Part shown: positions 1-64,000 of the stretch, piece by piece
How positions within the stretch are numbered: the first letter of the stretch is position 1
How the letters are laid out: every line of letters starts with the position of its first letter
Virus record (IMG/VR): IMGVR_UViG_3300042991_000131
Span: 12,821-76,820 of that record
Direction: 5' to 3' (one strand)
Length of the DNA: 64,000 nucleotides
DNA from: a virus
Made by a program: the position numbers and the translations under genes
The notes under the pieces: generated by a model
Database searches by the model: none
What the model was told of the DNA's origin: nothing
Seen by the model: the letters and a program-made list of their open reading frames with translations, nothing else

Positions 1-699
1 ATGACTGGCGCGCCCTATAGCGGGATTACTGTTGAGTTCTTCGCTGTTGACCAGATGAAGACAATTGGTGGCGGTAGCTACCCTTTCCGGATTATCATCG
101 AGGGTAACAACGCTACACTTGAGCAGATTTACACAAAGGTCCAGTACCTGCTTCGTCAGGCCACTGATATTGACGCTGGCGCTGGTACAGTCACTGGTAA
201 GACTGCTGCCGCTATGTTGGAGTTCGTTGGCGATACGCTTAACACTAAGACTGGCGTCTTCATCAACAATATTCAAGCAAACGACATTAATCGCATAGTT
301 CTGAAAGATCAGAACGGTGTCGATCGCACATATCCGTATGTGGCTGCTGGTACTCTGAGCTTTAATGCTTCGCTAATCGGTGCAGGTTCTAGCTATCGCC
401 TGATGTTCACAGCGCCTCCTGGTGCTGGCAATGATTACGGCGAAGCTGGTGCTATCACTGTGAATGATGGTAGCGGTACGCCGATCACTGGTACGATTAG
501 TGCAGCCTCGATAGGCTTCACCTTCGACTACGACGGTAACGTTCAAGGTGGCTTCACTGCTGGCACTGATCGTCCTGTCACCTTGATCGGTATCCGCCCC
601 GGTTACGGTAAGTTCGCTGTCGCAACCGGCACACTGTCCCGCTCAAAGGGCATAAGCCTCTCGCTTGTTGCTGAGCAGGACCGCGCGTATGCGGCCTAA
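1..699 (+). CDS. Putative virion structural protein, probably 5'-truncated by window edge
   Basis: Gly/Thr/Ala-rich beta-type ORF at start of the tightly packed virion operon. Confidence 0.55.
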   Translation: MTGAPYSGITVEFFAVDQMKTIGGGSYPFRIIIEGNNATLEQIYTKVQYLLRQATDIDAGAGTVTGKTAAAMLEFVGDTLNTKTGVFINNIQANDINRIVLKDQNGVDRTYPYVAAGTLSFNASLIGAGSSYRLMFTAPPGAGNDYGEAGAITVNDGSGTPITGTISAASIGFTFDYDGNVQGGFTAGTDRPVTLIGIRPGYGKFAVATGTLSRSKGISLSLVAEQDRAYAA

Positions 700-701
700 T
701 C

Positions 702-1325
702 ATGATAACATTCGACGGGCCGAACAAGATCATCGAGCTTGACGGTACGTTGCGAGTGTCAATTAGAGGCATCTACAGCCGCTGGGTTGATTGGATGGCT
801 CAAAGTGACAATCTCAAATACCTTCCAGCTTTCTCAGTAATCGCTGACCCGCCTAAGATCCCCGTATATGCCACGCTAGAAAATGGCTGGCGTATACGTC
901 CCTTAGGCCAAGCAACACCATACGTCTTAACACTGTTTGATGGCTTCTTAGCCACAGCAGAAGAGACGGATCCGCTACTTTTCGTGTCTAGTGGAGCTAA
1001 TCCGCGTGTGGTACTTGAGTCACCAGTCATAGCCGTTGGCTTTGAAATGGGCGGCACATCACTAACGCCAGAAGATATCTGGACGCATGAACCCAGGACG
1101 CTGACTGGTGGAGGCGGCGCTGGACCTAGCGGTGTGATCCACGTAATTGGAGACACTATTATCGTCAGCGACGAAACTGCTGCAACGATTAGTGAACTCA
1201 GTGATAGCGAAATGACAGTACAGAGTCCTGATTACAGTGTTGCCTCTGATCCAGATGCTAACATTCAGTTACCTGATGATTCCTCAACTGCCACAGTGGA
1301 GCCGGACTCCACGATAGGAACGTAA
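702..1325 (+). CDS. Hypothetical virion-associated protein
   Basis: Abuts neighbours in structural operon; acidic C-terminus. Confidence 0.5.
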   Translation: MITFDGPNKIIELDGTLRVSIRGIYSRWVDWMAQSDNLKYLPAFSVIADPPKIPVYATLENGWRIRPLGQATPYVLTLFDGFLATAEETDPLLFVSSGANPRVVLESPVIAVGFEMGGTSLTPEDIWTHEPRTLTGGGGAGPSGVIHVIGDTIIVSDETAATISELSDSEMTVQSPDYSVASDPDANIQLPDDSSTATVEPDSTIGT

Positions 1326-1678
1326 TGCCTACCATCTACTCCGGTGACACTTGGCCGTTCACCGCAACACTCAAAGTTGGCGTCGTAATCTTTCCTGTAG
1401 CCGGTGCCACACCTGGCCCGGCAGATACAGTTACTGCTAAGTTCATTGATAGCAAGACGTCTGTGCCGATTACGAATGATATCACATGCTTGGAAGCCAC
1501 TCCTGGCGCAGATTGGCTCAACGGCAAGGTTGCTATCGCGCCTTCTGACGTCGAAAGCATTAAGCTAGAGCCTTTCGTCGGTAAGCCTGTTCTGCTAGTT
1601 ATCCAAGTGCAGCGTACTGGTTATGGCAAGAAAGAGTGGCAGACTTCCTACACAATTAAGAAGGGCTGGATAGCCTAA
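1325..1678 (+). CDS. Hypothetical structural protein (BppU/Ig-like beta fold possible)
   Basis: TAATG stop/start coupling; GDT..F...L pattern. Confidence 0.4.
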   Translation: MPTIYSGDTWPFTATLKVGVVIFPVAGATPGPADTVTAKFIDSKTSVPITNDITCLEATPGADWLNGKVAIAPSDVESIKLEPFVGKPVLLVIQVQRTGYGKKEWQTSYTIKKGWIA

Positions 1679-2121
1679 TGGCATATATCGACGCGTCAGG
1701 TGGCGATGCCTATATGGCTACACGCGTCGGTAGCGATGCGTGGGATGAGGCCGAGACAGCCGACAAGGATAAGGCACTTGGCCATGCTACTCGGATTATT
1801 GATAACCTGAACTATCTTGGTATGAAGGCTGTGGCCGATCAGGAGAATGCTTTCCCTCGCCATGGTCAGACTGATGTGCCTAGCGATGTGTTAAATGCTT
1901 GCTGTGAGATTGCTCTAGCGTTACTTGATGGTGTTAATCCGGAACTAGAACTTGAAAACCTGAGTCAAGTTGCCTCAGGGTATGCCAACGTCAAAACTAC
2001 CTTCAATCGTGACTCGCTACCGGAACACATCCTGGCAGGTGTTCCATCTTCGACAGCTTGGCGCTATCTTAAGCCCTGGTTGCAAGATAATCGTAGCGTG
2101 AACATGATAAGGGTGTCCTAA
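1678..2121 (+). CDS. Head-tail connector (DnaT-like phage family)
   Basis: Y...DAY..R....W......K.KAL..ATR.ID...Y.G......Q...FPR motif. Confidence 0.7.
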   Translation: MAYIDASGGDAYMATRVGSDAWDEAETADKDKALGHATRIIDNLNYLGMKAVADQENAFPRHGQTDVPSDVLNACCEIALALLDGVNPELELENLSQVASGYANVKTTFNRDSLPEHILAGVPSSTAWRYLKPWLQDNRSVNMIRVS

Positions 2122-2131
2122 GGACAAACAG

Positions 2132-2923
2132 ATGCGTCTCAATATCATTTCTACTCTACTGCTACTCGCCTATGAAGGTGAGGAAACGCCCGAAGCGAAG
2201 GCTGCTGCCGAAGCTGCCCGAAAGGCCGCCGAAGATGAAAAGAATGGTAAGAAGTTCTCTCAGGAAGATGTGAACAAGATCGTTGCTGAAGAGAAGCGCA
2301 AGACACAGGCTGCACAGGCCAAGCTCGTCACTGAGCTTGAAGCCATGCGGAATAAGGCTAATCTCACCGCCAGCGAGCGCGAAGAGATTGAGCAGCGTCT
2401 TGAGAGCGTCAAGTCTGAGTTCATGACGAAGGAGGAACTTCTCAAGCAAGAGAAGGCCAAGAGCGAGAAGAAGCTCAAGGAAGAACTGGATACTAAGTCG
2501 AAGGAAGCCGAGAACTGGCGCGGCCGGTTCACTCAGTCCACTATCACGCGTTCGATTACTGATGCGGCCGTCGCTTCGGATGCTTTCAGCCCGAAGCAGA
2601 TTGTTGCTCAGTTAGCACCAAATACTCGCCTTGTCGATGTGCTTGGCGAGGACAACAAACCTACTGGTGAGTTCGTGGCAAAGGTGAAAATCACCGTGAA
2701 GGACAAGGACAGTAAAGACGTTACTCTCGACCTTCCGGTCGACGAGGCAGTGAAGAAGATGAGTGAGCAGGACGAGTTCGCTAATCTGTTCAAGGGTAAG
2801 GGCACCGGCGGTACTGGCGGTCAGAACCGTGGCGGTGGCAAGACCCCTGATTTAGTTACAGCGGCTCAGGGCGACCCTGCAACATATCGTCGTCTTCGCA
2901 AAGAAGGTAAGATCAGTCTCTAA
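2132..2923 (+). CDS. Capsid scaffolding protein
   Basis: Charged coiled coil, FSQEDVNKIV motif, Gly-rich C-terminus, directly upstream of capsid gene. Confidence 0.8.
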   Translation: MRLNIISTLLLLAYEGEETPEAKAAAEAARKAAEDEKNGKKFSQEDVNKIVAEEKRKTQAAQAKLVTELEAMRNKANLTASEREEIEQRLESVKSEFMTKEELLKQEKAKSEKKLKEELDTKSKEAENWRGRFTQSTITRSITDAAVASDAFSPKQIVAQLAPNTRLVDVLGEDNKPTGEFVAKVKITVKDKDSKDVTLDLPVDEAVKKMSEQDEFANLFKGKGTGGTGGQNRGGGKTPDLVTAAQGDPATYRRLRKEGKISL

Positions 2924-2975
2924 TCACCTGTGCCACGAAGCATAGCTTCTGTCACACTCCCAAGGAAATCTACAA

Positions 2976-4331
2976 GTGCGTACTCTCAATCTGATCCCCA
3001 CAATCATCCTGCTGGCCTACGCGAACGACAATGATGCGTTCGTTCCCGAGGTCTGGGCGCAGGAATCCCTGATGATCCTAGAGAATAACATGGTTGCGAC
3101 CAATCTGGTCCACCGTGACTTCTCGAATCAGATCGCTTCGTTTGGTGATGTGGTCAACACCCGCAAGCCCGGCACCTTCACTGCTACACGCAAGGGTAAC
3201 AATGATGATGTGACCGATCAGGATGCAAGCGCGACCAACGTGCCGGTGCCTCTCGATCAGCACCTGCACACCAGTTTCGTCATCAAGGATGGCGAGGAAT
3301 CGAAGAGCATGAAGTCGCTGGTTGAGGAGTACCTCAAGCCGGCTGCTATCTCGCTCGCCGAGGCTGCCGACCAGATCGTTCTCGGTCAGGTCTACAAGTT
3401 CCTGGGCAACGCGGTCGGTAAGCTCGGCACAACGATCACCAAGGATGTGGTCATCGCTGCGCGTGAGAAGATGAACGCGAACAAGGTTCCGCTCCAGGGC
3501 CGCAACTTCCTGATCAGCCCGAACATGGAAGGTGCCCTGCTTGGCATCGCTGATTTCGTCAACGCTGAGAAGGTTGGCGATGATGGCACTGCTCTCCGCG
3601 AAGGTTCGGTCGGCCGCAAGTTCGGCTTCGATACCTACATGGCTCAGCAGGTTCCGTCGATCGTTGGTGCTGCTCAGTCTGCTAGCGTCACTACGACCTC
3701 GGGCTACGCCGCCGGTGTTAGCACTGTTGCTTGCACCACGACCACAACTGCTCTGACAGTTGGTACGTGGGTCACAATCGACGGTCAGCCGTACCAGATC
3801 GCTGCCGGCACAACCGCGACCTCGTTGGTCCTGGCTAGCCCGCTGCGTCAGGCTATCCTGACTGCCTCTGTGGTTGTTCCGTACGCTGCCTCCCTGATCA
3901 ATCAGGTCGGTGGCTACGTTGCTGGTTGGTACAAGGCGATGAACTACGACACAGTGACACCGATCAAGGTCGGTCAGCTGATTTCGTCCGGTGCCGGTAT
4001 CTACTCGGCCATCGGCGGCACGGATGCGACCAAGCTCGTGCTTGATCGCCCCCTGGCTGCGACTGCCGCCGATGATGCCGTCCTGGGTCGCGGCCCGAAC
4101 GGTGAGTATGGCTTCGCGTTCCACCGGAATGCGCTGGCCTTCGTCACCCGCCCGCTTGCCCAGCCCCGCGCTGGCATGGGCGCTCTGTCGTCCGTCGCGT
4201 CGTACAATGGTCTCGGCCTGCGCGTGACCATGACCTACGACGGCAAGGCTCAGGGCACACGTGTGACCCTCGACATGCTGGCTGGTGTCAAGGAACTGGA
4301 TCTGGCTCTCGGCTGCCCGGTCCTTGGCTAA
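2976..4331 (+). CDS. Major capsid protein (P22 coat-like HK97 fold with insertion domain)
   Basis: FVPEVWA, GDVVN.RKP, GRKFGFD.Y, FAFHRNALAFVTRPL, D.L.GVK motifs; GTG start with AAGGA RBS; C/T-ending codons. Confidence 0.88.
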   Translation: MRTLNLIPTIILLAYANDNDAFVPEVWAQESLMILENNMVATNLVHRDFSNQIASFGDVVNTRKPGTFTATRKGNNDDVTDQDASATNVPVPLDQHLHTSFVIKDGEESKSMKSLVEEYLKPAAISLAEAADQIVLGQVYKFLGNAVGKLGTTITKDVVIAAREKMNANKVPLQGRNFLISPNMEGALLGIADFVNAEKVGDDGTALREGSVGRKFGFDTYMAQQVPSIVGAAQSASVTTTSGYAAGVSTVACTTTTTALTVGTWVTIDGQPYQIAAGTTATSLVLASPLRQAILTASVVVPYAASLINQVGGYVAGWYKAMNYDTVTPIKVGQLISSGAGIYSAIGGTDATKLVLDRPLAATAADDAVLGRGPNGEYGFAFHRNALAFVTRPLAQPRAGMGALSSVASYNGLGLRVTMTYDGKAQGTRVTLDMLAGVKELDLALGCPVLG

Positions 4332-4340
4332 TTAGGTAAA

Positions 4341-4380
4341 ACTAGTGCCTGTGCAGGAGTAATCCTGCACAGGCATTGGT
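4341..4380 (+). terminator. 18-bp stem-loop after capsid gene (attenuator or stabiliser; no U tract)
   Basis: ACTAGTGCCTGTGCAGGA-GTAA-TCCTGCACAGGCATTGGT. Confidence 0.6.
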
Positions 4381-4388
4381 CCTAAGCC

Positions 4389-4781
4389 ATGAATATCATC
4401 ACCGACATAACATCGGGATTAGTTGTTATAGCAGGTGCAGTAGTAGCAGAGGCCGCAACTGATCCAGTCACGCATTATGCCGGGCTGTTTGAGAAATTCG
4501 GCGTCATGGCCTGCTTACTGCTGTACTTTCTTGTTCGCGATTACTATCGTAACAAAGCTGATATGGCCGAGAAGATGGCCAACGCAGCCAAGCACGATGC
4601 CTTGGAAGATTTTATACGTATAGAGTTAATGAAGCAACTCACTGATAGCACTGGTGCTATACGCTCAAGTGAGAAAACTCATAAGCGTCTCTTAGAAGCA
4701 TTAGAACATAAGACGCCGTGTCTTGCTGATGCTGCTAAGAAAGCTTCTCAGGCTGCCAAGAAAGAGACTGATTCGCAATGA
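4389..4781 (+). CDS. Membrane protein, holin-like
   Basis: Hydrophobic segments (FGVMACLLLYFLV) then charged coiled tail. Confidence 0.45.
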   Translation: MNIITDITSGLVVIAGAVVAEAATDPVTHYAGLFEKFGVMACLLLYFLVRDYYRNKADMAEKMANAAKHDALEDFIRIELMKQLTDSTGAIRSSEKTHKRLLEALEHKTPCLADAAKKASQAAKKETDSQ

Positions 4782-5224
4782 AAAATAATCTTCGCCAGAT
4801 TGAATTAATCCTGTACCGGCTCAAGCGTGAGTACGGCCTGCCAATCGTTGTACGTAAGCAAACGCAAAACGACAACGATATTCAAACTGGCAAGATTACC
4901 TCTGCTTATGATGTGTACAAGATTAAGCGAGCGATCTGCTTACCTGCCGATTTAATGCGAACATTCATCTACGATTTAACTTATGTTGCTGCTAATAAAA
5001 ACTTCGCCTATGGTGGACATTTCGATAAATTAACTAAGGTATTTATTATTGATAAGAAAGATATTAAGGTCGATGGTGTCAAGGTAGTGATCGGGTTGGA
5101 TTGTCACATCGTCTATAAGGAACGTCGGTACGATATAGTCGCCGCCGACGAGACTGAGGACGAGACAAGCTACTTGATTAAGGCCAAGAACGTCGATCAG
5201 ACACCTATTATATTAGACCCGTGA
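4778..5224 (+). CDS. Head closure/neck protein
   Basis: Position; C-terminal IVY...RYDIV...E....YLI beta pattern. Confidence 0.6.
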   Translation: MKNNLRQIELILYRLKREYGLPIVVRKQTQNDNDIQTGKITSAYDVYKIKRAICLPADLMRTFIYDLTYVAANKNFAYGGHFDKLTKVFIIDKKDIKVDGVKVVIGLDCHIVYKERRYDIVAADETEDETSYLIKAKNVDQTPIILDP

Positions 5225-5230
5225 GGACAA

Positions 5231-5707
5231 ATGCCAGCTAACCACAATTGGCCACGTTGGATATTTGCCTCAGTTAGCAAGCACTTCAGCGACCGCCGCG
5301 GAACGCTTGCTTTCTATATAGAGGGTCAAGAGCGTAATGTGCCTGCTCCTAAGGATCTTTTAGAGTTAAGGCTTGACGGCCCGTACTTGACGGAGGTCAA
5401 TAAAGATTACTGGAGGCTTTACATCGAGGTTAGCGTTCTAGTACAGGCTATAAAAGACGACAGTGATTATCATAGGATACACAGTCACACAGGTCTTGTA
5501 GCCCAGGCATTTACGACGATACCAGTCTACAAGTTCGGCGATGGCGAGGATGATGACCAGACCCAACTTGGTTGCCTCGAACTGGTGCAAAATCTTGGTA
5601 AGCGAGAACGCATCCAAATTAATAACTTTGGTCAAATTGAACAATCGACTCCGTTGCTCCAATCAAGCGTAGAGGGACATTTTGAAATGTACCTCTCAAC
5701 CCAATAA
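5231..5707 (+). CDS. Tail terminator-like protein
   Basis: Size and position directly before major tail gene. Confidence 0.55.
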   Translation: MPANHNWPRWIFASVSKHFSDRRGTLAFYIEGQERNVPAPKDLLELRLDGPYLTEVNKDYWRLYIEVSVLVQAIKDDSDYHRIHSHTGLVAQAFTTIPVYKFGDGEDDDQTQLGCLELVQNLGKRERIQINNFGQIEQSTPLLQSSVEGHFEMYLSTQ

Positions 5708-5715
5708 GGATAATC

Positions 5716-6417
5716 ATGGCTCAGATCGACATGAAGAATGCGCTGCTGAAGATTCGCGACGGTGGCAACAATACAGTTGTTTCCACTGGTACGATCACAG
5801 CTATCGCAGCTATTGGTGCTACTGTCCTGGCTGGTACATACTCCGCAACACCCGTCGTCGGTGGCTATGCTACGATTAGCGGCCGACGCTATAAGCTGAC
5901 TGCCGGTTCAACAACTTCGATCACGCTGGAAGCTCCTGGCCTGCTTGAGGCCACTACTGCTGGTGAGGCTGTCTCCTGCACAGGTCTTGAGAACTCGATC
6001 ACCGTCAAGGTTGGCGATGGTACACTCACTTATTCCGAGAAGCGGAATATGGAGTACACCCTGGATCGCGGTATTCTTGACGAGGTTCGTGAAGGCGATG
6101 AAGTCCCGATGGACGTCAAGTTCGACTTCGTTTGGGAATACATCAAGGGTTCGGCTGTGGCTCTCTCGCCGCCTAGCGTCGAGGATGCTCTCAAGAAGAT
6201 CGGTCTGGCTAGCACATGGGTTAGCTCTGATACCGATGCTTGCAAGCCGTACGCTGTTGACCTGCTGGTACTCTACGTGCCGCAGTGCACTGGTGACCAG
6301 GAAGAAATTGTGCTCGAAGACTTCCGTTGGGAGTCTCTGGATCACGATCTGAAGGCTGGTACGATTAGCTGCACAGGTAAGTGCAACAAGAAGACCGCGA
6401 CCGTGCTGCGCGGATAA
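5716..6417 (+). CDS. Major tail tube protein
   Basis: Position before chaperone and tape measure; high-expression codon usage; followed by terminator. Confidence 0.7.
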   Translation: MAQIDMKNALLKIRDGGNNTVVSTGTITAIAAIGATVLAGTYSATPVVGGYATISGRRYKLTAGSTTSITLEAPGLLEATTAGEAVSCTGLENSITVKVGDGTLTYSEKRNMEYTLDRGILDEVREGDEVPMDVKFDFVWEYIKGSAVALSPPSVEDALKKIGLASTWVSSDTDACKPYAVDLLVLYVPQCTGDQEEIVLEDFRWESLDHDLKAGTISCTGKCNKKTATVLRG

Positions 6418-6429
6418 TCCGAGTAATAT

Positions 6430-6459
6430 GGCCCGGCAGGACGTTCCTGCCGGGCTTTT
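6430..6459 (+). terminator. Intrinsic terminator
   Basis: GGCCCGGCAGGA-CGT-TCCTGCCGGGCT then TTT. Confidence 0.75.
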
Positions 6460-6490
6460 ACCCTCTACTAGCAACTATAGGAGCTAGGTC

Positions 6491-6955
6491 ATGAAGATCA
6501 AAGGTCGTAAGTTAGACAAGCCTCAGGTTGAGGTTTGTGTCATTCCTCGTCACGATGGCGATATCGTGTTCAAGGCACAGCCAGTGGTTGATTTCACTGA
6601 TTTCGTTGCACTATGCCCGATGCCTCAAGCTCCAGTTATTCTGAAGCGTGGCGGCACCGAGTCAAGGGATGTTGAGGATAAGGATTACAAGGCTGCCCTG
6701 GACAAGTGGGCCGAGCAGCGTACCGACTGGATGATTATCAAGTCACTGCAAGCCACTGAGGAACTGGAGTGGGAGACGGTCAATGTCTCTGATCCTTCCA
6801 CTTGGTCTAATTTCCGTCTTGAGTTCGAGAAGAGTGGTCTGACTGGTATCGAAGTCAATGCTGTCATTAGCATCGTCATTGACGCTTGCGGTCTTAATCA
6901 GAAGAAGATTGAGGAGGCAACCAAGCGTTTTTTAGCTGGTCAGGTGCCGGCGTAA
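6491..6955 (+). CDS. Tail assembly chaperone (gpG-like)
   Basis: Between tail tube and tape measure; slippery T TTT TTA at 6928-6934. Confidence 0.75.
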   Translation: MKIKGRKLDKPQVEVCVIPRHDGDIVFKAQPVVDFTDFVALCPMPQAPVILKRGGTESRDVEDKDYKAALDKWAEQRTDWMIIKSLQATEELEWETVNVSDPSTWSNFRLEFEKSGLTGIEVNAVISIVIDACGLNQKKIEEATKRFLAGQVPA

Positions 6956-7122
6956 AGAAGGCAATTATACCGAAATATAGAACTGAACACTATGCTATTT
7001 GGCGCGCTTGTGAACGTTTCAGCATATTGCCACCAGACGTAAAGACTGAGTGGGATGAGTGTGACGTTATAACGCAAGCTGAGCTTCTGGCATACGATCA
7101 GTTACGGTCAACAGAAGAGTGA
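6931..7122 (+). CDS. -1 frameshift extension of tail chaperone (gpGT-like)
   Basis: -1 frame open from slip site: FSWSGAGVKKAIIPKYRTEHYAIWRACERF...RSTEE, TGA 7120-7122. Confidence 0.7.
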   Translation, partial: FSWSGAGVKKAIIPKYRTEHYAIWRACERFSILPPDVKTEWDECDVITQAELLAYDQLRSTEE

Positions 7123-7154
7123 TAGAGATATTCAATCAACCCTGGACTTAAGAC

Positions 7155-7697
7155 ATGCAAGCTTCACTCATCCGAGTAAAGGGTCTTAAGCCCAGGGTTG
7201 ATGTATTTAGTAAAAAGCTCCACGAAAATATGACTCGACTGTGGAAGGACGCCACCAAGGAGTTCATTGTCGAGGCAATAAAACTTGTGCATATTGATAC
7301 AGGAATGTCGCGTAGTTCACTGCTACCACTAGGGCGACTCGTTCGCATGGTTACTGCGATTAAAGCATACGGATCACGTACACCCGGTAAGGGCGGACCT
7401 GTCCGCAAGAGTCGTACAGGCTATACTGACCTAGCAGGTAATTACGATCCTACTATTAATCGTACTGCTGCATTAGGTGAGAAACTTGGTGAGCGAGCCT
7501 TTCGACTTAACTTTGGCTCTCCTGCTAGACCGGTATTCCATTTTGAATTCAACATTAAAGTATACCAATATGCACTGCATGAAGAGGATTGGGAGTCTAT
7601 TGAGCGTGGTCAAGAAGCCTTCCTGGCCTATCTAAAAAACAACGCTATCAACTATGTGCCAAAACTGGCCGAGTGGATACTCCCGGAGACGACCTAA
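7155..7697 (+). CDS. Tail completion/neck protein (HK97 gp10-like)
   Basis: IDTG.SRSS motif, basic. Confidence 0.55.
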   Translation: MQASLIRVKGLKPRVDVFSKKLHENMTRLWKDATKEFIVEAIKLVHIDTGMSRSSLLPLGRLVRMVTAIKAYGSRTPGKGGPVRKSRTGYTDLAGNYDPTINRTAALGEKLGERAFRLNFGSPARPVFHFEFNIKVYQYALHEEDWESIERGQEAFLAYLKNNAINYVPKLAEWILPETT

Positions 7698-10600
7698 ATG
7701 CCCGATAACATCTATACGTTAATATTAGACGCAGCACCGTATCTTAAAGGCGCACACGTCGCAGCCGGTGGCAATAAGCTACTTGATGATGCATTCAAGA
7801 CAAGTACACAAGGTGCGCTCGTCTTTAATAGCAAAATGGAAGTTATACAAAAGACTCTTAAAAGTGTGACGTCCTCTGGCGAGATAATGACTAAGACTGT
7901 CAAGCGAATTGGCGATGATTGGTATATTGCATCTACTAAAATGACACAGGGATTAGGTGCCGCTAAGAAAGCTGCTGAGGCACTGGCCGCTGCCGAGGCT
8001 GCTGCTCAAGGCAGATCAGCTACACGCGGCATAGCTTCTGGCCAGGCTGCTGTTGGTATCGTTGGCAAAACACCGCTACCTACTGGTGGTTCGAGCAACG
8101 AGCTACTAGCGTATAATCGTGCATTGGCTGGCCTACAGAAGTTCACGCAGGAAAATGTTACTTCTGCTGCACGTGTACAGAAGGTCTGGACGGATGTTAA
8201 CAACAATGTCTTTTCGGCTAATCCAAAGTATCAAGCTCTGCAGAATCAACTTGTCAAGGTTAAGAATGCCATTGCAGATATTGGTGCTGAGTCACGTAGA
8301 GCTAAAGAATCGTCTGATAATTACTTCTTGTCATGGCGCAATATCATGCGCTTCTTTGAGGCTCGTCTACTCTATAACGGTGTTAGTGATCTTGTTGGTG
8401 CTGTAAAGGCTGGTACGTCAAGGGCAATCGAATTCGAGCAGGTGCTCGGGCGCATCACTACACTAGCACCTACGCTAGCCGGTGGCTACAAAGAGTGGGG
8501 CGAATCCGTTAAGCGTGTAGCTACGACATTTGGCGTCGATGCTACAGATGCTGCTAAATCCTATTACTCTGCACTGTCTAATCAGATCGGTAACAGTATT
8601 CAAGAGATTGAATCGTTCACCAGGACAACTGCTGAGTTTGCCCGTGTCACTGGCTCTACCGCGGAGCAAGCCAACAATTTATTCTCGTCAGCGATTAACG
8701 CCTTTGGTAAGTCTGCCGGTGAAGCTAACGATATTGCTGCCAAGTTCTTCAAGACAATCGACTTGGGCCGCGTCACTGCTGCCGGATTAAGTGGCTCATT
8801 CGGTCGTACAGCCGTTGCTGCAAGCACGTTAGGCGTTAAGTACGAAGAACTACTTGCCTCGCTGTCAACACTCAGTCGTCAAGGTGTGACCGACGCAGAC
8901 GCGCAGACTCAGACTCTTAACTTATTCAATAAGTTAATCAAGCCTACTGAGAAGTTAAAGGAAATGTTGCAGGAGTGGGGCTATGAAAGTGGTCAGGCTC
9001 TAGTAGCAAATGAAGGCTTAGTCGGCGTGTTGCGCCGCTTAGATAAGGAATTACAAGCTAACGGTGTAGCTCGACTCGGCGAGTTAATCAACGATATTCG
9101 TGGTCTACGTGGTACATTTGGTCTAACTGGTAAGGGCTTGCAAGAGTTCAACCACGACTTGGAGTTAATTCGTAATTCTACAGATGATTATCGTAAGGCT
9201 GTCGAGTTAACTGCAGATACAACTGGTCAGAAGTGGGCTAAGCAACTTAATGAAGTTAAGATTGCATTCACAAGCCTAGGACAGAACGCGTTAGGCGTAC
9301 TTGTACCTATATCTGATTTCATTGGCGGGCTGGTTAACGGGATAAAAATATTAATTTCCTCTGTTATAATCTTAGCAACACACATGTATGGTCTGCGTAT
9401 TGCCATACCTGTTATTAATTTCATACGTGATGCTTGGGCTGGTGTGACTTTAGCAGCTAAGCATGCAACATATGCAATAGAACTAGCCAAAGCTGCTGCT
9501 ACATTTGGTATTTCATTAGCCATTGGTGCTATTATCTCGTATTTTGCTTTAGCAGAAAATGCCGCTAAGCGTGGCAAACGGGTGTACGCCGAGGCACAAG
9601 AGGCTACTCGCGAAGCTACAAAGAATGCTCTTGAGTATATAACAAAGGGCTATGATAGATTAGCAAGAAGCATTGAGGACTCATTTAAGCCTGGTCTTGA
9701 TTCCATTGCTTTAACACGCCGCGCATATGTACGAACACTAGCAGAGATTGATGATGGTTTCAAGGATCTTAAGAAGACACTTAAGAGCTTTGAAGATGAA
9801 ACATTCCGTCAACTAGATGACCGCATCAGTGATATAACGAGTAGCCTATCATCGCTACGTAGCGAAACAAAGACACTTGAAGCAGAGCTAAGCAAAGCAT
9901 TCAATGCTGACGAGCTTGCCAACTTCCGCGACACACTTGACGATCTTACAGCCGGCAAGAAAGCCCGTGCTGTCGAAGCTAAGATTAAAGCTGCTTTACA
10001 GGAAGCGACTGGTCTAGCCAGATTATCTCTTACTAAAACAGATGGTGCTGAACGCGCAAAGCTAATCAAGCAGTCGCGTGAGAAGAAAGATATTGCTGAG
10101 TCCTTAGCAACTGATTTGAAGGCACTTGCACGTGAGTCAATTAAGGATAAAGAAGCCGCTGACCGTGATGCAGAGAAGTATACGAAGAAGAACGTTGCAA
10201 GAGAACGTACACAGCTTAAGTTACAGCAAGAGATTAAGACATTAGAAAATGAGAAGCGCGCCAACGCTGGCAAGTTGAAAGATGAATCACGTGAAGATGC
10301 TAATAGGCGCCAGCTTTTATATGCTAGTCAAATTGCCGAGAAGCAAGAAGAACTTAATCGTTACGAGGAAGAAGGTCGTAAGGCGCGTGAACTAGTTAAG
10401 GTTACTACAAGGGATATTTATGAGTATAATAAAGGCATAGTCGATCTTGAAAAGGAACGTGTTGCATTGATTAATGCTCAATTGGATGTGACTAGGTTGA
10501 TGACTAAGGAGAAACAAGCGGAACAGGAATCGTTAAAAAAGACTAAAGAAGGTTTGACAAATATATTTGAAGAGATTAGCGATCTAATGACGAGTAAAGA

Positions 10601-11687
10601 TACTGGTCTAACGTCTGAGCAAACTATTAAAAAGGTAGAAACGCTGCGTAACGAGTACAAGAAACTTGTCAACGTTGCTAGTGATCCAGCTGCTTTCCAA
10701 CAGCTACTGCAATATTCTGATAAAATAGTCGAACGCGCTAGGGCTGCACAAGGACTAGCTGATAACGGTAAATTACAAGCTAAGTATCAAAATGAATTGA
10801 AAGAGTCAGTTGAACGTGTAAATACGTTAAAGGGCAAGGATCTAAAACTGACTGAACAGATTCGTGACACTATTAACAAGACTCAGGGTGAGTTGGCAGC
10901 AATACCTAGTTTCTCCTTTAATCTCTCTGGTGTCACTGATGAGGAGGGCGAGGCTTATATTAAAATGAGAGATGAGCTAGATGCAATTATAGCTCGTGTA
11001 CGTGAGACACCTGATGCGTTAGACTCTAATTTACCTAGATTGAAGGAGTTAAAAGATCAGCTCAACACATTTAGACTAGATAATGCAGAGGCTATGAGTG
11101 AAGCAAGTATTAAGAATATTGAGAATATATCTTTGTTGATTACTTCACTATCAAGGTCGTCTAAAGAGTTGTCTGGAGTTCGCACAGAGCAAGATAAATT
11201 GATAGCTATGCAGCCTGTATTGCAAAAGGCTCTTAATGATCCGCTTACAACAGCTGCCGAAAGCGCAAAGACGCTAACTGAACGCATGCAAGAGTCCGCA
11301 CAAGAGATCAATGCATCTGCTGATGCAATGGCCAGGATGCGTGGTATCATCAGTGCAGAAGATAAGGCTACGCCGATTAATGTTGGCAAAGCTGGTGGCG
11401 GTATGATGCGCTTCGCAGGTGGTGGTCAGCCATATGGTAGTGATAAGATTCCTGCTATGTTATCTCCTGGTGAGTTCGTTGTCAACGCTGGCGCAAGTAG
11501 GAAGTTCTACTCACAGCTTGTAGCAATGAATAGTGGCAGCCGCAACTATGCAGGTGGCGGTAACGTTAATACGTCAGTCGGTGATGTTAATATCTCTATG
11601 TCCTCAAGCGGTAACGCTGCTACAGATGTTGTTCGTATTGGTAAGTTACTAAGGCGTGAGATACGACGCGGCACAGTCAAACTCTAA
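7698..11687 (+). CDS. Tape measure protein
   Basis: 1329 aa helical; TP901-type core; hydrophobic middle; C-terminal GSDKIPAMLSPGEFVVN motif. Confidence 0.9.
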   Translation: MPDNIYTLILDAAPYLKGAHVAAGGNKLLDDAFKTSTQGALVFNSKMEVIQKTLKSVTSSGEIMTKTVKRIGDDWYIASTKMTQGLGAAKKAAEALAAAEAAAQGRSATRGIASGQAAVGIVGKTPLPTGGSSNELLAYNRALAGLQKFTQENVTSAARVQKVWTDVNNNVFSANPKYQALQNQLVKVKNAIADIGAESRRAKESSDNYFLSWRNIMRFFEARLLYNGVSDLVGAVKAGTSRAIEFEQVLGRITTLAPTLAGGYKEWGESVKRVATTFGVDATDAAKSYYSALSNQIGNSIQEIESFTRTTAEFARVTGSTAEQANNLFSSAINAFGKSAGEANDIAAKFFKTIDLGRVTAAGLSGSFGRTAVAASTLGVKYEELLASLSTLSRQGVTDADAQTQTLNLFNKLIKPTEKLKEMLQEWGYESGQALVANEGLVGVLRRLDKELQANGVARLGELINDIRGLRGTFGLTGKGLQEFNHDLELIRNSTDDYRKAVELTADTTGQKWAKQLNEVKIAFTSLGQNALGVLVPISDFIGGLVNGIKILISSVIILATHMYGLRIAIPVINFIRDAWAGVTLAAKHATYAIELAKAAATFGISLAIGAIISYFALAENAAKRGKRVYAEAQEATREATKNALEYITKGYDRLARSIEDSFKPGLDSIALTRRAYVRTLAEIDDGFKDLKKTLKSFEDETFRQLDDRISDITSSLSSLRSETKTLEAELSKAFNADELANFRDTLDDLTAGKKARAVEAKIKAALQEATGLARLSLTKTDGAERAKLIKQSREKKDIAESLATDLKALARESIKDKEAADRDAEKYTKKNVARERTQLKLQQEIKTLENEKRANAGKLKDESREDANRRQLLYASQIAEKQEELNRYEEEGRKARELVKVTTRDIYEYNKGIVDLEKERVALINAQLDVTRLMTKEKQAEQESLKKTKEGLTNIFEEISDLMTSKDTGLTSEQTIKKVETLRNEYKKLVNVASDPAAFQQLLQYSDKIVERARAAQGLADNGKLQAKYQNELKESVERVNTLKGKDLKLTEQIRDTINKTQGELAAIPSFSFNLSGVTDEEGEAYIKMRDELDAIIARVRETPDALDSNLPRLKELKDQLNTFRLDNAEAMSEASIKNIENISLLITSLSRSSKELSGVRTEQDKLIAMQPVLQKALNDPLTTAAESAKTLTERMQESAQEINASADAMARMRGIISAEDKATPINVGKAGGGMMRFAGGGQPYGSDKIPAMLSPGEFVVNAGASRKFYSQLVAMNSGSRNYAGGGNVNTSVGDVNISMSSSGNAATDVVRIGKLLRREIRRGTVKL

Positions 11688-11696
11688 GGAAACAAA

Positions 11697-12065
11697 ATGC
11701 TCACCTTAATCGGCGACACAACACTAGTTGTTAAGAACCCTAAGGTGGGCAACCTTGAGACCGTTGACACCGGCGTGACGTTAAATGCGTCACGTCGGGG
11801 CGTCATCGGTGGTGCGATAGTCAGTCCAACAATTAAGAAACGTAGGTTCGACTTCCAGTGTCTGACACTACAGGAGAAAGAGGACTTGATTACTTGGTTA
11901 TTGCAACATATTGGTCGTGCTGTCACAGTACAATGGACCAGTGGTGGCAGCTGTAACGTTCAGACGATTAATGAGCAATATATCATTGATGACCAGCCTC
12001 TTGAGACAATAACCGTACGTGACGCAGACGACTATGACTGCATGACATACTGGATCAAAGTATGA
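11697..12065 (+). CDS. Distal tail-like protein, paralog 1
   Basis: Follows tape measure; MLTL...NP..G and F.F..L..........G pattern. Confidence 0.5.
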   Translation: MLTLIGDTTLVVKNPKVGNLETVDTGVTLNASRRGVIGGAIVSPTIKKRRFDFQCLTLQEKEDLITWLLQHIGRAVTVQWTSGGSCNVQTINEQYIIDDQPLETITVRDADDYDCMTYWIKV

Positions 12066-12532
12066 TTACAATGACAGGTGTCGGTACGGTTAGTTTTAGG
12101 AATCCCGATATTGCAAATAAATATAGCCTCGATGCTAATATACTAGTTAGATATACTCGCGGACAAAAGGTCATCGTCTATAAGGATACAAACTGGCAGA
12201 ATATCGAAACAGAGATATTTGCCTTCCAGCATATACGCGAGAGTAAGAGAGACGAGATAGTTGATTTCTTCAATGATAATCTTGGCAAAGAAATATCTAT
12301 CACGCGCCCACGTCGTGATGACTGTACAGTAGTTGACCACACGTTCACAGGTTTCATCTACTCTGATGTTGTTGAGTATAAGACTAAAGGTGAGAACTGT
12401 GAACAAGTCTATGACTTCGGCCTTGTCGTTCTCTATAAGATAACTGTGCTCGACTTAAAGTACCTACTCGCTGAAACTGGTATACAGTTAATCACAGAAG
12501 CCGGTTCCAAGCTCAAGATAGAGGCAGACTAA
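12062..12532 (+). CDS. Distal tail-like protein, paralog 2
   Basis: Same pattern as neighbours. Confidence 0.5.
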   Translation: MITMTGVGTVSFRNPDIANKYSLDANILVRYTRGQKVIVYKDTNWQNIETEIFAFQHIRESKRDEIVDFFNDNLGKEISITRPRRDDCTVVDHTFTGFIYSDVVEYKTKGENCEQVYDFGLVVLYKITVLDLKYLLAETGIQLITEAGSKLKIEAD

Positions 12533-12894
12533 TGCTAACTCTAGCTGCTCCCTATGGAGCCATAATTACTACGATCAATTTGCCTAATCCTACATTGGGT
12601 GATAGCGTTAGTCATAGTCTCAAGACTAAGTTTGGCTTCGCTATGTCTGGTCGTATAGTAACAACAATCAGTGTACAGCCCGAGAAGAAGATCCAGTACA
12701 ATTTCGATAAGCTGAAACGATCCCAAGTCGATGCACTGCTTGCTTTCCTAGCATTACATGCTGATGACGATATACAGTTGACTGACTGGACTAGCACTAT
12801 TTATCGTGTTAAGTGTCTAAGTAACCCTATTGAATTCACAGAAAATCTGAACTTCTATTCCTGCTCACTCGACTTCCAGGGGACAAAGATATGA
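12532..12894 (+). CDS. Distal tail-like protein, paralog 3
   Basis: Same pattern as neighbours. Confidence 0.5.
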   Translation: MLTLAAPYGAIITTINLPNPTLGDSVSHSLKTKFGFAMSGRIVTTISVQPEKKIQYNFDKLKRSQVDALLAFLALHADDDIQLTDWTSTIYRVKCLSNPIEFTENLNFYSCSLDFQGTKI

Positions 12895-13223
12895 CCGAGA
12901 TTAAAGTCTCAGAGCTACCGGAAGTCACGTCGCTAGATGATGTAGACCTGCTCATGGGTGTGCATCTAGCTGATGGGCTTGATGGTAGCAAAAAGATTAC
13001 TGTTGCAAATATGCGTAGCCTAATGGGCAGTAGTGGCTATACTCATGTACAAGCTGTACCAGCAACAGTTTGGTCAGTTATACACAACTTAGGGCGTCAC
13101 CCATCTGTCACTGTTGTTGACTCCGGTGGCACAGTTGGCTGGTGTGAAGTACTCTATAACGATGCCAACTCGCTCACAATAACAGTAGCTGCTGCCTTTG
13201 CTGGCACGGCATACCTCAACTAA
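12891..13223 (+). CDS. Tail fibre-associated small protein
   Basis: KVSELP N-terminus; W...HNLG..PSV.V.D module. Confidence 0.6.
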   Translation: MTEIKVSELPEVTSLDDVDLLMGVHLADGLDGSKKITVANMRSLMGSSGYTHVQAVPATVWSVIHNLGRHPSVTVVDSGGTVGWCEVLYNDANSLTITVAAAFAGTAYLN

Positions 13224-13232
13224 GGACAATCA

Positions 13233-14246
13233 ATGGCTATCCCATTCCGCGCAAATGTTGACTTCAACAAGAATGAACTCCAGAATGCCCGTGTTCAGAA
13301 CCTGGCCAGCGATCCAGGTACGCCGGTCGCAGGCCAGTTATACTTCAACAGCACCGGCGGCGTGCTGGTAATCAAGTTCTACACGGGATCAACGTGGATC
13401 ACACTTGGGCGCCTTGACCAGATCAGTGCCCCGACTAGCGACGTTAGCTTCAACAGCCAGAAGGCGACCAACCTAGCCACGCCGACCGCCGGCACTGATG
13501 GCGCCAATAAGGACTACGTTGACAGCGTGGCCCAGGGCCTGGACATCAAGGCGAGTGTGCGAGCGGCGACTACTGTCGCTGGTACATTAGCATCGTCATT
13601 CATTGCCGGTGCATCCATAGATGGCGTGACGCTGGTGCTTGGCGACCGTATCTTGCTTAAGAATCAAGCAGCCCAGGCAGAAAATGGTATCCGCGTCGTC
13701 ACAGCCGGTACACCGACACGTGCCACTGACTTCGATGCCTGGACTGAGGTTCCTGGTGCATTCGTGTTCGTCGAAGAGGGCACAGCTAATGCTGATACTG
13801 GCTGGGTATGCAGTGCAAATGCCGGCGGTACACTTGACACGACTGCGATTACCTTTGTTCAGTTCAGCGCAGCTGGTATAGTCACTGCCTCTGGCGGTTT
13901 GACAAAAACTGGCAACGATATTGCCATGACCAATATGGTGCAAGCCACAGTTAAGGGTCGTGCTGCCGGCGCCGGTACAGGGGCACCAACTGATTTGACC
14001 GTAGCGCAGTTACTTACAATGCTTGGGATGGTTGCGCCTTTTGCACAGACACTGTCAACTAGTGCTACGTCATATGTAATCACGCACAGCAAGGGGACGA
14101 AGGATCTGATCGTCCAGGTATACGATGTCGCGAATAGCCCATATCAACAAGTGTTCTGTGATGTTGAGTATACTGATACAAATAACGTGACATTACGTTT
14201 TGCCGTTGCACCAACTGCTAACCAATACCGAGTTATAATCAAGTGA
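13233..14246 (+). CDS. Tail fibre protein
   Basis: NLATPT...DGANKDYVD and DRILLKNQ....ENG fibre motifs. Confidence 0.75.
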   Translation: MAIPFRANVDFNKNELQNARVQNLASDPGTPVAGQLYFNSTGGVLVIKFYTGSTWITLGRLDQISAPTSDVSFNSQKATNLATPTAGTDGANKDYVDSVAQGLDIKASVRAATTVAGTLASSFIAGASIDGVTLVLGDRILLKNQAAQAENGIRVVTAGTPTRATDFDAWTEVPGAFVFVEEGTANADTGWVCSANAGGTLDTTAITFVQFSAAGIVTASGGLTKTGNDIAMTNMVQATVKGRAAGAGTGAPTDLTVAQLLTMLGMVAPFAQTLSTSATSYVITHSKGTKDLIVQVYDVANSPYQQVFCDVEYTDTNNVTLRFAVAPTANQYRVIIK

Positions 14247-16333
14247 GCCTAAAGCTAAAAAATGGCTTCAATGCCATCGCCAAGGCTACGGCCGGGGCTC
14301 CGACCACGGGCACGTGGGCGGTTGGCGATGTCGTGTGTGATAGTGTAGGTGAATATTTCCGTTGCACCGTAGCGGGCACGCCGGGCACCTGGAGCAGTCT
14401 AGGTAGTGTTGCTCTAGCAGCTGACCGCGAGGTCAGCACGACTAAGCCGCCGGCATCCAGCGACTCGCGCCTGCGGAATCCGTTCACGATCAACTACATC
14501 AAGAACCCGGACTCGGAAGCCGACACGAACCCGGCGCACGTTGGCTGGGTCGAGTACGCCGACGCGGCGGGCACGCAGCCGGTGAACGGGACCGGCGGCT
14601 CGCCTGTCTCCGCTCTGACGGGCGCGTATTCCGACACCGCGTTGCGCGGCAGCAAGACATTCCATTTCATCAAGGTCACAGGGGCCAGCCGCCAGGGCGA
14701 GGGCTTCAGCTACGACTTCACCATCGACGGAGCCGACAAGAACCGCTCCCTCACCGTCGCGTTCGAGTGCCTGCTTCTCGGCGCTGGCTACACCGCAGGC
14801 GACATGTCGGTGTGGGTGTACGATGTCACGAACAGCCGCCTCTGCCCAATCAGCGCCAACAGCATCGCCGGTCCGGGGCGATTCTCGGCGCAGTTCAGCA
14901 CCAGCGACAGCACCAGCTATCGCCTGTGCATGCATGTGAGCAGCACGTTCACCGGCGAATGGCAGATGCGGTTCGATGACTTCTACGTAGGACCGACCTA
15001 CCTCCCCAGCGCACCGGCAATGAGCGACTGGCAGGACGGCGGCGCGGTCACGATTGAAGCGACCACGACGAACCCGACGAAGGGGACCGTGCTGCGCGAT
15101 AAGGTCTGGTGGCGTCGTGTGGGGGATTCCGCGGAGATTCGTTTTGAGTACGAGCAGAGCACTGGCGGTTCGGCTGGCAGCGGGGACTATCTATGGGGGC
15201 TGCCCGCCGGCCTGAGCATTGATCTGGCGAAGGTCCAGAACCAAAATGGAACCGCCACCGCGAATCAACGGGGGCAGCCGGCTGTTGGCGTTGCCAGTTA
15301 CGCAGATGGCGCTGTCGGCATGCTCGTCGGGTCCGTCGCGCCGTATGACGCGACGCGCGTTCGGCTTGCCGTGCTGTACAGCGGTGCGAATAACTTCATC
15401 AATTCGGCTATATGCGATCTCAACAACGCCAACTCAAAATGGTCTGCGACGTTCACGGTCCCCATCTCCGGATGGTCCGGCACCACCGCCGTCCAGCCCG
15501 GCAGCCGCTACCTGTGGGCGCAGCGGTTCGCAGCGAATGCGGTGCGCGTCACGTCAGCGCCGAGCAAGCCGGGGGAATATCGGGCGCAGCGTAGCGGCGT
15601 GGACACCGCTCCGACAACCGCTCCGACCGCTGCGGACGGAGCGCGCATCGACAGCAATACCCCCGCCGGGCGCATCAATAGATACTATTTCTACGTTGGC
15701 CCTGGGAAAGTCGTTCAGCCGGTTTGGTACCAGACTACCGGGCGCAGCGGGAACATTATCGCGGAGGTATTCTACGTCTCTGCGTGGCGAGGCATCGGAT
15801 GGACATACGACCCGGCAACCGGCGTTGTCACCGTCCTCTGCGGAAGTGGCGCGTCCGACCTTGTCGGGATCGGTGACGATCTATCCACGACCTATTCCAC
15901 CGGCTATTTCGACATCCTTATTGCCGACGATCCGGTCCCCGTGGCCCTGGCCCCGGCGGTGTATGTCGAGGCGAGTAGTGATGCGGGGCAGGTCCTGACG
16001 GCGAACGTGAGCGACATCCAGTTCGAGGACAAAGTCATCGACACGCACGGCGCGTGGAGTGGAACGGTGTTCACGGCTCCTGTTGCTGGCATATATGATT
16101 TCTATGGAGCCTTCTACTCGAACGGGGCAGGCGTCTACATCGTGCTGTGGTACAACGGGAACAACGCAGAGCTGATCGGGTACATCCGCGACAACTTGAC
16201 GCTGGGCCTGTTCCACGGACGGCGGAAGATGGCCGCAGGTGATACCATCAAGTTTCGGTCCAACACCAACTGCACTAGGGATAACTCAGGGACCACCAAC
16301 TGGCTCCGCATCACCCGCATCGGAGACGCCTAA
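14243..16333 (+). CDS. Receptor-binding tail fibre (C1q/TNF-like C-terminus)
   Basis: Beta-rich; FTAPVAGIY.F C-terminal motif; GC-rich composition unlike flanks. Confidence 0.7.
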   Translation: MSLKLKNGFNAIAKATAGAPTTGTWAVGDVVCDSVGEYFRCTVAGTPGTWSSLGSVALAADREVSTTKPPASSDSRLRNPFTINYIKNPDSEADTNPAHVGWVEYADAAGTQPVNGTGGSPVSALTGAYSDTALRGSKTFHFIKVTGASRQGEGFSYDFTIDGADKNRSLTVAFECLLLGAGYTAGDMSVWVYDVTNSRLCPISANSIAGPGRFSAQFSTSDSTSYRLCMHVSSTFTGEWQMRFDDFYVGPTYLPSAPAMSDWQDGGAVTIEATTTNPTKGTVLRDKVWWRRVGDSAEIRFEYEQSTGGSAGSGDYLWGLPAGLSIDLAKVQNQNGTATANQRGQPAVGVASYADGAVGMLVGSVAPYDATRVRLAVLYSGANNFINSAICDLNNANSKWSATFTVPISGWSGTTAVQPGSRYLWAQRFAANAVRVTSAPSKPGEYRAQRSGVDTAPTTAPTAADGARIDSNTPAGRINRYYFYVGPGKVVQPVWYQTTGRSGNIIAEVFYVSAWRGIGWTYDPATGVVTVLCGSGASDLVGIGDDLSTTYSTGYFDILIADDPVPVALAPAVYVEASSDAGQVLTANVSDIQFEDKVIDTHGAWSGTVFTAPVAGIYDFYGAFYSNGAGVYIVLWYNGNNAELIGYIRDNLTLGLFHGRRKMAAGDTIKFRSNTNCTRDNSGTTNWLRITRIGDA

Positions 16334-16860
16334 TGCTGCTCTGCAAAGTGCACAATCTGGTCACCGACCAGCGGTACGAGTTCCAGGCTGCCGACCAAGC
16401 CGAGATCGACGCTCGCCTGCTCCGCAAGGCGGCGACCTACGGGCGCGATGCGTGGACCGAGACGATCCCGGCTTGGACGCAGACCGGCGTTTGGTCAACC
16501 GACGAGCCGCCCGTGTTCGATCCCGAGGCGACCCTGGTGTGGCCTGAGCAGGTGATCGACCACCCGAGCGAGCGCACCGTCGAGGTAGTCGACCTTGCGC
16601 CGCAGGAGCAGGCTGCTGCCAAGCAAGCTGTAATCATGTTGATACAGGTGCGCTTAGACACGCTCGCACAGTCCTGGGGCTATGATGATATTAAGAGTGG
16701 TTGCACGTATGCAGGTGATCCGTATGCACGGTTCAATGCAGAAGGTACGGCTATGCGTAACTGGCGTTCAGCCACGTGGGCAGCAGTCGACCAGCATCAA
16801 GATGCTACAAGTGTTGAAGAGTTGTTCACTTTCTTACCGCCTATACCGGAGAGACCATGA
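16333..16860 (+). CDS. Tail fibre assembly chaperone
   Basis: LD..AQ.WGYDDI.S..TY.......AEG.A...WRSA.W motif following fibre. Confidence 0.65.
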   Translation: MLLCKVHNLVTDQRYEFQAADQAEIDARLLRKAATYGRDAWTETIPAWTQTGVWSTDEPPVFDPEATLVWPEQVIDHPSERTVEVVDLAPQEQAAAKQAVIMLIQVRLDTLAQSWGYDDIKSGCTYAGDPYARFNAEGTAMRNWRSATWAAVDQHQDATSVEELFTFLPPIPERP

Positions 16861-17588
16861 GTAATCATTTGATACGCACGCTTATACTTGGTAGTAGTCC
16901 ACTTATATGGATAGTGATTATATTTTTACTGGCCGGCTGTGGCATGCCTGAAACTGCCCGCTCTGCCAAACAGGCAGAGCAGGGTGTCGAGGCTATCGGT
17001 GAAATAATCACTGTTGCTGCACCATTCATTGACGAGATAGACGATGAAGCCCAGCGCGAGAAACTGCGCGAGGCTTTCAAGAAAGTAATTACATTAGTGC
17101 AGTCTGCTAGACTAAGCTTACAGCCGGTGTTAGCGTACCTAGGTGATGGCAAAGAGATTAAGGTTGAGACTACCGTGAAAGAGGCTGTTGCATCGCCAGA
17201 AGTATTCGCTACCAAGGCTGCACTGCAAGCTGGTAGGGCTGCTATTGAGGTTGAAGATAGATTAACCTGGACAGATATGTTCTTACAGTTCCTTGATCCG
17301 AGTGCTATAGAAGGCATAATCATGAACTTGAGTCTTCTGCTAACAGGTTCCGGTGCTGCTGGCTACGTTGCTATTCGCATATTCAAGACCATAAAGACTT
17401 ATAAAGAAGCACTGATTGATCAGGTTATGTACACTAAGAAGACAAAAGAACTTGATGCTTCTGACCCTGATGATGCTAAAGAAATAGACAGAATTAAGGA
17501 ACAGGAAGCTATGCGTCAGAAAGCACGTGGCACAAAGCCAATAATCGACGAAGCTTTACAGAAAGTCAAAGATGGCTCGCACGCTTAG
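16857..17588 (+). CDS. Lipoprotein with second TM helix (unimolecular spanin-like topology)
   Basis: Lipobox LLAG-C at residue 28; hydrophobic IIMNLSLLLTGSGAAGYVAIRIF later. Confidence 0.45.
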   Translation: MSNHLIRTLILGSSPLIWIVIIFLLAGCGMPETARSAKQAEQGVEAIGEIITVAAPFIDEIDDEAQREKLREAFKKVITLVQSARLSLQPVLAYLGDGKEIKVETTVKEAVASPEVFATKAALQAGRAAIEVEDRLTWTDMFLQFLDPSAIEGIIMNLSLLLTGSGAAGYVAIRIFKTIKTYKEALIDQVMYTKKTKELDASDPDDAKEIDRIKEQEAMRQKARGTKPIIDEALQKVKDGSHA

Positions 17589-20500
17589 TGGTCCACTTAC
17601 AACGAAGATAGGCCAGCAGTATGGCGCAGAGCCGCTAACGGTCGTCAAGATCGAGTGGCCTGCTGGTACACGTTACTACAGCGATAAGGCTTACACGTTC
17701 GGAGTGAACGTCTGTGAAGCCAAGATCCTGGATCTAGGTAATATCGTCTCTCAAGCTAGGACTGATGCTAGCTCTGAGGTTGGTTCGGCGTCGATCAGCT
17801 TGGACGATACTGATGCCACAATCAAGAACTCTGTTAATCGCGATCTGATGGCTGGTACCAAAGTTACGATCTATCAGACATATAGCGGCCTAAGTGTAGC
17901 TGATAGCTTAATCGTGCTAGCTGGACGTATCAGTAATGATATAGCTTGGTCAGAGGGTCAGCGTACGATAGGCTTCACTGTCGATACGAGTTTCTATATC
18001 GGTGAACTAGGTCACGCTCCAAAGAAGGGCGATCTTGCTAATCTTAGTGTTGATGCCGAAGGTAAGCTCTGGCCAATAGTCTTTGGCTCTTGTCTCAATG
18101 TTCCTGCTGTCCAGATTTATAAGTCTGTCTATGGTGACTATCCGAATAGTGAGGCAATGAGCTTCACGCCTGGATCGACATTCTACGTCTCTGGTGGCGA
18201 GAACTTCCCAAGCGGCTCCATTAAGATTAGGATGAAGCAGGGTGTATGCTTAGAGGGTAGTTTCACGGGTAATCTGTTCACTGTTGCAACTAATAATGTT
18301 GCCTACCACACGAACCTTTCTATTGCGGCTCGTGTAGCCGATGCCGATGAACTTAATCCTAACGTTCTTTGGTTGACTGGCCAGCGGTATCTAGTTGGTC
18401 AATATTGCTATATTGATGATGGTGCCAATACAATGTCTAATCTCTGCACGTATCAAGAGGGTAAAAAATGCTGGTTCGCAAAGCCTTGGAAGGTGCTTGG
18501 TCAAAATACGCCTGTTGCACTGGCCACTGGTATAATCGACGAGACATCACACTTCTACCGCACAGCTTGGACAGTGCCATTCACTGTTGAGATACTGGTC
18601 GGGTCAACCTGGACACCTGTTAACTACTATACAACTTGGAAAACTAGCTACGCGCATGATGTAGCACTGGTGACGACACAGATCCCAACTTATATAGTCA
18701 ATTATGCGCCTAGCACGATTAAGAGTGTATATGCATATCGTACATATATGGGTAAGCGTACACTTGAGCAGGTGCCAACCTCTTACTATACTAAATATAA
18801 TAGTACGACAATAGATGGCAAGACTGTTGCAGCCTTAGAGTTCCATAATGAGCTAACTGATTATGTTGATGAAGGCTGGGAACAAGATGTCTTCGTTTCA
18901 TTAACATCTAGTCTCAGCGCGAATACAAGTGCTGTTATTGAATACCTGCTTGAGACATATACAGCTTTCACTGTTGATGGTACGTTCGCAACAGTTGCAA
19001 CAAAGATTGCTAATTATCCGTCTAATTTCGCCGTGTTAAATCAGCAAGATGTACTTAGTCTGGTAGCCGATATTGCTTTCCAAGCACGTCTAGCCGTGCG
19101 CTTCGACGGCTCAGTTGCCAAACTGTATTACCTATCTGAGATACCTTCGACGATACGCAACTTTACAGATGATTATATTGCGCAAAAGTCTCTTGACTTC
19201 GGCTTCACATCTGTTGACGATATCGTTACGAAGTATACTGCTAAATGGCGTCCTAGCTACACTGCTAAAGATGCAGAGTATGTCTACAAGAATAACATTG
19301 CCACGTTTGGTAACAAAGAAGATGAACGCGATTACTTCATCTACAATATTGAGTCGCTAGTAGTTCTCAGCGTCAACTTTTGGGGCAACAGATTATCTAA
19401 CTCCTGGCGCACCTGTCGTCTAGGTTCTTTCTTATCGGCACTGGCCGTAGAGACATTTGACTGTGTTAGTGTTGCTACAAGCACACTCTCCGGTGCTGGT
19501 ATCCGTGGCGAGGTTCTAGCTACTACACATGATACGATGAATGACTTGCTTAACTTCGATATCAAGCTAGCCTCTAAGAGCGGTGTCCATAGTTCTGGTG
19601 CGATCATTGAGGATACGACGTTCTTCACAGGTGGCGTGACTGGTGCTGAGCCAGCGCCTGCTGATCCAACGAACGGATTAGCTGAGCGCGATTATGTTGT
19701 CTATCATGAGCCAAAAGAAAATACTACTCCTGGTAACAAGGTCACGAAGTATATTAAGTTCACGGTCACGCCGGAACTTATCGTCCGTGGCCAAGCTTTC
19801 AGCATAAGTGCTAAGATCATTAATCAAGATGAGTCAGTCTTCAACGTCAATGAGACATTTAACTTCACGGTATCTACTTCTGTCGGCAGTGAAACACCTA
19901 ACATTGGTACGATAACATTTACAAATGGATTAGCAACTGTTAACCGTTCAGTGACTGGCGGCTCAACCGATACTGAAGCTGTGCTTAATATCGTTGGCAA
20001 GACTGTTGGCGATGTTACTTATCAAACTGCTCTCAGTGATGGCATACCTATAACGTCTGAGCCTACCTTAGCGTGGGGCATTGATCACACGGCTGTGGCT
20101 CGTGGCTCTGATTTTACAGTAACTATAACTGGTGGACTGCCTTCGACTACATATACAATTACGCTTGATAGTCAAGATGCCAGCGAAGAGTTGTATAACG
20201 CGGCAACACCTGTAACATCTTTCACAACTGATGCGTCTGGTAATTATACAGCTACTTGGCATTTCGCTGATGGTGTTGAGGCTATCAATAGTGTCAACAT
20301 TATTGCAACACATGCCGGACACGCGCAGTCTAGTCCTGAGTTCATAGTTATAGCAGGTGGCGGTGGAAAGAATGTAGCTTTCGTCGGTAAGATTATAAGC
20401 AAGAGCAGTGGTCTAATCTATAACGTTACTATCTATCCTGATTATCCTGCTTTGACACCAGCTTGGACTGCGACTGTTACACAGTTACAGGGTGACTCTG

Positions 20501-20616
20501 CACAAACTATACCTGCTAATACATGGGCCATAATTGCATCTAGGTTAAAAGATGGCTTCTCTGGTACTGCCACAACAGACTTCGATCACTTCATGCAAGT
20601 ACCGATCTGGCTATGA
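17572..20616 (+). CDS. Tail tip/baseplate hub protein
   Basis: 1014 aa; WPIVFG..NVPA motif; C-terminal Ig-like repeats. Confidence 0.7.
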   Translation: MARTLSGPLTTKIGQQYGAEPLTVVKIEWPAGTRYYSDKAYTFGVNVCEAKILDLGNIVSQARTDASSEVGSASISLDDTDATIKNSVNRDLMAGTKVTIYQTYSGLSVADSLIVLAGRISNDIAWSEGQRTIGFTVDTSFYIGELGHAPKKGDLANLSVDAEGKLWPIVFGSCLNVPAVQIYKSVYGDYPNSEAMSFTPGSTFYVSGGENFPSGSIKIRMKQGVCLEGSFTGNLFTVATNNVAYHTNLSIAARVADADELNPNVLWLTGQRYLVGQYCYIDDGANTMSNLCTYQEGKKCWFAKPWKVLGQNTPVALATGIIDETSHFYRTAWTVPFTVEILVGSTWTPVNYYTTWKTSYAHDVALVTTQIPTYIVNYAPSTIKSVYAYRTYMGKRTLEQVPTSYYTKYNSTTIDGKTVAALEFHNELTDYVDEGWEQDVFVSLTSSLSANTSAVIEYLLETYTAFTVDGTFATVATKIANYPSNFAVLNQQDVLSLVADIAFQARLAVRFDGSVAKLYYLSEIPSTIRNFTDDYIAQKSLDFGFTSVDDIVTKYTAKWRPSYTAKDAEYVYKNNIATFGNKEDERDYFIYNIESLVVLSVNFWGNRLSNSWRTCRLGSFLSALAVETFDCVSVATSTLSGAGIRGEVLATTHDTMNDLLNFDIKLASKSGVHSSGAIIEDTTFFTGGVTGAEPAPADPTNGLAERDYVVYHEPKENTTPGNKVTKYIKFTVTPELIVRGQAFSISAKIINQDESVFNVNETFNFTVSTSVGSETPNIGTITFTNGLATVNRSVTGGSTDTEAVLNIVGKTVGDVTYQTALSDGIPITSEPTLAWGIDHTAVARGSDFTVTITGGLPSTTYTITLDSQDASEELYNAATPVTSFTTDASGNYTATWHFADGVEAINSVNIIATHAGHAQSSPEFIVIAGGGGKNVAFVGKIISKSSGLIYNVTIYPDYPALTPAWTATVTQLQGDSAQTIPANTWAIIASRLKDGFSGTATTDFDHFMQVPIWL

Positions 20617-21935
20617 CAATACTTAATTACGTCGGGCATGAAATGGGTACAACGTACCCTCGTCGTGAAGGTCTAAAACAAGGTCAGTTCATAAATAATA
20701 CCGATAATAAGAAGCACGCTTTGTTTGTGCTTGGTATAACGTCGTTAGGTTATCAGAATGTGCCTTATGATGAAACAATGGATGGTTGGTTCTTAGACGA
20801 AGATGCTCCTAATTATAGTACAGGTGTTCTGCTATTATCCTGTGACGGGCCTCCAGAGGCACCTATAGATGTATCATGTGTGCAATACGCTACGGCTAAT
20901 CCTATAACAAACGTTTCACAGTGCTGGAAAGACTTCATCTGGTTTGACTATGTTAGATCGTTCATAGCTAGCGGTGCTAGTGGCAGTACAACGAAAGCTA
21001 CAAATGCTTTTGTTACAGATGACTATGAGAACGTCAATGAAGTAGACCCTGATTTATCAACACGTGGCATATTTGCCTACACTGCTGCCAGCACAGGATT
21101 ACTATCGCTGGCAGCAATGACAAATTGGCTTATAGCAGTCCGTGGCACAGCTAGTAAAGCAACTTACGGTAATAATAAATATAACCGTGTTGACGGTACG
21201 TTAATATCTGTACCATTCAAGCTACCGGCTTATGTAAATAAATGGGGTTATAAAGGTGGACTTAATCAACTACTAGCTGGTGGTGCTACTGGTTGGAATA
21301 AAACAATACGCGTTGGTTATGTGTTAAAGATACAACCAGCAACAGCTTCATTTACCGGTGACGGTGCCAATAATAAATCAATTGTAAGCGGAACATTAGA
21401 ATATGGCATGGAAGCCAGTGTTATGGCTAAGTATACTACTGCTGTTGTAGGCAGTTCTATATCTTTTGAGCGCCTTGACAATAATCCTCCATATACTGCA
21501 TGCATACCTTATACTACATATACAATGTTACCAGTATCCTCACAGTGTGATTACATTATTAATGCAACGCTTACTATTATAGACGATGCTTATAAAATGG
21601 TGCTTATGGTCACTAAGTTAAAGACTGTTATACCTGCTCCTGTTGCGCCATTATTCGCCGCAGTCGGTATGCATGGTACTACATATTCTTGTGCATATTC
21701 TGCTGTTACACCGACCAAGATGACTGATATAGTTATTGAACAAGTTTTAATGAACACAAATAATATAATCTCATATAGCCTAGACGGCACTACTGGCGGC
21801 ACTATTGACTTTAAGGTTAATGTTGATGTCGATGGAAAGATAACGCTGCTAGAAGTCAAAGCTACGCCAGGAACGACAGCAGTAGATGTTGGTACAGGTA
21901 TCCACGATTACTTCGTACATTACCTAGGAAGCTAA
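20613..21935 (+). CDS. Hypothetical virion protein
   Basis: Coupled to tail operon, Thr/Tyr-rich, AT-rich codons. Confidence 0.5.
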   Translation: MTILNYVGHEMGTTYPRREGLKQGQFINNTDNKKHALFVLGITSLGYQNVPYDETMDGWFLDEDAPNYSTGVLLLSCDGPPEAPIDVSCVQYATANPITNVSQCWKDFIWFDYVRSFIASGASGSTTKATNAFVTDDYENVNEVDPDLSTRGIFAYTAASTGLLSLAAMTNWLIAVRGTASKATYGNNKYNRVDGTLISVPFKLPAYVNKWGYKGGLNQLLAGGATGWNKTIRVGYVLKIQPATASFTGDGANNKSIVSGTLEYGMEASVMAKYTTAVVGSSISFERLDNNPPYTACIPYTTYTMLPVSSQCDYIINATLTIIDDAYKMVLMVTKLKTVIPAPVAPLFAAVGMHGTTYSCAYSAVTPTKMTDIVIEQVLMNTNNIISYSLDGTTGGTIDFKVNVDVDGKITLLEVKATPGTTAVDVGTGIHDYFVHYLGS

Positions 21936-21936
21936 C

Positions 21937-23061
21937 GTGGCTATTCTACACGACATAATAGTTGTTAAAGTTAGCATTAAGTTCAGTTCCACATTAGGCG
22001 ATATATCTGTAGCCAGGAATGCTGATACGGCAGAGGATCTATGGCTTGATCTTGCTAACTCAACTGTGTTACCGTACGAGTTTGGCGGCACGTTATACTA
22101 TTATGCAAGAGTCAGTAATCTTGCATTAACGCGTAACTCAGTAACACGACCTGCTGTTGTATTAGTAGCTTTCCATAGCCATACTAGTCCAGTTGTTCCG
22201 ACGCAGATTGAAGTAGCACAGACTTCAGCTACAAATGCTATTTGCTATCTATTGGACAGCGCCGATGCCAGAATTAAAACTTATGGTACATTGTATGACG
22301 GCGAAGATCAAATATTTAGATATCAGGGCATGTACAATGCAGCAGTTGGTTGGAAGCTTAGACTGCCAACGCCACTGGTTTGGGATAAATCTAATTTAGC
22401 CATCTTGAAACGAGTGCCATCTGGCTATTCAGATCCGTCCAGCGGTAATCTTGAATATTTAGGCGGCCCATCGACACTGTGCGATATTACTGAATTAAAT
22501 AGCTGGCTAGCTACTAACTTACCTGAATATGGTACTACACTTTCTATCTACGGTTATGCAATGTTTCAGCCATATGATTACGTATCAGGTTGGCATATTT
22601 ACGTGAACCATACTGGCCTACAGTTCAAGTTGCGTATCTCAAGTTCTGGTGGCAATAATATGACGTATAGTATTTCTGCCGTCGACTCTAGTGGTCGCTA
22701 TGCTCGTAGAGTAGAAACAGGCGGGCCGTCATGTGGCGGTGGAAATGTGAATGCTGGCGATAACATTTGTGACGTAACAACTAGCACTACTAGTCTAGGT
22801 GGCATAGGCTTAAGTGGCAAGCCATTAACTGGCGTCTATTCAGACGGCACAACTGGTAACTTGCCGCCTGCTGCTTCATTAACAGGCACAGCACGTTTCG
22901 GTTCAGCCTCAAATAATATCTACTCAACACTTACATTTACTCTAGGTGTTACAAATGGCAGGTACTCCAGCCTATCCTTAACCGGCACTTGTGCTTGGTC
23001 TGCACTTGACGTAATAGATGGGTACGCAATAGTTCAAGGAGCAGGAGGGTCTAAAGTATGA
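21937..23061 (+). CDS. Hypothetical virion protein
   Basis: Ser/Thr/Gly-rich; tail operon. Confidence 0.5.
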   Translation: MAILHDIIVVKVSIKFSSTLGDISVARNADTAEDLWLDLANSTVLPYEFGGTLYYYARVSNLALTRNSVTRPAVVLVAFHSHTSPVVPTQIEVAQTSATNAICYLLDSADARIKTYGTLYDGEDQIFRYQGMYNAAVGWKLRLPTPLVWDKSNLAILKRVPSGYSDPSSGNLEYLGGPSTLCDITELNSWLATNLPEYGTTLSIYGYAMFQPYDYVSGWHIYVNHTGLQFKLRISSSGGNNMTYSISAVDSSGRYARRVETGGPSCGGGNVNAGDNICDVTTSTTSLGGIGLSGKPLTGVYSDGTTGNLPPAASLTGTARFGSASNNIYSTLTFTLGVTNGRYSSLSLTGTCAWSALDVIDGYAIVQGAGGSKV

Positions 23062-24101
23062 GAGTATTTCTTAATCCTCATCCTAAGTTCGGAGTGTTCA
23101 TAAGAGATTACTTATCGTTTGTGCATGCTTGGTACAAAGAGGGTGACGTTATCTGCTGTAAGAAAGAATGGGAATACTATTTGCCAGGTCCATGTGAAGA
23201 GATAACAGATGCTGAGGCATGGACTAAATATGGTAAGAGTATAGCATATATTGGTAATGTCGATATCAAGCCTAGCATTGTAGTTTCTGATCCTATAGAA
23301 TGTGACATAGTAATCTCACCTAGAGCTAAGTGTGGCGACCGTAAAGATAATTATGATTGGGCAGGTCTTGTCACAAAACTTAAAGCTGCTGGTAGACATG
23401 TTACAGTTATCGGGCACGAGAAACAGTCGCAAGAAGTTAAAGCAGATCAGTATAGCTGGAATATTGAGCGTGGTGATATAAGATTAATGGCTGGTGCTAA
23501 GATGGCAATTACACTTGACTCAGGCGTCGGGCATCTGGCCTCATTACTTAATACACCGCAACTAGTTATATATGAGAAATCTGGCTATGAAAATGCTAAT
23601 CTTGAACTTGAACCTGGCCTATATAGTCAGATGCGTTTTAATGATATGGCCGCTTGGAATGAGCGATTCGCAAAACCAGTCTATTCGCAGGATGAAATTA
23701 TGGCCATAGTCAATAGTGAAATAATTTACGTAACTGATAAAGAACTTGAGTATCTTAAGGGCTTCAACGTCAGTAGCACAAAGTATAAAGCTGGCTCTGT
23801 TTTCCATTCTCCTAATGCTACGCTAATCATGCGTAGCGATGGTAACACTTATACTAAAACACCTGGCTTAATAAAGAAGGCATTTAATCTTACTGTTACG
23901 ATAGCAGAAGCTACGGCAGGTGTAATAGCTGGTGACGATCTACTAGTGCCTGAGCTAGTGGCTAATCACAGAATGCAGCTCTGCAAGAGTTGCAGTTATC
24001 ATGATGCTGAGGCTTTCTGTAGATCATGTGGTTGTATAACAGAAGCTAAGGTCAAGTTGACAAAAGCCAGATGCCCAATTGGGCTTTGGTCTAGTCTCTA
24101 G
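23058..24101 (+). CDS. GT9 (heptosyltransferase)-like glycosyltransferase with C-terminal Cys-rich domain
   Basis: ITLDSGVGHLASLLNTPQLVIY motif; CxxC..CxxCGC...K.....CP.G.W tail. Confidence 0.65.
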   Translation: MRVFLNPHPKFGVFIRDYLSFVHAWYKEGDVICCKKEWEYYLPGPCEEITDAEAWTKYGKSIAYIGNVDIKPSIVVSDPIECDIVISPRAKCGDRKDNYDWAGLVTKLKAAGRHVTVIGHEKQSQEVKADQYSWNIERGDIRLMAGAKMAITLDSGVGHLASLLNTPQLVIYEKSGYENANLELEPGLYSQMRFNDMAAWNERFAKPVYSQDEIMAIVNSEIIYVTDKELEYLKGFNVSSTKYKAGSVFHSPNATLIMRSDGNTYTKTPGLIKKAFNLTVTIAEATAGVIAGDDLLVPELVANHRMQLCKSCSYHDAEAFCRSCGCITEAKVKLTKARCPIGLWSSL

Positions 24102-24107
24102 AAACGA

Positions 24108-24149
24108 AGAGGCCCAGGCAGGATTATCCTGCCTGGGCCTCTCTGTTTT
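24108..24149. terminator. Terminator between convergent operons, probably bidirectional
   Basis: AGAGGCCCAGGCAGGA-TTA-TCCTGCCTGGGCCTCT, 16-bp stem. Confidence 0.75.
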
Positions 24150-24835
24150 CAGAATAGTCCGCCAGCCTTCAGTAGTCGCTTGTAGACTTCAGCAGTCTTC
24201 AAGCAATCGGCTAGCGCATCGTGAGCCTTGTCTCCGCCAATCCCGAGCGTGGTAGCTAGGTACTGCAAGTTAACCTTCGGGAAGGGTACCTTCTCAGCAC
24301 GCATACCAGCGCGGTCATTCATGAACAGTGCGCTATTCATCGTATCACGATAGTGATAATGGAAATATTGATTGTACTGCTCAACACCGAGCCAGGCTTG
24401 AATAAAAGCCTTGTCGAAGCTGTAGTTCTGACCAAGCGGCATAATCTTGTTGCCATTGCCATACTTGTTGTTCTTGATGCCAAGCTTCTTGAACCAAGCC
24501 TCAAACATATCGGCAGCCTTATCGCGGTCGAAGCCGGTGTTCATGATGTTGGCCATGTCGAGCTTGTTAATCTCGATGGCCTTAGCATCTACGCGCTCGG
24601 GATAGTTGGGCTTCAAGTTCACATAGAAGGGCATCATGCCCTTTAGCGGATTGAAGTTGCTATCAAGGGCTATGACACAAATCTGCACAATCTCGTGGAA
24701 GTTCGGATCCAGACCAGTTGTCTCAGTATCCATGACACAACACATGTTGTTGTTGAAATGTACCATAGCGTAATTGCCTGGATCGAAAGGCTCATTAGCT
24801 ACTTCCTTGTCCAGATTAGTAATAGTATCTGCCAT
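24149..24835 (-). CDS. DEDDh 3'-5' exonuclease (DnaQ-like)
   Basis: DTETTGL, N.SFD, HDALAD motifs. Confidence 0.85.
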   Translation of the reverse strand: MADTITNLDKEVANEPFDPGNYAMVHFNNNMCCVMDTETTGLDPNFHEIVQICVIALDSNFNPLKGMMPFYVNLKPNYPERVDAKAIEINKLDMANIMNTGFDRDKAADMFEAWFKKLGIKNNKYGNGNKIMPLGQNYSFDKAFIQAWLGVEQYNQYFHYHYRDTMNSALFMNDRAGMRAEKVPFPKVNLQYLATTLGIGGDKAHDALADCLKTAEVYKRLLKAGGLF

Positions 24836-24837
24836 GA

Positions 24838-25359
24838 CTATGTTCCTTCGTGAGCGTAGAGTGTGCGATTAACTATCTTTGACAGCTTCGGCCTTGATAG
24901 ACCATACTTACTACATATCTCTTTGTTATTTATACCAGATCCATGCATCTTGCGAATGTTAACTATGTCCTCATCAGAAAATCGTTGACGAGGATTGCCA
25001 TCTTGAGACCATTTAATGCGTTGCGCCTTTGGAATATCGGTGAAGTTCGCGCTGTCATTACCTATCAGGATATTATCTGGAAGATTATTAAGCTTATTAT
25101 TGTCCTTATGTCTGACGACAATCGCTTCAAGAAATATCTTATCTCCAAATTTCTGATAGGCTTGAAGCCTGTGCACAAATATATTAACCGATTTTGTCTC
25201 ATACTGTATACAGAAAGTAAGATACTCGTTTCGTACACAACCATCCAGTATCTTGCCTACAGGATTAACTATCTTGCCAGTTGCACTAATCTTGTAGCCT
25301 TTCTTGGCTGCATAGATTAGTGCTCTATTAGCAAGTGTAGGAGTATCCAGAAACAACAC
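24838..25359 (-). CDS. HNH homing endonuclease with C-terminal HTH
   Basis: VHRL...VRHKDNNKLNN..DNI. Confidence 0.8.
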   Translation of the reverse strand: MLFLDTPTLANRALIYAAKKGYKISATGKIVNPVGKILDGCVRNEYLTFCIQYETKSVNIFVHRLQAYQKFGDKIFLEAIVVRHKDNNKLNNLPDNILIGNDSANFTDIPKAQRIKWSQDGNPRQRFSDEDIVNIRKMHGSGINNKEICSKYGLSRPKLSKIVNRTLYAHEGT

Positions 25360-25619
25360 TATTTCTTCCTTATCGGGATGAGTAGTGCGCGGACAACCTT
25401 GGTACCTTTATGCTTCCAGTACCTAGCTTGGCTTCTGGAACCGTAGACAACTATATGAGCTTCATCTGGTTGTTCTTCCATCCAGCCTAACTTAGCACCG
25501 GACTTGACCAACTGGTCAATAGCAGTAATCTGATCAGCTAGTAGCTCAAGCTCCTTGCGCTTGTTGCGTGGTAGCTTGGCTGTCTGCCTAGTTATGAAGT
25601 TACCTTTTGACGTACTCAT
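25359..25619 (-). CDS. Hypothetical protein
   Basis: Operon packing; ATG at 25619. Confidence 0.5.
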   Translation of the reverse strand: MSTSKGNFITRQTAKLPRNKRKELELLADQITAIDQLVKSGAKLGWMEEQPDEAHIVVYGSRSQARYWKHKGTKVVRALLIPIRKK

Positions 25620-25779
25620 TGAGCGCCCTTTCAAGAGCTTGTTGGAGTTCAGCGGGATCATACTCTATAGGCATAACGCCGGCATTGACACTTATATGTA
25701 TATCGTATATCTGGTCACGAAAGATGTAGCCCTTGGCTTCCTTCGTACTGTGCTGGACGAACATTCTTTCAATGAGCAT
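25600..25779 (-). CDS. Hypothetical protein
   Basis: ATG at 25779 with AAGGA RBS. Confidence 0.45.
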   Translation of the reverse strand: MLIERMFVQHSTKEAKGYIFRDQIYDIHISVNAGVMPIEYDPAELQQALERALNEYVKR

Positions 25780-26644
25780 TGCTTTCCTTAATCCAGAGTT
25801 TCTCGGTGGCATCACCACGATTAGTGTCACCGTGGCTCTTGTTGTTCTCGTCAGTGAAGGCTAACGCCTTGGCTGTCGATCTAACATCCCAATGGAATAC
25901 CTTATCCCAGGGCTGCTTGTCGTACAGTGGATTAGGATATCCGCTGATAGCGACGAAGCCCTTGAGCGTAAATATCGTCTCGATGAGCTTCGTATGTTGC
26001 TCAATGCTCATTTCATATTCATACGTGCCGCGGAATGCATCTACATACGGCGGATCAAGGTAGAACACAGTATCGACGCTATCATAGTCGCGCAGTATAT
26101 TGCTCCAGTCAGCGTTCTCTATTTGGACTTGCTTGAACCGATCATGAATCTCAGGAAGCGACCTAAGACCATTCCTAATCTTTCCAGCAAGACTACCGTC
26201 ACCGCCAGTAGAACGACCCCAATTACGACCAAGACTACCAAAGGAATAATTAACCATAGCGAACCAACGTCCAGCCCTTTCAACAGGATCCTTCTGATCT
26301 TGCCACGTATCCCGGTTTGCCAGGAACTCTTCCCGGCTATGTAGAGTATTGTCCAACCAAGCACAGAGACGATCAAAGAGAACGCGATCACGCATGCAAC
26401 GATAGAAATCAGTAACGCCTGAATGTCGATCATTGAATACCTCTAGCTTGCTTTTGGGCCGATTAAGCGTGATAACTGCACTGCCACCGAATACCTCTAC
26501 CCAAACCTTGCGTACAGGCAGGTGCTCCATGATGTATTTCACGGAGCGGCTTTTACCACCTGGATAACTGAATGGTGCTTTGACGATTGTTTCGCGCTTC
26601 TCGGACTGTTCACTCTGTGCATCGAGGCTATCGAAAAGCGTCAT
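25769..26644 (-). CDS. DNA N6-adenine methyltransferase (Dam/D12 class)
   Basis: YPGGKS, EVFGGS, FYLDPPY motifs. Confidence 0.9.
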   Translation of the reverse strand: MTLFDSLDAQSEQSEKRETIVKAPFSYPGGKSRSVKYIMEHLPVRKVWVEVFGGSAVITLNRPKSKLEVFNDRHSGVTDFYRCMRDRVLFDRLCAWLDNTLHSREEFLANRDTWQDQKDPVERAGRWFAMVNYSFGSLGRNWGRSTGGDGSLAGKIRNGLRSLPEIHDRFKQVQIENADWSNILRDYDSVDTVFYLDPPYVDAFRGTYEYEMSIEQHTKLIETIFTLKGFVAISGYPNPLYDKQPWDKVFHWDVRSTAKALAFTDENNKSHGDTNRGDATEKLWIKESNAH

Positions 26645-27207
26645 TTCCGTGTCCTGTAGAAGATTTGCTCGATCAGTCCGTCAAGCTGATAATGACTACC
26701 ACTGTTGTCAAACACGATATCGAACATATAATCGGGAATGGGCATTTCACTCGCATGCAGGAGGCCAAGCATGCGCCTGATATGCCAGATAGCGCGCATG
26801 AATATGTTACTCACCTGTATACCACGACCTTTCAGCTTAACCGTAACGACACTCCCGACGATACCAAATGACTTAGCGGCTTCATACTCATTGCGGAACC
26901 TAAGGTCATCGCAGATGATTACCTCGTTGTCAAGTTCCAGGTCAACGAGTGCTTTCTTCCACTTGCTGACCCACAGATCCTCGCTGATGCACTTGCGGCC
27001 ACACTCAGTACCAAGGAGTTGAAGCAGGCGACGACCCTTAGCATCCTTCTTCCCGTCCCAGCCAAGTAGCTTGGCATAGTCCTTGAGTGGCTTAGCGAAG
27101 GGCAGCACAGTAGCTGTATGCCCCTCCATCTTAGCCCTCTCAGCAATAAGATTGGCTATGGTCGATTTGCCGCTGCCCATAGGGCCATGTAGAACAACGA
27201 TAATCAC
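26641..27207 (-). CDS. Deoxynucleoside monophosphate kinase
   Basis: GPMGSGKST, FAKPLK, RRLLQ.LGTE, DDLRF.NE, HASE. Confidence 0.85.
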   Translation of the reverse strand: MIIVVLHGPMGSGKSTIANLIAERAKMEGHTATVLPFAKPLKDYAKLLGWDGKKDAKGRRLLQLLGTECGRKCISEDLWVSKWKKALVDLELDNEVIICDDLRFRNEYEAAKSFGIVGSVVTVKLKGRGIQVSNIFMRAIWHIRRMLGLLHASEMPIPDYMFDIVFDNSGSHYQLDGLIEQIFYRTRK

Positions 27208-27392
27208 GGTGTGACCTCCGGTGCGCTCATGCGCTCGATGCTATCAGCTAGCACCTTCAATTGGAGGCCGAAAACACGAGCTTCATTTGGCGTAAGCTCC
27301 ACATGAAGAGTAACGCCATTCGAGTTTTCAAGACCCAAGAGTATTGCAGGCTTTTTGTTCTCGGTAGGCAGGATGCCAGCTAGGACTTTCAT
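27204..27392 (-). CDS. Hypothetical protein
   Basis: Overlapping stop/start coupling. Confidence 0.5.
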   Translation of the reverse strand: MKVLAGILPTENKKPAILLGLENSNGVTLHVELTPNEARVFGLQLKVLADSIERMSAPEVTP

Positions 27393-27580
27393 GGTTTCTC
27401 TCCGTAAGCGTAAAGCCCTTCACGGGCGGTTGTGGTGACTTCAGCAGGGATATTGACACCAACCCAATAATGCTTACCTTTGTACTCTACATCGAACTTG
27501 GCCGTGTACTCATTCTCGAAGGCATCGCGCATCTGGAGATACTCATCTGGCATCAGGGATTCGAGTAGTTCACTAATCAT
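27389..27580 (-). CDS. Hypothetical protein
   Basis: Overlapping stop/start coupling. Confidence 0.5.
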   Translation of the reverse strand: MISELLESLMPDEYLQMRDAFENEYTAKFDVEYKGKHYWVGVNIPAEVTTTAREGLYAYGEKP

Positions 27581-30264
27581 GACACTAGATCCAGGAAGGT
27601 ATCAATCAACGTCCAGATTTTACCCTCTTCAACAACCTGTGGCTGAGCCTTGAACTCGATGTTACCAATGTAGAATTGATTATCCTTACGGCTACGACCC
27701 TTCGGGAAGTGATGCGGTAACTCTTTGCCTACACGTATCTTCGACCAGCGGCTAACCTGATTCGGGTCACACTTCTCAAGGAACCTATCGTAGAGGTCGC
27801 TGAACTTGAGCGTGGCTCCTGGCTTCTTAATCGTATACTCATCGAGGAACACTTCAAGCTCATTTCTGTTCAAGCTCTGGGCAAGCAGCTTATCTTCAGT
27901 TTCGATGGCCGGAATATTGAGGCGATCATTAGAAGCAGGTAGCTCTAGATTCAATACCTCAGCTAGAAAGTCAGGTGCCTCCTTCTCCAGCAGCACAGTT
28001 ATTTGCTTCCTAGGGATTAGATCCGCAACAGGGATCCGCTCCACATGGATCATAACGATACGAGTATCTTCCCCAAATATGGGACAGGACTGATAATCGT
28101 TAGAGCATTGTACCCAGTGGGTCGTATTCGGGACTTGGTAGGGCGTGCCGCCCTTAGGATGAATAAGAAGCTCACGCCCAGTGACCCAATCTTTAATCCT
28201 ATTATATGCCACCTTATTATTCTTGAGGTCGATTTCTTCGACCGAACAAAGGATAGCTCCATGAAGCTCATCATTGAATCCTTGCTGTGATGTTAGAGCA
28301 GCTTCTGCCTTCTGGCATCCTTTAGTCAGGAGAAGCTGTATACTCTCCCAGAAACTACTCTTACCAGTGTTCTGTTCCTTGCTGTGGAAGAATAGATATG
28401 GCAGCGGTTGGCCAGGCTCTCGCAGCATGCTGGCGATCCAGCATTTCAGGTAGTCTGCGCCGGTGAGTATACCGTTACTCTTGCACCAGGGATTTTTCTT
28501 AACTGCCTCGTTAAGTCCCTTGCCACAGTGATTGAGAATCTTTTGCCATGTTGGGTACTGGAGATTATCTGTATCTTGTGTTGGTGTGAACCGAAACTGA
28601 GCAGCGTTCCTGTTCCATTCGCGGTCGCCGGGATACTCAGACTGGAAAGGCTTATTCACAATCCGCCATGGACGTAGAACAGCACCACCAACTACACCAG
28701 TGACCTCTTCACCTTTGAGGCCAGTCGATGCCAGTGCCTTGAGTACGTGACTCAGAGGCTCAGCACACCATTCGATATCAGACTTGATTACCCAACCAGC
28801 ATCCTCGCCGCCACTAACAAGGTGCCGTGTCATATCGTCATAGTTACCAACTTCAACCTCAGTCTTAGCAGTTGTCTGCGTGTTGTAGAGTCGGATCCAC
28901 TTATCCTTCTCAGGTAACCAGCCAGGCATTTCCTCTGCCTTATCGCTATCCTTACGCTCGACCGTGACCTGTAATCTTCCGTCTTTGTGATGCTTGAGCT
29001 TTGTCTCGCGTGTCGAGTAATGGCTTGTTAGATTAAGATGCACACCAAGTAGAGCAGCAGCCTTCATGGCCGTCTCAGACTCTCTGAAATTGAACGCTCC
29101 CTTTGTATCTTCTAATCCACCAAACGATTTGGCGGCCGTTGGTAGGTCTGCCTCGCGATTCAGATAGCACCGAGTCCAGCCACTAGAATCTTGCGTCCAC
29201 GACTCATGTTCCTGCACACCCATACCGAAACGGCGTACAGACCATGAGCCACGACGTTGTGGATATGCAAAAACGTTCTGGCCATTAAGATCCTTACCTT
29301 GAGATGATGTATCGAACACGCCTTTAAGCCCAAGGTCTGTGTGAGCTTTTTTGAGCCATACAGTATGTGTAACAAGCATATGATTATCTTGATCCCACCA
29401 CCACATTGCATCGTTGGTCTTAAGATACTCGATCAGCTTCTTATGCTCATCATCCAGAGGAATCTTAGGTTGCTTACCAGTAAGCTCCTCGAAAACATCA
29501 GTCTGACCAGCAGACTCAATATCTTGTGGCAGATTCTTGCGACGGGTGCCGCTAATCACCTTAACGTGATCTTTCCAGTTAGCTGGAACATCCGTCAGTA
29601 CACAACCCTGCTTAATCATTGTCAGGCCATCTGTACCAACCATCTTACGTGCCCATACCCACATATTACCGCCACAAGTGTCTACTTTAGACACATAATC
29701 GTAGCCTGTCAACGCAGATAGCTTACCTAGGATAGCACGTGCAAGAGCAGCATGCTCCGTGTGCGTATTCGTAGGTACTTCATCTAGCAGTACATATAGG
29801 TGTAGACCCTTACCAGCGGTAGACTTGCGTACTGTGACCCAATCAACATTCATTGCAGCTTGCTTAACCTTCTCAAGTTCCTCGTTGCTTAGCTTCTTCG
29901 TATGTTTGTCACTGTGACCAGTAATCGCATCAAAGTCAAAAGCTACCCAGCGAGAAACCTTGTTGAACCAATCCCAGCCAGTCATACCGATAGCTTCGGC
30001 ATGAGCGGCCAGATCGTACTTCATGTCTGAGTCTTTGTACTCAGGCTCAGTATTAGCCTTGTACGGAATACGGAAAGGCTTCCAAGTGGTAGCTCCGTCC
30101 GACCATCCCTGCCAACGCTTGCCCTTGAACTCACCCTCTATACGCTCACCGCCATCTTGTGCGACGTTAATCTGCACTTCCATGTTGTGATTATAGAGCT
30201 TTGCCAGGTCTTCACGCGTCACAGCGTGAAGGAACCTGCTAATCGCTTCAGTCTTTGTCGGCAC
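27577..30264 (-). CDS. Primase-helicase (AEP-like N-terminus plus SF3-type ATPase)
   Basis: DFD and STAGKGLHLY primase motifs; QNTGKS Walker A, VEE, SN motifs. Confidence 0.75.
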   Translation of the reverse strand: MPTKTEAISRFLHAVTREDLAKLYNHNMEVQINVAQDGGERIEGEFKGKRWQGWSDGATTWKPFRIPYKANTEPEYKDSDMKYDLAAHAEAIGMTGWDWFNKVSRWVAFDFDAITGHSDKHTKKLSNEELEKVKQAAMNVDWVTVRKSTAGKGLHLYVLLDEVPTNTHTEHAALARAILGKLSALTGYDYVSKVDTCGGNMWVWARKMVGTDGLTMIKQGCVLTDVPANWKDHVKVISGTRRKNLPQDIESAGQTDVFEELTGKQPKIPLDDEHKKLIEYLKTNDAMWWWDQDNHMLVTHTVWLKKAHTDLGLKGVFDTSSQGKDLNGQNVFAYPQRRGSWSVRRFGMGVQEHESWTQDSSGWTRCYLNREADLPTAAKSFGGLEDTKGAFNFRESETAMKAAALLGVHLNLTSHYSTRETKLKHHKDGRLQVTVERKDSDKAEEMPGWLPEKDKWIRLYNTQTTAKTEVEVGNYDDMTRHLVSGGEDAGWVIKSDIEWCAEPLSHVLKALASTGLKGEEVTGVVGGAVLRPWRIVNKPFQSEYPGDREWNRNAAQFRFTPTQDTDNLQYPTWQKILNHCGKGLNEAVKKNPWCKSNGILTGADYLKCWIASMLREPGQPLPYLFFHSKEQNTGKSSFWESIQLLLTKGCQKAEAALTSQQGFNDELHGAILCSVEEIDLKNNKVAYNRIKDWVTGRELLIHPKGGTPYQVPNTTHWVQCSNDYQSCPIFGEDTRIVMIHVERIPVADLIPRKQITVLLEKEAPDFLAEVLNLELPASNDRLNIPAIETEDKLLAQSLNRNELEVFLDEYTIKKPGATLKFSDLYDRFLEKCDPNQVSRWSKIRVGKELPHHFPKGRSRKDNQFYIGNIEFKAQPQVVEEGKIWTLIDTFLDLVS

Positions 30265-30306
30265 ATCAGTCCTTTCCAGGTTGATGGTTAATCGTAAATG
30301 GCCTTC

Positions 30307-30337
30307 TTGATTTGATTACAACGTGTAATCAAATCAA
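30307..30337. promoter_or_regulatory. 14-bp inverted repeat, putative operator
   Basis: TTGATTTGATTACA-ACG-TGTAATCAAATCAA. Confidence 0.6.
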
Positions 30338-30401
30338 CTTGATATTTACTGGTATCTTAAAAGTACCGACATATCACTGATATATGTAGCTGACTGCTTA
30401 C

Positions 30402-30433
30402 TGACTAGACGGCAAAAGGACTGCAAAATATAA
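30402..30433 (-). promoter_or_regulatory. Phage-specific promoter motif, leftward copy
   Basis: Reverse strand TTATATTTT-GCAGTCCT-TTTGCCGT-C-TAGTCA upstream of primase operon. Confidence 0.6.
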
Positions 30434-30836
30434 TGGTTATATTTTATTTTACGGTATCAAACTATGCAATAACTCATTTCTTTTCTGGTTACTGAAAAGT
30501 CACTTTTGTAAAGTGTTCCAGGGTAATGGCTTACGGAATGTCTGACTAGGCCCCGTTTCCTTATCTTTCCTATAACCCTAATTTTATTTATTATTATTCT
30601 ATTAAAGGATAAAGGAAGATAGTAATAGTAAAGCGGTAAGTCGCTAGCATATAAGCACTTATAGACCGCTAAAAATTGACTAATTTTGTACAATTTGCCG
30701 TAATGTTGTAAGTCATTGCTACAACTCACGCTTGACAAAAATTGTCAGACTGTTTTATAGGTTCAAGTGGACCCATGCACCAGGGCCGAGCCGTCAAACT
30801 GGACCCTAGAACACTGCCAGGATCGACGCTAGCCCT

Positions 30837-30921
30837 GTTTCCTGTTGATCCTAGCGACTATTCCGGCGGAATGGTGCTAGGTTGTCGTCCGCTATATTAG
30901 TCGCTAGGATCGACGGGAAAC
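30837..30921 (+). repeat. 24-bp inverted repeat/long hairpin
   Basis: GTTTCCTGTTGATCCTAGCGACTA / TAGTCGCTAGGATCGACGGGAAAC with two G-U pairs. Confidence 0.7.
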
Positions 30922-30925
30922 CCGG

Positions 30926-30956
30926 TTATATTTTACGACCCTTTGCCGTGTAGGCT
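30926..30956 (+). promoter_or_regulatory. Phage-specific promoter motif, rightward copy
   Basis: TTATATTTT-ACGACCC-TTTGCCGT-G-TAGGCT upstream of first ParB-like gene. Confidence 0.6.
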
Positions 30957-31136
30957 ATTGACAGACACTCGAAAAGACGCTAATTTCGAGTTACGAGTAA
31001 CTCATAAATCAACCGATTATTGAGGTACTCATAATTCGTTAATCATTCCGATTGACGAATTGAACTGCTAATCATCCTTACCATGTGGATGATTAGTTAA
31101 CCTATTCTAGTGCTGCGCAGCACAAGGAGAACACAC

Positions 31137-32096
31137 GTGGGTGATATCAAGAAGATTAGCTTAGCCCTCATTCGTGAGAACGAGGTTGCTCTGCGTACCG
31201 TCAACCGTGAGTCCGAGGATTACCTGGGCCTGGTTGAGTCGATCCGCCAGAAGGGCTTCATGGGCGCGATTACCGTCCGTGCGAAGGTCGATGCCGAGAC
31301 GAAGGAGCATTTCTACGAGCTAATCGACGGCCTCCATCGCTTCAACGCGTCGAAGGACGCGGGGCTGTCGGAGATTAACGTCGATGTGGTGGATCTGAAT
31401 GAGGACCAGGTTCTCGAAGCTCAGATCATGACGAACATCCACAAGGTGGAGACCCGTCCGGTCGAGTATTCGCAGCAGCTCAAGCGCATCCTGACCCGCA
31501 ATCCGCTGATGACCGAGAGCGAGCTGGCTGTCAAGCTCGGCAAGTCGCCGGTCTGGATTAAGGAGCGTCTGGGCCTGACCAAGATCACCAACAGCGAGAT
31601 TACTGCCCTCATCAACGATGGCAAGATCAAGCTGGCCAACGCCTACGCTCTGGCCAAGCTGCCCGAGACCGAGCAGCAGGACTTCGTTGAGCGTGCGATG
31701 ACCCTCAGCCCGGACGAGTTCGTTCCGGCTGTCCAGGCTCGCGTCAAGGAGATTAACGAAGCCAAGCGTCAGGGCAAGGAAGCCGGCGCCGCCGAGTTCG
31801 TCCCGACCCCGCACCTCCAGAAGCTCAGCGACCTCAAGGCGCTGCTGGAAAACCGTACCGCTGCTGCCAAGCTCGTCGCGGGCGTGTCGGATCCGGTCGA
31901 GGCTGCCATCATCGCGATTAAGTGGGCGCTCCACCTTGACGCCGACAGCGTTGCCGCTGCCAAGGCCAAGGATGATGCCCGCCGCGCCGAGCAGGCCGAG
32001 GCGAAGAAGAAGCGCGATCAGGCGAAGCTGGAGAAGGCTGCCGCCGCCGCGAAGGATGCCGCTGAGAAGGCCGCCGCTGCCGCGAAGCAGGGCTAA
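31137..32096 (+). CDS. ParB/Spo0J-like protein 1
   Basis: LVESIRQKG...ITVR...YELIDGLHRF..., HTH TESELAVKLGKS..WIKERL; GTG start with AAGGAG RBS; Ala/Lys-rich tail. Confidence 0.85.
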   Translation: MGDIKKISLALIRENEVALRTVNRESEDYLGLVESIRQKGFMGAITVRAKVDAETKEHFYELIDGLHRFNASKDAGLSEINVDVVDLNEDQVLEAQIMTNIHKVETRPVEYSQQLKRILTRNPLMTESELAVKLGKSPVWIKERLGLTKITNSEITALINDGKIKLANAYALAKLPETEQQDFVERAMTLSPDEFVPAVQARVKEINEAKRQGKEAGAAEFVPTPHLQKLSDLKALLENRTAAAKLVAGVSDPVEAAIIAIKWALHLDADSVAAAKAKDDARRAEQAEAKKKRDQAKLEKAAAAAKDAAEKAAAAAKQG

Positions 32097-32529
32097 TCAT
32101 TTGAGGAGCGCGCTCCTCAAAGTCCTACGGGATTAAGTCCTGTAGTTGAATAAGTTTCCTGGCCCGGCTTATTAAAGCAGAGCTTCGCCGACCGCGTGGA
32201 TTAGATACCCACAAATACCGGCTTCTTAGCGGGCAACAGAAGCGCAACTATTAATCAAGTGAGATCGTCGCACTAAGCTGCGTAGACCCACTTACAATCA
32301 CAACAAATAGCGCTATTGGTGCGTACTGCACTTGACGGCGGGTAAATAGCCGCGCTCTTTTGGTGGTAGATGATTAACAGATAGAGAGATATGCCGTATC
32401 AGTGAGCTAGGTGTGGGCATACCCGTTAGAGGAATCTCACTGCAACTATCTGTTAATCATCTGCCACCAAAAGACCTTGGTTAATGTCCTGATTAGCTAA
32501 TCATTCAACACGAACCGAGGACATTCAAC
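32097..32529 (+). ncRNA. Structured intergenic RNA or leader (about 9 hairpins)
   Basis: No ORF of 60 aa or more; serial stems incl. 29-bp IR 32356-32384/32446-32474 and RBS-occluding stem. Confidence 0.5.
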
Positions 32530-33177
32530 ATGGGCGAACTCATTAATCTTGCCGGAGCCGGCGCAGTTCAAAAGTACGACGATAAGGCTTTCGAGGCTTC
32601 GGCTTCGAGCGGCAATTATCTTCCTCGTCTGCAACTGATGACCAGCAACAGTGAGAAGTGCAAGAGTGGCGAATTTCCGATTAACAACTATGCTCTAGTC
32701 GTTGGAGAAATTTACAACGATCTTGGCAAGGAGACTGATGTTCTTCTGATTGCTTGGCGCCCGAAGGCCATCGAGATGGGTGACGCTGTGATTAGCGTCT
32801 ACAATCACGAGGACGATGAGTTCAAGCGGATCGCGGCGAAGAGCGAGCAGCCTAATTCGGGTTGCATGTTCGGACCTGAGTTCCTGGTGTGGGTGCCTTC
32901 CAAGAAGAAGTTTGCAACCTTCTTCCTGGGTAGCAAGTCTGGTCGCAAGGAAGCCCCTGCGCTCAAGGCTCTGCTCCAGCAGGCTGCCACGCTGAAGTCG
33001 AAGAAGATTAGCACCCCTCAGTTCACCTGGTTTGCTGCTCAGGCCGTTCCGTGCAACACGCCGTTCGATATCCCTGCAATGGACGATATCAAGGTGGAAT
33101 TGGAGAAGTTCAACAATCCGCCAGCTAAGACAGCCGAGAAGGCGCCTGACGCTGGCACCGAAGGTCGCGCCCGATAA
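32530..33177 (+). CDS. Putative single-stranded DNA-binding protein
   Basis: Aromatic-rich, high-expression codons, replication context, followed by terminator. Confidence 0.45.
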   Translation: MGELINLAGAGAVQKYDDKAFEASASSGNYLPRLQLMTSNSEKCKSGEFPINNYALVVGEIYNDLGKETDVLLIAWRPKAIEMGDAVISVYNHEDDEFKRIAAKSEQPNSGCMFGPEFLVWVPSKKKFATFFLGSKSGRKEAPALKALLQQAATLKSKKISTPQFTWFAAQAVPCNTPFDIPAMDDIKVELEKFNNPPAKTAEKAPDAGTEGRAR

Positions 33178-33185
33178 CGGAATGG

Positions 33186-33219
33186 AGGCCAGGATATCGA
33201 AAGGTATCCTGGCCTTTTT
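33186..33219 (+). terminator. Intrinsic terminator
   Basis: AGGCCAGGATATC-GAAA-GGTATCCTGGCCT then TTTT. Confidence 0.75.
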
Positions 33220-33224
33220 CGTTT

Positions 33225-33300
33225 GCTGTTGTAGCTCAGTCGGTAGAGCACCGCTTTTGTAAAGCGGGGGTCGCGTGTTCAAGTCACGCCGACAGCACCA
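33225..33300 (+). tRNA. tRNA-Thr(TGT)
   Basis: Full cloverleaf: GCTGTTG/CGACAGC, loop TTTGTAA, TTCAAGT, encoded CCA. Confidence 0.93.
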
Positions 33301-33319
33301 ATCATTCCACGGAGCCAAG

Positions 33320-33799
33320 ATGCTTACGCCAGTAGCTTGTACAATTGTTGATTGGCAAACATATATTGCCATTCACGAGAAGCTTGGTATACCTGCGCCT
33401 ACACGGGCGTTAGATGGTATTGGATTAGATCCTAAGTCACCCGCTAGTTTCCTTGCCACTGTTGGTGGCCTGGATCCTACGAGTAACTTGCGTAGGGCTT
33501 ATGTTAATAAGCATACCGATCTAATCCACATGATATATGTTATCGAATCGGAAGATGATCTACTGGCTAATCTGCAACAGACTAGACTCGTGTGTGTTAA
33601 TCATGGTGAAGTCACATTTCTAAGTGGTACTTTAACACAGTTCATGGATGCGATTATCTCTTGTTCAGTACGCAACAATCCGTTACTAAGACTGATGAAC
33701 GCGCTGTTCGTATATCTCGATAGAGGCGGCTTCAAAGAGTGCTTCTACGATTACACACGCGAGTCAGACAACTCAACATTCACACTCAAACATAGATAA
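33320..33799 (+). CDS. Hypothetical protein, possible degenerate ThyX-like fold
   Basis: ATG 33320 with GGAG RBS; SGTLTQF resembles ThyX xGNLRxW. Confidence 0.4.
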   Translation: MLTPVACTIVDWQTYIAIHEKLGIPAPTRALDGIGLDPKSPASFLATVGGLDPTSNLRRAYVNKHTDLIHMIYVIESEDDLLANLQQTRLVCVNHGEVTFLSGTLTQFMDAIISCSVRNNPLLRLMNALFVYLDRGGFKECFYDYTRESDNSTFTLKHR

Positions 33800-33810
33800 G
33801 GCGGTTTCTA

Positions 33811-35832
33811 ATGCTAGCAAAAGGCCAAGTTAAGTTAGTTAAGATGCGTGTAGGTGACTACATGTATCCGGTCACGCTCACATGTACCGGTACACGCATT
33901 GAGACACAGTTCGGCTACAATCCGAAGTTGCAAGCTGAGATTAAGATGATGCAGGGAGCCAAGTATCATGGCTTCGATGAAACTAATCCTCGCAAGATGT
34001 GGTCGGTAGCAAACTCATTCCGCAATTGGTTCCAGATTAAGTACCTAATGGGTGAGAACCCTTATGCATGGTATGACCGTAAGCCATTGGAGTTGACGTT
34101 TGATCGTGACCTGATGAGCCATCAGAGGATGATGGTTAATCATGGCATGACATATCACTACATGATATGGGCGTGCGAAATGGGCACTGGTAAGTCGCTC
34201 GCGGCCATCGAGATTGCCGAGCGTTGTGGTTATAAGGATATCTGGTACATCGGTCCTCGCAGCGGTGTCAAGGCTGTTGGCCTTGAGTTAATCAAGTGGA
34301 ATGCTAAGGTCAAGATTCGCATGATGACGTATGAGCAACTTGTCACGATTGTCCAGAACTGGAAGCCGGGTGACCCTGCTCCGCAGATGCTAATCTATGA
34401 TGAAGCTTCCAAGATTAAGACGCCAACGGCTAAGCGTAGCCAGGCTGCATATCATGTTGCAGAAGCAATGAGGGCTGAACATGGCATCGAAAACTCAATC
34501 TGTCTCCTGCTCTCTGGTACGCCTGCACCGAAGTCACCTGTTGACTGGTGGCATCTTGGTGAAGTCGCTTGTCCCGGATTCATCAAAGAAGGCGATATCC
34601 ATAAGTTCAAGAATCGGCTGTGTCTCGTTGAGCAGCGTGAGTCCCTCTCAGGCGGAATGTATCCGCATCTGATTAGCTGGCTCGATGATGACAAGAAGTG
34701 CAAGACCTGTGGACAATATGCCGATCATGGCGTCCATATGCTGCACAGCAAGAAGGACGCTGTTGACGCTACCTTGAATAAGCTCCAGGGATTCAAGTTC
34801 GGTGGCAAGACTGAGGAAGCTGCTAAGCCTACTGAGGCTAAGCCTACCAGTGTTGAGCCTCATGCTTGGGCGCCGTCCAAGAATGAGGTTGCCTATCTCT
34901 ATGAGCGCATGAAGGGATTAGTTATAGTTCTGTTCAAGAAGGACTGCATGGACCTTCCTGAGAAGCGGTACGTTGAACTTCGTGCCAAGCCTACTGTTGA
35001 CATGATCCGTGCTGCTCGTATGATTACTGCGCAGAGTCGCCGCGCTGTCCAAGCGCTAACATTACTAAGAGAGTTATCAGATGGCTTCCAGTACGAAGAA
35101 GTTGAGACTGGTGAAGTGCATTGCTCTGCTTGCGCTGGTGTCGGCGAGCGCGAGATACCAGTACCGATTGATGACATTGATTTAACGGCTCCGACTACTG
35201 GTGAAGGCAAGTTCACCCTCAAGATGACGCCTTGTGACAAGTGTGATGGCTCGGGCTACATGCCCAAGATGAGCCGTGAAGCACATTTCGTCGGTAGCCC
35301 GAAAGACGAGCTACTAATCGACCTGCTTGAGGATCATGAAGAGGTCGGTCGGTGCATCGTGTGGGGTGGTTTCCAGGCCACGATTGATCGTATCGTTGAC
35401 CTCTGCCACAAGCAGTCCTGGTCAACGCTTCGAATCGACGGCAGAGGATATCACGCTACTGATCCGCTTGGTAACGCACTTGACGCTAATGAGTGCTTAA
35501 TCGCTATGGACGCCTCGCATAAGGACTCAAAGGCACTTAGGGAGAAACATGATCGACTATGTGTCGTCTCCAATGCTAAGGCCGGAGGAATGGCTCTTAC
35601 TTTCACGGCCAGTCCGAGTGAAATCTTCTACTCCAATGGTTTCGATGGTGAAGCAAGATTCCAAGCAGAGGATCGTTTTCACCGTCGAGGCGCAGATAAG
35701 AATCGTGGATGCACCATCTACGATATCATCTGCCTTCCTTCAGACCTGTTAGTCCTGAATAATCTCAAGAAGAAGCGTAAGTTGCAGGACATGTCGCTCG
35801 GTGAACTATCGCTGGCTATGGAGGCCAAATGA
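33811..35832 (+). CDS. SNF2-like SF2 helicase with Zn-finger insertion
   Basis: EMGTGKS, DEAS, LSGTP, QAEDRFHRRG; CSACAGVG...CDKCDGSG. Confidence 0.85.
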   Translation: MLAKGQVKLVKMRVGDYMYPVTLTCTGTRIETQFGYNPKLQAEIKMMQGAKYHGFDETNPRKMWSVANSFRNWFQIKYLMGENPYAWYDRKPLELTFDRDLMSHQRMMVNHGMTYHYMIWACEMGTGKSLAAIEIAERCGYKDIWYIGPRSGVKAVGLELIKWNAKVKIRMMTYEQLVTIVQNWKPGDPAPQMLIYDEASKIKTPTAKRSQAAYHVAEAMRAEHGIENSICLLLSGTPAPKSPVDWWHLGEVACPGFIKEGDIHKFKNRLCLVEQRESLSGGMYPHLISWLDDDKKCKTCGQYADHGVHMLHSKKDAVDATLNKLQGFKFGGKTEEAAKPTEAKPTSVEPHAWAPSKNEVAYLYERMKGLVIVLFKKDCMDLPEKRYVELRAKPTVDMIRAARMITAQSRRAVQALTLLRELSDGFQYEEVETGEVHCSACAGVGEREIPVPIDDIDLTAPTTGEGKFTLKMTPCDKCDGSGYMPKMSREAHFVGSPKDELLIDLLEDHEEVGRCIVWGGFQATIDRIVDLCHKQSWSTLRIDGRGYHATDPLGNALDANECLIAMDASHKDSKALREKHDRLCVVSNAKAGGMALTFTASPSEIFYSNGFDGEARFQAEDRFHRRGADKNRGCTIYDIICLPSDLLVLNNLKKKRKLQDMSLGELSLAMEAK

Positions 35833-36296
35833 GCAGCGAACAAGCACGATTACTCAGATCAGCAGTTGATCTACATAAGTCGATCATGCTGATGACTGAG
35901 ACTTGGGCGAAGTGTCGGTCAAAGGATCCTAAGACTAAGGTTGGTTGTTGTATCTACGATCCTAAGACTGGCACAATGTTGTTCGGATACAACGGTTTCC
36001 CTGTCGGCATCGCCGACTTTGATTACCGCTGGGAACGTCCGACCAAGTACGAGTATGTTATCCATGCAGAAGAGAACGCTCTTCTCAAGGCCGTGCATTG
36101 TGCGTTTCCTGTAGATAGGGCAACACTCTACTGTACACATAAGCCGTGTCACAAATGCATGGGTAAGATTATCCAGATTGGTATCAAAACGATTATCTAT
36201 CAGCATAAGCATGATGATTCAAAGATTACTGACGAGTTAGCTCGCGAGGCACGGATTAGGCTTGAGTGTTTGGCCGACTATGAGATTCCATTCTGA
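35829..36296 (+). CDS. dCMP deaminase
   Basis: SKDP.TKVG, GYNG, HAEENA, PCHKC. Confidence 0.9.
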   Translation: MSSEQARLLRSAVDLHKSIMLMTETWAKCRSKDPKTKVGCCIYDPKTGTMLFGYNGFPVGIADFDYRWERPTKYEYVIHAEENALLKAVHCAFPVDRATLYCTHKPCHKCMGKIIQIGIKTIIYQHKHDDSKITDELAREARIRLECLADYEIPF

Positions 36297-36308
36297 TTTG
36301 ATTAGCAG

Positions 36309-36339
36309 TTATATTTTGTAAAGTTTTGCCGTATAGTAT
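36309..36339 (+). promoter_or_regulatory. Phage-specific promoter motif, third copy, flanked by TGATTTGATTA boxes
   Basis: TTATATTTT-GTAAAGT-TTTGCCGT-A-TAGTAT. Confidence 0.6.
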
Positions 36340-36396
36340 GTTAGAGGATAGGCACCTATGCCTGTTCTGATTTGATTACCTCCAACAAGGATTATC

Positions 36397-37254
36397 ATGG
36401 CTCTTGCATCGACTGTATTAGAAATCCCGATTAGCGAAATATTGATTGACGAGGACTTCAACTGTCGTGGGCAGATTGCGCCTATTGACGTTGTTGATCT
36501 TGCCAAAGATATCGAACGTCAGGGATTAATTCAACCTGTCACAGTGATGGCGGTTGAAGGATTACCAGACGGTAAGAAGTACAAGCTTCTTGCTGGTTTC
36601 CGGCGCTGCAAGGCTCATATTGTTCTGAAGAAGCCGACAATCTCAGCCGTCATACGTCTGGACAAGCTGACCGACGCTGACGCTCGGGTGATTAACCTAG
36701 CTGAGAACCTGCATCGCAAAGACTTAAATGTTCTCCAGGAGGCCAAAGCGATTAGGCATTTGTTCATCTTCTTTGGAGAAGCTGAAGTTGCCAATCGTCT
36801 CGGTCAGTCTCGCGGCTGGGTCCAGATACGTGCCATGCTTCTCAAGCTGCCCGAAGTCGTGCAGAAGGAAGTTGAAGCTGGCATGATTAGCCACACGAAC
36901 ATTCGTGAGCTATATGCGATCCATCGCGCTGGCAACATGGACAATCTCTACGCTGCTGTCCGCAAGATTAAGGACGGTAAGCTCAAAGGCTTGAAGAAGG
37001 TGACAGTTAATCCTGCCATCATCGGCCAAGAGGCTACTGGTAAGTTATTAAGGAATAAGAAAGAAATGGAGGCCATGACAATGTTCCTAGTCGATAGAAA
37101 GTGTAAGGGCCTGCATACTCGATTACTGGCATGGGCAGCTGGAAACGTATCGACAGAAAATATCGTTACTGATATTTCAGCTTGGGCCGATGATCAGGGC
37201 ATCGAGTTCGTTCAACCTACAAAAGAAGAATTAGAGGCAATATGCGCGCGGTGA
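36397..37254 (+). CDS. ParB/Spo0J-like protein 2
   Basis: GLIQPVTV, LLAGFRR, ENLHRKDLN..QEA, HTH. Confidence 0.88.
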   Translation: MALASTVLEIPISEILIDEDFNCRGQIAPIDVVDLAKDIERQGLIQPVTVMAVEGLPDGKKYKLLAGFRRCKAHIVLKKPTISAVIRLDKLTDADARVINLAENLHRKDLNVLQEAKAIRHLFIFFGEAEVANRLGQSRGWVQIRAMLLKLPEVVQKEVEAGMISHTNIRELYAIHRAGNMDNLYAAVRKIKDGKLKGLKKVTVNPAIIGQEATGKLLRNKKEMEAMTMFLVDRKCKGLHTRLLAWAAGNVSTENIVTDISAWADDQGIEFVQPTKEELEAICAR

Positions 37255-39014
37255 CTCCTGAAGTGTTCTTAATTTCCAAGACAAGTGATCTGGAGATTAA
37301 CGAATACATGAAGTCGATTGGTAGTCCGGCCTGGCAACCTGATGATTCAGTTAGCGATAGCGAGAATCTGGTCGAAGCTGCTGGTCGCATGTGCTATCGG
37401 TCTTGGGAGCCTTATAACAGCGAAAAGAAGGACGCTACTAATCCTAACGTCACTCGTGTTCGCAAAGGCAACGCGGCCTACATCGCTAATCTTCTTGAGA
37501 CTGGTCATGGTTGCTACGACAAAGAAACAGAGGTTCTGACAAAAGATGGTTGGAAGTTCTGGGCTGATGTAACGATGACAGATGAGTTTGCCACTATTAA
37601 TACTAAATCATATAAGATTAGCTATCAAAAACCTAGCCGTCTAGTGCGCTTCACGCACAAAGGACGCATGTATCAAGTGGATAGCCCAGAAGTGGATCTA
37701 CTTGTTACACCTAATCACAAGATGTTTGCGTGTGAGACAAGGACAAAGACTGGCCGCAAGAAAGAAAACTACGGGCTAATCATGGCATGGCAGCTTGACT
37801 GCGATAGCCATGCATATATGAAGAACGCAGCTCCGGTGGCAAGTGATGATTTGCTTGAGAGTGATATTGCTTTTGGCAAGCTGTTAGGGTTCGCTATCGG
37901 AGACGGTCATTACAGTCAAGAGCGCCTAGAGTTTCATCTAAGGAAAGAGCGCAAGATTAGCTACCTTCGTAGCATTTGCGACAGCGCCGGACTAAAATTA
38001 GAAGAAGATGGCGACAAGTTCTATGTGCGTTTCAGCACGGTATATGAGAAACAGTGCTTTGAGAATATGTACCAAGCTAATGGTGAGAAGCAGATACCGA
38101 TTAATATAACTGCTATGTGCTTTGAAGAACTCGAAGCTCTATATGACGGGCTAATCAATAGTGACGGCTGCACGACCGACACTGGCATCTGTTATGACAC
38201 AGTTAGCGCTAAGTTAGCCGGTCAGTTTCAGCAACTATGTCTGCATCTTGGCAAATCAGCAAACATCTCGCAAGCCGATTGCTATAAGGATAGAACTACT
38301 TCCTTTGGGACCAAGCCGATTTATCGGTGTTATGTGATTGAGCGCAATAATCGGCCTATTGTCAATAAGGTGAAAGGTGCTAAGGGCAGAACAAACTGGA
38401 TAGAAAACTGGGAAGGCGAAGTGTTCTGTGCTGAAGTCCCTAATCACACGTTGTATGTCAGACGTAACGGTAAGCCAGTTTGGTCTGGTAATTCAGTCCT
38501 AGAACATGCAAACATGACATTCGTCCTCAAGGACGTTAGCCGGGTCGTGACACATGAGCTTGTTCGTCATCGTGCCGGATGCGCCTATTCTCAGGAGTCC
38601 TTACGTTACGTTCGTCTCACCGACATCAAAGCTTCGATTCCTGATTGTTTCGCAAAGAATCCCGAGGCGCTTGCACTGTTCACCAGTACGATTGAACATC
38701 TTGAGTTCGTACAAAGCCAGTTGGCTGAAATCTATAAGACTGACCTCGGTGGAACGGACTTCGCCCGCAAGAAGGAACTCACATCCGCCTTTCGTCGTCT
38801 GGCACCAATTGGATTGGCCACAAGCATCACCTTCACAGCTAACATTCGTGCGCTACGTCATATAATCGAAATGCGTACCGCAATGGCTGCTGAGGCCGAG
38901 ATTAGGCTCGTGTTCAAGCAGGTGGCTACCATCTGCAAGACCGAGCATCCGAATTTCTTCTCCGACATGACAATCGGCTCGGACGGCGTGTGCTCGTTCG
39001 AGCATTCGACCTGA
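37242..39014 (+). CDS. thyX: Flavin-dependent thymidylate synthase with intein
   Basis: GRMCY, GH.SVLEH split by intein, SRVVTHELVRHR..YSQESLRY, NIRALRH. Confidence 0.9.
   Translation: MRAVTPEVFLISKTSDLEINEYMKSIGSPAWQPDDSVSDSENLVEAAGRMCYRSWEPYNSEKKDATNPNVTRVRKGNAAYIANLLETGHGCYDKETEVLTKDGWKFWADVTMTDEFATINTKSYKISYQKPSRLVRFTHKGRMYQVDSPEVDLLVTPNHKMFACETRTKTGRKKENYGLIMAWQLDCDSHAYMKNAAPVASDDLLESDIAFGKLLGFAIGDGHYSQERLEFHLRKERKISYLRSICDSAGLKLEEDGDKFYVRFSTVYEKQCFENMYQANGEKQIPINITAMCFEELEALYDGLINSDGCTTDTGICYDTVSAKLAGQFQQLCLHLGKSANISQADCYKDRTTSFGTKPIYRCYVIERNNRPIVNKVKGAKGRTNWIENWEGEVFCAEVPNHTLYVRRNGKPVWSGNSVLEHANMTFVLKDVSRVVTHELVRHRAGCAYSQESLRYVRLTDIKASIPDCFAKNPEALALFTSTIEHLEFVQSQLAEIYKTDLGGTDFARKKELTSAFRRLAPIGLATSITFTANIRALRHIIEMRTAMAAEAEIRLVFKQVATICKTEHPNFFSDMTIGSDGVCSFEHST
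37512..38492 (+). mobile_element. Intein (327 aa) with LAGLIDADG homing endonuclease
   Basis: Starts CYDKETEVLT, VTPNH block B, LLGFAIGDG and LYDGLINSDG, ends VWSGN before Ser. Confidence 0.9.
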
Positions 39015-39031
39015 GCTAACAAGCTCTTAAC

Positions 39032-39403
39032 TTGGTTCAAGAAAGGACCATCATCGTGCCAAAGCATTTTACCGCTGAAATGACTCGTGAGACTGCCGAA
39101 GCAATCGGCGCTAACACGAATCACTGTGTTACCGGCTACTACTTCTTCCGCTTCCTGGAAGGGATTAAGGTCGGCGAGACCTTGGTCCCGCTCAAGGTTG
39201 CGCTGACTGGTGAGTTCGCTCAGAAGATGGGCGTCGAAGGCAAGATCATCACGGTCAAGCCCACTGGTTTCTTCGACGAGGAAGGCGTGCGCATCGACGA
39301 CATCTGGACGATTAATCTAGTTCTCGGCGAGACGAACTTCAAGTTCGGTGTGCGCTTCAAGTGGGAAGTGACGCCCGACAAGCAGAAGATGTTCGTGAAC
39401 TAA
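39032..39403 (+). CDS. Hypothetical protein
   Basis: Strong codon bias; start uncertain. Confidence 0.55.
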   Translation: MVQERTIIVPKHFTAEMTRETAEAIGANTNHCVTGYYFFRFLEGIKVGETLVPLKVALTGEFAQKMGVEGKIITVKPTGFFDEEGVRIDDIWTINLVLGETNFKFGVRFKWEVTPDKQKMFVN

Positions 39404-39557
39404 TCGTTCACATGGTCGTGACCGAATTAGCCGGTCGCGTAACTTGGAGGCTATTTGCAAGCCTCCTGACCATGAATGGCTGTGAAAGGATTAACACTCG
39501 TTGTGTTAGTCTGAGTCTTAGCGGGCAACACAGCCATTCATAGTCAGGAGAAACAAC
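39395..39557 (+). promoter_or_regulatory. Structured leader with alternative folds over the MTase RBS
   Basis: Three-way junction 39411-39474 versus stem 39463-39484/39529-39550 covering AGGAG. Confidence 0.5.
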
Positions 39558-40364
39558 GTGGGAGGATTAAGTGAGCTGGCACTATTTGCAGGGGCAGGTT
39601 TCGGCATCCTGGGAGGCAAGCTCCTTGGATGGCGCACCCGATGCGCTGTTGAAATTGATCCCATACGTCGAAGGATGCTCTTTGAGCGCCAGCGCGATGG
39701 GATGCTCGAAAGATTCCCGATATGGGATGATGTACGATCTTTTGATGGCAAACAATGGCAAGGTGCCATTGATGTTGTCACCGGAGGATTTCCTTGCCAA
39801 GACATTAGTGGCATGGGCAGCCGCGAAGGATTATTGGGAGATAAATCGGGTCTGTGGAGCCACATGGCAAGGATTGTCGGCGAAGTTAGACCCACTTACG
39901 TGTTCGTGGAAAATGTCAGGAATCTCACTCGACAAGGACTCGGCGTCGTGCTTGGCGATTTGGCCACTCTCGGGTATGATGCAAGGTGGTGTTGCCTGGG
40001 AGCAGACGAGGTCGGTGCTAATCACAAAAGGGACCGTATCTGGATTCTGGCCTACTCCTACTGTGCAAGGGGATGCCAGACGCGAGACAATCAGAAAGCC
40101 AGGTCAGCTATCGCATACTGGCACGACGCTCCTCGATGCGGTGATGCTGTATCCTACGCCAACGAGCAGCGATTACAGACGTTGCGACCCAAACGAGCGC
40201 CGGGGACAATTGACTTCAATGTTCAATGGTGGGCTTCTGAACCCAGATTGGGTAGAGTGGTTGCAGGGTGTACCAATCGGTTGGACCGGATTAAAGCCAT
40301 TGGGAATGGACAAGTACCAGCAGTGGTACAGGCTGCATGGACTATCCTTGGAGGAATCACTTAA
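39558..40364 (+). CDS. C5 cytosine methyltransferase, alpha-type subunit (motifs I-VIII and X)
   Basis: LFAGAG, GGFPCQD, FVENV, HKRDRIW, RIKAIGNGQVP. Confidence 0.88.
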   Translation: MGGLSELALFAGAGFGILGGKLLGWRTRCAVEIDPIRRRMLFERQRDGMLERFPIWDDVRSFDGKQWQGAIDVVTGGFPCQDISGMGSREGLLGDKSGLWSHMARIVGEVRPTYVFVENVRNLTRQGLGVVLGDLATLGYDARWCCLGADEVGANHKRDRIWILAYSYCARGCQTRDNQKARSAIAYWHDAPRCGDAVSYANEQRLQTLRPKRAPGTIDFNVQWWASEPRLGRVVAGCTNRLDRIKAIGNGQVPAVVQAAWTILGGIT

Positions 40365-40383
40365 GATAAAGGCAATCAAATGA
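39571..40383 (+). CDS. Overlapping +1-frame MTase beta-type subunit (motif IX)
   Basis: WPTPT/YPTPT repeats and LNPDWVEWLQGVPIGWT; GGAGG RBS at 39561-39565. Confidence 0.65.
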   Translation: MSWHYLQGQVSASWEASSLDGAPDALLKLIPYVEGCSLSASAMGCSKDSRYGMMYDLLMANNGKVPLMLSPEDFLAKTLVAWAAAKDYWEINRVCGATWQGLSAKLDPLTCSWKMSGISLDKDSASCLAIWPLSGMMQGGVAWEQTRSVLITKGTVSGFWPTPTVQGDARRETIRKPGQLSHTGTTLLDAVMLYPTPTSSDYRRCDPNERRGQLTSMFNGGLLNPDWVEWLQGVPIGWTGLKPLGMDKYQQWYRLHGLSLEESLKIKAIK

Positions 40384-40580
40384 TCATCAGCAACTCTACG
40401 TTGATTCATTTCAAGTGTGCCGGCGGACCTGGCTGCTGTGGCTACGAGGAAGATGTAGGTGTTGGCATCCAGATGGGCATTGTGGTAATCGGTTCAATAT
40501 CGATTATCTGCCCTAAGTGCGGTAATATCACAGTAGCTAATCCTGTGACAATTGCTGTACGTGCGACACCTGTTAAGTGA
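40380..40580 (+). CDS. Small Zn-ribbon protein
   Basis: C....CC and CPKCG. Confidence 0.45.
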   Translation: MIISNSTLIHFKCAGGPGCCGYEEDVGVGIQMGIVVIGSISIICPKCGNITVANPVTIAVRATPVK

Positions 40581-40602
40581 CTAACCAATATACACCCTAA
40601 GG

Positions 40603-41208
40603 GTGACCATGACAACGGAAACTATGCCTGCAAATCAAAATCGCGACCCTGGTGAGAAAACTCATCAGGGTAGTTTTGTGTATATTGAAAAGATTATTGA
40701 AGGTTTTCCACATTATGCTATTGCAAACAACGGTAATCTAATAAGTCTAACTAGGTACGTTAAAAATGGCAACGGATTAAAACTAGTTACAAGAAAAGTA
40801 TTGGCAGGTAGCGTCGGTAAAGATGGTTACAAAATAGCTACAATAAGTAATGACACTGAATCGGTCACTGTTAGTCATCACAAACTAGTTGCGGAATATT
40901 TCTTACCCACTAAGCCGACTGATTTGCATGTTCCGAATCATAAAGACGGCATCAAAGTAAATAACCACATTAATAATCTTGAATGGATGACACGGAAGGA
41001 GAATACAGAACATGCTATAGTGGTTTTAGGATGGAAACCAGTTGGTGTTAAAGGGTATGCTAATCCTTTGTGCAAACGTTCTCCGGAACTAATACTTGAA
41101 GTTAAAAGACTAAAGGCATTCGGTATAAAGCAAATAGAAATTGCTAAGACAACTAAATTAAGTCAAACTATTATCTCTAGGATATTAACCGGAGTATACG
41201 ATGCCTAA
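40603..41208 (+). CDS. NUMOD4-HNH homing endonuclease
   Basis: IEGFPHYAIANNG, HKLVA, NHKDGIKVNNHINNLEW. Confidence 0.85.
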   Translation: MTMTTETMPANQNRDPGEKTHQGSFVYIEKIIEGFPHYAIANNGNLISLTRYVKNGNGLKLVTRKVLAGSVGKDGYKIATISNDTESVTVSHHKLVAEYFLPTKPTDLHVPNHKDGIKVNNHINNLEWMTRKENTEHAIVVLGWKPVGVKGYANPLCKRSPELILEVKRLKAFGIKQIEIAKTTKLSQTIISRILTGVYDA

Positions 41209-43726
41209 GTTCACTTACATAGATACTGAGACCTGCGGCCTATACGGCCCAATTGTGCTAATCCAATATGCTCACGACGATGGCGAGGTACAACTCTATT
41301 GCCCGTGGGAAAATCCTGTTATTGATACTTTGAAGCTATTTGAAAGCTTCTTGGAATCTGATTGTCTAGTATTTTTTAACGCGACTTTTGACTGGTTTCA
41401 TATAGTCCAGATGTATACAACGATGTGCTTATTAGACGGTGATAAGGAACCGGACATAGAGGAATATGCGATTGCAGAAGCTAAGGCACACTCTGGACCG
41501 TGTATAAAGCCTAAAAGTGCACTGGATCTGCTACTGCATGCACGAAAAGGGCCATACCAGTCAATGATGGAGCGCGAGGACGTAAGAATCAAGAAGATCC
41601 CGCGTGTGTTAGCTAGTCCGTTAATTGAAGAACTTAATCATCGTATCAAGTTGAAAGATACATATTTTGCGCGTAGGAAGGATCGCAAACAGCGGTGGAA
41701 AGCACATGATATCACGGATGATCTTGGTGATGTTGTGCCTGATTTCGTTGATCTTGTTCTGGCTTTTGCACCAAGTAGTGCCTTAAAAGCCCTGGCCCAA
41801 GATGCTCTCGGCTATGATCCAGATGAGATTACCGTCTTCAAGGATGTTGAGCTTGATCTAACGCTGCGACCTGTTGAGCATGGATTTGCTCCATTTGCTA
41901 TGAGTGTCGGTAAGCCGGGATTAGGTAACTGGAATAAGGCATGGCCGGCTGTAATCAAAGAGCATCTTACACACTGGCGTTTTAATAAAATGGCTCGTGA
42001 GTATGCTAAGGATGACGTTAAGTATACGCGCCAATTACATTATTTCTTCTCAGCACAGATACTTGGTTATTCGGATGACGAAGCTAGGACTATCGCTAAG
42101 AGCGAGAATCCCACTGAATTAATCATGGGTGGTGATGACGACTCGATCCTAGCCTGCATGGTTGCTGGTGTTAGGTGGCGCGGCTACGAGATTAATATTG
42201 AGAAACTGACAGAGCTACGTAAGAGTGCTGTTAAGACACAGGCCGAGTCAAAGTATAACTTCAATAGCGTGGACGTTACACGCAAGTATCTCGGTCAGGT
42301 TCTCACGCCGACCGAGTCTTTGGTTATGTCGCGTGATAACAAGATCAGTACAGAGGGTATAATCCTTGAAGAAATTGCTAAATGGAAGGTTGAGTCCATC
42401 TGCGAGGCATGTGGAGGCATTGGATGCAGTACATGCAGCAATGAAGGGACCATTAAAACAGATGAACGTCATCCCGCAGCCTTGCGGGCGCAAGAGATCC
42501 TTGATTATCGTCACGCCGGTAAGGAAATCGAGCTGTATGATAAGTTGCTTCTTGCGGGTCGATTTTTCGCTAGCTTTAATGTTATTGGCGCACTCTCGGG
42601 TCGAATGTCGGGTGCTGATGCACTTAATCCTCAAGGAATTAAGCGCACTAAAGAAGTACGCTCATGCTTCCCTCTTGCACCAGAAGGTTATCAACTCACT
42701 GGTGGAGATTTCGCTGGATTCGAAGTCTGCCTCGCGGACGCGGTCTACAACGACCCCGAGCTACGAGCCGACCTACTTACCCGTAGACCCTGTAAGAAAT
42801 GCGCCAAGACTACGAAGAAAGCACCCGGCACTGGTGAAGCGTTCGAGTGGGAAAATAACGGCGAGAAGATAGCCCTAGTCAAACATGCTAACTGTGGAGA
42901 CTGTGCCGGCACTGGATTAGAAGATACCAAGATCCACGCGCTATTCGGACAGTTCCTGTTTCCGCCAAATACTTACGATCAGATTTATGATAGTAAGGGA
43001 TTACCCGGCGATAAGGATCTATACTCACGCAGTAAGCAGGGTGTGTTCGCGCTGCTGTATGGTGGTGAAGCTTACACACTTGTTACTAGGACAGGCGTCC
43101 AAGAGGCTGTCGCTAATGAAGCCTATCAACGTTGGATCCAACGGTATCTAGTGTGGGGCGAAGCTCGTAAGAAGATTATCACCATGTTCTGCTCCATGAA
43201 GCAGACTGGCGGGCTAGGTAGCAAGGTCGAGTGGGAAGATCCTGCCGATTACATCGAGTCCATGCTTGGCTTCAAGCGTTACTTTACTCTTGAGAACATG
43301 ATCTGCAAGGCACTGTTCCAATTAGCTGAAGATCCGCCTAAGGAATGGTTCAAGTTCAAGATTAAGGTCGTACGTCGGGATCGCGAGCAGACGGTAGCCG
43401 GTGCCGTTCGTAGTGCGCTCTTCGGAGCAGCTTTCGCGATCCAAGCTGGTAACATGCGTGCTGCTGCTAATCACGTTATCCAGTCGTCTGGCGCGCAGAT
43501 TACCAAGCAGTTGCAGTGCAAGTTGTGGGAGATTCAACCTGCTGGCGTGCATGAATGGCTAGTCATTCCGATGAATATTCATGACGAAATCATGAACCCA
43601 TGCAAGCCGCATGTCGTGCCACTTATCCAGCCGATTATCGACGCGTTCATAACCAATCTGCGTACATACGTGCCTCTAGCTGGCATTGACTGGTCTAATA
43701 ACCTAAAGACATGGGCTGATAAATGA
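41201..43726 (+). CDS. Family A DNA polymerase with 3'-5' exonuclease
   Basis: DTET, FNATFD, SGRMS, DFAGFE (A), KQGVFALLYG (B), IHDEI (C). Confidence 0.88.
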   Translation: MPKFTYIDTETCGLYGPIVLIQYAHDDGEVQLYCPWENPVIDTLKLFESFLESDCLVFFNATFDWFHIVQMYTTMCLLDGDKEPDIEEYAIAEAKAHSGPCIKPKSALDLLLHARKGPYQSMMEREDVRIKKIPRVLASPLIEELNHRIKLKDTYFARRKDRKQRWKAHDITDDLGDVVPDFVDLVLAFAPSSALKALAQDALGYDPDEITVFKDVELDLTLRPVEHGFAPFAMSVGKPGLGNWNKAWPAVIKEHLTHWRFNKMAREYAKDDVKYTRQLHYFFSAQILGYSDDEARTIAKSENPTELIMGGDDDSILACMVAGVRWRGYEINIEKLTELRKSAVKTQAESKYNFNSVDVTRKYLGQVLTPTESLVMSRDNKISTEGIILEEIAKWKVESICEACGGIGCSTCSNEGTIKTDERHPAALRAQEILDYRHAGKEIELYDKLLLAGRFFASFNVIGALSGRMSGADALNPQGIKRTKEVRSCFPLAPEGYQLTGGDFAGFEVCLADAVYNDPELRADLLTRRPCKKCAKTTKKAPGTGEAFEWENNGEKIALVKHANCGDCAGTGLEDTKIHALFGQFLFPPNTYDQIYDSKGLPGDKDLYSRSKQGVFALLYGGEAYTLVTRTGVQEAVANEAYQRWIQRYLVWGEARKKIITMFCSMKQTGGLGSKVEWEDPADYIESMLGFKRYFTLENMICKALFQLAEDPPKEWFKFKIKVVRRDREQTVAGAVRSALFGAAFAIQAGNMRAAANHVIQSSGAQITKQLQCKLWEIQPAGVHEWLVIPMNIHDEIMNPCKPHVVPLIQPIIDAFITNLRTYVPLAGIDWSNNLKTWADK

Positions 43727-43998
43727 TTATCACTAGACAGAAACTAGACCCAAAGAGCCTGATCCTTACAGGGCCAGACTTGCATACTGTTTCGATGGAG
43801 TGCTATCACTGTCACGGTGTCACTAAGGTGCATGACGTACAGATTATCGATGCAGTAGCAGACATGTATAGGCAGATGTACGAGGATCTAAAAGGTAGAA
43901 TGAATGAGGCAATCAGAAACAGTCACATGATACACGGCGATGATCCTATGCGGCAGGATTTCGTAGCCGCCCTAATCAAGATACGGGAGTCCTTGTGA
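43723..43998 (+). CDS. Hypothetical protein
   Basis: Coupled ORF, CYHC. Confidence 0.5.
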   Translation: MIITRQKLDPKSLILTGPDLHTVSMECYHCHGVTKVHDVQIIDAVADMYRQMYEDLKGRMNEAIRNSHMIHGDDPMRQDFVAALIKIRESL

Positions 43999-44201
43999 AA
44001 CTAATCGACCTACCGCCTAATCAGCACAAGTCCAAGTCTCTTGATAAGGGCATTGATGTTTTCGCTCCTAAGTATCGGCAAGGCAGCAAACGCTACCAGT
44101 TGCAAGGATTAAAACGTTGGGAGAAGGCTCATCCAGATGCAGTAAGCGAAGGTGAGTTTGAGCCAGAAGATTCAGGACTCTCATTTCAGGATACTTTCTG
44201 A
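43995..44201 (+). CDS. Hypothetical protein
   Basis: Coupled ORF. Confidence 0.5.
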   Translation: MKLIDLPPNQHKSKSLDKGIDVFAPKYRQGSKRYQLQGLKRWEKAHPDAVSEGEFEPEDSGLSFQDTF

Positions 44202-44413
44202 TGAGCTTTGAACCTACAGAAGATTTCCTAGTTCTGACAAATCTACAGATGATACGCCAGCACAGAGCTTGGTTAGATTGCGAGTTCACATTGTATCAGA
44301 AGTTATGTCATAATCGTGAAGTTGTTCTTGAACTACAGTTAAAGCTGATTAAAGCCTCATACAAAAAGGAACAACGTGACGCCGCTCGCCGCACTAACTC
44401 AAAAACTATCTGA
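44201..44413 (+). CDS. Hypothetical protein
   Basis: Coupled ORF. Confidence 0.45.
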   Translation: MSFEPTEDFLVLTNLQMIRQHRAWLDCEFTLYQKLCHNREVVLELQLKLIKASYKKEQRDAARRTNSKTI

Positions 44414-44672
44414 CGTAAGACACATGATACATGTGGTTAGTGGGTGTAATTTCTGTAAGGTGTACGAGCGGTGCAAAGATAAAGACTATATTGATACGGT
44501 GATTAAGGCTGGCGACAGAGTGGCATTGGACAGCTGGATGAAAGCAAATCAGAACCTCGATGATCTGTCTATACGCGAGTTGCGTGTGATGGCATCGAAC
44601 AAACAGATTCCATGCTACTCCCGCATGGATAAATCTACCTTAGTAAAGGCCCTCAATGTCAAGCACCCTTAA
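44376..44672 (+). CDS. Protein with Rho-N/HeH-like C-terminal domain
   Basis: LSIRELRVMASNKQIPCYSRMDKSTLVKAL. Confidence 0.55.
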   Translation: MTPLAALTQKLSDVRHMIHVVSGCNFCKVYERCKDKDYIDTVIKAGDRVALDSWMKANQNLDDLSIRELRVMASNKQIPCYSRMDKSTLVKALNVKHP

Positions 44673-45072
44673 GCAAATAGTTTCAATGTTGGAAGATATG
44701 CGTCCAACACTGGAACGCGTCAAATTAGGAGATAAGTTTGTAATCTTTGCCAACTGTGATAAATTGCCAGGTTATTGTCTAGAAGATGCGATGAAGTGGT
44801 TGCATGAAGTCTACACGACGACGTTCAAAGAGTGTCAACGTATCAGGCGCATGCAATCCGAGGAAATGTGGAAGCGTTACGAGGCCTGGGGCGATGAGTT
44901 CGCCGACCACCGTGAAGTGAAGCTGTATGCGGAACGGCTGGTTATGTTCAAGCAATCTTGCCGTAACCGTCCATTAATCTTCAAGCATAATAGCTGTGAA
45001 ATGGCTATTACCGAGAATCAGAAGGCCAAACCAAAGAATAAGGCTAAGAAGCCTAAGAAGGACGACGCATGA
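44656..45072 (+). CDS. Hypothetical protein
   Basis: Operon packing. Confidence 0.5.
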   Translation: MSSTLKQIVSMLEDMRPTLERVKLGDKFVIFANCDKLPGYCLEDAMKWLHEVYTTTFKECQRIRRMQSEEMWKRYEAWGDEFADHREVKLYAERLVMFKQSCRNRPLIFKHNSCEMAITENQKAKPKNKAKKPKKDDA

Positions 45073-45296
45073 AAATCAAGCTCCCCCGTAAGATTCTCGC
45101 CTCTAAGCTCTTGAAGCTTAAGATGGCTTGCATGACAGATCACGCCAATCTCATGTATCCTCATATGGATGCAGCCTACATGCGCCAACGTGCTAAGGAA
45201 GAGATTATCAGCAATGGTGATTTAGCCATGGCTCAGCGTCTCTTAATCATGGCTGATGTGAAGGATGAACATGAATCCAAAAATAGCAAGAAGTAA
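45069..45296 (+). CDS. Hypothetical protein
   Basis: Operon packing. Confidence 0.5.
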   Translation: MKIKLPRKILASKLLKLKMACMTDHANLMYPHMDAAYMRQRAKEEIISNGDLAMAQRLLIMADVKDEHESKNSKK

Positions 45297-45621
45297 GCGT
45301 GGTCCGGAACATATCATACAGGACGACATTATCTGTATGCTTAAAAATTATAACTGGTTCGTAAAAACATTAAGTAGCTCACAGTTCCAGTCCGGCATGC
45401 CAGATTTATTTGCCTGCCATACACGTTATGGCATACGATTAATCGAAGTTAAATTACCGGGAATGGTAGGCAGCAAGTTCACGTCTGCGCAGCTTGAGGA
45501 CTTCCCGAAGCTAACTGCAAATGGCGCAGGTGTGTGGATACTCACAGCAGCCACAGAAGAAGAGTATAAGAAGTTATTTGAGAGATTTAACTGGTGGAAA
45601 TATTTGGATATAATGAAATGA
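45265..45621 (+). CDS. VRR-NUC nuclease/resolvase
   Basis: E..IQ, GMPDL, IEVK, Q motif. Confidence 0.8.
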   Translation: MNMNPKIARSKRGPEHIIQDDIICMLKNYNWFVKTLSSSQFQSGMPDLFACHTRYGIRLIEVKLPGMVGSKFTSAQLEDFPKLTANGAGVWILTAATEEEYKKLFERFNWWKYLDIMK

Positions 45622-46145
45622 TCTGGAAGCAAATTCCCAGCCAGCCGACTATTGAAGCCAGTGAAGATGGTCAGATTAGAGACTTAGATACAAAAGTAAC
45701 ATTTATTACTTTTCTAGCTGGTGGGCACGACGGAAAAGGTTATAGAGCTTTCTGCTTATCAGGAAGTAGAGTAATGCTATTTGTGCATAGATTAGTTTGT
45801 GAAGCCTTTCACGGCCCTAGTAGTCTTGACGCAGATCATGTCGATGAAAATAAAATGAATAATGCAGAATCAAATCTACAGTGGCTTACGCACGGCGCAA
45901 ATAGCAGCAAAGCAAATAGACTACGTATACGCACAAGCCATGAAAAGATTAATCGAGGAAAAGCTCAGCGAGGCGAGAATAATCCTATAGCGAGATTAAC
46001 TGACGCAGATGTTATTGTTATTAAAAGGCAATTATTATTCGGTATAACGCACGCTGAAATAGCAAAAAGATTCAAAGTCGCCAAGTCTACAATAGGCAAT
46101 ATCAAACAAGGAAACAGCTGGAAATCTATAGGAGTAATGAAATGA
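45618..46145 (+). CDS. HNH homing endonuclease with C-terminal HTH
   Basis: VHRLVCEAFHG..DHVDENKMNN..SNLQW. Confidence 0.85.
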   Translation: MIWKQIPSQPTIEASEDGQIRDLDTKVTFITFLAGGHDGKGYRAFCLSGSRVMLFVHRLVCEAFHGPSSLDADHVDENKMNNAESNLQWLTHGANSSKANRLRIRTSHEKINRGKAQRGENNPIARLTDADVIVIKRQLLFGITHAEIAKRFKVAKSTIGNIKQGNSWKSIGVMK

Positions 46146-46324
46146 GCTACAGAGAACACAGTGTAGTACCTGCCTTTATAGCTATGCTAGTTATAGGATT
46201 CTTAATAGGTATACCTGTAGCTACCGCTGTTAACGATAACTACTGGAACAAGAAGCTAGTGAAAGAAGGCAAGTATTATTGGGTCGTAGACGAGAACGGC
46301 TACACGAATCTGGTTCCAAAATGA
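46142..46324 (+). CDS. Small membrane protein
   Basis: Single TM segment. Confidence 0.5.
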   Translation: MSYREHSVVPAFIAMLVIGFLIGIPVATAVNDNYWNKKLVKEGKYYWVVDENGYTNLVPK

Positions 46325-46491
46325 AGATTAAGTACGGAAACTATACGTACAAGATTAGCACGTATAAAGATATTGGTAGTGGTCTTGCAGAAGTTACTTT
46401 TGTCCGCAAACTAGCCAAGCGCACGATCATGGAGAAAACGATTGTGCGCGAGGCAGAAATAATGTTAGAAAGAAAGGCTACGCCGCCATGA
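46321..46491 (+). CDS. Hypothetical protein
   Basis: ATGA coupling. Confidence 0.45.
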   Translation: MKIKYGNYTYKISTYKDIGSGLAEVTFVRKLAKRTIMEKTIVREAEIMLERKATPP

Positions 46492-46955
46492 AACGATTAG
46501 GCATATTTGTTGACGTCAGTAATTTGTATTACTGCACTGAGAAGCAGTATCGGAAGAAGATTGATTATGCTAAGTATTTGGCCTTCTTGAACGATTTCGG
46601 AACAGCAAAATTCTCTATTGCCTATGCTGCTGTTATGGGTACACAAGCTGATGGCTTCCTGCATGCTCTAGCCGAGCTAGGTTTCCAGGTCAAGACCAGG
46701 ACACCTAAGGAATATTCCATCCCTGGTGGCGGTGTTAAGCATAAGTGTGATTTCGATGTACAAATAGCATTGGATATGGTGCATATGCAATCACAAATGG
46801 ATATGTGCATACTTGGTTCTGCTGACGGTGACTTGACACCAGCAGTCAAGTACCTGACGATACCAACGGTAATCTTTGCTTGCGGTATCAGTAACGAATT
46901 AGCCAAGTCGGCTAAGGCGGCCATCGAGATTCCACCTTCAATCCTTATAGGATAA
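46488..46955 (+). CDS. NYN/LabA-DUF88 PIN-like protein
   Basis: IFVDVSNL, K.DFDV.IALD, SADGDL.P. Confidence 0.8.
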   Translation: MKRLGIFVDVSNLYYCTEKQYRKKIDYAKYLAFLNDFGTAKFSIAYAAVMGTQADGFLHALAELGFQVKTRTPKEYSIPGGGVKHKCDFDVQIALDMVHMQSQMDMCILGSADGDLTPAVKYLTIPTVIFACGISNELAKSAKAAIEIPPSILIG

Positions 46956-46957
46956 TC

Positions 46958-47356
46958 ATGATCATTATAGTCGCTTGCGGCGCATTAGCTTTAGGCTATA
47001 TGTTTGGTACGATACATAATTATCCTAACGGAAAGAAGAGCGAAAAGCTTAATGCTGAAATTGTCGACAATATAATGCTCAAGGAACGCAACAAGGCTAT
47101 GGCTAAGCGCGATGAGGCATTAGCTGAGAATGCGCGCCTGATAGTAGAGTCCGTGGTTATGGGCAACGAGCTTAAGGCAATAGATGGGCCGTCTGGTTTC
47201 GGTAACTGTATGGCACTACAAGGATTAACACTAGTAGGTAAAGCTGGTAAATGTGTGCGTACGATACGCGAACTGCATTCTATCCTGCGTGATTATCCGA
47301 AGGGTCAGGATGATGGCACGTGGATTAAGCGTGTTGATGAGGCACTAAAATGCTGA
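46958..47356 (+). CDS. Membrane-anchored coiled-coil protein
   Basis: N-terminal hydrophobic anchor. Confidence 0.5.
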   Translation: MIIIVACGALALGYMFGTIHNYPNGKKSEKLNAEIVDNIMLKERNKAMAKRDEALAENARLIVESVVMGNELKAIDGPSGFGNCMALQGLTLVGKAGKCVRTIRELHSILRDYPKGQDDGTWIKRVDEALKC

Positions 47357-47811
47357 TCTGGAAGCAGGTACCAAGCTATCCGTGGATTCTAGCAAGTAAC
47401 ACTGGCCTAGTTAGAAGTACAAAATCTGGTGTGCAATATAGCCAATGTGCTGACAAAAGAGGCTATCTAAGGATTTGTACTTCTATAGATGGTTGCAATA
47501 AGTTGATCTTTGTTCACAGATTGGTATGTGAAGCCTTTCATGGCCCAAGTGATTTAACAGTAGAGCATAAAGATAAATGTACCTCAAATAACAATGAGAC
47601 AAATCTATGCTGGTTAAGTCTATTTAAGAACCAAAGTATATCTCACGCTGGTGAAAATAATCCGATGACTAATCTGACTAATGCACAGGTCATGGAAATA
47701 CGTCGTAAGCGATTCTTTGGTATTTCTTACAAGAATCTAATGAAAGAATATGACATAAGCAAAGATGTACTAGGCAACCTATTAGCAAAGAGAACATGGA
47801 GCACCATCTAA
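47350..47811 (+). CDS. HNH homing endonuclease with C-terminal HTH
   Basis: VHRLVCEAFHG..VEHKD...NNNETNL. Confidence 0.82.
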   Translation: MLIWKQVPSYPWILASNTGLVRSTKSGVQYSQCADKRGYLRICTSIDGCNKLIFVHRLVCEAFHGPSDLTVEHKDKCTSNNNETNLCWLSLFKNQSISHAGENNPMTNLTNAQVMEIRRKRFFGISYKNLMKEYDISKDVLGNLLAKRTWSTI

Positions 47812-48020
47812 TGGCTTTAATCTTATATCCGATGATGATGCTAGATGATTCGATCTTGTGGCAGGTACTGAACAGCCAAGGCCGTGAGCTTTGGAGTCAG
47901 ATGCTCCAGAAGGGCACTGATCCGATGCCATATGCTAAGACTTGCCTAAGTGGCGAGATAGTAGAATGCAAGGCTGATGATCCCCGCGTGCTAGCAGCAC
48001 AGGAAGCGAGCTTTACGTGA
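47811..48020 (+). CDS. Hypothetical protein
   Basis: Coupled ORF. Confidence 0.45.
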   Translation: MALILYPMMMLDDSILWQVLNSQGRELWSQMLQKGTDPMPYAKTCLSGEIVECKADDPRVLAAQEASFT

Positions 48021-48703
48021 TTCTGGAGAAGAAAGAAGTCCCAACGATAGTACGCGTCGATAGAGCCTTCCTCGACTTACACGCGCCTAATCGCTATAAG
48101 CAGACGTACATTGCACCTGTGAAGAAGAAAAATATGCCTGACAAGTTGCGCGCATTCATGACGCAACCGCGCAGCACTAGGGAGATTACTGAGCATTTAG
48201 GTTGCTCGTATAGCTACGCTAAGTCGATACTGCAAGCTGCTGGTGCCAAGAATACTGTGCGTGGCACACCGCGTGCGCCCGGTATTTGGGCGTTACTGCT
48301 GCTACTGGCAACGGCATTGCATTCGTTAGAAAACGAGGTACCGTGTTGGGTGTTAGCCGGTATCATGGCGCAGGAGACTAGATCCAGCTACGCTATAGAT
48401 GGTGACACGATTATTTATGTGGATCGACGTGTTGGTGCGGCAGGTGAACGTGGACCGTATCAGATGCGTCGTATAGCTTGGCAGCAGATTAAGCAGCCTG
48501 GCGAGAGGTTCGAGAATATTGCTACGGATATGCGCTATGCAGAACTGTGTGCAATGCGGTATCTGTTGTGGTTATATAACAACTCGGCCAAAGGTTCCTG
48601 GCCACATGCGATCCAGTATTACAATGCAGGACCAGGTCGGCTGAACTACAAGTATTATGCTAACGTTGTTAACAAAGCTAGGAGGGCTGGGTATGTTGAT
48701 TAA
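48017..48703 (+). CDS. HTH + hydrophobic segment + lysozyme/SLT-like lytic domain
   Basis: AQET catalytic Glu, GERGPYQM, YYNAGPG; WALLLLLATALHS. Confidence 0.7.
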   Translation: MILEKKEVPTIVRVDRAFLDLHAPNRYKQTYIAPVKKKNMPDKLRAFMTQPRSTREITEHLGCSYSYAKSILQAAGAKNTVRGTPRAPGIWALLLLLATALHSLENEVPCWVLAGIMAQETRSSYAIDGDTIIYVDRRVGAAGERGPYQMRRIAWQQIKQPGERFENIATDMRYAELCAMRYLLWLYNNSAKGSWPHAIQYYNAGPGRLNYKYYANVVNKARRAGYVD

Positions 48704-49019
48704 GACAATCCAAATACCTGTATATGGCGGCAAGATTATTCTTGTTAAGGACAGGAAGCAATTCCACAGGTTGGCGCACAAATACAATAGAGAATGTGAA
48801 CGCGATGACTACTGTTATGGTCGTTGTCTTGAGTTATCGCGTAAGGGCGTGACACATTATCTAGTTGGTGTATTTAATAATGAGGATAGGACACTGGTAC
48901 ATGAGCTAGCCCATGCAACAATGTGGACACTGATCCGTGTCGGTATTAATCCGTCAGACTCAAACGGCGAGACATACTGCTATCTACTAGCACAACTATA
49001 CGCGGAGGCTACAAAATGA
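48693..49019 (+). CDS. HExxH metallopeptidase-like protein
   Basis: TLVHELAH...E..CY. Confidence 0.55.
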   Translation: MLIKTIQIPVYGGKIILVKDRKQFHRLAHKYNRECERDDYCYGRCLELSRKGVTHYLVGVFNNEDRTLVHELAHATMWTLIRVGINPSDSNGETYCYLLAQLYAEATK

Positions 49020-49453
49020 ATTGTACATTATGGTGCGCAAGCTATTTGCTTGGTATTGCTCCGTCTAAGTTAATCACAGAGATAGGACACTCCGGCGAAG
49101 AGATTCTTTGGCCGGAGTATACAGACTCGCGCAAGTATCGCGGCTACTCGATAGCAGAAGTGCAAGATTGTTTTTGGATGCGTCACCAACTCCTGGCGCC
49201 TATCTTTCTGTTCCCACGTATAGCGCCAGGCTTCGATGCTAAATCTATCCAGCTATGGTCTCATGAACGGGCAGGAAAACGGCTCAACTATATGACAGCC
49301 GGCCGCAGGGCTATCGTACTTGGTCAGGTCGGAGACATAGGTCATGCAGTTGTATGGGACCAGGATCACTACGTCGATGTACGCGGATTAGCCCCGAAAA
49401 CAGAGATAGCGGACTTTAGTCCGCAAGAGGTATATATCGTATGCACATGCTAA
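49016..49453 (+). CDS. Possible papain-fold (C39-like) peptidase
   Basis: N-terminal NC....ASY.L, GHAVVWD, YVD. Confidence 0.4.
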   Translation: MNCTLWCASYLLGIAPSKLITEIGHSGEEILWPEYTDSRKYRGYSIAEVQDCFWMRHQLLAPIFLFPRIAPGFDAKSIQLWSHERAGKRLNYMTAGRRAIVLGQVGDIGHAVVWDQDHYVDVRGLAPKTEIADFSPQEVYIVCTC

Positions 49454-49680
49454 GTATGCGTAGTCTTAGTGAACGTATCAACAAACTGACACCAGCACAA
49501 CGTTGGATATATAATCTTCAGCGGCATAATCTGCGCGTCAAGTCATACCCGAAGGGTCCATATGTTGCCAGGCCGTGCAGCATATGTACGTTCAGGCACC
49601 TAGAACGCAACTGTATAATCTGCGGTCGTGATTATCTTGAGATACAATTAAAAAGATTACCATACGCGATGCAAGCGTAA
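49441..49680 (+). CDS. Small Zn-binding protein
   Basis: CSIC...CIICG. Confidence 0.45.
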   Translation: MHMLSMRSLSERINKLTPAQRWIYNLQRHNLRVKSYPKGPYVARPCSICTFRHLERNCIICGRDYLEIQLKRLPYAMQA

Positions 49681-49712
49681 CTTGATTTGATTAGTGCGTG
49701 TGATACAGTCTA

Positions 49713-49768
49713 TTGGCATGGCATGTGCTAGGGGCTTGACACGATAATTGGCACGCGGGGTGCTAGGG
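49713..49768 (+). promoter_or_regulatory. Two tandem sigma54-like (-24/-12) sites
   Basis: TTGGCATGGCATGTGCT and TTGGCACGCGGGGTGCT, both GG-N10-GC and followed by AGGG. Confidence 0.5.
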
Positions 49769-49879
49769 TCCGGCCAGCGGGACCATACAGAAGGCAGACC
49801 ATGGCAAGCGACCCGTTGACACTATTCCCCGGCCCGTTAATGTCGGGGATCGCCAGCCGAAAGGGCAAACGCTAGCGAA

Positions 49880-49906
49880 TGATTTGATTAGTCCATAATC
49901 AAATCA
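49880..49906. promoter_or_regulatory. TGATTTGATTA inverted repeat, putative operator
   Basis: TGATTTGATTA-GTCCA-TAATCAAATCA. Confidence 0.6.
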
Positions 49907-49957
49907 AACCGGATGATCCAGCCTCGCGTAATCACCCCAACGCCGAAAGGCCAACGC

Positions 49958-50173
49958 ATGACCGCATATGCATCAATCAACTTCAAGACGAAGAAGGCTC
50001 TCAAGGAGGCCGTCCAACGCGGTGAACGGATTACGGTCCGTTCAATCACACCCATGGGAACGAATCAGGTCACCAGCGGCAAGGAGGCCATCGCCGGTCC
50101 TTGGTATCCTGAACCGCACAAGTGGTACGCTCAGGTGGTAATTACGGACGGTAAGATCACGAGCGTCAAGTAA
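49958..50173 (+). CDS. Small early protein
   Basis: ATG 49958; strong codon bias. Confidence 0.65.
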   Translation: MTAYASINFKTKKALKEAVQRGERITVRSITPMGTNQVTSGKEAIAGPWYPEPHKWYAQVVITDGKITSVK

Positions 50174-50222
50174 TCACGAGAACCCAGCTACTATAGTGGT
50201 AGCTGGGTTCAAGTGTCAACCC
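50171..50222 (+). repeat. Early-region intergenic hairpin element, copy 1
   Basis: TAATCACGA-[GAACCCAGCTAC/GTAGCTGGGTTC]-AAGTGTCAACCC. Confidence 0.75.
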
Positions 50223-50233
50223 AAGGAACCCTT

Positions 50234-50434
50234 ATGAACGCAGCCTCCTGTTTCTCAGTCCATGCAGGTAGCATGGGCGACGGTGTCCCGCGCTGGATGG
50301 TACGCTCATCAATCCGCCAGGCCAAGACGCATGGCTGTAATCAGTTTCCGAGCGACGGACCACGTGGCAATCGGGCTGGTGTCGCCTACTGCTTCAAGTA
50401 CCGGGCCGCGCCGGCTGAGTACAGGAAGGACTGA
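50234..50434 (+). CDS. Small early protein
   Basis: AAGGA RBS, ATG 50234. Confidence 0.5.
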   Translation: MNAASCFSVHAGSMGDGVPRWMVRSSIRQAKTHGCNQFPSDGPRGNRAGVAYCFKYRAAPAEYRKD

Positions 50435-50437
50435 GCC

Positions 50438-50653
50438 ATGCATGCCAACGACTTCATCACGAAGCGTGAAAAGCTGTGCAAGGCTCGGCATCGCGAGATA
50501 ATCACGCAGGCTATATTCACCATGCAGATGCATCTGCTCTTTTGTGAGGCTCAGCTGAGCAAGGGCTGGGATGACGACGCCGAGAAAAGCGACGAGGTCT
50601 ACGAGACCTGGGTCGACCAGCTTGAGGCAGAGATAGAGGCGCTGAGCAAATAA
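50438..50653 (+). CDS. Small early protein
   Basis: RBS; acidic C-terminus. Confidence 0.55.
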   Translation: MHANDFITKREKLCKARHREIITQAIFTMQMHLLFCEAQLSKGWDDDAEKSDEVYETWVDQLEAEIEALSK

Positions 50654-50702
50654 CTTGTAGGCCAGGTCGGATTATCCGGCCTGGCCTTAAGTGTCGAACC
50701 CC
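50651..50702 (+). repeat. Early-region intergenic hairpin element, copy 2 (divergent)
   Basis: AGGCCAGGTCGGA-TTA-TCCGGCCTGGCCT-TAAGTGTCGAACCC. Confidence 0.6.
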
Positions 50703-50722
50703 AAAGCCGAAAGGGCTTACCC

Positions 50723-51073
50723 ATGTTCATCCTCACCCGTTCCACCAATCGCCCTGGCCTGACCGATCCGGTCGGAGTCGGTGGCCCCGTCCAGCTGAGT
50801 TCCTTCCTCAATAAGCTGCGCCCGCGTGATCGCAGCGCGATAATCGCCCTGGAGCCTGGCCAGCGCGCTCCCGCGATCCTCTGCCCGTTCGATGGCGACA
50901 TCGGCTTCCCGGTCGAGGTCTTCCGCTGCCCCGGTGGCAACGAGCATGACGCACACTTCAACGGTGCGCTCAAGGCTGCGCGTGAGGGTGTGCCTTCGCC
51001 ACTCAATAATCTCACGATGCGTCAGGCCAGGATCGTGAACAGCGCCTTGAGTGTTGCAAGTATGAAGCACTAA
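50723..51073 (+). CDS. Early protein
   Basis: Lies between two hairpin elements. Confidence 0.55.
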   Translation: MFILTRSTNRPGLTDPVGVGGPVQLSSFLNKLRPRDRSAIIALEPGQRAPAILCPFDGDIGFPVEVFRCPGGNEHDAHFNGALKAAREGVPSPLNNLTMRQARIVNSALSVASMKH

Positions 51074-51122
51074 TCACGAGAAGCCAGGCATCGTAGTGGT
51101 GCCTGGCTTCAAGTGTCAACCC
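51071..51122 (+). repeat. Early-region intergenic hairpin element, copy 3
   Basis: TAATCACGA-[GAAGCCAGGCATC/GGTGCCTGGCTTC]-AAGTGTCAACCC. Confidence 0.75.
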
Positions 51123-51136
51123 TAATAAGGCACCAT

Positions 51137-51454
51137 ATGCTCACCCCACTCAATGCCAAGTACGCCAAAGCCAAGCAGCCTGTAATCTGCTTTGAAGACT
51201 ACCAGTTCGGGCTTGGAACTGCAATACAGATCTATGATCGTGCTGAACGTGAGTGTGTCTGTACTGCTAGCGTGAATGTCGGTGGACTTGAATCTGGGCA
51301 CATTGCAATCAAAGACTATAGCGAGAATGAAGGCATACTTGCCTGGCTGATCGAGAACAAGATTGTTAGCAAACCAGTTCGGTTTGTTGGTTCCGGTTAC
51401 GTCGAGATTCCGATCTGCAAGTTACTTGTTGATTGTAAGGCTGGTATTGAATGA
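51137..51454 (+). CDS. DUF4313-like protein
   Basis: IKDYSENEG.L.WL.....V......SGYV motif. Confidence 0.55.
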   Translation: MLTPLNAKYAKAKQPVICFEDYQFGLGTAIQIYDRAERECVCTASVNVGGLESGHIAIKDYSENEGILAWLIENKIVSKPVRFVGSGYVEIPICKLLVDCKAGIE

Positions 51455-51786
51455 TTATCAAATGGCTAGGTGAGGCAATAACTGGCTTAGAGACTGGCGA
51501 GATACGCAGAGTAAGAACATATACAGGATTCAAGATACTGCTTGAGTTACGCGATGGCAGCGGCGATCTTGGCTGGTTCGATTTAAAGGATATCGAACCG
51601 GCTGATACCGATGCTAAGGTGCTGTTAACTAGATTAAAGCGTATTGCGCACTATAGACGCAAGATGTGCGATATGTGTAACGGTACTGGTCGTATTAGTA
51701 ATCACAAGTGTCCAGTGTGCTTCGCTGGTGAAGTAGTAGACCTTGAACAATTAAAGGTAGCCAATGAACATCCACTCTCCCGCTGA
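51451..51786 (+). CDS. Protein with DnaJ-type Zn finger
   Basis: CDMCNGTG...CPVC. Confidence 0.5.
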   Translation: MIIKWLGEAITGLETGEIRRVRTYTGFKILLELRDGSGDLGWFDLKDIEPADTDAKVLLTRLKRIAHYRRKMCDMCNGTGRISNHKCPVCFAGEVVDLEQLKVANEHPLSR

Positions 51787-52000
51787 AGTAATCGAAACGA
51801 TGTGTCTCTTGACACATGACGCCAATGATGTGTCAATTGAGGTTGAGTACGAGACGATTATCGTCAAGGCACAGAAGGTGAACAGTTTCTCGATGCGCTG
51901 GTCATATGAGGGCTACGGCAACGAGCGCGTGCGACAGATTGCTAAAGAGTATCACTTAGTGCTGATGAAAGCTCAGCGTGAAGAGAATAAGCCTTACTAA
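51764..52000 (+). CDS. Hypothetical protein
   Basis: Operon packing. Confidence 0.5.
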   Translation: MNIHSPAEVIETMCLLTHDANDVSIEVEYETIIVKAQKVNSFSMRWSYEGYGNERVRQIAKEYHLVLMKAQREENKPY

Positions 52001-52007
52001 AGGAAAC

Positions 52008-52344
52008 ATGACACAAACTATACAATCAATACGTGTGCTTACAACAGCATATAAGCTAGGCTACAGAATAACAAAAGCTGGTATAGCGTTGGGTCCTAAT
52101 TTTAATCTGCTCAGGCAAGAAACACCAGATTAAAGTACATAGACTACAAGCATATCAGAAGTATGGTGACAAAATATTTGAGAAATACTTAGAAGTTAGA
52201 CACAAGAATAGCAATAAAATGGACAATACTTGGGATAATATTTTATTAGGCACTCATAGTGCCAATATGATGGATGTACCTAGAGAAGTTAGAGTTGAGC
52301 GTGCAATTAATGCCAATAATCTAAAATTGGCAACTCCGTACTGA
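52008..52344 (+). pseudogene. Frameshifted HNH endonuclease
   Basis: 41-aa ORF ending TAA, then +1 frame VHRLQAYQKYGDKIF...VRHKNSNKMDN.WDNI homologous to 24838-25359. Confidence 0.75.
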
Positions 52345-52454
52345 TGAGTCCTGAGTGGACGAAACATGGTTAGCTTGAACCGAGTGGTGCGTTACTAAAG
52401 GGTGAAACCCTTTGACCCTCACCTAAATAGCTAATCATGTATACGGCAGAGAGT
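52333..52454 (+). ncRNA. Type I hammerhead ribozyme
   Basis: Stem I CCGTA/TACGG, CTGATGA core, stem II GTCC/GGAC, GAAA, 11-bp stem III, GUA cleavage triplet ending 52441. Confidence 0.9.
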
Positions 52455-53146
52455 AATCGATGGTGAACGTGCTATAAGCACCGGATGGCCTCCCTGGCTG
52501 TTCACTGACCAAGATTACTCGAAGCAAAGTGGCCATAAGCCAGCCACTGAAAACATATAGGCATAGGATTAAGGCAGCAGGATCAAAGACGTAGTGCCGG
52601 AACAAGGGTACAAGATACGGGAAACAAGTTGGGACAATCCGAAAGGAGGGAGCCTGCTGAGTTACCGGTTGCCTGTGACGCTACATAATCTTTGGGAACA
52701 TACGGTTGGCTTAGCCAACAAACCGAAGCCGGTGACATGGCTGCGGTGCTGCTGATTGCTGGGAACGGTGTAGCTGACGCTACACGCCTGAGACCCTATC
52801 CGGCTTAGTCACCCAATCAGTGACCGGACAAATATGGGATACGAGCGTCAACTCGCGGCCCTAGATAATAGAGAAGATGGTAGGACCTACTATCTAATCC
52901 ATCAGTGGGGACGCGCCGATAGTCGCAGGCCCACATTAATCTCTAAGGTGCTAGTAAGTATATTGTGGAAGCTGTAATCGCGATTCCCTTAGGTGGAGCA
53001 GCGACCAGTCAGCGGACTTCTGGCCTAGTACCTGACAAGCTAATCGGCCGCACGGTTGGCCTCTGTTAATGAGCGGAAGGTGTACCGGATGTTTGCCGTG
53101 TCCGGAACCATAGACAGGATTAGGGCAACCTGATTCAACGGCGTTT
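52451..53146 (+). ncRNA. Candidate large structured ncRNA (~700 nt)
   Basis: No ORF of 60 aa or more; many nested helices, GNRA loops, two possible pseudoknots; between ribozyme and tRNA array. Confidence 0.6.
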
Positions 53147-53229
53147 CGGGGTATGTTGGAATAGCAGACAAAACTGATTTAAAATCAGTCGGCAGAAATG
53201 CCATCCGAGTGCAAGTCTCGGTACCCCGA
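53147..53229 (+). tRNA. tRNA-Leu(TAA)
   Basis: CGGGGTA/TACCCCG, loop TTTAAAA, long variable arm, no encoded CCA. Confidence 0.85.
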
Positions 53230-53234
53230 TTAAT

Positions 53235-53318
53235 GCCTGTATGGCGTAACTAGCAGCCGCGATAGCTTTAGGAGCTATTGTCCGTAAGGACGTGTCAGTG
53301 CAAGTCTGACTACAGGTA
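53235..53318 (+). tRNA. tRNA-Leu(TAG)
   Basis: GCCTGTA/TACAGGT, loop TTTAGGA, long variable arm. Confidence 0.85.
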
Positions 53319-53325
53319 ATCTTTT

Positions 53326-53400
53326 GGGCCGTTCGTACAACGGTTAGTACACGGGTCTTATAAGCCTGTTACGATTGTTCGACTCAATCACGGCCTACCA
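53326..53400 (+). tRNA. tRNA-Ile(TAT)
   Basis: GGGCCGT/ACGGCCT, loop CTTATAA, TTCGACT, encoded CCA. Confidence 0.85.
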
Positions 53401-53411
53401 CAAGGATAATC

Positions 53412-53879
53412 ATGGCAGTCTGGAGACAAACAACACTGGTAGATTATTTAGAAGTTAGCGACGAGGGTGGACTTAGAAACAAGCACACCAAGTTACCATA
53501 TGAACTGTCTATGACTAAGAGCGGATACTACAGTATCCACGTGACAGCACATGAGAAATATTTCCTGCACGTGCTTATAGCCGCAGCTTTCTTAGGTCCG
53601 GCAAACGGATTAGAGGTTGATCATAAGGATAGAAATAAGCGCAATAATCGGCTGACTAATCTTTGGTATAGAACTCACGCTCAGAATTGTCAGAATAGAA
53701 TTAGCAATAATAAGGGCGTATTAAATAATACTACAAGGTTAACTGAGAATGACGTTAAAGAGATTAGAAGGCAGTGCCTATTTGGCATTACTTATGCAGA
53801 ATTAGGTAGGAAGTACAAAATGCACCCTGATTCAGTCAGAAGTGCAGCAGTCGGTAAAACTTGGTCACATATTAAGTAA
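53412..53879 (+). CDS. HNH homing endonuclease with C-terminal HTH
   Basis: LHVLIA.AF...VDHKDRNKRNNRLTNL. Confidence 0.85.
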   Translation: MAVWRQTTLVDYLEVSDEGGLRNKHTKLPYELSMTKSGYYSIHVTAHEKYFLHVLIAAAFLGPANGLEVDHKDRNKRNNRLTNLWYRTHAQNCQNRISNNKGVLNNTTRLTENDVKEIRRQCLFGITYAELGRKYKMHPDSVRSAAVGKTWSHIK

Positions 53880-53925
53880 CCAGCAGCTAATTGCTGCATA
53901 ACGCCGTAAGGCACTAGGATAGAAA

Positions 53926-54474
53926 ATGTCGATTAACCCATCACGCGAACAGACCCGTCTGAACAAGACGATCCAGCAGATCAAGGACACGGAAAAGGAA
54001 GTGGCCAGCCTCACTTCCAAGGCGACCAACATCCGCGAGCACTTCCACGCGCCCACCGCGACCCTCAACACGAACCTGGCCAAGATCGACGCCCTCGTCG
54101 TCGCTCGCCAGGACGCGCTGCTGCGTCTGGAGGCCAACGCCTATCCCGATGACGATAATCGTCAGATGGACGCGGCCCAGGTCAAGGCTGCCGAAGAGTC
54201 GATCAAGAGGCTGGCCGAGGAAAACAGCTGCATTCAGGGCGAACTGAATACCCTGCACGCCACCTTCGACGCCCAGCTCGCCGAGCTGATGCATGCCTCG
54301 GGCATCCACGACCTGGCCATCTGTGCGCTCCTGGTCACCAAGCAGCAGCAGGAGGCCGCACTCCAGAGGCAGGAGGCCGATTACCCGGTGAAGCTGAAGC
54401 GCCACCTGAACCGTTGCCGCCGTCAGGGCATCGCCGATGCGCGGCTCAGCGCGCCGAAGAAGCGTGTCGCGTGA
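53926..54474 (+). CDS. Coiled-coil early protein
   Basis: GC3-rich helical ORF with RBS. Confidence 0.65.
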   Translation: MSINPSREQTRLNKTIQQIKDTEKEVASLTSKATNIREHFHAPTATLNTNLAKIDALVVARQDALLRLEANAYPDDDNRQMDAAQVKAAEESIKRLAEENSCIQGELNTLHATFDAQLAELMHASGIHDLAICALLVTKQQQEAALQRQEADYPVKLKRHLNRCRRQGIADARLSAPKKRVA

Positions 54475-54683
54475 ACCTCTACAAGACACATGGCAAGGGA
54501 GCAGCCATGGGTTCGCGCTGCGTAATCGCGGCGCCGACCGAACTCCGGGCCAAACAGATCCACTATCTGGAGACTGGCTACATCTGCGAGCGGATCGAGT
54601 GCGTACAGACGGAACTGGAGGCCAGCATCGCTGGTAATCCGCTGTCTGAATACTGCTTCTTCATCTGGAACGGGGACTACTGA
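54471..54683 (+). CDS. Hypothetical protein
   Basis: GTGA coupling. Confidence 0.5.
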   Translation: MNLYKTHGKGAAMGSRCVIAAPTELRAKQIHYLETGYICERIECVQTELEASIAGNPLSEYCFFIWNGDY

Positions 54684-54964
54684 TGCAGCCACTTATTGAT
54701 GACTCTACGGTAGCCGAGGTACTGATCCTGTCTGGCTACCGTAGGGTCAGCAATAAGTTCAAGACTGTTGCCAGAGTCGATAGGCCGGGTCCATGCAAAC
54801 TAGGTTCCGATTACTACCGCAGAGTCAACAGTCGTGATGCAGTCACGGTATCGGCAAATGTATACAACCTCATGCGCAATTGCCGAGACTGTGATTACTG
54901 TCCGCTACATCCTTTAGTTAAGGTACTCCATGTTAATCAAGTTATCAAAAATACGCGATCATAA
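54683..54964 (+). CDS. Hypothetical protein
   Basis: TGATG coupling. Confidence 0.5.
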   Translation: MQPLIDDSTVAEVLILSGYRRVSNKFKTVARVDRPGPCKLGSDYYRRVNSRDAVTVSANVYNLMRNCRDCDYCPLHPLVKVLHVNQVIKNTRS

Positions 54965-55217
54965 CTTTATATTATCCGATCGTGTCAAGATGCAGCTGAA
55001 TGCCATCGGCCCCGGTCCGATTGTCTCACCATTCGGTAATGAATACATCATACTGAGTGGTCGATTAGATGTGGCTGTTGCTAAGATGCAGTTGCACTCA
55101 GAGATTGAGTGTCATATCGTCGAGTCAGAAGCCGCGGAAAACGTCATCTTCACCATCCAACCCCTTGAACCCCATGACAACAATCCCAATCAATCAGATA
55201 GCACCGTTCAGCGTTAA
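54930..55217 (+). CDS. Stand-alone ParB/Srx N-terminal-like domain
   Basis: IKLSKI...PIV.....YIILSG....AK.....EIECHIVE. Confidence 0.45.
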   Translation: MLIKLSKIRDHNFILSDRVKMQLNAIGPGPIVSPFGNEYIILSGRLDVAVAKMQLHSEIECHIVESEAAENVIFTIQPLEPHDNNPNQSDSTVQR

Positions 55218-55461
55218 CCTAAGCGATAAAGCTGAGAATCAGCTAATCGCACTGGCCAGGCTGCATACGAATGCTCAGTGCCCGATCCTGGTCTGTGAGA
55301 CAGGAACACAGCCGCCTTATATGGTACTGCATGGGATACTCAGGCTGGCAATCGCACGGGATCATGGCATAAAAGAAGCCAACTGCCTGATCGTCGAAGT
55401 GCAATGCGTCTTTGATGACGGCCAACTCACCATCACCAACCTAGGGCCAATCCGGTCCTAG
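55174..55461 (+). CDS. Stand-alone ParB/Srx N-terminal-like domain
   Basis: IPINQI...PILV......YMVLHGILRLAIARDHGIKEANCLIVE. Confidence 0.55.
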   Translation: MTTIPINQIAPFSVNLSDKAENQLIALARLHTNAQCPILVCETGTQPPYMVLHGILRLAIARDHGIKEANCLIVEVQCVFDDGQLTITNLGPIRS

Positions 55462-55477
55462 GTTATTTTCGTTTTTA
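55438..55477 (+). terminator. Intrinsic terminator
   Basis: AACCTAGGGCC/GGTCCTAGGTT then ATTTTCGTTTTT. Confidence 0.6.
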
Positions 55478-55488
55478 AGGAACATGCT

Positions 55489-55716
55489 ATGGTAGTAATC
55501 TACCCAACCCCAATACCCATCCACTCAGACACCGGCATCCTGCATGCCGTTGGCGCGTATGCGAGCCGAAAGTATCGCGACATGGTGCTAATCTTCCAGA
55601 CGGGAGAGAAGCGCTACATCCACATGACTGCCGAGGGCAAAAGGCGTGTTGGTAGCACGACGCGGATCAAGCGGCCGTCCTACAATTCGTTTGAGAAGGA
55701 GGGCTGGCTGTCATGA
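55489..55716 (+). CDS. Hypothetical protein
   Basis: RBS, packing. Confidence 0.5.
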   Translation: MVVIYPTPIPIHSDTGILHAVGAYASRKYRDMVLIFQTGEKRYIHMTAEGKRRVGSTTRIKRPSYNSFEKEGWLS

Positions 55717-55994
55717 GAACTGAAGTCCTTGCCGCCTTAGCCCTGGCTATGGCACTGCCACCTGATACGATTATCGTGGAGCCTGAAAAGGCAAAGCCCT
55801 ACCCAAAGTATCCGAATGTGCCGGATAACTTCATCCTCAGGAATCCAACAATCGACAATCGCCCGATACGCAAGTGCTATATCGGTGAACGCGTCTACGT
55901 GCGCACTAATCCTGATGAGGTACGTGCTATCGTGAATGACCTGCGTGAACGCCGTCGCTTGAATCAACTCCGTAAGCATAAGGCTACCGTATGA
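55713..55994 (+). CDS. Hypothetical protein
   Basis: ATGA coupling. Confidence 0.5.
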   Translation: MRTEVLAALALAMALPPDTIIVEPEKAKPYPKYPNVPDNFILRNPTIDNRPIRKCYIGERVYVRTNPDEVRAIVNDLRERRRLNQLRKHKATV

Positions 55995-56206
55995 CCGCCA
56001 ATGAATACATCGTCCTGCTCTGGCTCCATGTCTACGGGCATCCGCCCGAATCGGAACCATGGGTCGAGAACGCGCTCCAGAGTCTAGATAATCGCAACAT
56101 GATCATACGGCAGGGCGATAGGTTCGAGATTGGCGCACGTGGCGACGTGCTGATCGAGCACTTGAAGAAGATGCCACTGCCGGCCATGAAGTGGGTCATG
56201 CCATGA
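55991..56206 (+). CDS. Small wHTH-like protein
   Basis: L..L...N.I......F.I..RG pattern. Confidence 0.45.
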   Translation: MTANEYIVLLWLHVYGHPPESEPWVENALQSLDNRNMIIRQGDRFEIGARGDVLIEHLKKMPLPAMKWVMP

Positions 56207-56604
56207 AGGTTAACTCCGGTCCATTGCCTCTGTCAGAGTATATAGCTACGCTCAAGCGTATGCGCGATATGATCGCGGCTGGCAGAGGATTATCATACGA
56301 GGACAGCACAGAGATAGGTAACAAGCATACTGAGTGTTCATGGGGACTATGTGATGATACAAAGGATCTATGGCCTGACCCGCAGTTCTACATCTGGCCC
56401 GATCAGCCTAATCGGATTGCTCCTATGCACAGACTCGATGCACATACTTGCCCGTTCCGCCAGGCCAAACCATCTGCTAATGGCTGCTTCTGGTCATGCA
56501 TGATCTTCCAATCAGGAAAGCGTAATCCTCTACCGACACGGGACCAGGCACTCGCGCTGTACGATGCCAAGATTGCGGAGGCAGAGTCATGGCAGAAGCA
56601 ATAA
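56203..56604 (+). CDS. Cys-rich hypothetical protein
   Basis: CSWGLC, CP, GCFWSC. Confidence 0.55.
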   Translation: MKVNSGPLPLSEYIATLKRMRDMIAAGRGLSYEDSTEIGNKHTECSWGLCDDTKDLWPDPQFYIWPDQPNRIAPMHRLDAHTCPFRQAKPSANGCFWSCMIFQSGKRNPLPTRDQALALYDAKIAEAESWQKQ

Positions 56605-56734
56605 CCTGCAACCACCACTGTAACGTGACATGCAATGAGTGCGGGCAGCTAGTCTGTGCAAAATGCACTGTCACCTGTCCGCACTGTAAGAAACCTCTCG
56701 TCTCCTGGACGATTAGCACGATAGGCAGGGTCAA

Positions 56735-57001
56735 ATGCTAACAGAACTACTCGCCCGAGCCTACGCTCGTTTCCTTGCAAAGAGGAAGGATGAGATACAC
56801 AACAGTGCTGTCGTCCTGCGGATCGTTAATCAAAAGATCGACGAGCTTCGGAAGCTACAGGTATATGCAGACACGAATGGCTACAGTCAAGCCATCCACT
56901 ACCTGCTAGAGCAGGAAGAGGACCTGTGCAAGATCCATAAGCAAGAGCTTGAGGATTGGTTCCGCAAGTATAACCTTAATCCGAAGGACTATGATGTTTG
57001 A
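56735..57001 (+). CDS. Hypothetical protein
   Basis: Packing. Confidence 0.5.
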   Translation: MLTELLARAYARFLAKRKDEIHNSAVVLRIVNQKIDELRKLQVYADTNGYSQAIHYLLEQEEDLCKIHKQELEDWFRKYNLNPKDYDV

Positions 57002-57278
57002 GACCTGCGCCTTCTGTAACGGTGACGGCCATGAATACATGCTGCCGTCCAAGGTATGCCTACACTGTAACGGCGCAGGTAAGTGGCCAGCACAGTATTG
57101 GTACTTCACCTTTGGCTTCGGACACGAACACAAGAACCGTTATGTCAGGCTGATTGGCACGCAAGAGACAGCCCACAACAAGATGATGGCACGTTTCGGC
57201 CCTAAGTGGGCAAACCAGTATGATGAAGCGACTTTCCTTCCACAGATAACCAAGTATAACCTCACGGAGCTAGTATGA
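56991..57278 (+). CDS. DnaJ-type Zn finger plus YFTFGxGH domain protein
   Basis: CAFCNGDG..CLHCNGAG; WYFTFGFGH...FG.KW..QY. Confidence 0.55.
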   Translation: MMFETCAFCNGDGHEYMLPSKVCLHCNGAGKWPAQYWYFTFGFGHEHKNRYVRLIGTQETAHNKMMARFGPKWANQYDEATFLPQITKYNLTELV

Positions 57279-57450
57279 GCGACACCAAGACCGATGCGCT
57301 ACTCAAGCGTATCAACCCTACCATCAAGAAGCTGCTCGATGCTCAGCGCGAGCTAATCATGGCTGAGTCGCTACCCGACTCTAATGCCTATGAGGCGGCT
57401 CTGGCGCACTTCAATGCCCGTCTAGAGAACATAGCAGCGGAGACAATGCC

Positions 57451-57828
57451 GTGATCAAGCGTTGCGCAATAATCAGCGAGGACTGTGCTTCAACGTTTCA
57501 AGGTTTCTTCGTTAACGACGGCGTCGTGTACGATGTACCTACGAACAGAGGGCACATCGTCAAGCATAATGCTAAGTATGACTGCCGCAAGCATGTAATC
57601 TATGACGATGTGAAGTTCGATGCCAAGATGCAGTTGTGGAGAGAGTTCTGCCACGAGATTAAGCGCATTTGCCCGAAGTTCTGCAAGAGTGTGATCTGGA
57701 AGGAGAGCTTGACGATTAAGCTCATGTTCGGTAGGTATGACATCTACTGTCAGCACATAGAGCAGATGCTTGCCCTGAACGTATTGACTCAGGACGGGCG
57801 CTTCTTGCGCCTCGGTGAGAAACCCTGA
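57451..57828 (+). CDS. Hypothetical protein
   Basis: Packing. Confidence 0.5.
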   Translation: MIKRCAIISEDCASTFQGFFVNDGVVYDVPTNRGHIVKHNAKYDCRKHVIYDDVKFDAKMQLWREFCHEIKRICPKFCKSVIWKESLTIKLMFGRYDIYCQHIEQMLALNVLTQDGRFLRLGEKP

Positions 57829-57922
57829 TGGACCTACTCGTGCCATTAGGTGGCGTGTTCTACAAGGCAGGCCCTGTCACCGTGTACATGCAGGCGCTGG
57901 TCCTGTACGTGGGGATAGACCT

Positions 57923-58510
57923 GTGATAGAAGCAGAAGCACTCGCGGAGCTTGTGACGAAGCTCCCTGCATCCCGTGACGTGATTATAACTGAGCATATG
58001 CCGCTATGTTCACAGATCGGTCGCTGGTATGCACGCAAAAACAGGCGGCAACCTGATGACCTAATCTCGGCCGCGTACCTAGGACTCGTGCAAGCAGTCC
58101 AATGGTCATGTGAAGGCAGGTTGAAGGATCACAACATCACGCCCTATATTGTTGTGACCGTGCATCGGTTCTGTCGTGACGCCATCGAGGCCGATCACAC
58201 AGTCATAATCGAGCGACGAGCTAGGAAAGAGTACCGAGAAAAGAAGGGCGAAGGATTATCGGCACAGTTAACTGATCAGCACGTAATCGAGGCACCTGTC
58301 GATAGGCGCATGATCTACGCTGAGCTTATGGATACCTTCTGCGTCCGCTATCAGGCAGTGATCGAACTGCGATTAGCTGGCTATACGCAGTGTGAGATAG
58401 CCGAAAAACTCAATGTCTCGCAACCCATGGTACACAAATATATCAAAGAGATTAAGGAAAAACTTAGTCTCATGTCCAACAATGCCTTAACCCTTAGGAA
58501 CCTTATATGA
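57923..58510 (+). CDS. RNA polymerase sigma factor (sigma70 family, regions 2 and 4)
   Basis: DDLISAAYLGLVQAV; YQAVIELRLAGYTQCEIAEKLNVSQPMVHKYI; start could be 57815. Confidence 0.8.
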   Translation: MIEAEALAELVTKLPASRDVIITEHMPLCSQIGRWYARKNRRQPDDLISAAYLGLVQAVQWSCEGRLKDHNITPYIVVTVHRFCRDAIEADHTVIIERRARKEYREKKGEGLSAQLTDQHVIEAPVDRRMIYAELMDTFCVRYQAVIELRLAGYTQCEIAEKLNVSQPMVHKYIKEIKEKLSLMSNNALTLRNLI

Positions 58511-59091
58511 TCGAAATCTTTGACGAACGCGAAATGCTTGCCGAGGCAGCACCTGCCGAGGAAGGTGCGCTTGCACTAATCCAGGAGCTTGGCCTCAAGA
58601 CCATGCCTGATGGCGAGCGCATCGCTTACCCACTGCCTAACAAGCAGCAGTGGTTCGTGATTCAGATGCTTTTCCCTGAGCGTACAAAGATTAAGGACTA
58701 TGACGCCGGCGGTATCCCGCTGCGTGTTCTCAAGGAGATACGCAGCTACAAGGCTGAGTATCCGAAGCACATCCTTGTGGTCTGCCATCAGGCTCAGGCG
58801 ATTGTCAAGGACCCTATCCTGCTTGCCTACACAGGCAACTACGAGTGGGGCGCGACACAGACCAGTACGGCATCCAATGAGTATAGGTTAATCGCACGCT
58901 GGGGCGATGCACTTGATGACTGGGGTCAGCTTGCCAAGCGGGCCACGACAATCATGCGTGAGAATATACGCAACGAGTGTGAGAAGAATACCACCCGTCT
59001 CAAGCGTCTCATGAATGAACTGAACAACGTCAACATCGAAGATAACACCATACCTGAGATTACCATCAGGAATCTGCCGGAGGGCTACTAA
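58507..59091 (+). CDS. Hypothetical protein
   Basis: 194 aa; IP.RVL, DPIL, LIARWG. Confidence 0.6.
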   Translation: MIEIFDEREMLAEAAPAEEGALALIQELGLKTMPDGERIAYPLPNKQQWFVIQMLFPERTKIKDYDAGGIPLRVLKEIRSYKAEYPKHILVVCHQAQAIVKDPILLAYTGNYEWGATQTSTASNEYRLIARWGDALDDWGQLAKRATTIMRENIRNECEKNTTRLKRLMNELNNVNIEDNTIPEITIRNLPEGY

Positions 59092-59212
59092 TGAAACTCA
59101 AGCGTGAAGAACTTATCAAGCAACTTGATAAGTACATCAAGTGGAAGCGTACCTTCAACGAGGCCAGCAAGACTGGCTTCTCGTGCGATATGTTCGCTAA
59201 GAAGGGACGCAA

Positions 59213-59449
59213 GTGAAAACCCTCCCTGGTAGCACGCTGGACAGCTTCGAGAAGTATGTAATCGCTAGGCAGAACATGCCTAAGAACGTGACCGAGCGGC
59301 TCTCAGAGGCGCAGCAAATCTCGATGCGCGACAACAACGCCATGATGCTAGATATCTTGAACTGGATCAAGAAACAAGAGAGGACAATCGTGCGCCTGCG
59401 GAACAAGGTAAAGAAGATTACGGCCCAGCGCCATGGTTACTCCGTATGA
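59213..59449 (+). CDS. Hypothetical protein
   Basis: Packing. Confidence 0.5.
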   Translation: MKTLPGSTLDSFEKYVIARQNMPKNVTERLSEAQQISMRDNNAMMLDILNWIKKQERTIVRLRNKVKKITAQRHGYSV

Positions 59450-59820
59450 GATACCTCCTAATCCTTCTCTTCCTCTGTGGCTGCAATGAGGGCTTCAAGG
59501 TACCTCAGAAGGCCGCTGCTGTCGTGCCTGCAACATTACAAGAGGCCAAGGCGGCTGCTCTGTTGCCTCCTGCATCTGGTATCGGACAACCGATTAACAT
59601 CATTGCGCCGCATAACATGGTGATCAAGCGTCATGATTACCATGGCGAGCATGTTGTTAACGGACCACTGATCCTAGCTCCTGGTGCTACACTCTGGATC
59701 AGTGCTGACCGTCCATGCACCTGGGATGGTGTAGATTTTTCAGACTATGTTGATGCTACATACACGCAGCATGGATTAGAGACCGTTAACATCTATGTGT
59801 ATCCAGGGGGTGGCGGATGA
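59446..59820 (+). CDS. Putative lipoprotein
   Basis: MRYLLILLFLCG-C lipobox. Confidence 0.55.
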   Translation: MRYLLILLFLCGCNEGFKVPQKAAAVVPATLQEAKAAALLPPASGIGQPINIIAPHNMVIKRHDYHGEHVVNGPLILAPGATLWISADRPCTWDGVDFSDYVDATYTQHGLETVNIYVYPGGGG

Positions 59821-60281
59821 ATATAAAGCCTACAATCTGGAAAGATATACCTGGACACTCTAGGTATGCGGCTTGTGAATCCGGAGGCATATTAGACAAG
59901 CAAACTGGTTACGTAAAGCAGCCATGCAAAGATGGACATGGCTATTACCATCTGGCACTAGCTAACAGTGACGGCACATATGCCTACCGGAAGGTACATC
60001 AACTAATCCTTGAAACTTTTGTCGGGCCTAGACCAGATGATTCGTTCACAGGCGAGCATAAAGATAGGAATAAAGCAAATAACGCCTTGAGTAATCTTGA
60101 GTGGTTGCCAAATGTTATAAATTGTAGTCACACGCGCGAACAGCATGGTATGACAAAGCTGAGCTTTGACGACATAAAGAAGATTAAGGCGTCTATTCTA
60201 AGTTCAAGAGCTTTAGCTAAGATTTACAAAGTAACAAAGACATGTATACTTGACGCAAGGAAAACCATATGCCCTATGTGA
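59817..60281 (+). CDS. NUMOD4-HNH homing endonuclease
   Basis: WKDIPG..RY, VHQLILETFVG, EHKDRNKANN..SNLEW. Confidence 0.85.
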   Translation: MNIKPTIWKDIPGHSRYAACESGGILDKQTGYVKQPCKDGHGYYHLALANSDGTYAYRKVHQLILETFVGPRPDDSFTGEHKDRNKANNALSNLEWLPNVINCSHTREQHGMTKLSFDDIKKIKASILSSRALAKIYKVTKTCILDARKTICPM

Positions 60282-60805
60282 ATATTGATATGGATGGTGT
60301 ACTAGTTGATCTAGTAGGTGGTGTAAATAGGTCATACAGGCATGGTCGCCCATTAGAGCTTAAAGGCGATTATGATTTGAATAAGATATTTAATTTTGAT
60401 GCAATGAACAAGATTGAGAATGCAACATCGACCTTTTGGGCGAACCTACCCAGAGAGCCTTGGGCCTCGGATCTGGTGGAGTCAGTCCTGGATAGATTTC
60501 TACCGAGTCAGATACGTATCCTGACGAAGTATGTCTCACCTGCGTGTGCAGCGGGCAAGATTGTGTGGATGAAGTACAACTATCCGCGCATCGCTGAGCA
60601 GATCGTGCTTGTGTCAAACGATAAAGAGTTCGCCTGTAACCCGAACGATATCTTAATAGATGATTATGCTATGAATACGTTAGCTTGGCGCGCAGCAGGA
60701 GGCTACGCCATTACTGTCCCACAACCCTGGAACAATGTTCCCGGTGACCCCATGCAACACATAGAAAGGGAACTCAATGCCTACCGAGACACCGGACATG
60801 GCTAA
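60269..60805 (+). CDS. 5'(3')-deoxyribonucleotidase (HAD)
   Basis: DMDGVLVD, GK..W, ILIDD, PWN. Confidence 0.85.
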   Translation: MPYVNIDMDGVLVDLVGGVNRSYRHGRPLELKGDYDLNKIFNFDAMNKIENATSTFWANLPREPWASDLVESVLDRFLPSQIRILTKYVSPACAAGKIVWMKYNYPRIAEQIVLVSNDKEFACNPNDILIDDYAMNTLAWRAAGGYAITVPQPWNNVPGDPMQHIERELNAYRDTGHG

Positions 60806-60992
60806 CTATAAGCGGGACTGGACCGCTAGGGAGCCGTTCTTTGTTGCAAAGAACAGTCGCGGCGCTGGTTACTACGTCACTATTAATGAGCGTAAGTTAA
60901 TCACTGAGAATCCCTACGAAGACATCATCAACTCGCTAGAAGAAATGCTAGCAACAGCCAAGGCTCAACATGCTCTTAACTCCGTATCCTGA
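60777..60992 (+). CDS. Hypothetical protein
   Basis: Packing. Confidence 0.5.
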   Translation: MPTETPDMANYKRDWTAREPFFVAKNSRGAGYYVTINERKLITENPYEDIINSLEEMLATAKAQHALNSVS

Positions 60993-61476
60993 GTACGCTC
61001 TGTGTGCCAGGGCCTTCAATAACTATCATCTGGCTCTCATGCTCAGACTAGTCAAGACAGTGCATGCAGGATTAACCTATCCTAAGTCCTACACGGATAA
61101 GCCAGCTTGTGCGCTCTGGAAGGATACACCGCAACAGTTGCTCCTGTATGGTGTGTTCTTGGCTCGGGAGGCTGCTAATCGCAAGTTACCTGATCCTCGC
61201 GATCATACGTGGATCGAAGATGAGTACAAGTTCAGGGGCAACGACCTGACTCCACCATGGTGGCTTGGCGACAAGGAATGGCACTCTTATCATCGTGGAT
61301 TAATGCATCAGAACGATGAGTTATTCTACACGGCGGTATTCATTAAGACTGGTGTGGGCGTCCGGTTCGATGATAAGTATTCACGAGAGTCAATCTTCGA
61401 ATCGGAAGGCGACCTCAAGGCACGCATGACGGCGTTTCATGTCAATCAACTGATGAGGAAGCAACATGGACACTGA
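60970..61476 (+). CDS. Pyrimidine-dimer glycosylase-like (DenV/Pyr_excise) protein
   Basis: PA..LW, L..YG....E...R, PPWWLG...H..HR. Confidence 0.55.
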   Translation: MLLTPYPEYALCARAFNNYHLALMLRLVKTVHAGLTYPKSYTDKPACALWKDTPQQLLLYGVFLAREAANRKLPDPRDHTWIEDEYKFRGNDLTPPWWLGDKEWHSYHRGLMHQNDELFYTAVFIKTGVGVRFDDKYSRESIFESEGDLKARMTAFHVNQLMRKQHGH

Positions 61477-62503
61477 ACTACTCATGCTCTGCCACAAAGA
61501 CACCAAGAGGATTGGCCTCTGTGGTAATTACGTCAGCGAGAAGCTCGATGGTCAACGCTGCTTCTGGGACGGTGGGATTACTGTTGGCATGAAGATCCGT
61601 GACGTGCCTTGGGCCAACAAGTACGACAAGCGGAAACAAGAGTGGATTAGCAATGGGCTGTGGAGCAGATTAGGGAATAAGGTGCATGCGCCCGATTACT
61701 GGCTCAAGCAGCTTCCAACCATCATGCTAGATGGAGAACTCTGGGCAGGCTACGAACACCGTCAGTACCTAATGCAAACGATTAAGAAGGAGGACGGTAC
61801 TTGCGACTGGAGCAAGGTGCAGTATCGTGTATACGATTCGCCGCCGGTTAAGAGGTTCCTCTCAGAGCGTGTGGTGAATTACTCCGGACGCAAGCATTTA
61901 ATCTCTGGTGCAATGGAGTTTGGCAAGGATCTAGCTGGCGTCGGCTATGGTGCTGGCTTCAGCAGCCGTTATGCTTGGCTCCGCGAGCACTGCCCACAGA
62001 AGGATAATATCGTACTGCATGAACAGTACGTGATTCCTAATGGTATTGATGCCGCTAAGGCTTTCATCGGTGTCATGCTAGATCAGGTGCTGGCCAAGGG
62101 TGGCGAAGGATTAGTCGTGAAGGGTGCCTCGTCACTCTATGAATGTGCTCGTAGTCACGGTAGTATTAAGATTAAGCCATTCGAGGACGGCGAAGGTACT
62201 GTTGTTGGCTGGATCGCCGGTGAAGAAACGGCTAAGGGTAGCAGGTTGTTAGGTATGATGGGATCGCTTGTACTGCGACTAGCTAATGGACGCGAGCTTA
62301 TGCTATCTGGCTTCACTGACCAGGAGCGCCAACTGATGATCGCAGAACGCACGTGGGCAACTCATAATCCTGGTGCCCGTGCACCAGAAGGCTATCAGTG
62401 TGGCTTCAAGACTGGATTAACCGTCACGTATAAGTATCGTGGCCTAACGGCTGATGGTATCCCGATGGAAGCCCGCTACTGGCGTGAACGGAGTGACGAA
62501 TGA
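61466..62503 (+). CDS. ATP-dependent DNA ligase
   Basis: SEKLDG, LDGELW, GEGLVVK, KIKP, OB-fold tail. Confidence 0.9.
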   Translation: MDTELLMLCHKDTKRIGLCGNYVSEKLDGQRCFWDGGITVGMKIRDVPWANKYDKRKQEWISNGLWSRLGNKVHAPDYWLKQLPTIMLDGELWAGYEHRQYLMQTIKKEDGTCDWSKVQYRVYDSPPVKRFLSERVVNYSGRKHLISGAMEFGKDLAGVGYGAGFSSRYAWLREHCPQKDNIVLHEQYVIPNGIDAAKAFIGVMLDQVLAKGGEGLVVKGASSLYECARSHGSIKIKPFEDGEGTVVGWIAGEETAKGSRLLGMMGSLVLRLANGRELMLSGFTDQERQLMIAERTWATHNPGARAPEGYQCGFKTGLTVTYKYRGLTADGIPMEARYWRERSDE

Positions 62504-62739
62504 AACTTAAAATATCTACGTTTGTCTTCTCTTGTGTACCTACTACTTGCCTGTTGCTAGGTGGTTGTAACTTAGCACTACTTTACAGTCTAGTAATCAT
62601 CATTAGGGAGAAGCCATGAGTCCTGGATCTAGCTGCACAGTACAGACACAGCCGACGTTTGAGATAATGGATGGTATCATTGAGTCAGATGCTGAATACT
62701 GCACCGGAAAACTGGTGCTAGTAGATGGCAAACTAATCT

Positions 62740-63129
62740 GTGACACGTGTGGACAGACCTATGAATGATGCAATAGGCTGGTCTGATGCAGAATATCTTT
62801 CAAGGAAGATGGGTGAGCTACAGCCGAAGCTGCTTCGCTATGTAGTCGGACGTTCTGGCGATGATTACATGCTTAGGGTTGAGCTATTGGATCTGAAAGT
62901 CCTCGTTGAAGGCGTCTTGGCTAAGACAGTACGTGCTGATAATCACATGCCTGGGCGTGTCATCTATCCGGAGAGGACTTGGTCAACTGGCCCTGTACCG
63001 GGTGACACCGACGTAATCATCCAGACAGAAGAGGGCCGGTGCCACGTGGCTAGGTTCGTCGGGCAGCCGGGTCATTGGGAGGTCGGTGGATTCGCCATTG
63101 AAGGTGTCGTTGCCTGGAGGCCGTTATGA
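62740..63129 (+). CDS. Hypothetical protein (DUF551-like C-terminus)
   Basis: W....P.....V......VVAWRPL. Confidence 0.45.
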   Translation: MTRVDRPMNDAIGWSDAEYLSRKMGELQPKLLRYVVGRSGDDYMLRVELLDLKVLVEGVLAKTVRADNHMPGRVIYPERTWSTGPVPGDTDVIIQTEEGRCHVARFVGQPGHWEVGGFAIEGVVAWRPL

Positions 63130-63353
63130 TGCCTAAATACATCATGATTGGCGAGAATACAGCCGTGCGTCTCTACGAGTCGAAGGGTGAGCATCTAGCC
63201 CGTTATGAACGTGTACATGGTGCCTGGATGATTAACGTGCTGCGCCAGGGTGAGAAACTAGTAGCTTGCCACGAGTGGCCGTTCCCTGAGAATATTGTTG
63301 AGCAGCCTGTGCGTGAGATTACACAAGCAGAATATCAGGAGAATGACGCATGA
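63126..63353 (+). CDS. Hypothetical protein
   Basis: ATGA coupling. Confidence 0.5.
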   Translation: MMPKYIMIGENTAVRLYESKGEHLARYERVHGAWMINVLRQGEKLVACHEWPFPENIVEQPVREITQAEYQENDA

Positions 63354-63553
63354 GCCTACTCTGCACTGACTGCCAGACTGATGTGTATAAGATTCGTGAG
63401 TATGCCTACATCTTGAAGAAATGGTCCTTTGGGAAAGCTGTTCTCTGCCTTGAGGCCAGGCTAGGCAGGCCATTGACTCGCTCCGATTTCAACTTCGAGA
63501 TTCCGTTGACATCATTGCCATTTGCACGACTCACCAAAAGGATGCAATCATGA
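63350..63553 (+). CDS. Hypothetical protein
   Basis: C.DC, LE.RLGR.LT.SDF. Confidence 0.45.
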   Translation: MSLLCTDCQTDVYKIREYAYILKKWSFGKAVLCLEARLGRPLTRSDFNFEIPLTSLPFARLTKRMQS

Positions 63554-63771
63554 GCCTACGCGACGAGATTAGGGATGCCATTGCACGCGGCGAGACTTCG
63601 ATCAACTATTTCGGCAAGAGTGTCACATTTCAGCGCAACAGGGCCATTTACTCCGTCAACAAGACAGCTAATCTCTGGTATAGTAGATACTATCCTGAAC
63701 CTAGATTCATGTGCCCATCAGTTGATTCACATCGTAGCTTTACTAAGGCAGAACTTCAATGCATATCTTGA
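63550..63771 (+). CDS. Hypothetical protein
   Basis: ATGA coupling. Confidence 0.45.
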   Translation: MSLRDEIRDAIARGETSINYFGKSVTFQRNRAIYSVNKTANLWYSRYYPEPRFMCPSVDSHRSFTKAELQCIS

Positions 63772-63811
63772 TACTTAATCACATGCAGGAAAACCTCGTC
63801 AAGGATTCACA

Positions 63812-64000
63812 ATGAAACGTAAGCCTACCTATCTCTCTAACTCTGCCCTTAAGACCTGGGAAAGCGACAGGCGCGAGTACTATCTACGCTACCTGACAGA
63901 ACGTGTACCCAAGGTGCAACAGACCGCGCCGATGGCCATTGGTTCGGCATTTGATGGTATGGTCAAGAACGCGATTGAAAAGATGCTGGGCCTCGATGTA
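63812..64000 (+). CDS. PD-(D/E)XK exonuclease-like protein, 3'-truncated by window edge
   Basis: YLSNSALKTW...EYYLRY...MAIGSAFD N-terminal motif; AAGGA RBS. Confidence 0.55.
   Translation, partial: MKRKPTYLSNSALKTWESDRREYYLRYLTERVPKVQQTAPMAIGSAFDGMVKNAIEKMLGLDV

Follow-up and report, generated by a model that had tools for sequence, protein, structure and literature searches.

Genes of the locus and the candidate methylase

The window analysed here is a stretch of 64,000 bp from a phage genome of 76,820 bp that stems from a cave metagenome. Its minus strand carries a gene for a Dam-family (D12 class) N6-adenine DNA methyltransferase (positions 25769..26644; Pfam PF02086), the proposed reader of two anomalous words, GATTA and GTTTA. 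The conserved upstream neighbour (27577..30264, minus strand) encodes a D5-like primase-helicase (Pfam DUF5906/Pox_D5), a rival candidate reader, and the conserved downstream neighbour (24149..24835, minus strand) a DnaQ-like 3'-5' exonuclease, assigned by Pfam RNase_T and synteny. The order primase-helicase, methylase, exonuclease is kept in relatives, and the methylase is a core gene. On the plus strand the window encodes two ParB-like proteins, the first with ParB_N and HTH (31110..32096) and the second with ParB_N and HTH/KorB (36397..37254). A nucleotide search of a phage collection with this genome gave no match, and no relevant report was found in the literature on GATTA in phage, methylome or primase contexts.

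The methylase matches Pfam PF02086 with 65.3 bits (curated cut-off 22, E=9e-18). Its catalytic motif D197-P-P-Y200 (DPPY) and its AdoMet-binding motif F52-G-G54 are invariant in 11 relatives. The top matches of a structure model (pLDDT 78, with low confidence in the recognition-hairpin loop) are the EcoDam chains 4RTJ, 2G1P and 4RTQ (E about 1e-13, TM 0.62-0.76), and the matches include EcoDam bound to GTTTA. EcoDam G121-R128 has its aligned counterpart, at high posterior probability, in residues ~137-144 (S-L-G-R-N-W-G-R); the aligned EcoDam hairpin (117-128) contains L122 and R124. Overall identity to EcoDam is only ~17%, and the P134 loop region is missing from the alignment.

An abundant and a purged pentamer

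Dispersed over positions 1..64000 are 428 copies of GATTA/TAATC (224 GATTA and 204 TAATC), about one site per 150 bp, while base composition predicts 142; the whole 76.8-kb genome holds 497, ~3.3 times the expectation. The word ranks highest among all pentamers by a wide margin: a first-order Markov model expects 128 copies in the window (z=26.6, with the runner-up at z=11.9) and a maximal-order model 285 (z=8.4). Coding sequence contains 420 sites, as compared to 179±10 in synonymous-codon shuffles (z=24) and 136±11 in codon-order shuffles (z=26). The over-representation across the window claimed in a preliminary description is thereby borne out; its disappearance after codon and dinucleotide correction, named there as grounds for giving the claim up, did not occur. 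The local counts given in that description were exact (9 sites in 1-1002, 10 in 31137-32098, 8 in 50000-51100), as was the absence of sites from 14241-16630 and from the capsid gene (2976-4331).

All eight 6-mer extensions of GATTA are enriched to the same degree, so that the word is exactly 5 bp long and a longer underlying word is ruled out. Sites are denser in intergenic (11 per kb) than in coding sequence (6 per kb). Within genes the word is enriched in each permitted reading frame (odds ratios about 5-8) and occupies ~31% of the positions permitted by the proteins, through a uniform shift in codon choice: the Ile codon ATT is used at 70% in the G_A context vs 28% elsewhere, the Leu codon TTA at 55% after xGA vs 13%, and the Asn codon AAT at 85% in the T_C context vs 52%. 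Codon or dicodon bias is ruled out as the cause, as the excess survives both shuffles, is found on both strands and is stronger intergenically. The signal acts at the level of DNA: it is equally strong on the two strands, extends to every frame, peaks between genes and has a length of exactly 5 bp.

The spacing of sites is near-Poisson. No preferred periodic or paired distance was found among the 497 sites except for six GATTAATC overlaps, palindromes in which both orientations overlap (39310..39317, 45437, 45947 and three outside the window); this GATTA-to-TAATC offset of 3 occurs 6 times vs 0.8 expected. Strand polarity along the genome was likewise not detected (258 vs 239 sites, no switch point), so that the orientation bias along the replicon that marks polar chromosome motifs such as Chi and KOPS is absent. 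Independent sites without polarity are expected for a monomeric enzyme acting on double-stranded DNA. A longer word, TGATTTGATTA, forms an operator-like inverted pair at 30308..30336 and has further copies at 36294, 36368, 49683 and 49880/49896; it occurs in seven exact copies, all intergenic, vs 1.25 expected at up to one mismatch. Terminator-like hairpins with GATTA/TAATC as the loop are present on the plus strand at 4349..4372 and further at 24122, 39401 and 50670, in agreement with the motif-capped hairpins described earlier at 4360 and the latter three positions.

These arrangements bear on the suggestion, raised in the preliminary description, that GATTA is where a ParB-like protein is loaded onto the DNA or coats it; another helix-turn-helix protein could act likewise. 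Such a reader would be at hand in the two ParB_N+HTH proteins of the window, the gene of the first of which keeps 10 sites despite 61% GC, and the longer palindromes containing GATTA (TGATTTGATTA pairs and GATTAATC) are located in leaders; known ParB, KorB and Noc sites, however, are palindromes of 13-16 bp in few copies, and no inverted-pair spacing is favoured among the 497 sites. Relatives with differing motifs retain the recognition helix of the second protein, SRGWVQ[IV]R, and that of the first varies without a motif-class pattern. A search of viral contigs for relatives of the second protein found none. With no paired spacing, and with recognition helices that do not track motif class, neither protein is supported as a reader, and we regard this explanation as very improbable.

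Two plus-strand blocks are free of the motif. The capsid gene (2921..4360) has 0 sites at 21 synonymous-possible positions and is rich in GATC (14 observed vs 5.6 expected); its closest relative, L001 (60% identity), lies in a contig enriched for GATC(A), which fits a recent module swap. The tail-fibre block (14236..16631, 62% GC) has 0 sites at 25 possible positions.

A second anomaly, overlooked in the preliminary description and new here, is the purge of GTTTA/TAAAC. The window contains no copy, whereas 106 are expected by a first-order and 53 by a maximal-order Markov model and 92±8.5 by synonymous shuffle; the 76,820-bp genome holds a single copy, at a non-coding place. Avoidance of a Cas12a-type TTTV PAM is ruled out as the cause, because GTTTC and GTTTG occur at normal levels, and with a single genome copy GTTTA is ruled out as a promoter word for the sigma-like factor encoded by the phage (57815-58510). 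GTTTA is a published EcoDam non-cognate site, and the chance that the purged pentamer would be such a site is ~1-2 in 512. GTCTA, the other EcoDam non-cognate word, was examined and found not to be depleted.

Other words are scarce in this genome as well: GAGCTC, CTCGAG, CCCGGG and GGGCCC have 0 copies and CTGCAG has 2. CACCTC/CATCTC is nearly missing and is also depleted in two relatives, G001 and G002.

The two words in related phages

The pair of anomalies recurs in relatives from other metagenomes, with the purged word constant and the abundant word specific to the lineage (GATTA, GATTC, GATTT, GATAC, GATC, AAGAT or TGATT). In all phages with these hyper-abundant words, the replication module includes a gene for a Dam-family methylase. 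G011, the closest relative (68% methylase identity, from a different metagenome), has 477 GATTA where 150 are expected, and GTTTA 1/126. G001 has 335 GATTA (130 expected); other relatives reach 710/332 for GATTC, 349/140 for GATTT, 403/159 for AAGAT, 270/114 for TGATT and 141/57 for GATAC, and a GATC-enriched relative has that word at 2.1 times expectation. In 8 of 18 clade genomes the highest-ranking pentamer is a GAT/ATC word, vs 8.6% by chance (p=6e-5) and vs 9 of 67 contigs of distant phages that carry a Dam gene (p=0.007). In distant Dam-bearing phage contigs GTTTA is not lost (median 0.97). At positions permitted in both this genome and G011, occupancy in G011 is 0.50 at sites of this genome vs 0.30 elsewhere (odds ratio for shared sites 2.3, p=0.004, at a mean protein identity of 51%).

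Among genomes with a strong motif, the methylase hairpin differs along with the word: L-[GS]-R-N is found in 5/5 strong-motif GATTA genomes vs 0/11 strong-motif genomes with other words. L-G-R-N is also the commonest hairpin state in the clade, and most of its carriers lack GATTA enrichment (G006 at 0.75 of expectation, L227, L231), so that either the methylase is insufficient or specificity is not set by the hairpin. In the GATC-enriched L042, K-G-E stands where EcoDam has L-C-R, so no simple hairpin-to-word code holds. The clade comparisons given here are not phylogenetically independent, and since the trees of methylase and exonuclease are star-like, independent origins of GATTA enrichment are uncountable.

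An alternative is a site at which the primase-helicase starts primers, read in single-stranded form as 5'-NNATC-3', much as T7 primase reads NNGTC, and enriched to speed lagging-strand priming. In its favour, this methylase neighbour defines the clade. Five of the variants fit NN+ATC on the complementary strand (TAATC, GAATC, AAATC, GTATC, ATATC), but TTGAT, AAGAT and TGATT extend on the wrong side, and the 4-bp palindromes GATC, AGCT, ACGT and GTAC enriched in some relatives are typical of methylases and not of primases. One site per 300 nt per strand is far above the need for priming, the sites lack strand polarity, and GTTTA would stay unexplained; priming is accordingly an improbable cause.

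A host factor might drive the enrichment instead, with GATTA as, for instance, a Chi-like site that protects against RecBCD/AddAB of the host or the site of a host methylase. Short Chi sites do exist (5 nt in Bacillus), and the motif differs among relatives that probably have different hosts. What makes this origin very unlikely is that the variants keep the GAT core over a wide range of GC, that GATTA has no orientation bias and that the motif classes differ in the hairpin of a methylase encoded by the phage itself.

Over the 59 clade genomes compared, gain of a GAT word goes with loss of GTTTA (rho=-0.35, p=0.007); wherever the GAT-word z is at least 11, GTTTA stands at no more than 0.35 of expectation. 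AGCT-enriched relatives, in which the methylase hairpin is different, have not lost GTTTA. In one clean case, G003, the methylase is missing at the syntenic slot and there is neither a GATTA-type nor a GTTTA anomaly. GTTTA is nevertheless low in some relatives without a slot methylase, 0/20 in L280 and 0.4-0.5 of expectation in L278, L289 and L290, all of them contig fragments. In L256, also a contig fragment, GATAT reaches 4 times expectation and a methylase was not detected; a 258-aa ORF in its slot was ruled out as methylase by profile comparison.

The two anomalies could have separate causes, with GATTA serving the methylase or another phage reader and GTTTA avoided because it is cut by a defence nuclease common among the hosts of the clade, one of Type III, IIS or similar whose site is asymmetric and 5 bp long. 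Cleavage typically leads to an absolute purge, this genome avoids many restriction-type words, and among close relatives the level of GTTTA varies between 0 and 1.1 of expectation, with loss also in some relatives without a detected methylase. Yet the phages that purge GTTTA span 35-52% GC, a spread that implies different hosts, the loss goes together with enrichment of GAT words, and the purged word matches a known Dam non-cognate site exactly. We know of no enzyme with GTTTA as its site, and consider separate causes unlikely, though a good deal less so than a primase, ParB-like or host-factor origin of the GATTA excess.

Known systems and a possible role of the methylase

The suggestion in the preliminary description that GATTA is a genome-wide mark for a phage protein fits these data; such a mark might, as put forward there, serve self-recognition or the organisation of the genome. 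The ParB option is unsupported, whereas the option of the Dam-family methylase gains comparative support, because the words of the relatives share a GAT core and include the canonical GATC, because in strongly enriched genomes they differ along with the DNA-reading hairpin, and because the purged GTTTA is a known non-cognate Dam binding site. GAT is the core read by Dam-family enzymes (PMC4417163 and established knowledge). The non-cognate element of EcoDam is GTYTA/TARAC (Horton et al. 2015, PMC4417163; PDB 4RTQ, 4RTR), and EcoDam binds GTTTA equally to or slightly better than GATC, with R124 on the 5' G (PMC4417163). The phage enzyme shares family and fold with EcoDam, has an alignable recognition hairpin, and its genome purges the pentamer that is EcoDam's tight non-cognate site; EcoDam differs in its target GATC and in the low sequence identity, and GTCTA is undepleted in the phage. 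To our knowledge, E. coli does not purge GTTTA, a word otherwise familiar only through crystallography and binding work on E. coli Dam.

The closest analogue of the GATTA excess is cyanobacterial HIP1, with its alternate HIPs; these words (GCGATCGC) are linked to orphan GATC and CGATCG methylases, with biased methyl-directed repair as a proposed cause (Elhai 2015, PMC4390886; Xu et al. 2018, PMC5861425). In both cases a short word far over expectation is embedded in codon choice, and sites are conserved between genomes; in the phage the excess survives codon, amino-acid and dinucleotide controls (z=24-26). Alternate HIPs occur in lineages with alternate methylases. The phages may share this feature: the hairpin class matches the word in strongly enriched genomes, with many same-hairpin genomes unenriched. 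The systems differ in that the phage word is an asymmetric, AT-rich pentamer at ~3x in a phage genome, without periodicity, while HIP1 is a GC-rich palindromic octamer at 15-300x in cyanobacterial genomes; GATTA is thus not a GC-rich 8-bp palindrome of HIP type. The phage moreover purges a single one-letter neighbour; for HIP1, the pattern of 1-nt deviants described by Elhai is a biased one (PMC4390886).

Two other systems share one side of the pattern or its outline. Very-short-patch repair in E. coli (Dcm/Vsr) leaves CCWGG up and CTWGG and CTAG down, that is, an over-represented methylase target with an under-represented one-letter neighbour. A comparable drive from GTTTA to GATTA would need a T-to-A transversion, no Vsr-like gene was found in the phage, and only ~100 sites could arise in this way; since the GATC, GATAC and GATTC relatives still lose GTTTA and not their own neighbours, this candidate was rejected. 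Restriction-site avoidance in phages (PMC6286503) also strongly depletes short words, and this genome avoids many palindromes too; it explains a loss and not a threefold gain, and the word lost here is common to phages of very different GC.

Judging from sequence comparison, we see roughly an even chance that GATTA is the target of the methylase, accumulated under weak uniform pressure, and that GTTTA has been purged as a non-productive trap. A methylase monomer would slide along new phage DNA and methylate one adenine per GATTA/TAATC site; by analogy to EcoDam the methylated base is probably the central adenine of 5'-TAATC-3', and the hairpin arginine would probably sit on the G:C pair. At GTTTA sites the enzyme would stay bound but not turn over, slowing the marking or blocking other machines, and these sites may have been purged for this reason. 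Each extra target might bring a small additive gain, or might be favoured through biased repair of the methyl-directed kind suggested for HIP1; either way, targets would build up slowly in resident DNA; newly imported modules, such as the capsid gene and the fibre block, would still be without them. Dense adenine methylation may protect the DNA against defences of the host or mark it as self, though we know of no reason why more methylase targets should be an advantage.

More tentatively, and on the lower side of even, the genome text of a whole siphophage clade from aquatic, cave and wastewater sources may have evolved in step with the Dam-type methylase that the clade encodes, each lineage packing in its own target and erasing the dead-end word save for a single copy, in a syntenic control region that lies upstream of the genes for terminase. 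If true, this would be the phage counterpart of HIP1, a type of word that has been tied to orphan methylases without an assigned function for ~30 years. It would provide the first natural evidence of a fitness cost from non-cognate Dam binding, whose importance in vivo the total purge of GTTTA suggests, and dense adenine methylation on one strand might act as a self mark or shield. The motif holes in the capsid gene and the fibre block would offer a built-in clock for recent module exchange among phage genomes. Because the word changes from lineage to lineage and the candidate reading loop differs by motif class, this small and fast-evolving phage clade would make cause and effect directly testable.

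Genome content and the GATTA/TAATC excess

The contig comprises 76,820 bp with overlapping ends and a GC content of 48.8%, of which the window covers bases 12821-76820. A cave metagenome is the best public holder of the phage, and a search of the phage collection with this phage found no close relative. The terminase is of the lambda type (GpA) and the structural module is siphovirus-like. A large replication and nucleotide module is also present, with a D5-like primase-helicase (27577-30264, minus strand), a Dam-family methylase (25769-26644, minus strand), a DnaQ-like exonuclease (24149-24835, minus strand), two ParB-like proteins (31110-32096 and 36397-37254, both plus strand), an SNF2 helicase, dCMP deaminase, ThyX with an intein, PolA and ligase; six HNH genes lie in the window. 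Contigs of related phages from wastewater and sediment runs join across 24838-25359 and 37510-38492, so that the HNH gene beside the methylase and the LAGLIDADG intein of ThyX are mobile insertions missing in relatives. The product of 57815-58510 is a sigma-70 region-4 / ECF-like protein, through which the phage may redirect the host RNA polymerase.

The preliminary description claimed an excess of GATTA/TAATC throughout the window, and all of its counts were exact on recount. The window has 428 copies of the word and the genome 497, and no pentamer is more over-represented, with z=26.6 versus 11.9 for the second (first-order Markov). All eight 6-mer extensions are enriched alike, hence the word is exactly five bases long. 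The excess outlasts codon shuffling: 420 sites lie within genes, versus 179±10 when synonymous codons are shuffled per gene and 136±11 when codon order is shuffled. Enrichment is found in all permitting frames on the sense and antisense strands, and intergenic density is nearly twice that in genes. The Ile codon ATT is used at 70% in G_A contexts versus 28% elsewhere, the Leu codon TTA at 55% after xGA versus 13% elsewhere, and TC directly follows one quarter of the TAA stops. The odds ratios of about 5-8 in every context point to a single weak and uniform force at the DNA level. Where the proteins allow the word, 411 of 1321 positions carry it. Gaps between sites are near-Poisson and the sites are mutually independent, with no preferred spacing except for six overlapping GATTAATC palindromes and no strand polarity along the genome. 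Seven exact copies of the 11-mer TGATTTGATTA lie between genes (30308-30336, 36294-36378 and 49683-49906), with two inverted pairs among them; the 11-mer is likely the operator of a putative regulator, distinct from the dispersed pentamer.

Occupancy is highest in replication genes (0.45-0.54) and lower in structural genes (0.2-0.38). Three blocks are free of the word: none of 21 permissive positions carries it in the capsid gene (2921-4360, plus strand), none of 25 in the GC-rich fibre block (14236-16631, plus strand) and none of 29 in an islet of 2 kb that lies outside the window. GC content was ruled out as the cause because an equally GC-rich ParB-like gene has 10 sites. The capsid gene contains 14 GATC versus 5.6 expected (p=0.002), and its nearest relative sits in a GATC(A)-enriched contig. 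The three blocks thus look like recent imports, in which the resident signature has yet to build up.

Gained words and the shared loss of GTTTA

GTTTA/TAAAC, one letter from GATTA, has no copy in the window and a single one in the genome, compared with expectations of 125 (first-order Markov), 66 (maximal order) and 92±8.5 (synonymous shuffle). This purge was missed by the preliminary description. All codon choices that would create GTTTA are unused (0/65, 0/41, 0/92, 0/71 and 0/21). Of the words one letter from GATTA, GTTTA alone is depleted, and depletion of GTCTA was not seen. Many words of the restriction-site type are also missing or nearly missing: GAGCTC, CTCGAG, CCCGGG and GGGCCC each occur 0 times in the window, AGATCT once and CTGCAG twice; CACCTC occurs once versus 28 expected and CATCTC 5 times versus 40 in the whole window, and CAYCTC depletion is common to the related genomes G001, G002 and G011.

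Searches with the capsid, methylase and primase-helicase yielded about 100 related contigs, drawn from independent metagenomes; IMG/VR alone gives 283 hits for the primase-helicase. Among complete genomes the nearest is G011 (64 kb, mean protein identity about 51%), which contains 477 GATTA versus 150 expected and a single GTTTA versus 126 expected; G001 contains 335 versus 130 and 38 versus 107, respectively. At co-permitted positions the occupancy in G011 is 0.50 where the present genome has a site versus 0.30 otherwise (OR 2.3, p=0.004). The hyper-abundant words of other relatives nearly always contain a GAT core: GATTC in G002 (710 observed versus 332 expected), GATTT in G013 (349 versus 140), AAGAT in G012 (403 versus 159), TGATT in G015 (270 versus 114), GATAC in G007 (141 versus 57), TTGAT in G008 and GATC in contigs L042 and L001. 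In a few relatives AGCT, ACGT or GTAC is enriched instead. GTTTA is low or missing in most relatives irrespective of the enriched word, with 0 copies in G012, G013, G014 and G015 versus 66, 56, 52 and 72 expected. The gained word is thus lineage-specific and the lost word GTTTA is shared. GTTTA falls as the GAT word strengthens (rho=-0.35, p=0.007; 59 clade genomes, which are not phylogenetically independent, the methylase and exonuclease trees being star-like), and GTTTA does not exceed 0.35 of expectation in any genome of this set with a GAT-word z of at least 11. GTTTA is not depleted (median 0.97) in distant phage contigs that have a Dam-like gene of some kind. A simple conversion of GTTTA to GATTA was rejected, as relatives with GATC, GATAC or GATTC keep their own neighbour words.

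The last GTTTA of this phage (genome position 2124, outside the window) and that of G011 (33215; L293:13215) fall within the same syntenic interval, non-coding or variable, which lies upstream of the terminase genes and is flanked by homologues of the second gene on one side and of a 354-aa ORF on the other. The two copies have the same orientation, and each is found some 100-150 bp beyond iteron-like repeats, which in this phage are TGTCATAATGACA palindromes. No local sequence conservation was found around the two copies, and the chance expectation of such a coincidence is about 3%. The lone GTTTA may be a used binding site.

Two further groups of contigs were noted. In G006 (L197-L200), which CheckV puts at 70% completeness and which has direct terminal repeats, CTAG is found 3 times versus 164 expected; no GAT word is hyper-abundant there, despite a methylase hairpin identical to that of this phage. 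The viral contigs L034 and L035, whose Dam-like gene is a distant one, are strongly depleted in GATCA, and their top words ATCGC and CGATC match the cyanobacterial HIP1 octamer GCGATCGC; they are probably cyanophage or cyanobacterial contigs.

Candidate readers of the word

As readers of the word, the preliminary description proposed a ParB-like protein or the Dam-family methylase. The former was not borne out: relatives that differ in their word keep the recognition helix SRGWVQ[IV]R of ParB-like protein 2, variation in the helix of ParB-like protein 1 follows no motif class, and neither protein suits a 5-bp site read by a monomer.

Primase-helicase, methylase and exonuclease genes follow one another in a conserved order. 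A match to Pfam D12, the DPPY and FGG motifs and the structural matches of the model, the best of which are chains of E. coli Dam (EcoDam), one of them bound to GTTTA, identify the predicted methylase as a bona fide Dam-family enzyme. A profile built from 11 methylases of the clade aligned to EcoDam with high posterior probability, placing the phage segment S-L-G-R-N-W-G-R on the recognition hairpin G121-L122-C123-R124-Y125-N126-L127-R128. This segment varies by motif class: L-[GS]-R-N goes with GATTA (5 of 5 strongly enriched genomes), V-G-R-N with GATAC, Q-G-R-N with GATTT, K-G-R-N and R-G-L-F with GATTC, L-G-A-T with AAGAT, K-S-L-Q with TGATT, K-G-E-F with GATC and K-G-[KQ]-T with AGCT. The initial reading is supported in part, for the methylase and not for ParB. 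When more genomes are sampled, L-G-R-N turns out to be the most frequent hairpin, and the majority of its carriers have no GATTA excess. In G003 the methylase is missing from its slot and both the GATTA and the GTTTA anomalies are absent; the other slot-empty relatives are fragments, and GTTTA is still low in some.

A reading of 5'-NNATC-3' by the primase would match five of the word variants, but it leaves out the palindromic 4-mers, is at odds with variants extending on the other side and does not explain GTTTA. For the methylase, the decisive clue comes from published work on EcoDam. EcoDam binds a 5-bp non-cognate element, GTYTA/TARAC, with an affinity for GTTTA equal to or slightly above that for GATC (Horton et al. 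2015, PMC4417163). R124 contacts the 5' G, L122 and P134 the second pair, Y119 the third and N120 the fourth; R124A loosens the fourth position of GATC towards GATT and GATG, and the best tolerated first-position variant is AATC (PMC4417163). From the alignment and these structures, TAATC may correspond to G-A*-T-C in the variant form A-A*-T-C, extended by a single flanking pair; GTTTA/TAAAC would then be the TAATC footprint after inversion of one pair.

Some members of the clade have, in place of the methylase, a MazZ-like dATP/dGTP diphosphohydrolase (PF18909; L254:12893-13411, L257:12852-13214 and L280:3018-3557). Its presence hints that these relatives replace adenine by 2-aminoadenine, which, if true, would be in keeping with a role of the slot's occupant in DNA modification or anti-defence.

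In the proposed mechanism the methylase would scan new phage DNA and mark one adenine per site. Either each added site would bring a small gain, or methyl-directed biased repair, as proposed by Elhai for HIP1 (PMC4390886), would favour sites; in both cases sites would accumulate and persist. GTTTA would hold the methylase without product and would be removed. We give this account of the GATTA gain and the GTTTA purge about an even chance of being correct. The phenomenon belongs with the methylase-linked hyper-abundant words, and the initial observation is confirmed and extended.

Follow-up and report, generated by a model that had tools for sequence, protein, structure and literature searches.

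The locus at 52001-53145 raises the question of whether the sole large stretch of this phage DNA that is free of open reading frames (ORFs) encodes an RNA in its own right, and how such an RNA would be released from its transcript. In the window, by which we mean the whole 64-kb stretch of DNA analysed, this is the only ORF-free gap of at least 450 nt. In this region the plus strand carries, in order, a frameshifted HNH gene, a type I hammerhead, ~705 nt in which no ORF reaches 60 aa, and then three tRNA genes and an intact HNH_3 gene, and every element listed in the initial annotation was found where it had been placed. No promoter-like or terminator-like site was predicted on the plus strand between 50537 and 55438, which fits processing from a longer transcript, and the locus is best read as an RNA-gene island that an uncultured phage carries inside a long transcription unit running rightward. 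Its main features are:

52008-52341, plus strand: frameshifted HNH_3 endonuclease gene, from translations and Pfam HNH_3
52336-52446, plus strand: type I hammerhead motif, from the core read in the sequence, the MFE fold, descriptor statistics and a truncated Rfam Hammerhead_3 match
52442-53146, plus strand: candidate large structured RNA of ~705 nt, ORF-free, between the predicted hammerhead cut and the start of tRNA-Leu
53147-53400, plus strand: three tRNA genes, from ARAGORN and Rfam tRNA (45.7, 41.9 and 56.9 bits)
53412-53879, plus strand: intact free-standing homing-type HNH_3 endonuclease gene, 155 aa, Pfam HNH_3 49.5 bits

The hammerhead contained all type I core positions (C3 U4 G5 A6 N7 G8 A9, G12 A13 A14, A15.1-U16.1 and a non-G17), with CUGAUGA at 52341-52347, GAA at 52361-52363, the pair A52364-U52440 and A52441 as H17, placing the predicted cut between A52441 and U52442. 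Stem I is formed by CCGUA (52336-52340) and UACGG (52442-52446), stem II by GUCC/GGAC (52348-52360), and stem III by 11 pairs (52364-52374 with 52430-52440) that enclose a 55-nt insert (52375-52429). The MFE fold of 52330-52450 recovered the expected three-way junction with A52441 unpaired (z −3.2), comprising an open stem I of 5 plus 2 bp, a stem II of 4 bp and a stem III of 11 bp plus the insert. With both strands scanned, a strict type I descriptor matched once in the window, compared with 4 matches in 300 dinucleotide-shuffled windows (0.013 per shuffled window), none of the 300 when stem III was set to at least 8 and stem I to at least 5 pairs, and none in ~0.9 Mb of related-phage loci. 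Since descriptor matches are so rare in shuffled sequence and absent from it at the observed stem lengths, a chance origin of the motif is excluded, and the complete hammerhead described in the initial annotation stands. In addition, GAGU in loop II (52353-52356) could pair with ACUC (52333-52336) directly 5′ of stem I, a contact that is short, overlaps stem I and lacks comparative support.

At the Rfam gathering threshold the ribozyme gave no match, and below it only a truncated Hammerhead_3 core was found (20 bits, E 0.2, against a cut-off of 48.5). The sub-threshold score is not evidence against a hammerhead, because a compact phage type I hammerhead used as a control (locus L145) also fell below its cut-off, scoring 30.5 against 34 bits; indeed, most of the phage hammerheads that we sampled are missed at the gathering threshold. 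The canonical core, the open stem I and the intergenic position within a long phage transcript are shared with known phage type I hammerheads (RF00163, clan CL00010), which have been proposed to process long transcripts by cutting polycistronic RNA into units (Perreault et al. 2011, PMC3088659). By contrast, the island hammerhead scores below the Rfam cut-off, its cleavage would yield a large non-coding RNA instead of an mRNA, and its stem III carries the structured 55-nt insert. Among 128 sampled phage hammerheads sharing its stem II, 92 are complete type I examples, and ~85% of these have a compact stem III.

Downstream, ARAGORN and Rfam agreed on the three annotated tRNA genes, namely Leu(UAA) at 53147-53229, Leu(UAG) at 53235-53318 and Ile(UAU) at 53326-53400, of which tRNA-Ile(UAU) alone encodes its CCA. 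The array starts at 53146/7, and the ~705 nt directly abuts tRNA-Leu. RNase P cuts at tRNA 5′ ends in general tRNA maturation, and hammerhead cleavage leaves 5′-hydroxyl ends. Transcribed as part of a long plus-strand RNA, the island would be cut by its own hammerhead at A52441/U52442, detaching the upstream message and leaving the large RNA with a 5′-hydroxyl end that would also shield it against 5′-end-dependent decay, and host RNase P would cut at the first base of tRNA-Leu to create the 3′ end. The freed RNA would then fold into conserved 5′ and 3′ parts with exchangeable peripheral hairpins, as natural variants partly show, and may serve the infection as a trans-acting structural RNA after the manner of GOLLD and ROOL, while homing by the HNH nuclease would carry the package from one related phage to another. 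We consider it probable that the locus is such a homing-endonuclease-linked RNA island, with the large RNA freed by the hammerhead at one end and by RNase P at the other.

A defined RNA end made independently of a host nuclease by a small self-cleaving ribozyme in a phage RNA-gene cluster has precedents in the HDV-like theta ribozymes (PMC10879173) and in hammerheads of tRNA arrays. The theta ribozymes form tRNA 3′ ends, whereas the island hammerhead would form the 5′ end of the 705-nt RNA. Co-oriented tRNA arrays enclose 18 of the 128 sampled phage hammerheads, and in one of these loci (L118) the predicted hammerhead cut falls exactly at the first base of tRNA-Tyr.

The claim that the stretch lacks an ORF of 60 aa proved correct: the longest ORFs in 52442-53146 are of 56, 54 and 53 aa, and the small ORFs had no Pfam or PHROG match. 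The G+C content is 52%, against 35-40% in the HNH genes. The dense helices ascribed to the stretch were weakly supported by energy, since the folding energy of the whole 704 nt was low (z −3.5) but that of 350-nt windows (z −0.9 to −3.2) was no better than that of adjacent coding DNA. We then compared the island with related sequences, a small number of short contigs belonging to close relatives in the public runs X2, X3, X4 and X13, which come from freshwater sediment and wastewater and from three studies. Parts not covered by a contig (for example the HNH pseudogene in X3, or anything beyond 52564-52968 in X13) were not counted as absent. Indels among the variants were not multiples of three, and the stretch also lacks any protein-family match and forms the only large ORF-free gap, all of which points to a non-coding nature. 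Four elements of the RNA are defined by folding and by these variants:

52451-52520, plus strand: helix GAGUAAUC (52451-52458) / GAUUACUC (52513-52520) closing a variable domain (52459-52512), pair probability 0.998-1.0
52583-52695, plus strand: helix UCAAAGA (52583-52589) / UCUUUGG (52689-52695) closing an optional domain of ~100 nt, from variants
52875-52895, plus strand: hypervariable terminal hairpin AGAUGGUAG[GAC]CUACUAUCU, from X3 variants
52927-53137, plus strand: best-conserved 3′ part of the RNA, which ends with a GCAA-looped hairpin of 8 bp (53117-53136)

In an X2 contig both strands of the first helix were kept while the 53 nt enclosed by it were swapped for 77 different letters. 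At the second helix, 105-109 nt were replaced by 12 letters in X3 and by 6 letters in X4, giving the short forms UCCAG[AGAAAC]CUGGG and UCAAG[GAAA]CUUGG, respectively, in which the third pair differs by a double change from A-U to C-G, one compensatory pair. A natural short form of the RNA lacks 52587-52691. Local folding yielded this helix in all three versions, and in the global ensemble its probability was 0.001 and forcing it cost 6.4 kcal/mol. In place of the terminal hairpin, one X3 contig carried a different 7-bp hairpin (GAUGACC[UAUA]GGUCAUC), and a second X3 contig had indels of 1, 2, 3, 1, 1 and 3 nt at the same site. The 3′ part differed at 0 of 163 nt in X4, 2 of 171 nt in X3 and 4 of 312 nt in X2, with a further X3 contig only 87% identical over 52951-53072. 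Among a handful of close variants, the comparison thus yielded a single clear compensatory pair, plus two or three replacements that preserve structure, leaving aside the hairpin of the stem III insert and that at 52767-52788, whose refolding was ambiguous. Contigs from an RNA library (X13) covered 52564-52761 and 52796-52968, a weak hint of RNA for which DNA carry-over could also account. Taking the variants together, the comparison supports the reading that, among related sequences of other samples, the ~705 nt varies in the way of a structured non-coding RNA.

The strongest competing explanation accepts the hammerhead and the tRNAs as real and takes the 705 nt not as one functional RNA but as the tRNA operon's processing leader or spacer, or as a set of smaller independent RNA modules with leftover cassette filler, in which case the hammerhead would do no more than cut the tRNA precursor free of the message upstream. 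Hammerheads are indeed common in phage tRNA arrays that have no large RNA, the segments 52459-52512, 52590-52688 and 52870-52900 are freely replaceable, the folding energy is ordinary and the comparison supports no long-range helix. However, closing helices and hairpins survive the replacements, no tRNA-like or ribozyme element that would split the stretch into modules was found within the ~705 nt, and identity reaches 98-100% in the 5′ and 3′ parts between phages whose flanking genes diverge by 10-16%, making a mere leader or spacer unlikely, if still the most serious contender.

Identity between the contigs is unevenly distributed, reaching 98-100% in 52357-52584, in 52927-53137, in the tRNAs and in the HNH gene, compared with 84-90% in flanking genes; the central part of the RNA (52694-52977) is ~91-95% identical, near the level of the flanking genes, and the content on both sides of the RNA varies between samples. 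Homing of the HNH nuclease would explain why phages resemble one another much more closely in the package than in its flanking genes, and the high identity could stem from recent nuclease-driven transfer rather than from selection on the RNA. The intact HNH_3 gene starts 11 nt past tRNA-Ile, is 99% identical in X2 and X4 contigs and encodes a protein ~31-34% identical to annotated phage HNH homing endonucleases; its presence agrees with the initial annotation. The upstream HNH gene is likewise a pseudogene as had been claimed, its N-terminal piece (52008-52130) lying in one frame and its HNH_3 domain (52087-52341; Pfam 38.5 bits, E 8.7e-10) in the next, and it ends in the stops TGA TGA (52342-52347), which form part of the CUGAUGA box of the ribozyme. 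This pseudogene is ~86-89% identical in X2 contigs; one X3 contig joins 51998 to 52357, skipping it, and letters may lie between both sides of that junction. The alignment of one X3 contig begins at 52357, the 5′ half of the hammerhead lying outside it.

A free-standing nuclease gene adjoining tRNA genes, with a neighbouring region preferentially inherited or conserved relative to the rest of the genome, is also found for T4 SegB (PMC2330249) and MobE (PMC2790892), and inheritance of the T4 tRNA region is driven by its homing nuclease (PMC2330249). The island nuclease differs in being HNH_3 rather than GIY-YIG, and its homing is suggested by the identity pattern alone. Such homing is also central to a second alternative, in which the stretch has no function and is DNA in decay, such as a dead gene or a scar left by homing, that hitch-hikes with the HNH gene, its identity reflecting nothing but recent gene conversion. 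The adjacent HNH gene is equally conserved (99%), an HNH pseudogene lies on the opposite side, and co-conversion of flanks on homing is established for the T4 tRNA region (PMC2330249). Decay would nevertheless have to account for hairpins swapped for hairpins, closing helices kept and one compensatory pair, for small ORFs devoid of protein homology, for a G+C content well above that of the HNH genes and for the hammerhead retained in front, and we regard it as improbable.

The likeness of the island RNA to GOLLD and ROOL (ROOL is RF03087; PMC12286853, PMC5737381), which occur near phage tRNA islands (PMC12286853), extends beyond context. The candidate is phage-encoded, non-coding, within 500-800 nt and directly beside tRNA genes, and it shares with them many hairpins with GNRA-type loops, a variable periphery and a better conserved 3′ part. 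It differs from both in lacking any covariance-model match or detectable sequence similarity and in a predicted 5′ end set by a hammerhead, for which we found no description in the literature on GOLLD or ROOL. Scanning 1.6 kb and, separately, 0.8 kb of the locus with cmscan against the full Rfam 15 set (4227 families, E up to 10) returned the tRNAs and the partial hammerhead core and nothing else; GOLLD was covered by these all-family scans, group I and group II introns gave no core-model match at E up to 10 and no interrupted host gene was seen, and the ROOL model run alone gave no match, nor did it in the control genomes of the same run. On the favoured reading, the large RNA belongs to a family absent from Rfam. 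A very divergent GOLLD, ROOL, group I or group II intron or RNase P RNA missed by the models, which the size, phage origin, tRNA neighbourhood (PMC12286853) and GOLLD-like conservation of the 3′ part would fit, is highly improbable given these scans.

Three further ideas were dropped: a HEARO- or IscB-like guide RNA for the HNH protein, which is a 155-aa HNH_3 protein devoid of RuvC and for which the locus had no Rfam match; a circular RNA, since there is one ribozyme only and RNase P leaves a 3′-hydroxyl; and T-box-like or tetraloop-receptor-like words, which had no model support.

Returning to the favoured reading of a hammerhead- and RNase P-bounded RNA, we searched more widely for relatives. 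A blastn search of 52000-53900 against 50,697 cultured phage records gave no match, exact words from the conserved parts found nothing in IMG/VR, and the neighbouring proteins had no relatives there. In IMG/VR, 119 loci carrying an identical hammerhead stem II had only the ribozyme core in common with the island, and 23 IMG/VR loci with HNH relatives (at most 45% identity over any substantial stretch) showed no similarity. The sole JGI metagenome match (L059), a GroEL-bearing bacterial contig, and two matches in GTDB genomes (L203 and L204) were set aside as chance. In the whole records of 44 phages related by DNA polymerase the RNA gave no significant match. Close relatives, found in three studies or more, retain the linkage of ribozyme, RNA and tRNA. 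The interpretation offered in the initial annotation is partly supported: the canonical hammerhead, variation like that of a structured non-coding RNA and linkage in close relatives bear it out, its two cuts, stable 705-nt species and early timing are predictions, and those 44 phages are without the RNA.

Pseudomonas phage PaBG (NC_022096) has a similar layout, with a hammerhead core (CUGAUGA...GAAAC; L206, 3066-3142; predicted cut after A3137), ~660 nt that are largely ORF-free and a tRNA-Ala gene on one strand. By blastn and nhmmer it has no sequence similarity to the island, and it differs further in the elaborate stem II of its ribozyme and in a 60-aa hydrophobic ORF at the end of its stretch. 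We found no published description of a hammerhead-led large RNA beside tRNA genes. We tentatively advance, as one joint claim that is possible rather than probable, that the 705-nt RNA founds a new class within a wider, unpublished kind that has a hammerhead-made 5′ end and an RNase P-made 3′ end beside phage tRNA genes, that sequence-unrelated examples exist in unrelated phages such as PaBG, and that these are stable, trans-acting structural RNAs, possibly self-assembling like GOLLD and ROOL, carried in cassettes with homing nucleases.

Few large, intricately folded RNAs of bacteria and phages lack a known function, among them OLE, GOLLD, ROOL, raiA and HEARO, and each of these has opened new biology. 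The island was present in samples of wastewater and of freshwater sediment, from several studies in all, and its naturally minimised variants already reveal dispensable domains. Because both ends are predictable to the nucleotide, from the hammerhead cut and the RNase P cut, the mature molecule is open to direct preparation and study. Should the hammerhead-led layout next to tRNA genes prove general, it would provide a simple rule for finding more phage RNAs, and it would give phage hammerheads, a question mark over their role since 2011, a definite task.

On the + strand of the window, five elements follow one another in the order proposed by the initial annotation (52008-53879): an HNH gene in which a frameshift splits the N-terminus from the HNH_3 domain, a hammerhead ribozyme, ~705 nt of candidate RNA, three tRNA genes and a second, unbroken HNH_3 gene 3′ of the tRNAs.

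Features of the window.
37242-39014: ThyX (Thy1) protein, 590 aa, with a LAGLIDADG_3 domain mid-protein
41201-43726: family A DNA polymerase
52008-52130 and 52087-52341, +: frameshifted HNH gene, N-terminus and, in the next frame, HNH_3 domain (Pfam HNH_3, 38.5 bits)
52336-40 and 52442-46, +: type I hammerhead, the two strands of stem I (CCGUA and UACGG), with A52441 as cleavage-site base
53147-53400, +: three tRNA genes, Leu-UAA, Leu-UAG and Ile-UAU
53412-53879, +: intact HNH_3 gene, ~31-34% identical to annotated phage homing endonucleases

The hammerhead is complete, as had been claimed, with every core position in place: CUGAUGA at 52341-47, GAA at 52361-63, a stem II of GUCC-UGAGU-GGAC, and a stem III of 11 pairs (52364-74 with 52430-40) enclosing a 55-nt insert. 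Folding 52330-52450 to minimum free energy yields precisely the three-way junction that is expected, A52441 being left unpaired, and the UGAUGA of the core doubles as the stop codons ending the broken HNH frame. A strict descriptor of type I (core, 4 or more pairs per stem, A-U at 15.1/16.1, non-G at position 17) matched this site alone within the 64-kb window and nothing in ~0.9 Mb of related-phage DNA, while 300 dinucleotide shuffles of the window gave 4 matches, none with stems of the observed length. Rfam did not report the ribozyme at its gathering threshold, and the sole hammerhead match of an 821-nt query was a truncated type III core (20 bits, E 0.2). The missing report is not evidence against the motif, because a control, a phage hammerhead of type I that is compact and looks bona fide (IMG/VR locus L145, 2177-2225), reaches 30.5 bits where the cut-off is 34, and in 12 sampled phage loci the majority of hammerheads also go unreported at the gathering threshold. 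A stem III insert this large is uncommon among phage type I examples: stem III is compact in ~85% of the 92 complete ones found among 128 phage hammerheads sharing stem II.

The ~705 nt after the hammerhead hold no ORF of 60 aa or more, as first noted, and 52001-53145 is the sole ORF-free gap of at least 450 nt across the 64-kb window; the small ORFs of the 705-nt stretch match no Pfam or PHROG family. The dense helices also claimed for it find weak support in folding energy: the stretch as a whole reaches z -3.5, but its 350-nt windows, at z-scores of -0.9 to -3.2, are on par with neighbouring coding DNA, so that dense helices alone prove nothing. Elsewhere in the window, the + strand of 50001-50700, a hairpin-cassette region, shows far stronger folding than shuffles (z -3.7 to -6.1) and also exceeds the - strand.

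The informative evidence comes from public sequencing runs, of which 22, from 13 studies, contain words of the stretch. Contigs of four runs were compared: X2 is DNA from freshwater sediment, X3 and X4 come from two wastewater studies, and X13 is an RNA library made from the X2 sample. The contigs come from related yet different phages, with 84-90% identity in the flanking protein genes (94% in one X4 piece), 99% in 52357-52584, 98.8-100% in 52927-53137, 99% in the tRNAs and HNH gene, and ~91-95% in the central part, 52694-52977; one further X3 contig over 52951-53072 shows 87%. X2 carries 77 other letters in place of the 53 nt that separate GAGUAAUC (52451-58) from GAUUACUC (52513-20), yet keeps both strands of this helix, whose pair probability in the window sequence is near 1. 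At about 52585-52693, 105-109 nt give way to CAGAGAAACCUG in X3 and to GGAAAC in X4; the closing helix of this optional domain is common to the three versions (window UCAAAGA/UCUUUGG, X4 UCAAG[GAAA]CUUGG, X3 UCCAG[AGAAAC]CUGGG), its third pair changing from A-U to C-G. Folded locally, all three versions form this helix; in the window sequence folded globally it is not predicted (P 0.001), and forcing it there costs 6.4 kcal/mol. A 9-pair hairpin at 52875-95 is replaced at the same flanks by an unrelated 7-pair hairpin in one X3 contig, and in another carries indels of 1, 2, 3, 1, 1 and 3 nt, a set incompatible with a coding sequence. Two further candidates proved ambiguous on refolding and were left out of the tally. 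Read from a few short contigs rather than from covariation statistics, these differences are suggestive of the pattern expected of a folded RNA; that the stretch is no more than a leader, or a series of small modules, instead of one RNA seems unlikely, though it keeps some weight.

The linkage of ribozyme, RNA and tRNA, proposed as a check, is kept in these contigs. An X2 contig extends from the HNH pseudogene across the 5′ half of the ribozyme and 42 letters replacing 87, which leave room for a compact stem II/III, to the cleavage site and the RNA, and both X2 and X3 have contigs in which the RNA continues without a break into tRNA-Leu. A different tRNA comes next in X3, where the HNH pseudogene is skipped, indicating a core of RNA and first tRNA that stays constant, with modular surroundings. 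Contigs of the X13 RNA library span 52564-52761 and 52796-52968, a hint of expression that is weak because RNA libraries can contain DNA. Dead DNA hitch-hiking is an improbable account of such a stretch.

A very divergent member of a known RNA class is highly improbable: searched with all 4227 Rfam 15 models (E up to 10), queries of 1.6 kb and 0.8 kb gave hits to the tRNAs and the partial hammerhead core and to nothing else, and the ROOL model run alone on the stretch gave no match. GOLLD and ROOL adjoin phage tRNA islands (PMC12286853), and the putative 705-nt RNA would be a new family within this general kind of large phage RNAs beside tRNAs. Searches of cultured phage records, IMG/VR, JGI metagenomes and GTDB genomes yielded no homologue, and the family is known solely from the window and Logan public-run contigs.

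The source record, an IMG/VR phage contig of 76.8 kb with an estimated completeness of 83%, contains the window as its bases 12821-76820. Its coat protein is of P22 type and its DNA polymerase of family A, and it encodes a ThyX whose LAGLIDADG insert is probably an intein or inserted homing endonuclease. The polymerase has no match among 50,697 cultured phage records (tblastn, E 1e-5) and 45 relatives in IMG/VR, the best at no more than 55% polymerase identity, and the lineage appears uncultured. The larger genes (at least 200 aa) all run rightward from ~31 kb to the window end. As no promoter-like or terminator-like site was predicted on the + strand of 50537-55438, the island is probably read within a long transcript.

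We favour, with moderate confidence, a mechanism in which hammerhead and RNase P free a trans-acting RNA and an HNH nuclease spreads the package. Cleavage after A52441 would give the RNA a 5′-OH end, and RNase P, cutting before C53147, a 3′-OH end; the folded 705-nt product would have conserved 5′ and 3′ parts and peripheral hairpins that can be exchanged, and may act in trans. The adjoining tRNA-Leu(UAA) has C1-G72 as its first pair, and a CCA end is encoded in tRNA-Ile(UAU) only and absent from both tRNA-Leu genes. As the HNH gene starts 11 nt downstream of tRNA-Ile, its message would keep an 11-nt leader after tRNA processing. Inheritance of the T4 tRNA region is driven by a homing nuclease (PMC2330249), and a similar role may fall to the HNH nuclease here. 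The initial observation holds, and its interpretation as a discrete large RNA finds partial support: motifs, layout and the pattern of natural variation are established, and we infer that the island is transcribed, that its RNA is cut at both sites, stable and functional, and that the package homes.

Phage hammerheads have been proposed as cutters of long transcripts (PMC3088659), and phage tRNAs are trimmed by theta ribozymes (PMC10879173). Genes for tRNAs lie within -1.5 to +2 kb of 18 of the 128 IMG/VR hammerheads with stem II GUCC/GGAC (loci L061-L179), always on the ribozyme strand, and several of these hammerheads sit inside arrays of 10-26 tRNAs (L089/L145, L118, L122, L160, L086, L079). 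At L118, the 5′ acceptor strand of a tRNA-Tyr serves as stem I of a type I hammerhead (8395-8525), whose predicted cut after C8442 falls immediately before position 8443, where the tRNA begins. Given these co-oriented neighbours and the L118 cut, hammerheads recur as end-makers in phage RNA-gene clusters. Among the same loci, L122 has two hammerheads 150 nt apart, L160 a COG2908 RNA within its tRNA array (8322-8366), and L173 a type III hammerhead and a hatchet ribozyme (621-675 and 3955-4102). Directly upstream of its array of at least 26 tRNAs, which also holds a hammerhead, L145 has a 1062-nt ORF-free stretch (490-1551, G+C 0.50) that is possibly another unclassified large phage RNA; it shares no similarity with the window RNA and has no convincing Rfam counterpart (a 19-bit Y-RNA-like match, E 0.88).

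The cultured Pseudomonas phage PaBG (L206) shares the window's arrangement of hammerhead, long stretch and tRNA in this region:
L206 3066-3796 (NC_022096 121565-122295): hammerhead-led region
An unannotated hammerhead core (3066-3142, cut after A3137), with an elaborate stem II that includes the T-loop-like hairpin GGUUCAAGUCC, is followed by ~660 nt, as against ~705 nt, and then tRNA-Ala; the last 180 nt contain an unannotated hydrophobic ORF of 60 aa (3607-3789), and the region has no sequence similarity to the window RNA. Our literature search found no paper describing a hammerhead-led large RNA beside tRNAs, and the predicted ribozyme-defined 5′ end of such an RNA was not found in the literature. 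Since Rfam models at their gathering threshold miss most of the sampled phage type I hammerheads, annotation pipelines will under-report such ribozymes. The L118 hammerhead would create a tRNA 5′ end without RNase P, and the window RNA is a promising and directly testable candidate.

Follow-up and report, generated by a model that had tools for sequence, protein, structure and literature searches.

The window analysed here, meaning the whole stretch of 64,000 nucleotides, belongs to a 76.8-kb IMG/VR virus record from an uncultured phage. On its + strand, a frameshifted HNH_3 endonuclease gene of low G+C content (51978..52344; 35-39% G+C) runs over two frames, with the frame shift between ~52086 and 52133, and a complete type I hammerhead motif (52336-52446) overlaps the end of this pseudogene. 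Positions 52336-40 are the last codons of the HNH_3 frame, and its TGA stop codon (52342-44) falls inside the CUGAUGA box of the ribozyme core. The HNH_3 frame and the preceding 78-aa ORF both end in ...PY-stop (CCG TAC TGA and CCT TAC TAA). The motif is followed on the same strand by ~700 nt in which no ORF exceeds 56 aa (52447..53145), by genes for tRNA-Leu(UAA), tRNA-Leu(UAG) and tRNA-Ile(UAU) spaced 3-6 nt apart (53146..53400; ARAGORN and Rfam), and by an intact 155-aa HNH_3 endonuclease gene (53412..53879). The Rfam run at gathering thresholds returned the Ile tRNA alone, and it took the Rfam E-value run and ARAGORN to reveal the two Leu tRNAs, which have long arms. All neighbouring annotated genes and tRNAs lie on the + strand, and in a scan neither promoters nor terminators turned up on that strand from 50.5 to 53.1 kb. 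Thus, processing would be needed to free the individual RNAs.

Core, helices and stem III insert

The sequence-only reading had described a canonical type I hammerhead with a long structured insert in stem III, and our analysis bears this out: core and helices are well formed, the motif is far beyond chance expectation, and it matches a family of phage hammerheads. All conserved core positions are present, and the elements read earlier lie at the positions first given. The 5' strand of stem I, CCGUA (52336..52340, +), pairs with UACGG (52442..52446, +); it is followed by C3-A9, CUGAUGA (52341..52347, +), by stem II, GUCC/GGAC with the 5-nt loop UGAGU (52348..52360, +), closed by G10.1-C11.1 (G52348-C52360), and by G12 A13 A14 (GAA, 52361..52363, +) with the adjoining A at 52364. 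Stem III opens with the pair A15.1-U16.1 (A52364-U52440) and consists of 12 consecutive pairs, its 5' strand reading A-CAUGGUUAGCU (52364..52375, +) and its 3' strand AGCUAAUCAUG-U (52429..52440, +). Its single G-U pair had been recognised before, and the helix is one pair longer than first counted; the insert capping it is therefore 53 nt (52376..52428, +) and not 55. The GUA triplet, G16.2-U16.1-A17, occupies 52439-41, with A52441 (+) at H17, a position that is not G. The strand order gives a type I topology, with stem I open and stems II and III closed, and the three helices measure 5, 4 and 12 bp. The hammerhead consensus, together with our descriptor scan, places the predicted cleavage between 52441 and 52442, so that the 3' strand of stem I would begin the 5'-OH product.

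Stem III spans 77 nt. In folds its insert holds internal loops, a GAG.GGU/ACCCUC pairing and the apical hairpin UAAAGGGU-GAA-ACCCUUUG, and the two elements proposed earlier for this region, the inner hairpin AAAGGGT-GAA-ACCCTTT and the GAG/CTC pairing, are both part of the minimum-energy fold. Catalysis probably does not require the insert, whose effect would be to lengthen stem III.

Minimum-energy folding of 113-131 nt recovers the three-way junction (z = -2.9 and -4.1), and in a 271-nt context the weak 5-pair stem I is out-competed by other pairings. A stem II of 4 bp and a stem I of 5 bp, followed by unpaired bases, have lengths compatible with a contact between loop II and stem I; no such tertiary contact for fast cleavage can be assigned at the window hammerhead. 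The short, readily displaced stem I and the lack of a recognisable contact would both suit an inactive relic or look-alike, that is, an intact motif that does not reach a useful cleavage rate in the cell, as would the state of the upstream gene, already a pseudogene. We regard such a relic as quite improbable, since not one core position deviates and a 12-bp stem III joined to a matching stem I would very rarely arise by chance.

This rarity was assessed with a descriptor that specified the core and a minimum of 3 pairs for each of stems II and III and of 4 for stem I. Applied to both strands of the window (128 kb), it returned a single locus, 52336-52446, while 100 first-order Markov shuffles gave a mean of 0.01 loci under loose criteria and none with comparable stem lengths. 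A search with hammerhead models, proposed earlier as a check, gave a divided result. The Rfam hammerhead models found nothing, either in the whole window at the gathering cut-off or in 51800-53500 at E<=10. A covariance model derived from 72 sequences of the family described below matched the window solely at the hammerhead site (E = 4.6e-6), but the insert caused it to mis-align stem III; the short alternative to this helix that it offered contains mismatches and would put a G at position 17, and was rejected. As the Hammerhead_1 model (RF00163) accommodates a short stem III only, the silence of Rfam on the window copy is probably due to its 77-nt stem III, against the usual 14-25 nt. Such variants are probably under-counted, since curated models miss long stem III inserts.

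A family of phage hammerheads

The exact core and stem II, including the loop UGAGU, recur in three IMG/VR contigs (L002-L004), each with a short stem III hairpin. When the loop was left free, the same core and stem II were found at no fewer than 119 IMG/VR loci, and 103 hammerheads could be resolved in IMG/VR contigs among the matches listed. The usual member among these 103 has a stem I of 6 bp, GUC as its cleavage triplet and a stem III spanning 14-25 nt; most have a plain 6-bp stem I and then an A-rich tail. An alignment of 72 distinct members (among the matches listed) is 96% paired, and its covariation score is 0.62, compared with 0.12 in shuffles (reached in 0/500) and at most 0.09 when the partners are slid. 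Covariation across the family is seen in stems I and III.

The window copy departs from the usual member in having A at H17, where the family usually has C. This departure could again be read as a sign of decay; GUA triplets and 5-pair stems I occur as minority variants in other members (among the matches listed), which argues against a relic. Long stems III also recur, with nine of the 103 listed members exceeding 35 nt, and in folds the hammerheads of two other phages (L057, 61 nt; L114, 69 nt) have the same kind of long stem III with an inner hairpin. The insert is thus rare and not new, and the architecture, with its 5-pair stem I and GUA triplet, lies at the edge of the family and not outside it. 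A further match (L113, near 9315, +), whose stem I is the same as that of L034, may have a stem III of 268 nt; should this be genuine, the hammerhead would be split by a large insertion.

Rfam models capture this family in part. Among eight family loci run against RF00163, two hammerheads scored above the cut-off. One, in L035, is the hammerhead found by pattern, with a short stem III and the same core (35.9 bits against a cut-off of 34); the other, in L057, is an additional hammerhead and not the patterned one. For L003 and L004 the best Rfam match is the RAGATH-1 hammerhead, at 35 bits, below its 56-bit cut-off.

The GCAGA bulge that the sequence-only reading had offered as a loop II contact finds no support among family members. 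In alignment A2 (columns 2 and 76-77), an A precedes the 5' strand of stem I in more than 90% of sequences and A or AA follows the 3' strand in more than 70%, and these conserved flanking bases may be the docking site of loop II. Just outside its own stem I, the window hammerhead carries C and AG in place of the family's A and A/AA. Five contigs (L009, L057, L073, L083 and L123) each hold two to four family hammerheads within a few kilobases, resembling the multi-hammerhead operons reported in PMC3088659.

Almost all of the 103 listed members lie directly 3' of a stop codon, with the next gene typically no more than ~75 nt away, and tRNAs are near only two of them. These habits of the family speak for an ordinary intercistronic processing hammerhead in the window as well, one that ends and stabilises the upstream mRNA, with the ~700 nt beyond it being a functionless leader of the tRNA operon or decayed sequence. 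We consider this explanation rather unlikely. The longest ORF-free stretch downstream of any of the 103 listed members is 574 nt, so that none matches the ~700 nt of the window. That 574-nt stretch belongs to one of a pair of related hammerheads (L067:2734-2798 and L080:1460-1524), which have a GCAUGAAGUU in common on their downstream side, with 354 and 574 nt free of ORFs beyond it; the two may head further ribozyme-led non-coding RNAs.

We also considered a mobile module of HNH gene plus hammerhead. None of the other 103 listed hammerheads has an HNH_3 homologue within 1.5 kb; the ribozyme is therefore not a general passenger of HNH cassettes, and such a module is unlikely.

Related contigs and the downstream RNA

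BLAST of 51700-53450 against 50,697 phage records gave no match, and a protein-based search for related loci with the 111-aa, 182-aa and 78-aa neighbours found none in viral or genome contigs; the 182-aa protein is an orphan, and P0005 and P0006 are the two homologues of the 78-aa protein. Viral and genome contigs contained no exact match to patterns taken from the first tRNA, from the segment after the cleavage site or from the RNA's 3' part, a single metagenome scan gave four chance matches, none with a hammerhead, and an exact look-up of the spurious ORFs inside the downstream RNA returned the window's own record alone. The downstream RNA also has no sequence in common with the other stretches of DNA scanned.

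Contigs from four metagenome runs could be aligned to window 51400-54000, allowing an indirect comparison. One of the runs, from wastewater, is labelled 'RNA-Seq'; it is probably DNA and consists of contigs, and is uninformative on RNA ends or expression. A stretch of 358 nt (51999-52356), with the bulk of the HNH frame and the hammerhead's 5' part, is skipped by a contig of this run, which joins 51998 to 52357. Over 52357-52584 this contig agrees with the window at 226/228 bases, while upstream only 87/213 letters align at >=80%. A second contig of the wastewater run diverges before 52430; just ahead of that point its letters retain AAAG..CUUUG from the inner hairpin, around a different loop. 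A sediment contig retains the HNH end and the core to 52351, as well as 52439-52459 exactly, with the flanking sequence replaced on both sides; it has 42 letters in place of the window's 87 nt at 52352-52438, a length that would fit an ordinary short stem III. Together with the manner in which the HNH frame ends, the skipping contig suggests that a homing-endonuclease cassette was gained or lost at the edge of the ribozyme. This relative counts against an active ribozyme and for a relic: lacking the HNH stretch, it aligns again only from 52357, and with the 5' half of the hammerhead uncovered it may lack that half.

As judged from these alignments, the RNA segments are almost unchanged among relatives while the flanking genes diverge, which stands against the ~700 nt being a functionless leader or decayed sequence. 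This near-identity could stem from recent exchange by way of the flanking homing endonucleases and not from selection. A decayed protein gene was sought in 52435-53204, and no ORF there has a Pfam match.

The changes in length among relatives fall at the tips of helices. In the window, the helix 52583-89/52689-95 encloses ~105 nt. Two relatives replace this subdomain (52585-52693) by 6 and 12 letters and close the same helix, one with GGAAAC, read as a G-C pair and a GAAA loop, and the other with CAGAGAAACCUG, in which one A-U pair has become C-G, a compensatory change. In a third relative, the interior of the first helix (52460-52512) is replaced by 77 letters, and the helix strands (52451-58/52512-19) are kept. 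The pattern is again at odds with a functionless leader, and it suggests that the replaced segments are optional peripheral domains typical of structured RNAs. From the sequence comparison, the 700-nt stretch is likely a structured RNA.

Two further results favour a simple intercistronic ribozyme. Even with permissive filters at E<=10, the 700-nt stretch has no Rfam match, the models for GOLLD (RF01998) and ROOL (RF03087) included, and beyond its first 150 nt the folding z-scores are unremarkable (-0.6 to -2.4); over most of the stretch they are no better than those of coding DNA. In the apparently coding regions 50500-50950 and 54550-55000, 300-nt windows give z = -4.2 to -5.7, like the hammerhead region.

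The first helix of the stretch, in which GAGUAAUC (52451-58) pairs with GAUUACUC (52512-19), forms in folds and bears on a possible control of cleavage. Its first four letters are the GAGU (52451-54) that had been read earlier as extending stem I by pairing with ACTC. This ACTC/GAGT pairing is possible; it re-uses C52336 and G52446 of stem I and is therefore an alternative to the 5-bp stem and not an addition to it. A conditional ribozyme can thus be drawn on paper, in which GAGU pairs either with the upstream ACU(C) or within the first helix, and the downstream fold governs cleavage. We hold this to be very improbable: neither the family nor the relatives support it, for most family members a plain 6-bp stem I suffices, and the minimum-energy fold favours a different 2-bp extension of stem I, CU/AG (52334-35 with 52448-49), with C52447 bulged.

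Proposed processing and known systems

The explanation that we favour, and consider probable, is that an active hammerhead splits the upstream mRNA from an RNA island and sets the 5'-OH end of the 700-nt RNA, with RNase P setting its 3' end. Embedded in a long rightward phage transcript, the ribozyme would fold its weak 5-bp stem I along with stems II and III, and self-cleavage would follow at the A52441/U52442 junction. Of the two products, the upstream one, an mRNA ending in the HNH pseudogene, would retain the whole ribozyme as a stable 3' cap bearing a 2',3'-cyclic phosphate. The downstream product would have U52442 as its first base, with a 5'-OH, and be easily released, because it is held by stem I only; it would open the ~700-nt non-coding, probably structured RNA that runs into the three tRNAs. 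RNase P acting at the first tRNA (53145/53146) would then produce the 3' end. For the types of end and for the RNase P step, this scheme relies on the established chemistry of hammerheads and of tRNA processing. More tentative, though possible, is the wider proposal that hammerhead and RNase P together excise a new class of ornate RNA of ~700 nt, which with the three tRNAs would make up an HNH-flanked island mobile between phages, the 5'-OH aiding the stabilisation or use of the RNA.

Hammerheads have been described in phages, in intergenic regions and operons (PMC3088659), and the window copy is a well-formed member of this known ribozyme family. It shares with the type I hammerheads of phages and prophages (RF00163, CL00010; PMC3088659) the core, the GUCC/GGAC stem II with a 5-nt loop, an open stem I and a location in a phage operon immediately past a stop codon. 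It differs from them in its stem III (77 nt against 14-25), in A at H17, in a stem I of 5 pairs rather than 6, and in being followed by ~700 nt of non-coding RNA and tRNAs instead of by the next gene. The RAGATH-1 hammerhead (RF03152) is likewise of type I with a short stem I, and L003 and L004 share the loop II UGAGU with the window. No match to RF03152, which includes a 5' hairpin and linker, was found in 51800-53500 at E<=10, and the hairpin upstream of the window hammerhead (52311-16/52327-32) differs from that of RAGATH-1 in size and spacing and lies inside coding sequence.

For the larger arrangement, the closest parallels lie in other RNA classes. HDV-like theta ribozymes flank phage tRNAs (PMC10879173), and the window hammerhead resembles them as a small self-cleaving ribozyme in a phage tRNA unit, which it presumably processes; the ribozyme class is different, and here ~700 nt separate the hammerhead from the first tRNA. 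The large RNAs GOLLD and ROOL adjoin tRNAs in phages (PMC5737381), and they (RF01998, RF03087; PMC5737381, PMC12286853) resemble the downstream RNA only, which is likewise several hundred nt long, of phage origin and beside tRNA genes. The downstream RNA differs from them in matching neither model at E<=10, and in the literature consulted we found no hammerhead leader described for GOLLD or ROOL. As a ribozyme, the window copy adds little, as phage type I hammerheads are well known and a long stem III is present in at least two other phage contigs. The noteworthy features are the long stem III, the stop codon within the core and an RNA island headed by a hammerhead; in the last of these, the ribozyme marks what is likely the precise 5' terminus of a phage RNA of ~700 nt, uncatalogued and lying by tRNA genes, and so delimits a defined candidate transcript, 52442-53145.

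Follow-up and report, generated by a model that had tools for sequence, protein, structure and literature searches.

The analysed stretch of DNA, hereafter the window, comprises 64,000 nt (positions 12,821 to 76,820) of the IMG/VR virus record IMGVR_UViG_3300042991_000131, which holds 76,820 bases and is estimated to be 83% complete. The record contains tail, capsid and replication genes, most of them on the + strand. Its DNA polymerase has its closest relatives, at 39-55% identity, in uncultured phages, several of which are flagged as proviruses, while a search of the polymerase against the cultured phages of INPHARED gave no match at an E-value of 1e-5. Further polymerase relatives are found in prophage-like loci of MAGs assigned to the Thermoguttaceae and Planctomycetaceae, and on this ground the host of this uncultured tailed phage is probably a planctomycete.

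Within the window, a small island of genes on the + strand consists of a frameshifted HNH homing-endonuclease gene, a hammerhead motif, approx. 704 nt of non-coding sequence, three tRNA genes and a second HNH gene. The first HNH gene (52008-52344) is recognised by three-frame translation and is broken: its N-terminal piece (52008-52130) lies in one frame and its HNH_3 domain in another (Pfam HNH_3, E 8.7e-10, 38.5 bits against a cut-off of 24.8). The frame of the domain is open from 52087 to 52341 but has no usable start, the sole ATG being located at 52219. The TGA stop of this gene (52342-44) lies inside the CUGAUGA box of the hammerhead. ARAGORN and the Rfam tRNA model agree on tRNA-Leu(UAA) at 53146-53230 (45.7 bits), tRNA-Leu(UAG) at 53234-53319 (41.9 bits) and tRNA-Ile(UAU) at 53326-53400 (56.9 bits), all on the + strand. 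The last gene of the island (53412-53879, + strand) encodes an intact HNH homing endonuclease of 155 aa (PHROG phrog_59, E 3.5e-25; Pfam HNH_3, E 3.3e-13), to which the broken upstream copy is weakly similar.

The hammerhead is of type I and spans 52333-52454 on the + strand, with its core at 52336-52446, as determined by reading of the sequence, by a descriptor and by the minimum-energy fold. Stem I (CCGUA at 52336-40 with UACGG at 52442-46) is an open stem of 5 bp, with a possible extension ACU(C)/(G)AGU around a bulge. The CUGAUGA box occupies 52341-47, stem II consists of 4 bp (GUCC at 52348-51 with GGAC at 52357-60) and a UGAGU loop, and GAAA follows at 52361-64. In the 11-bp stem III, A plus CAUGGUUAGC (52364-74) pairs with GCUAAUCAUG plus U (52430-40), enclosing a 55-nt insert that contains a hairpin of its own. 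Position H17 corresponds to A52441, and the predicted cut separates GUA from U between 52441 and 52442. All consensus positions of the type I core (C3 U4 G5 A6 N7 G8 A9, G12 A13 A14, A15.1-U16.1 and H17; Perreault et al. 2011, PMC3088659) are present, including U52440 and A52441. The unconstrained minimum-energy fold of 52325-52460 gives the three stems, with stems II and III closed and stem I open, and a deliberately loose hammerhead descriptor finds one match in the window, compared to 0.0067 per dinucleotide shuffle. There is little doubt that the ribozyme motif is genuine. The Rfam type I model (RF00163, Hammerhead_1) gives no match at E up to 10 and the gathering threshold is not reached; the core alone is matched by Hammerhead_3 with 14.8 bits, below threshold. 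The failure of the type I model is likely due to the 55-nt insert in stem III. A CTGATGA at 51962 was rejected as a second hammerhead, and a 16-nt identity between the hammerhead core and G007 is a chance match inside a coding gene.

Hammerhead cores with an identical stem II occur in at least 119 IMG/VR loci. Among the IMG/VR matches listed, 132 cores were fetched, and tRNA genes are present within about 2 kb of 18 of them. In these 18 cases, the tRNAs are always encoded on the strand of the hammerhead, and several of the hammerheads lie inside long tRNA arrays. These findings indicate that hammerheads built into phage tRNA transcription units recur. Downstream of the 119 listed loci, similarity to the sequence following the hammerhead described here is absent, and the 5 listed loci with long gaps contain no known large RNA.

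The sequence between the predicted cut and the first tRNA (52442-53145, + strand) is a candidate for a large structured non-coding RNA of approx. 704 nt, on account of its lack of ORFs and of family matches, its folding and its natural variants. The preliminary description had placed a large non-coding RNA at 52560-53146, and this interval does cover the larger part of the unit; the unit is, however, longer by about 120 nt on the 5' side. The boundary at 52560 was arbitrary and overlooked the hammerhead cut site at 52442, where the RNA most likely starts. At the other end, tRNA-Leu(UAA) begins directly after 53145, and the RNase P site at its 5' end sets the point where the large RNA ends.

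The earlier view that the sequence is non-coding holds. Stop codons are present in every frame, and no other ORF-free gap of the window comes near the length of 52001-53411, which has 1411 nt against 393 nt for the runner-up when ORFs of at least 60 aa are counted. Within 52442-53145, five of the six frames contain all three kinds of stop codon and the sixth contains two kinds. As at least two kinds are found in each frame, no single stop reassignment would open one, and coding under a reassigned stop codon was rejected. The small ORFs inside the RNA match no Pfam or PHROG family; one of them, of 47 aa, stands alone and was discarded as spurious, and the gene neighbouring it has one Logan relative. 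Internal repeats or a domain duplication within the RNA were also considered and dropped.

The preliminary description could not assign the RNA to a family, and a scan against Rfam 15 bears this out. At gathering thresholds, the tRNAs are the sole matches over the window. With all 4227 families, lax filters, E-values up to 10 and slices of 1701 nt and 851 nt, the RNA is still unmatched; beyond the tRNAs, the scan adds only the hammerhead core, below threshold, and two lncRNA fragments without meaning. The ROOL model (RF03087), run alone over the whole phage record, yields one first-look candidate that falls short of E 10, but since control genomes are likewise without a match, this run is weak evidence by itself. 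GOLLD, which should be included among the 4227 families, gives nothing at E up to 10 in the all-family scan. Group I and group II introns and RNase P RNA have no Rfam match at the locus, tmRNA is detected neither by Rfam nor by ARAGORN, and no degenerate tRNA copy is present within the RNA down to E 10. As far as Rfam models reach, the RNA lies outside described families.

Searches by sequence similarity were equally negative. No homologue of the RNA was obtained by blastn against 50,697 phage records and 72,556 plasmids, and nhmmer and BLAST detected no such element in 44 IMG/VR phages related by their DNA polymerase, the tRNA neighbourhoods of which are without a long ORF-free gap. The flanking HNH protein is found in IMG/VR at distant, unrelated loci only, and an upstream protein of 111 aa has no match there. 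When IMG/VR was scanned for exact matches to four words taken from the RNA or the hammerhead, chance matches were all that appeared. In JGI metagenomes, the matches listed for a G+C-rich 18-mer (at least 120) are all due to chance, none of them being homologous. A 24-mer has 0 matches in GTDB genomes, and the element is absent from four Planctomycetota MAGs and from a sample of 401 genomes of that phylum. The RNA is so far known only from a narrow group of close relatives.

Folding energies were compared with those of shuffled sequences, a comparison that the preliminary description had named as part of what would refute a structured RNA. The 587-nt stretch proposed at first reaches z -1.99 on the + strand and -0.93 on the - strand. 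The + strand of the 704-nt unit folds better than its shuffles and thereby escapes this refutation, with z -3.46 in 20 shuffles and -2.85 in 60 shuffles, none of which (0/60) folds as well. For the reverse complement, z is -0.50 and 17 of the 60 shuffles fold as well, which supports the earlier choice of the + strand as the structured one. Twelve coding controls of 704 nt from the same window range from z +0.81 to -2.65, with a mean of about -1.1; the candidate RNA is the most extreme of these 13 stretches, by a small margin. Windows of 150 nt inside the RNA have z values between -0.05 and -2.8, and over 52300-53350 the + strand is consistently negative, though several intergenic hairpins elsewhere are at least as negative. 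With one coding control out of 12 at z -2.65, the energy evidence counts as moderate, and it is insufficient to carry the claim of a structured RNA alone.

All complementary segments quoted in the preliminary description are found where it placed them on the + strand and pair fully, G-U pairs included. These are H1 (52583-89/52689-95, 7/7 pairs), H2 (52591-96/52679-84, 6/6 pairs), a helix crossing them (52575-81/52653-59, 7/7 pairs), two long-range helices at 52751-58/52814-21 and 52947-54/53025-32 (8/8 pairs each), the segment GGTGAC/GTCACC that crosses the first of these (52731-36/52808-13, 6/6 pairs) and local hairpins starting at 52638, 52705, 52768, 52875, 53085 and 53118. In the partition function of the 704-nt RNA, from which pairing probabilities were taken, most nested helices are likely, with probabilities of 0.78-1.00. 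The hairpins GUGUAGC-UGAC-GCUACAC (52768-52785), AGAUGGUAG-GAC-CUACUAUCU (52875-52895) and GUUGGC-UUA-GCCAAC (52705-52719) reach 0.99, 0.97 and 0.78, respectively, and the hairpin at 53118 reaches 1.00. The values are 0.86 for 52751-58/52814-21, 0.95 for 52947-54/53025-32 and 0.83 for the TAGAGA/TCTCTA helix on the same strand. CCGGATG/TGTCCGG (53085/53099), on the other hand, has a probability of 0.00 in the 704-nt RNA, since it is outcompeted by a long-range pairing between 52824-30 and 53099-105.

In a nested fold, H1 and H2 on the one side and the 52575/52653 helix on the other are mutually exclusive. The full-length fold takes 52575/52653, whereas the isolated piece 52583-52695 has H1 and H2 as its minimum. 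The two pseudoknots proposed earlier amount to sequence complementarity only, and with some ten hairpin loops present, it is not unusual for one of them to match six bases at a site no more than about 100 nt away.

An index search revealed that 22 public runs from 13 studies, covering caves, wastewater and freshwater sediment, contain parts of this stretch; a single run, probably the source sample, contains it completely. Contigs of four runs (X2, X4, X6 and X13) were placed on 51500-54000, and the variants were rebuilt from window pieces and short inserts; parts that are uncovered in single runs were not counted as evidence. The region closed by H1 and H2 (52583-52695, + strand) is an optional subdomain and is replaced by a short capped hairpin in two relatives. 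In X2 and X6, 105-109 nt inside H1 are absent: X2 joins 52584 to 52694 with CAGAGAAACCTG in between, and X6 joins 52586 to 52692 with GGAAAC in between. After reconstruction, each of the two variants forms a hairpin of 5 bp from the H1 strands, with GAAA or AGAAAC as loop; the hairpin of X6 has a GAAA tetraloop, and in X2 a C-G pair takes the place of A85-U93 of the window. The fact that two different deletions terminate at one and the same helix supports H1 and the view of the subdomain as modular and optional.

Three local hairpins vary as well. One X2 lineage has GAUGACC-UAUA-GGUCAUC at 52875-95, in which the outer pairs are kept, one G-U is converted to G-C and three inner pairs are changed on both sides; a second X2 lineage carries a 31-nt hairpin at this site, so that three sequences are known for one hairpin. 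The hairpin at 52768-85 is GUGUAG-UCAC-CUACAC in X13 and X4, having lost one C-G pair from both strands and changed its loop. The 52705 hairpin contains one extra loop G after 52713 in X4 and X6, and single-base or short insertions in the relatives fall in hairpin loops. Of the structure put forward in the preliminary description, four elements (H1 and these three hairpins) are kept in relatives from wastewater and sediment runs despite changes of sequence or length, while the long-range architecture lies outside this support. The variant evidence, which consists of short contigs from three samples, supports local hairpins and not long-range helices or pseudoknots.

The two parts of the RNA differ in their variability. 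The 5' third, with hairpins at 52450-52511 and 52527-52549, is variable between relatives, and the 3' part (approx. 52927-53089) is almost without change. X6 has 0 differences over 52927-53089, and longer pieces differ at 2 of 171 nt in X2 and at 4 of 312 nt in X4; neighbouring coding pieces are 3-14% different. As the island is clearly mosaic, part of this conservation may stem from a mosaic block having been exchanged recently, and not from selection on the RNA.

The hammerhead is variable, too. In X4, 87 nt (52352-52438) are replaced by 42, which affects the loop and 3' strand of stem II, the GAAA and most of stem III with its insert, while the 5' core (to 52351) and the cut site with stem I (52439-52459) stay aligned, the latter without a difference. 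In a second X2 lineage, the hairpin inside the stem III insert is retained but has a smaller tip. An X2 contig in which 51998 is joined to 52357 lacks the HNH gene as well as the 5' half of the ribozyme motif; this joint indicates that the ribozyme is dispensable in some lineages or that this copy is defective. X13 is a true metatranscriptome, as is X15 among the other runs, and the X13 contigs cover 52564-52968 only, whereas the contigs of X4, a DNA run of the same sample, extend over 52023-53713 and include the flanks. The X13 contigs, which show neither RNA ends nor levels, are no more than a hint of an accumulating transcript.

On balance, we lean towards the view that the stretch is the main part of a functional structured RNA of approx. 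704 nt, a candidate for a new class of large RNAs from phage tRNA islands, released by self-cleavage of a hammerhead at its 5' end and by RNase P at its 3' end. Since the genes all run in one direction and a search within the island shows no evident promoter or terminator on the + strand, the island would be transcribed together with the upstream genes as one long precursor. The hammerhead, with its complete core and three-stem fold, is predicted to cut itself co-transcriptionally after A52441. This cleavage would give the RNA a 5'-OH at U52442 and detach the HNH message, which would be left with a 2',3'-cyclic phosphate behind the long stem III. If tRNA maturation follows its general course, host RNase P would cut at the 5' end of tRNA-Leu and generate a 3'-OH at 53145. 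More speculatively, GAGUAAUC (52450-57) could either extend stem I or pair with GAUUACUC (52504-11), which would allow the RNA to refold after cleavage. The released RNA is expected to fold in several domains, with a variable 5' part that includes the optional subdomain and a nearly invariant 3' part. By analogy with what is assumed for GOLLD and ROOL, the mature 704-nt RNA may be stable and act in trans during infection.

A rather unlikely alternative, though a more probable one than those that follow, is that the tRNA operon has here a structured leader or spacer without a function of its own. The 700 nt would then be tolerated filler, the hairpins of which affect RNA stability at most, and the hammerhead would serve to separate the tRNA precursor or to protect the 3' end of the HNH message. 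Phage tRNA arrays commonly contain hammerheads without an adjoining large RNA, one relative is devoid of half of the hammerhead, the support from variants is limited to local hairpins, and the folding energy is only moderately below that of the coding controls, all of which agree with a spacer. Yet a filler of 700 nt would be exceptional where the next ORF-free gap measures 393 nt, and one would hardly expect three lineages to share an almost unchanged 3' part next to diverging flanks. Hairpins that survive complete sequence replacement, and metatranscriptome contigs confined to this stretch, also speak against a mere spacer and in favour of a functional RNA.

It is improbable that the sequence represents decayed DNA, i.e. 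what is left of mobile endonuclease cassettes or of dead genes in a tRNA island prone to recombination, with helices as in any 700 nt of about 50% G+C. The island does have a broken HNH gene directly upstream and an intact one downstream and is mosaic between relatives; moreover, a search by eye in 600 nt always yields some complements of 6-8 nt, and one coding control folds with z -2.65. Decay is nevertheless difficult to reconcile with ORFs that lack any trace of a protein family, with the absence of a degenerate tRNA copy down to E 10 and with the asymmetry of folding between the strands. Decayed DNA should also diverge faster than its coding flanks, but the 3' part is the best-conserved piece, and in two independent variants the deletion end points coincide precisely with a helix, where a hairpin capped by GAAA or AGAAAC remains.

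Planctomycetota hosts are poorly represented in seed alignments, which would speak for a member of one of the known large RNA classes (ROOL, GOLLD, a group I/II intron remnant or similar) that has diverged beyond the reach of Rfam. Although size range and genomic setting match those of ROOL and GOLLD (PMC12286853), this origin is very unlikely, given that none of 4227 families matches at E up to 10 with lax filters, that the one candidate of the ROOL model in the record falls short of E 10, and that a splice-site context is missing, the tRNAs and flanking genes being intact without the RNA.

GOLLD and ROOL are RNAs of 600-800 nt and unknown function in phages and prophages, often located near tRNA islands, which form cage-like oligomers (PMC12286853). 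Their cages were recently shown to consist of RNA only. The candidate RNA resembles them in its length of approx. 704 nt, in being ORF-free and encoded in phage DNA directly upstream of three tRNAs, and in its predicted multi-domain fold with GNRA loops. It also shares the polarity of GOLLD, in which the 3' part is conserved and the 5' part less so. In contrast to both, it has no sequence or structure match to their Rfam models, and its 5' end would be set by a hammerhead, a feature that was not found described for ROOL or GOLLD in a limited literature search. The RNA is accordingly filed as a candidate new class of the GOLLD/ROOL kind, with the ribozyme-defined 5' end as its distinguishing feature. 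A more far-reaching proposal is that it is a third, unrelated giant phage RNA of this kind, which has its own 5' ribozyme, uses a tRNA as 3' signal and forms a higher-order RNA-only particle during infection of planctomycetes; this is doubtful at present.

Compared to known type I hammerheads (RF00163, PMC3088659), the motif has the full core, the GUCC/GGAC stem II, the open stem I and the phage intergenic setting in common. It differs in the 55-nt structured insert of stem III, in the overlap of its core with the HNH stop codon and in its predicted 3' cleavage product, a large non-coding RNA. The theta (HDV-like) ribozymes of gut phages are proposed to process tRNA 3' trailers (PMC10879173), and they likewise represent a small self-cleaving ribozyme in a phage tRNA unit with a proposed role as substitute for host nucleases in end formation (PMC10879173). 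Theta ribozymes, however, are of another class, and the hammerhead is located about 700 nt upstream of the first tRNA, where it would set the 5' end of another RNA.

In phage T4, RNAs C and D are stable non-tRNA species of unknown function that are cut from a precursor shared with the phage tRNAs, and the T4 tRNA region also contains homing endonuclease genes, as does the island described here. These RNAs differ from the candidate in their length of approx. 120-140 nt and in that no ribozyme is known to be involved.

The candidate RNA has unusually well-defined predicted ends, one set by the ribozyme and the other by RNase P, and its sequence therefore suffices to make an exact construct for use in probing, cryo-EM and cleavage assays. 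If the proposed release is correct, it would provide a concrete job for phage hammerheads, namely the freeing of a non-coding RNA from a polycistronic transcript. The presence of an unrelated RNA in the setting of GOLLD and ROOL would further mean that it is this setting that recurs rather than a particular fold, and would suggest that the function is linked to tRNA islands or to translation in the course of infection.

The type I hammerhead motif (52333-52454, + strand) is preceded by a frameshift-split HNH homing-endonuclease gene at 52008-52344, with the N-terminus encoded at 52008-52130 and the HNH_3 domain in the frame 52087-52341. The stop codon of the split gene is the UGA within the CUGAUGA box of the hammerhead. 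The gene is either a pseudogene, or its expression requires a frameshift. In one relative, a contig from the wastewater sequencing run X2, position 51998 is joined directly to 52357. This form therefore has neither an HNH gene nor the hammerhead's 5' half, but the remainder of the large RNA is retained. As read from this joint, the upstream ORF (51764-52000) would be extended by a few codons.

Hammerhead cores with a GUCC/GGAC stem II are very common in phage contigs and were found in at least 119 IMG/VR loci (L212-L330; examples are L242, L274, L278, L303 and L318). Among the matches listed, tRNA genes lie within approx. 2 kb of 18 of the 132 cores, in all 18 cases on the strand of the hammerhead, and several of these cores are located inside long tRNA arrays. 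Locus L270, in a 92.7-kb phage contig, contains five hammerhead cores on a single strand within 4.3 kb (1892-6179). At approx. 5050-5283 (- strand), a 139.7-kb viral contig (L344) carries a hammerhead-like core, CUGAUGAGUCCC...GGAAAC, and a tandem repeat of GGAGTTCCTCTTACA about 150 nt downstream of it.

Outside the large RNA, several 150-nt windows have very low z-scores for folding on the + strand (-4 to -6), at 50125-50274, 50575-50799, 51025-51174, 51550-51699 and 54625-54849. These regions sit between or within small early genes, and their local folding signal exceeds that of any position inside the large RNA.

The phage encodes four tRNAs (33225-33300 and 53146-53400), Thr-UGU, Leu-UAA, Leu-UAG and Ile-UAU, all with U in the first anticodon position and decoding the A-ending codons ACA, UUA, CUA and AUA. 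Such a set would suit a phage of approx. 48% G+C with a G+C-richer host. The 841-aa DNA polymerase (41201-43726) has no match in 50,697 deposited phage genomes (tblastn, E 1e-5); judged by this sequence comparison, the phage belongs to a group without a cultured representative among those genomes. Polymerase relatives with 42-43% identity across the entire length are found in L331 and L332, two contigs of 0.48 and 1.07 Mb from Thermoguttaceae and Planctomycetaceae MAGs. The presence of polymerase relatives in these MAG contigs suggests that this phage group has prophage relatives and a planctomycete host range.
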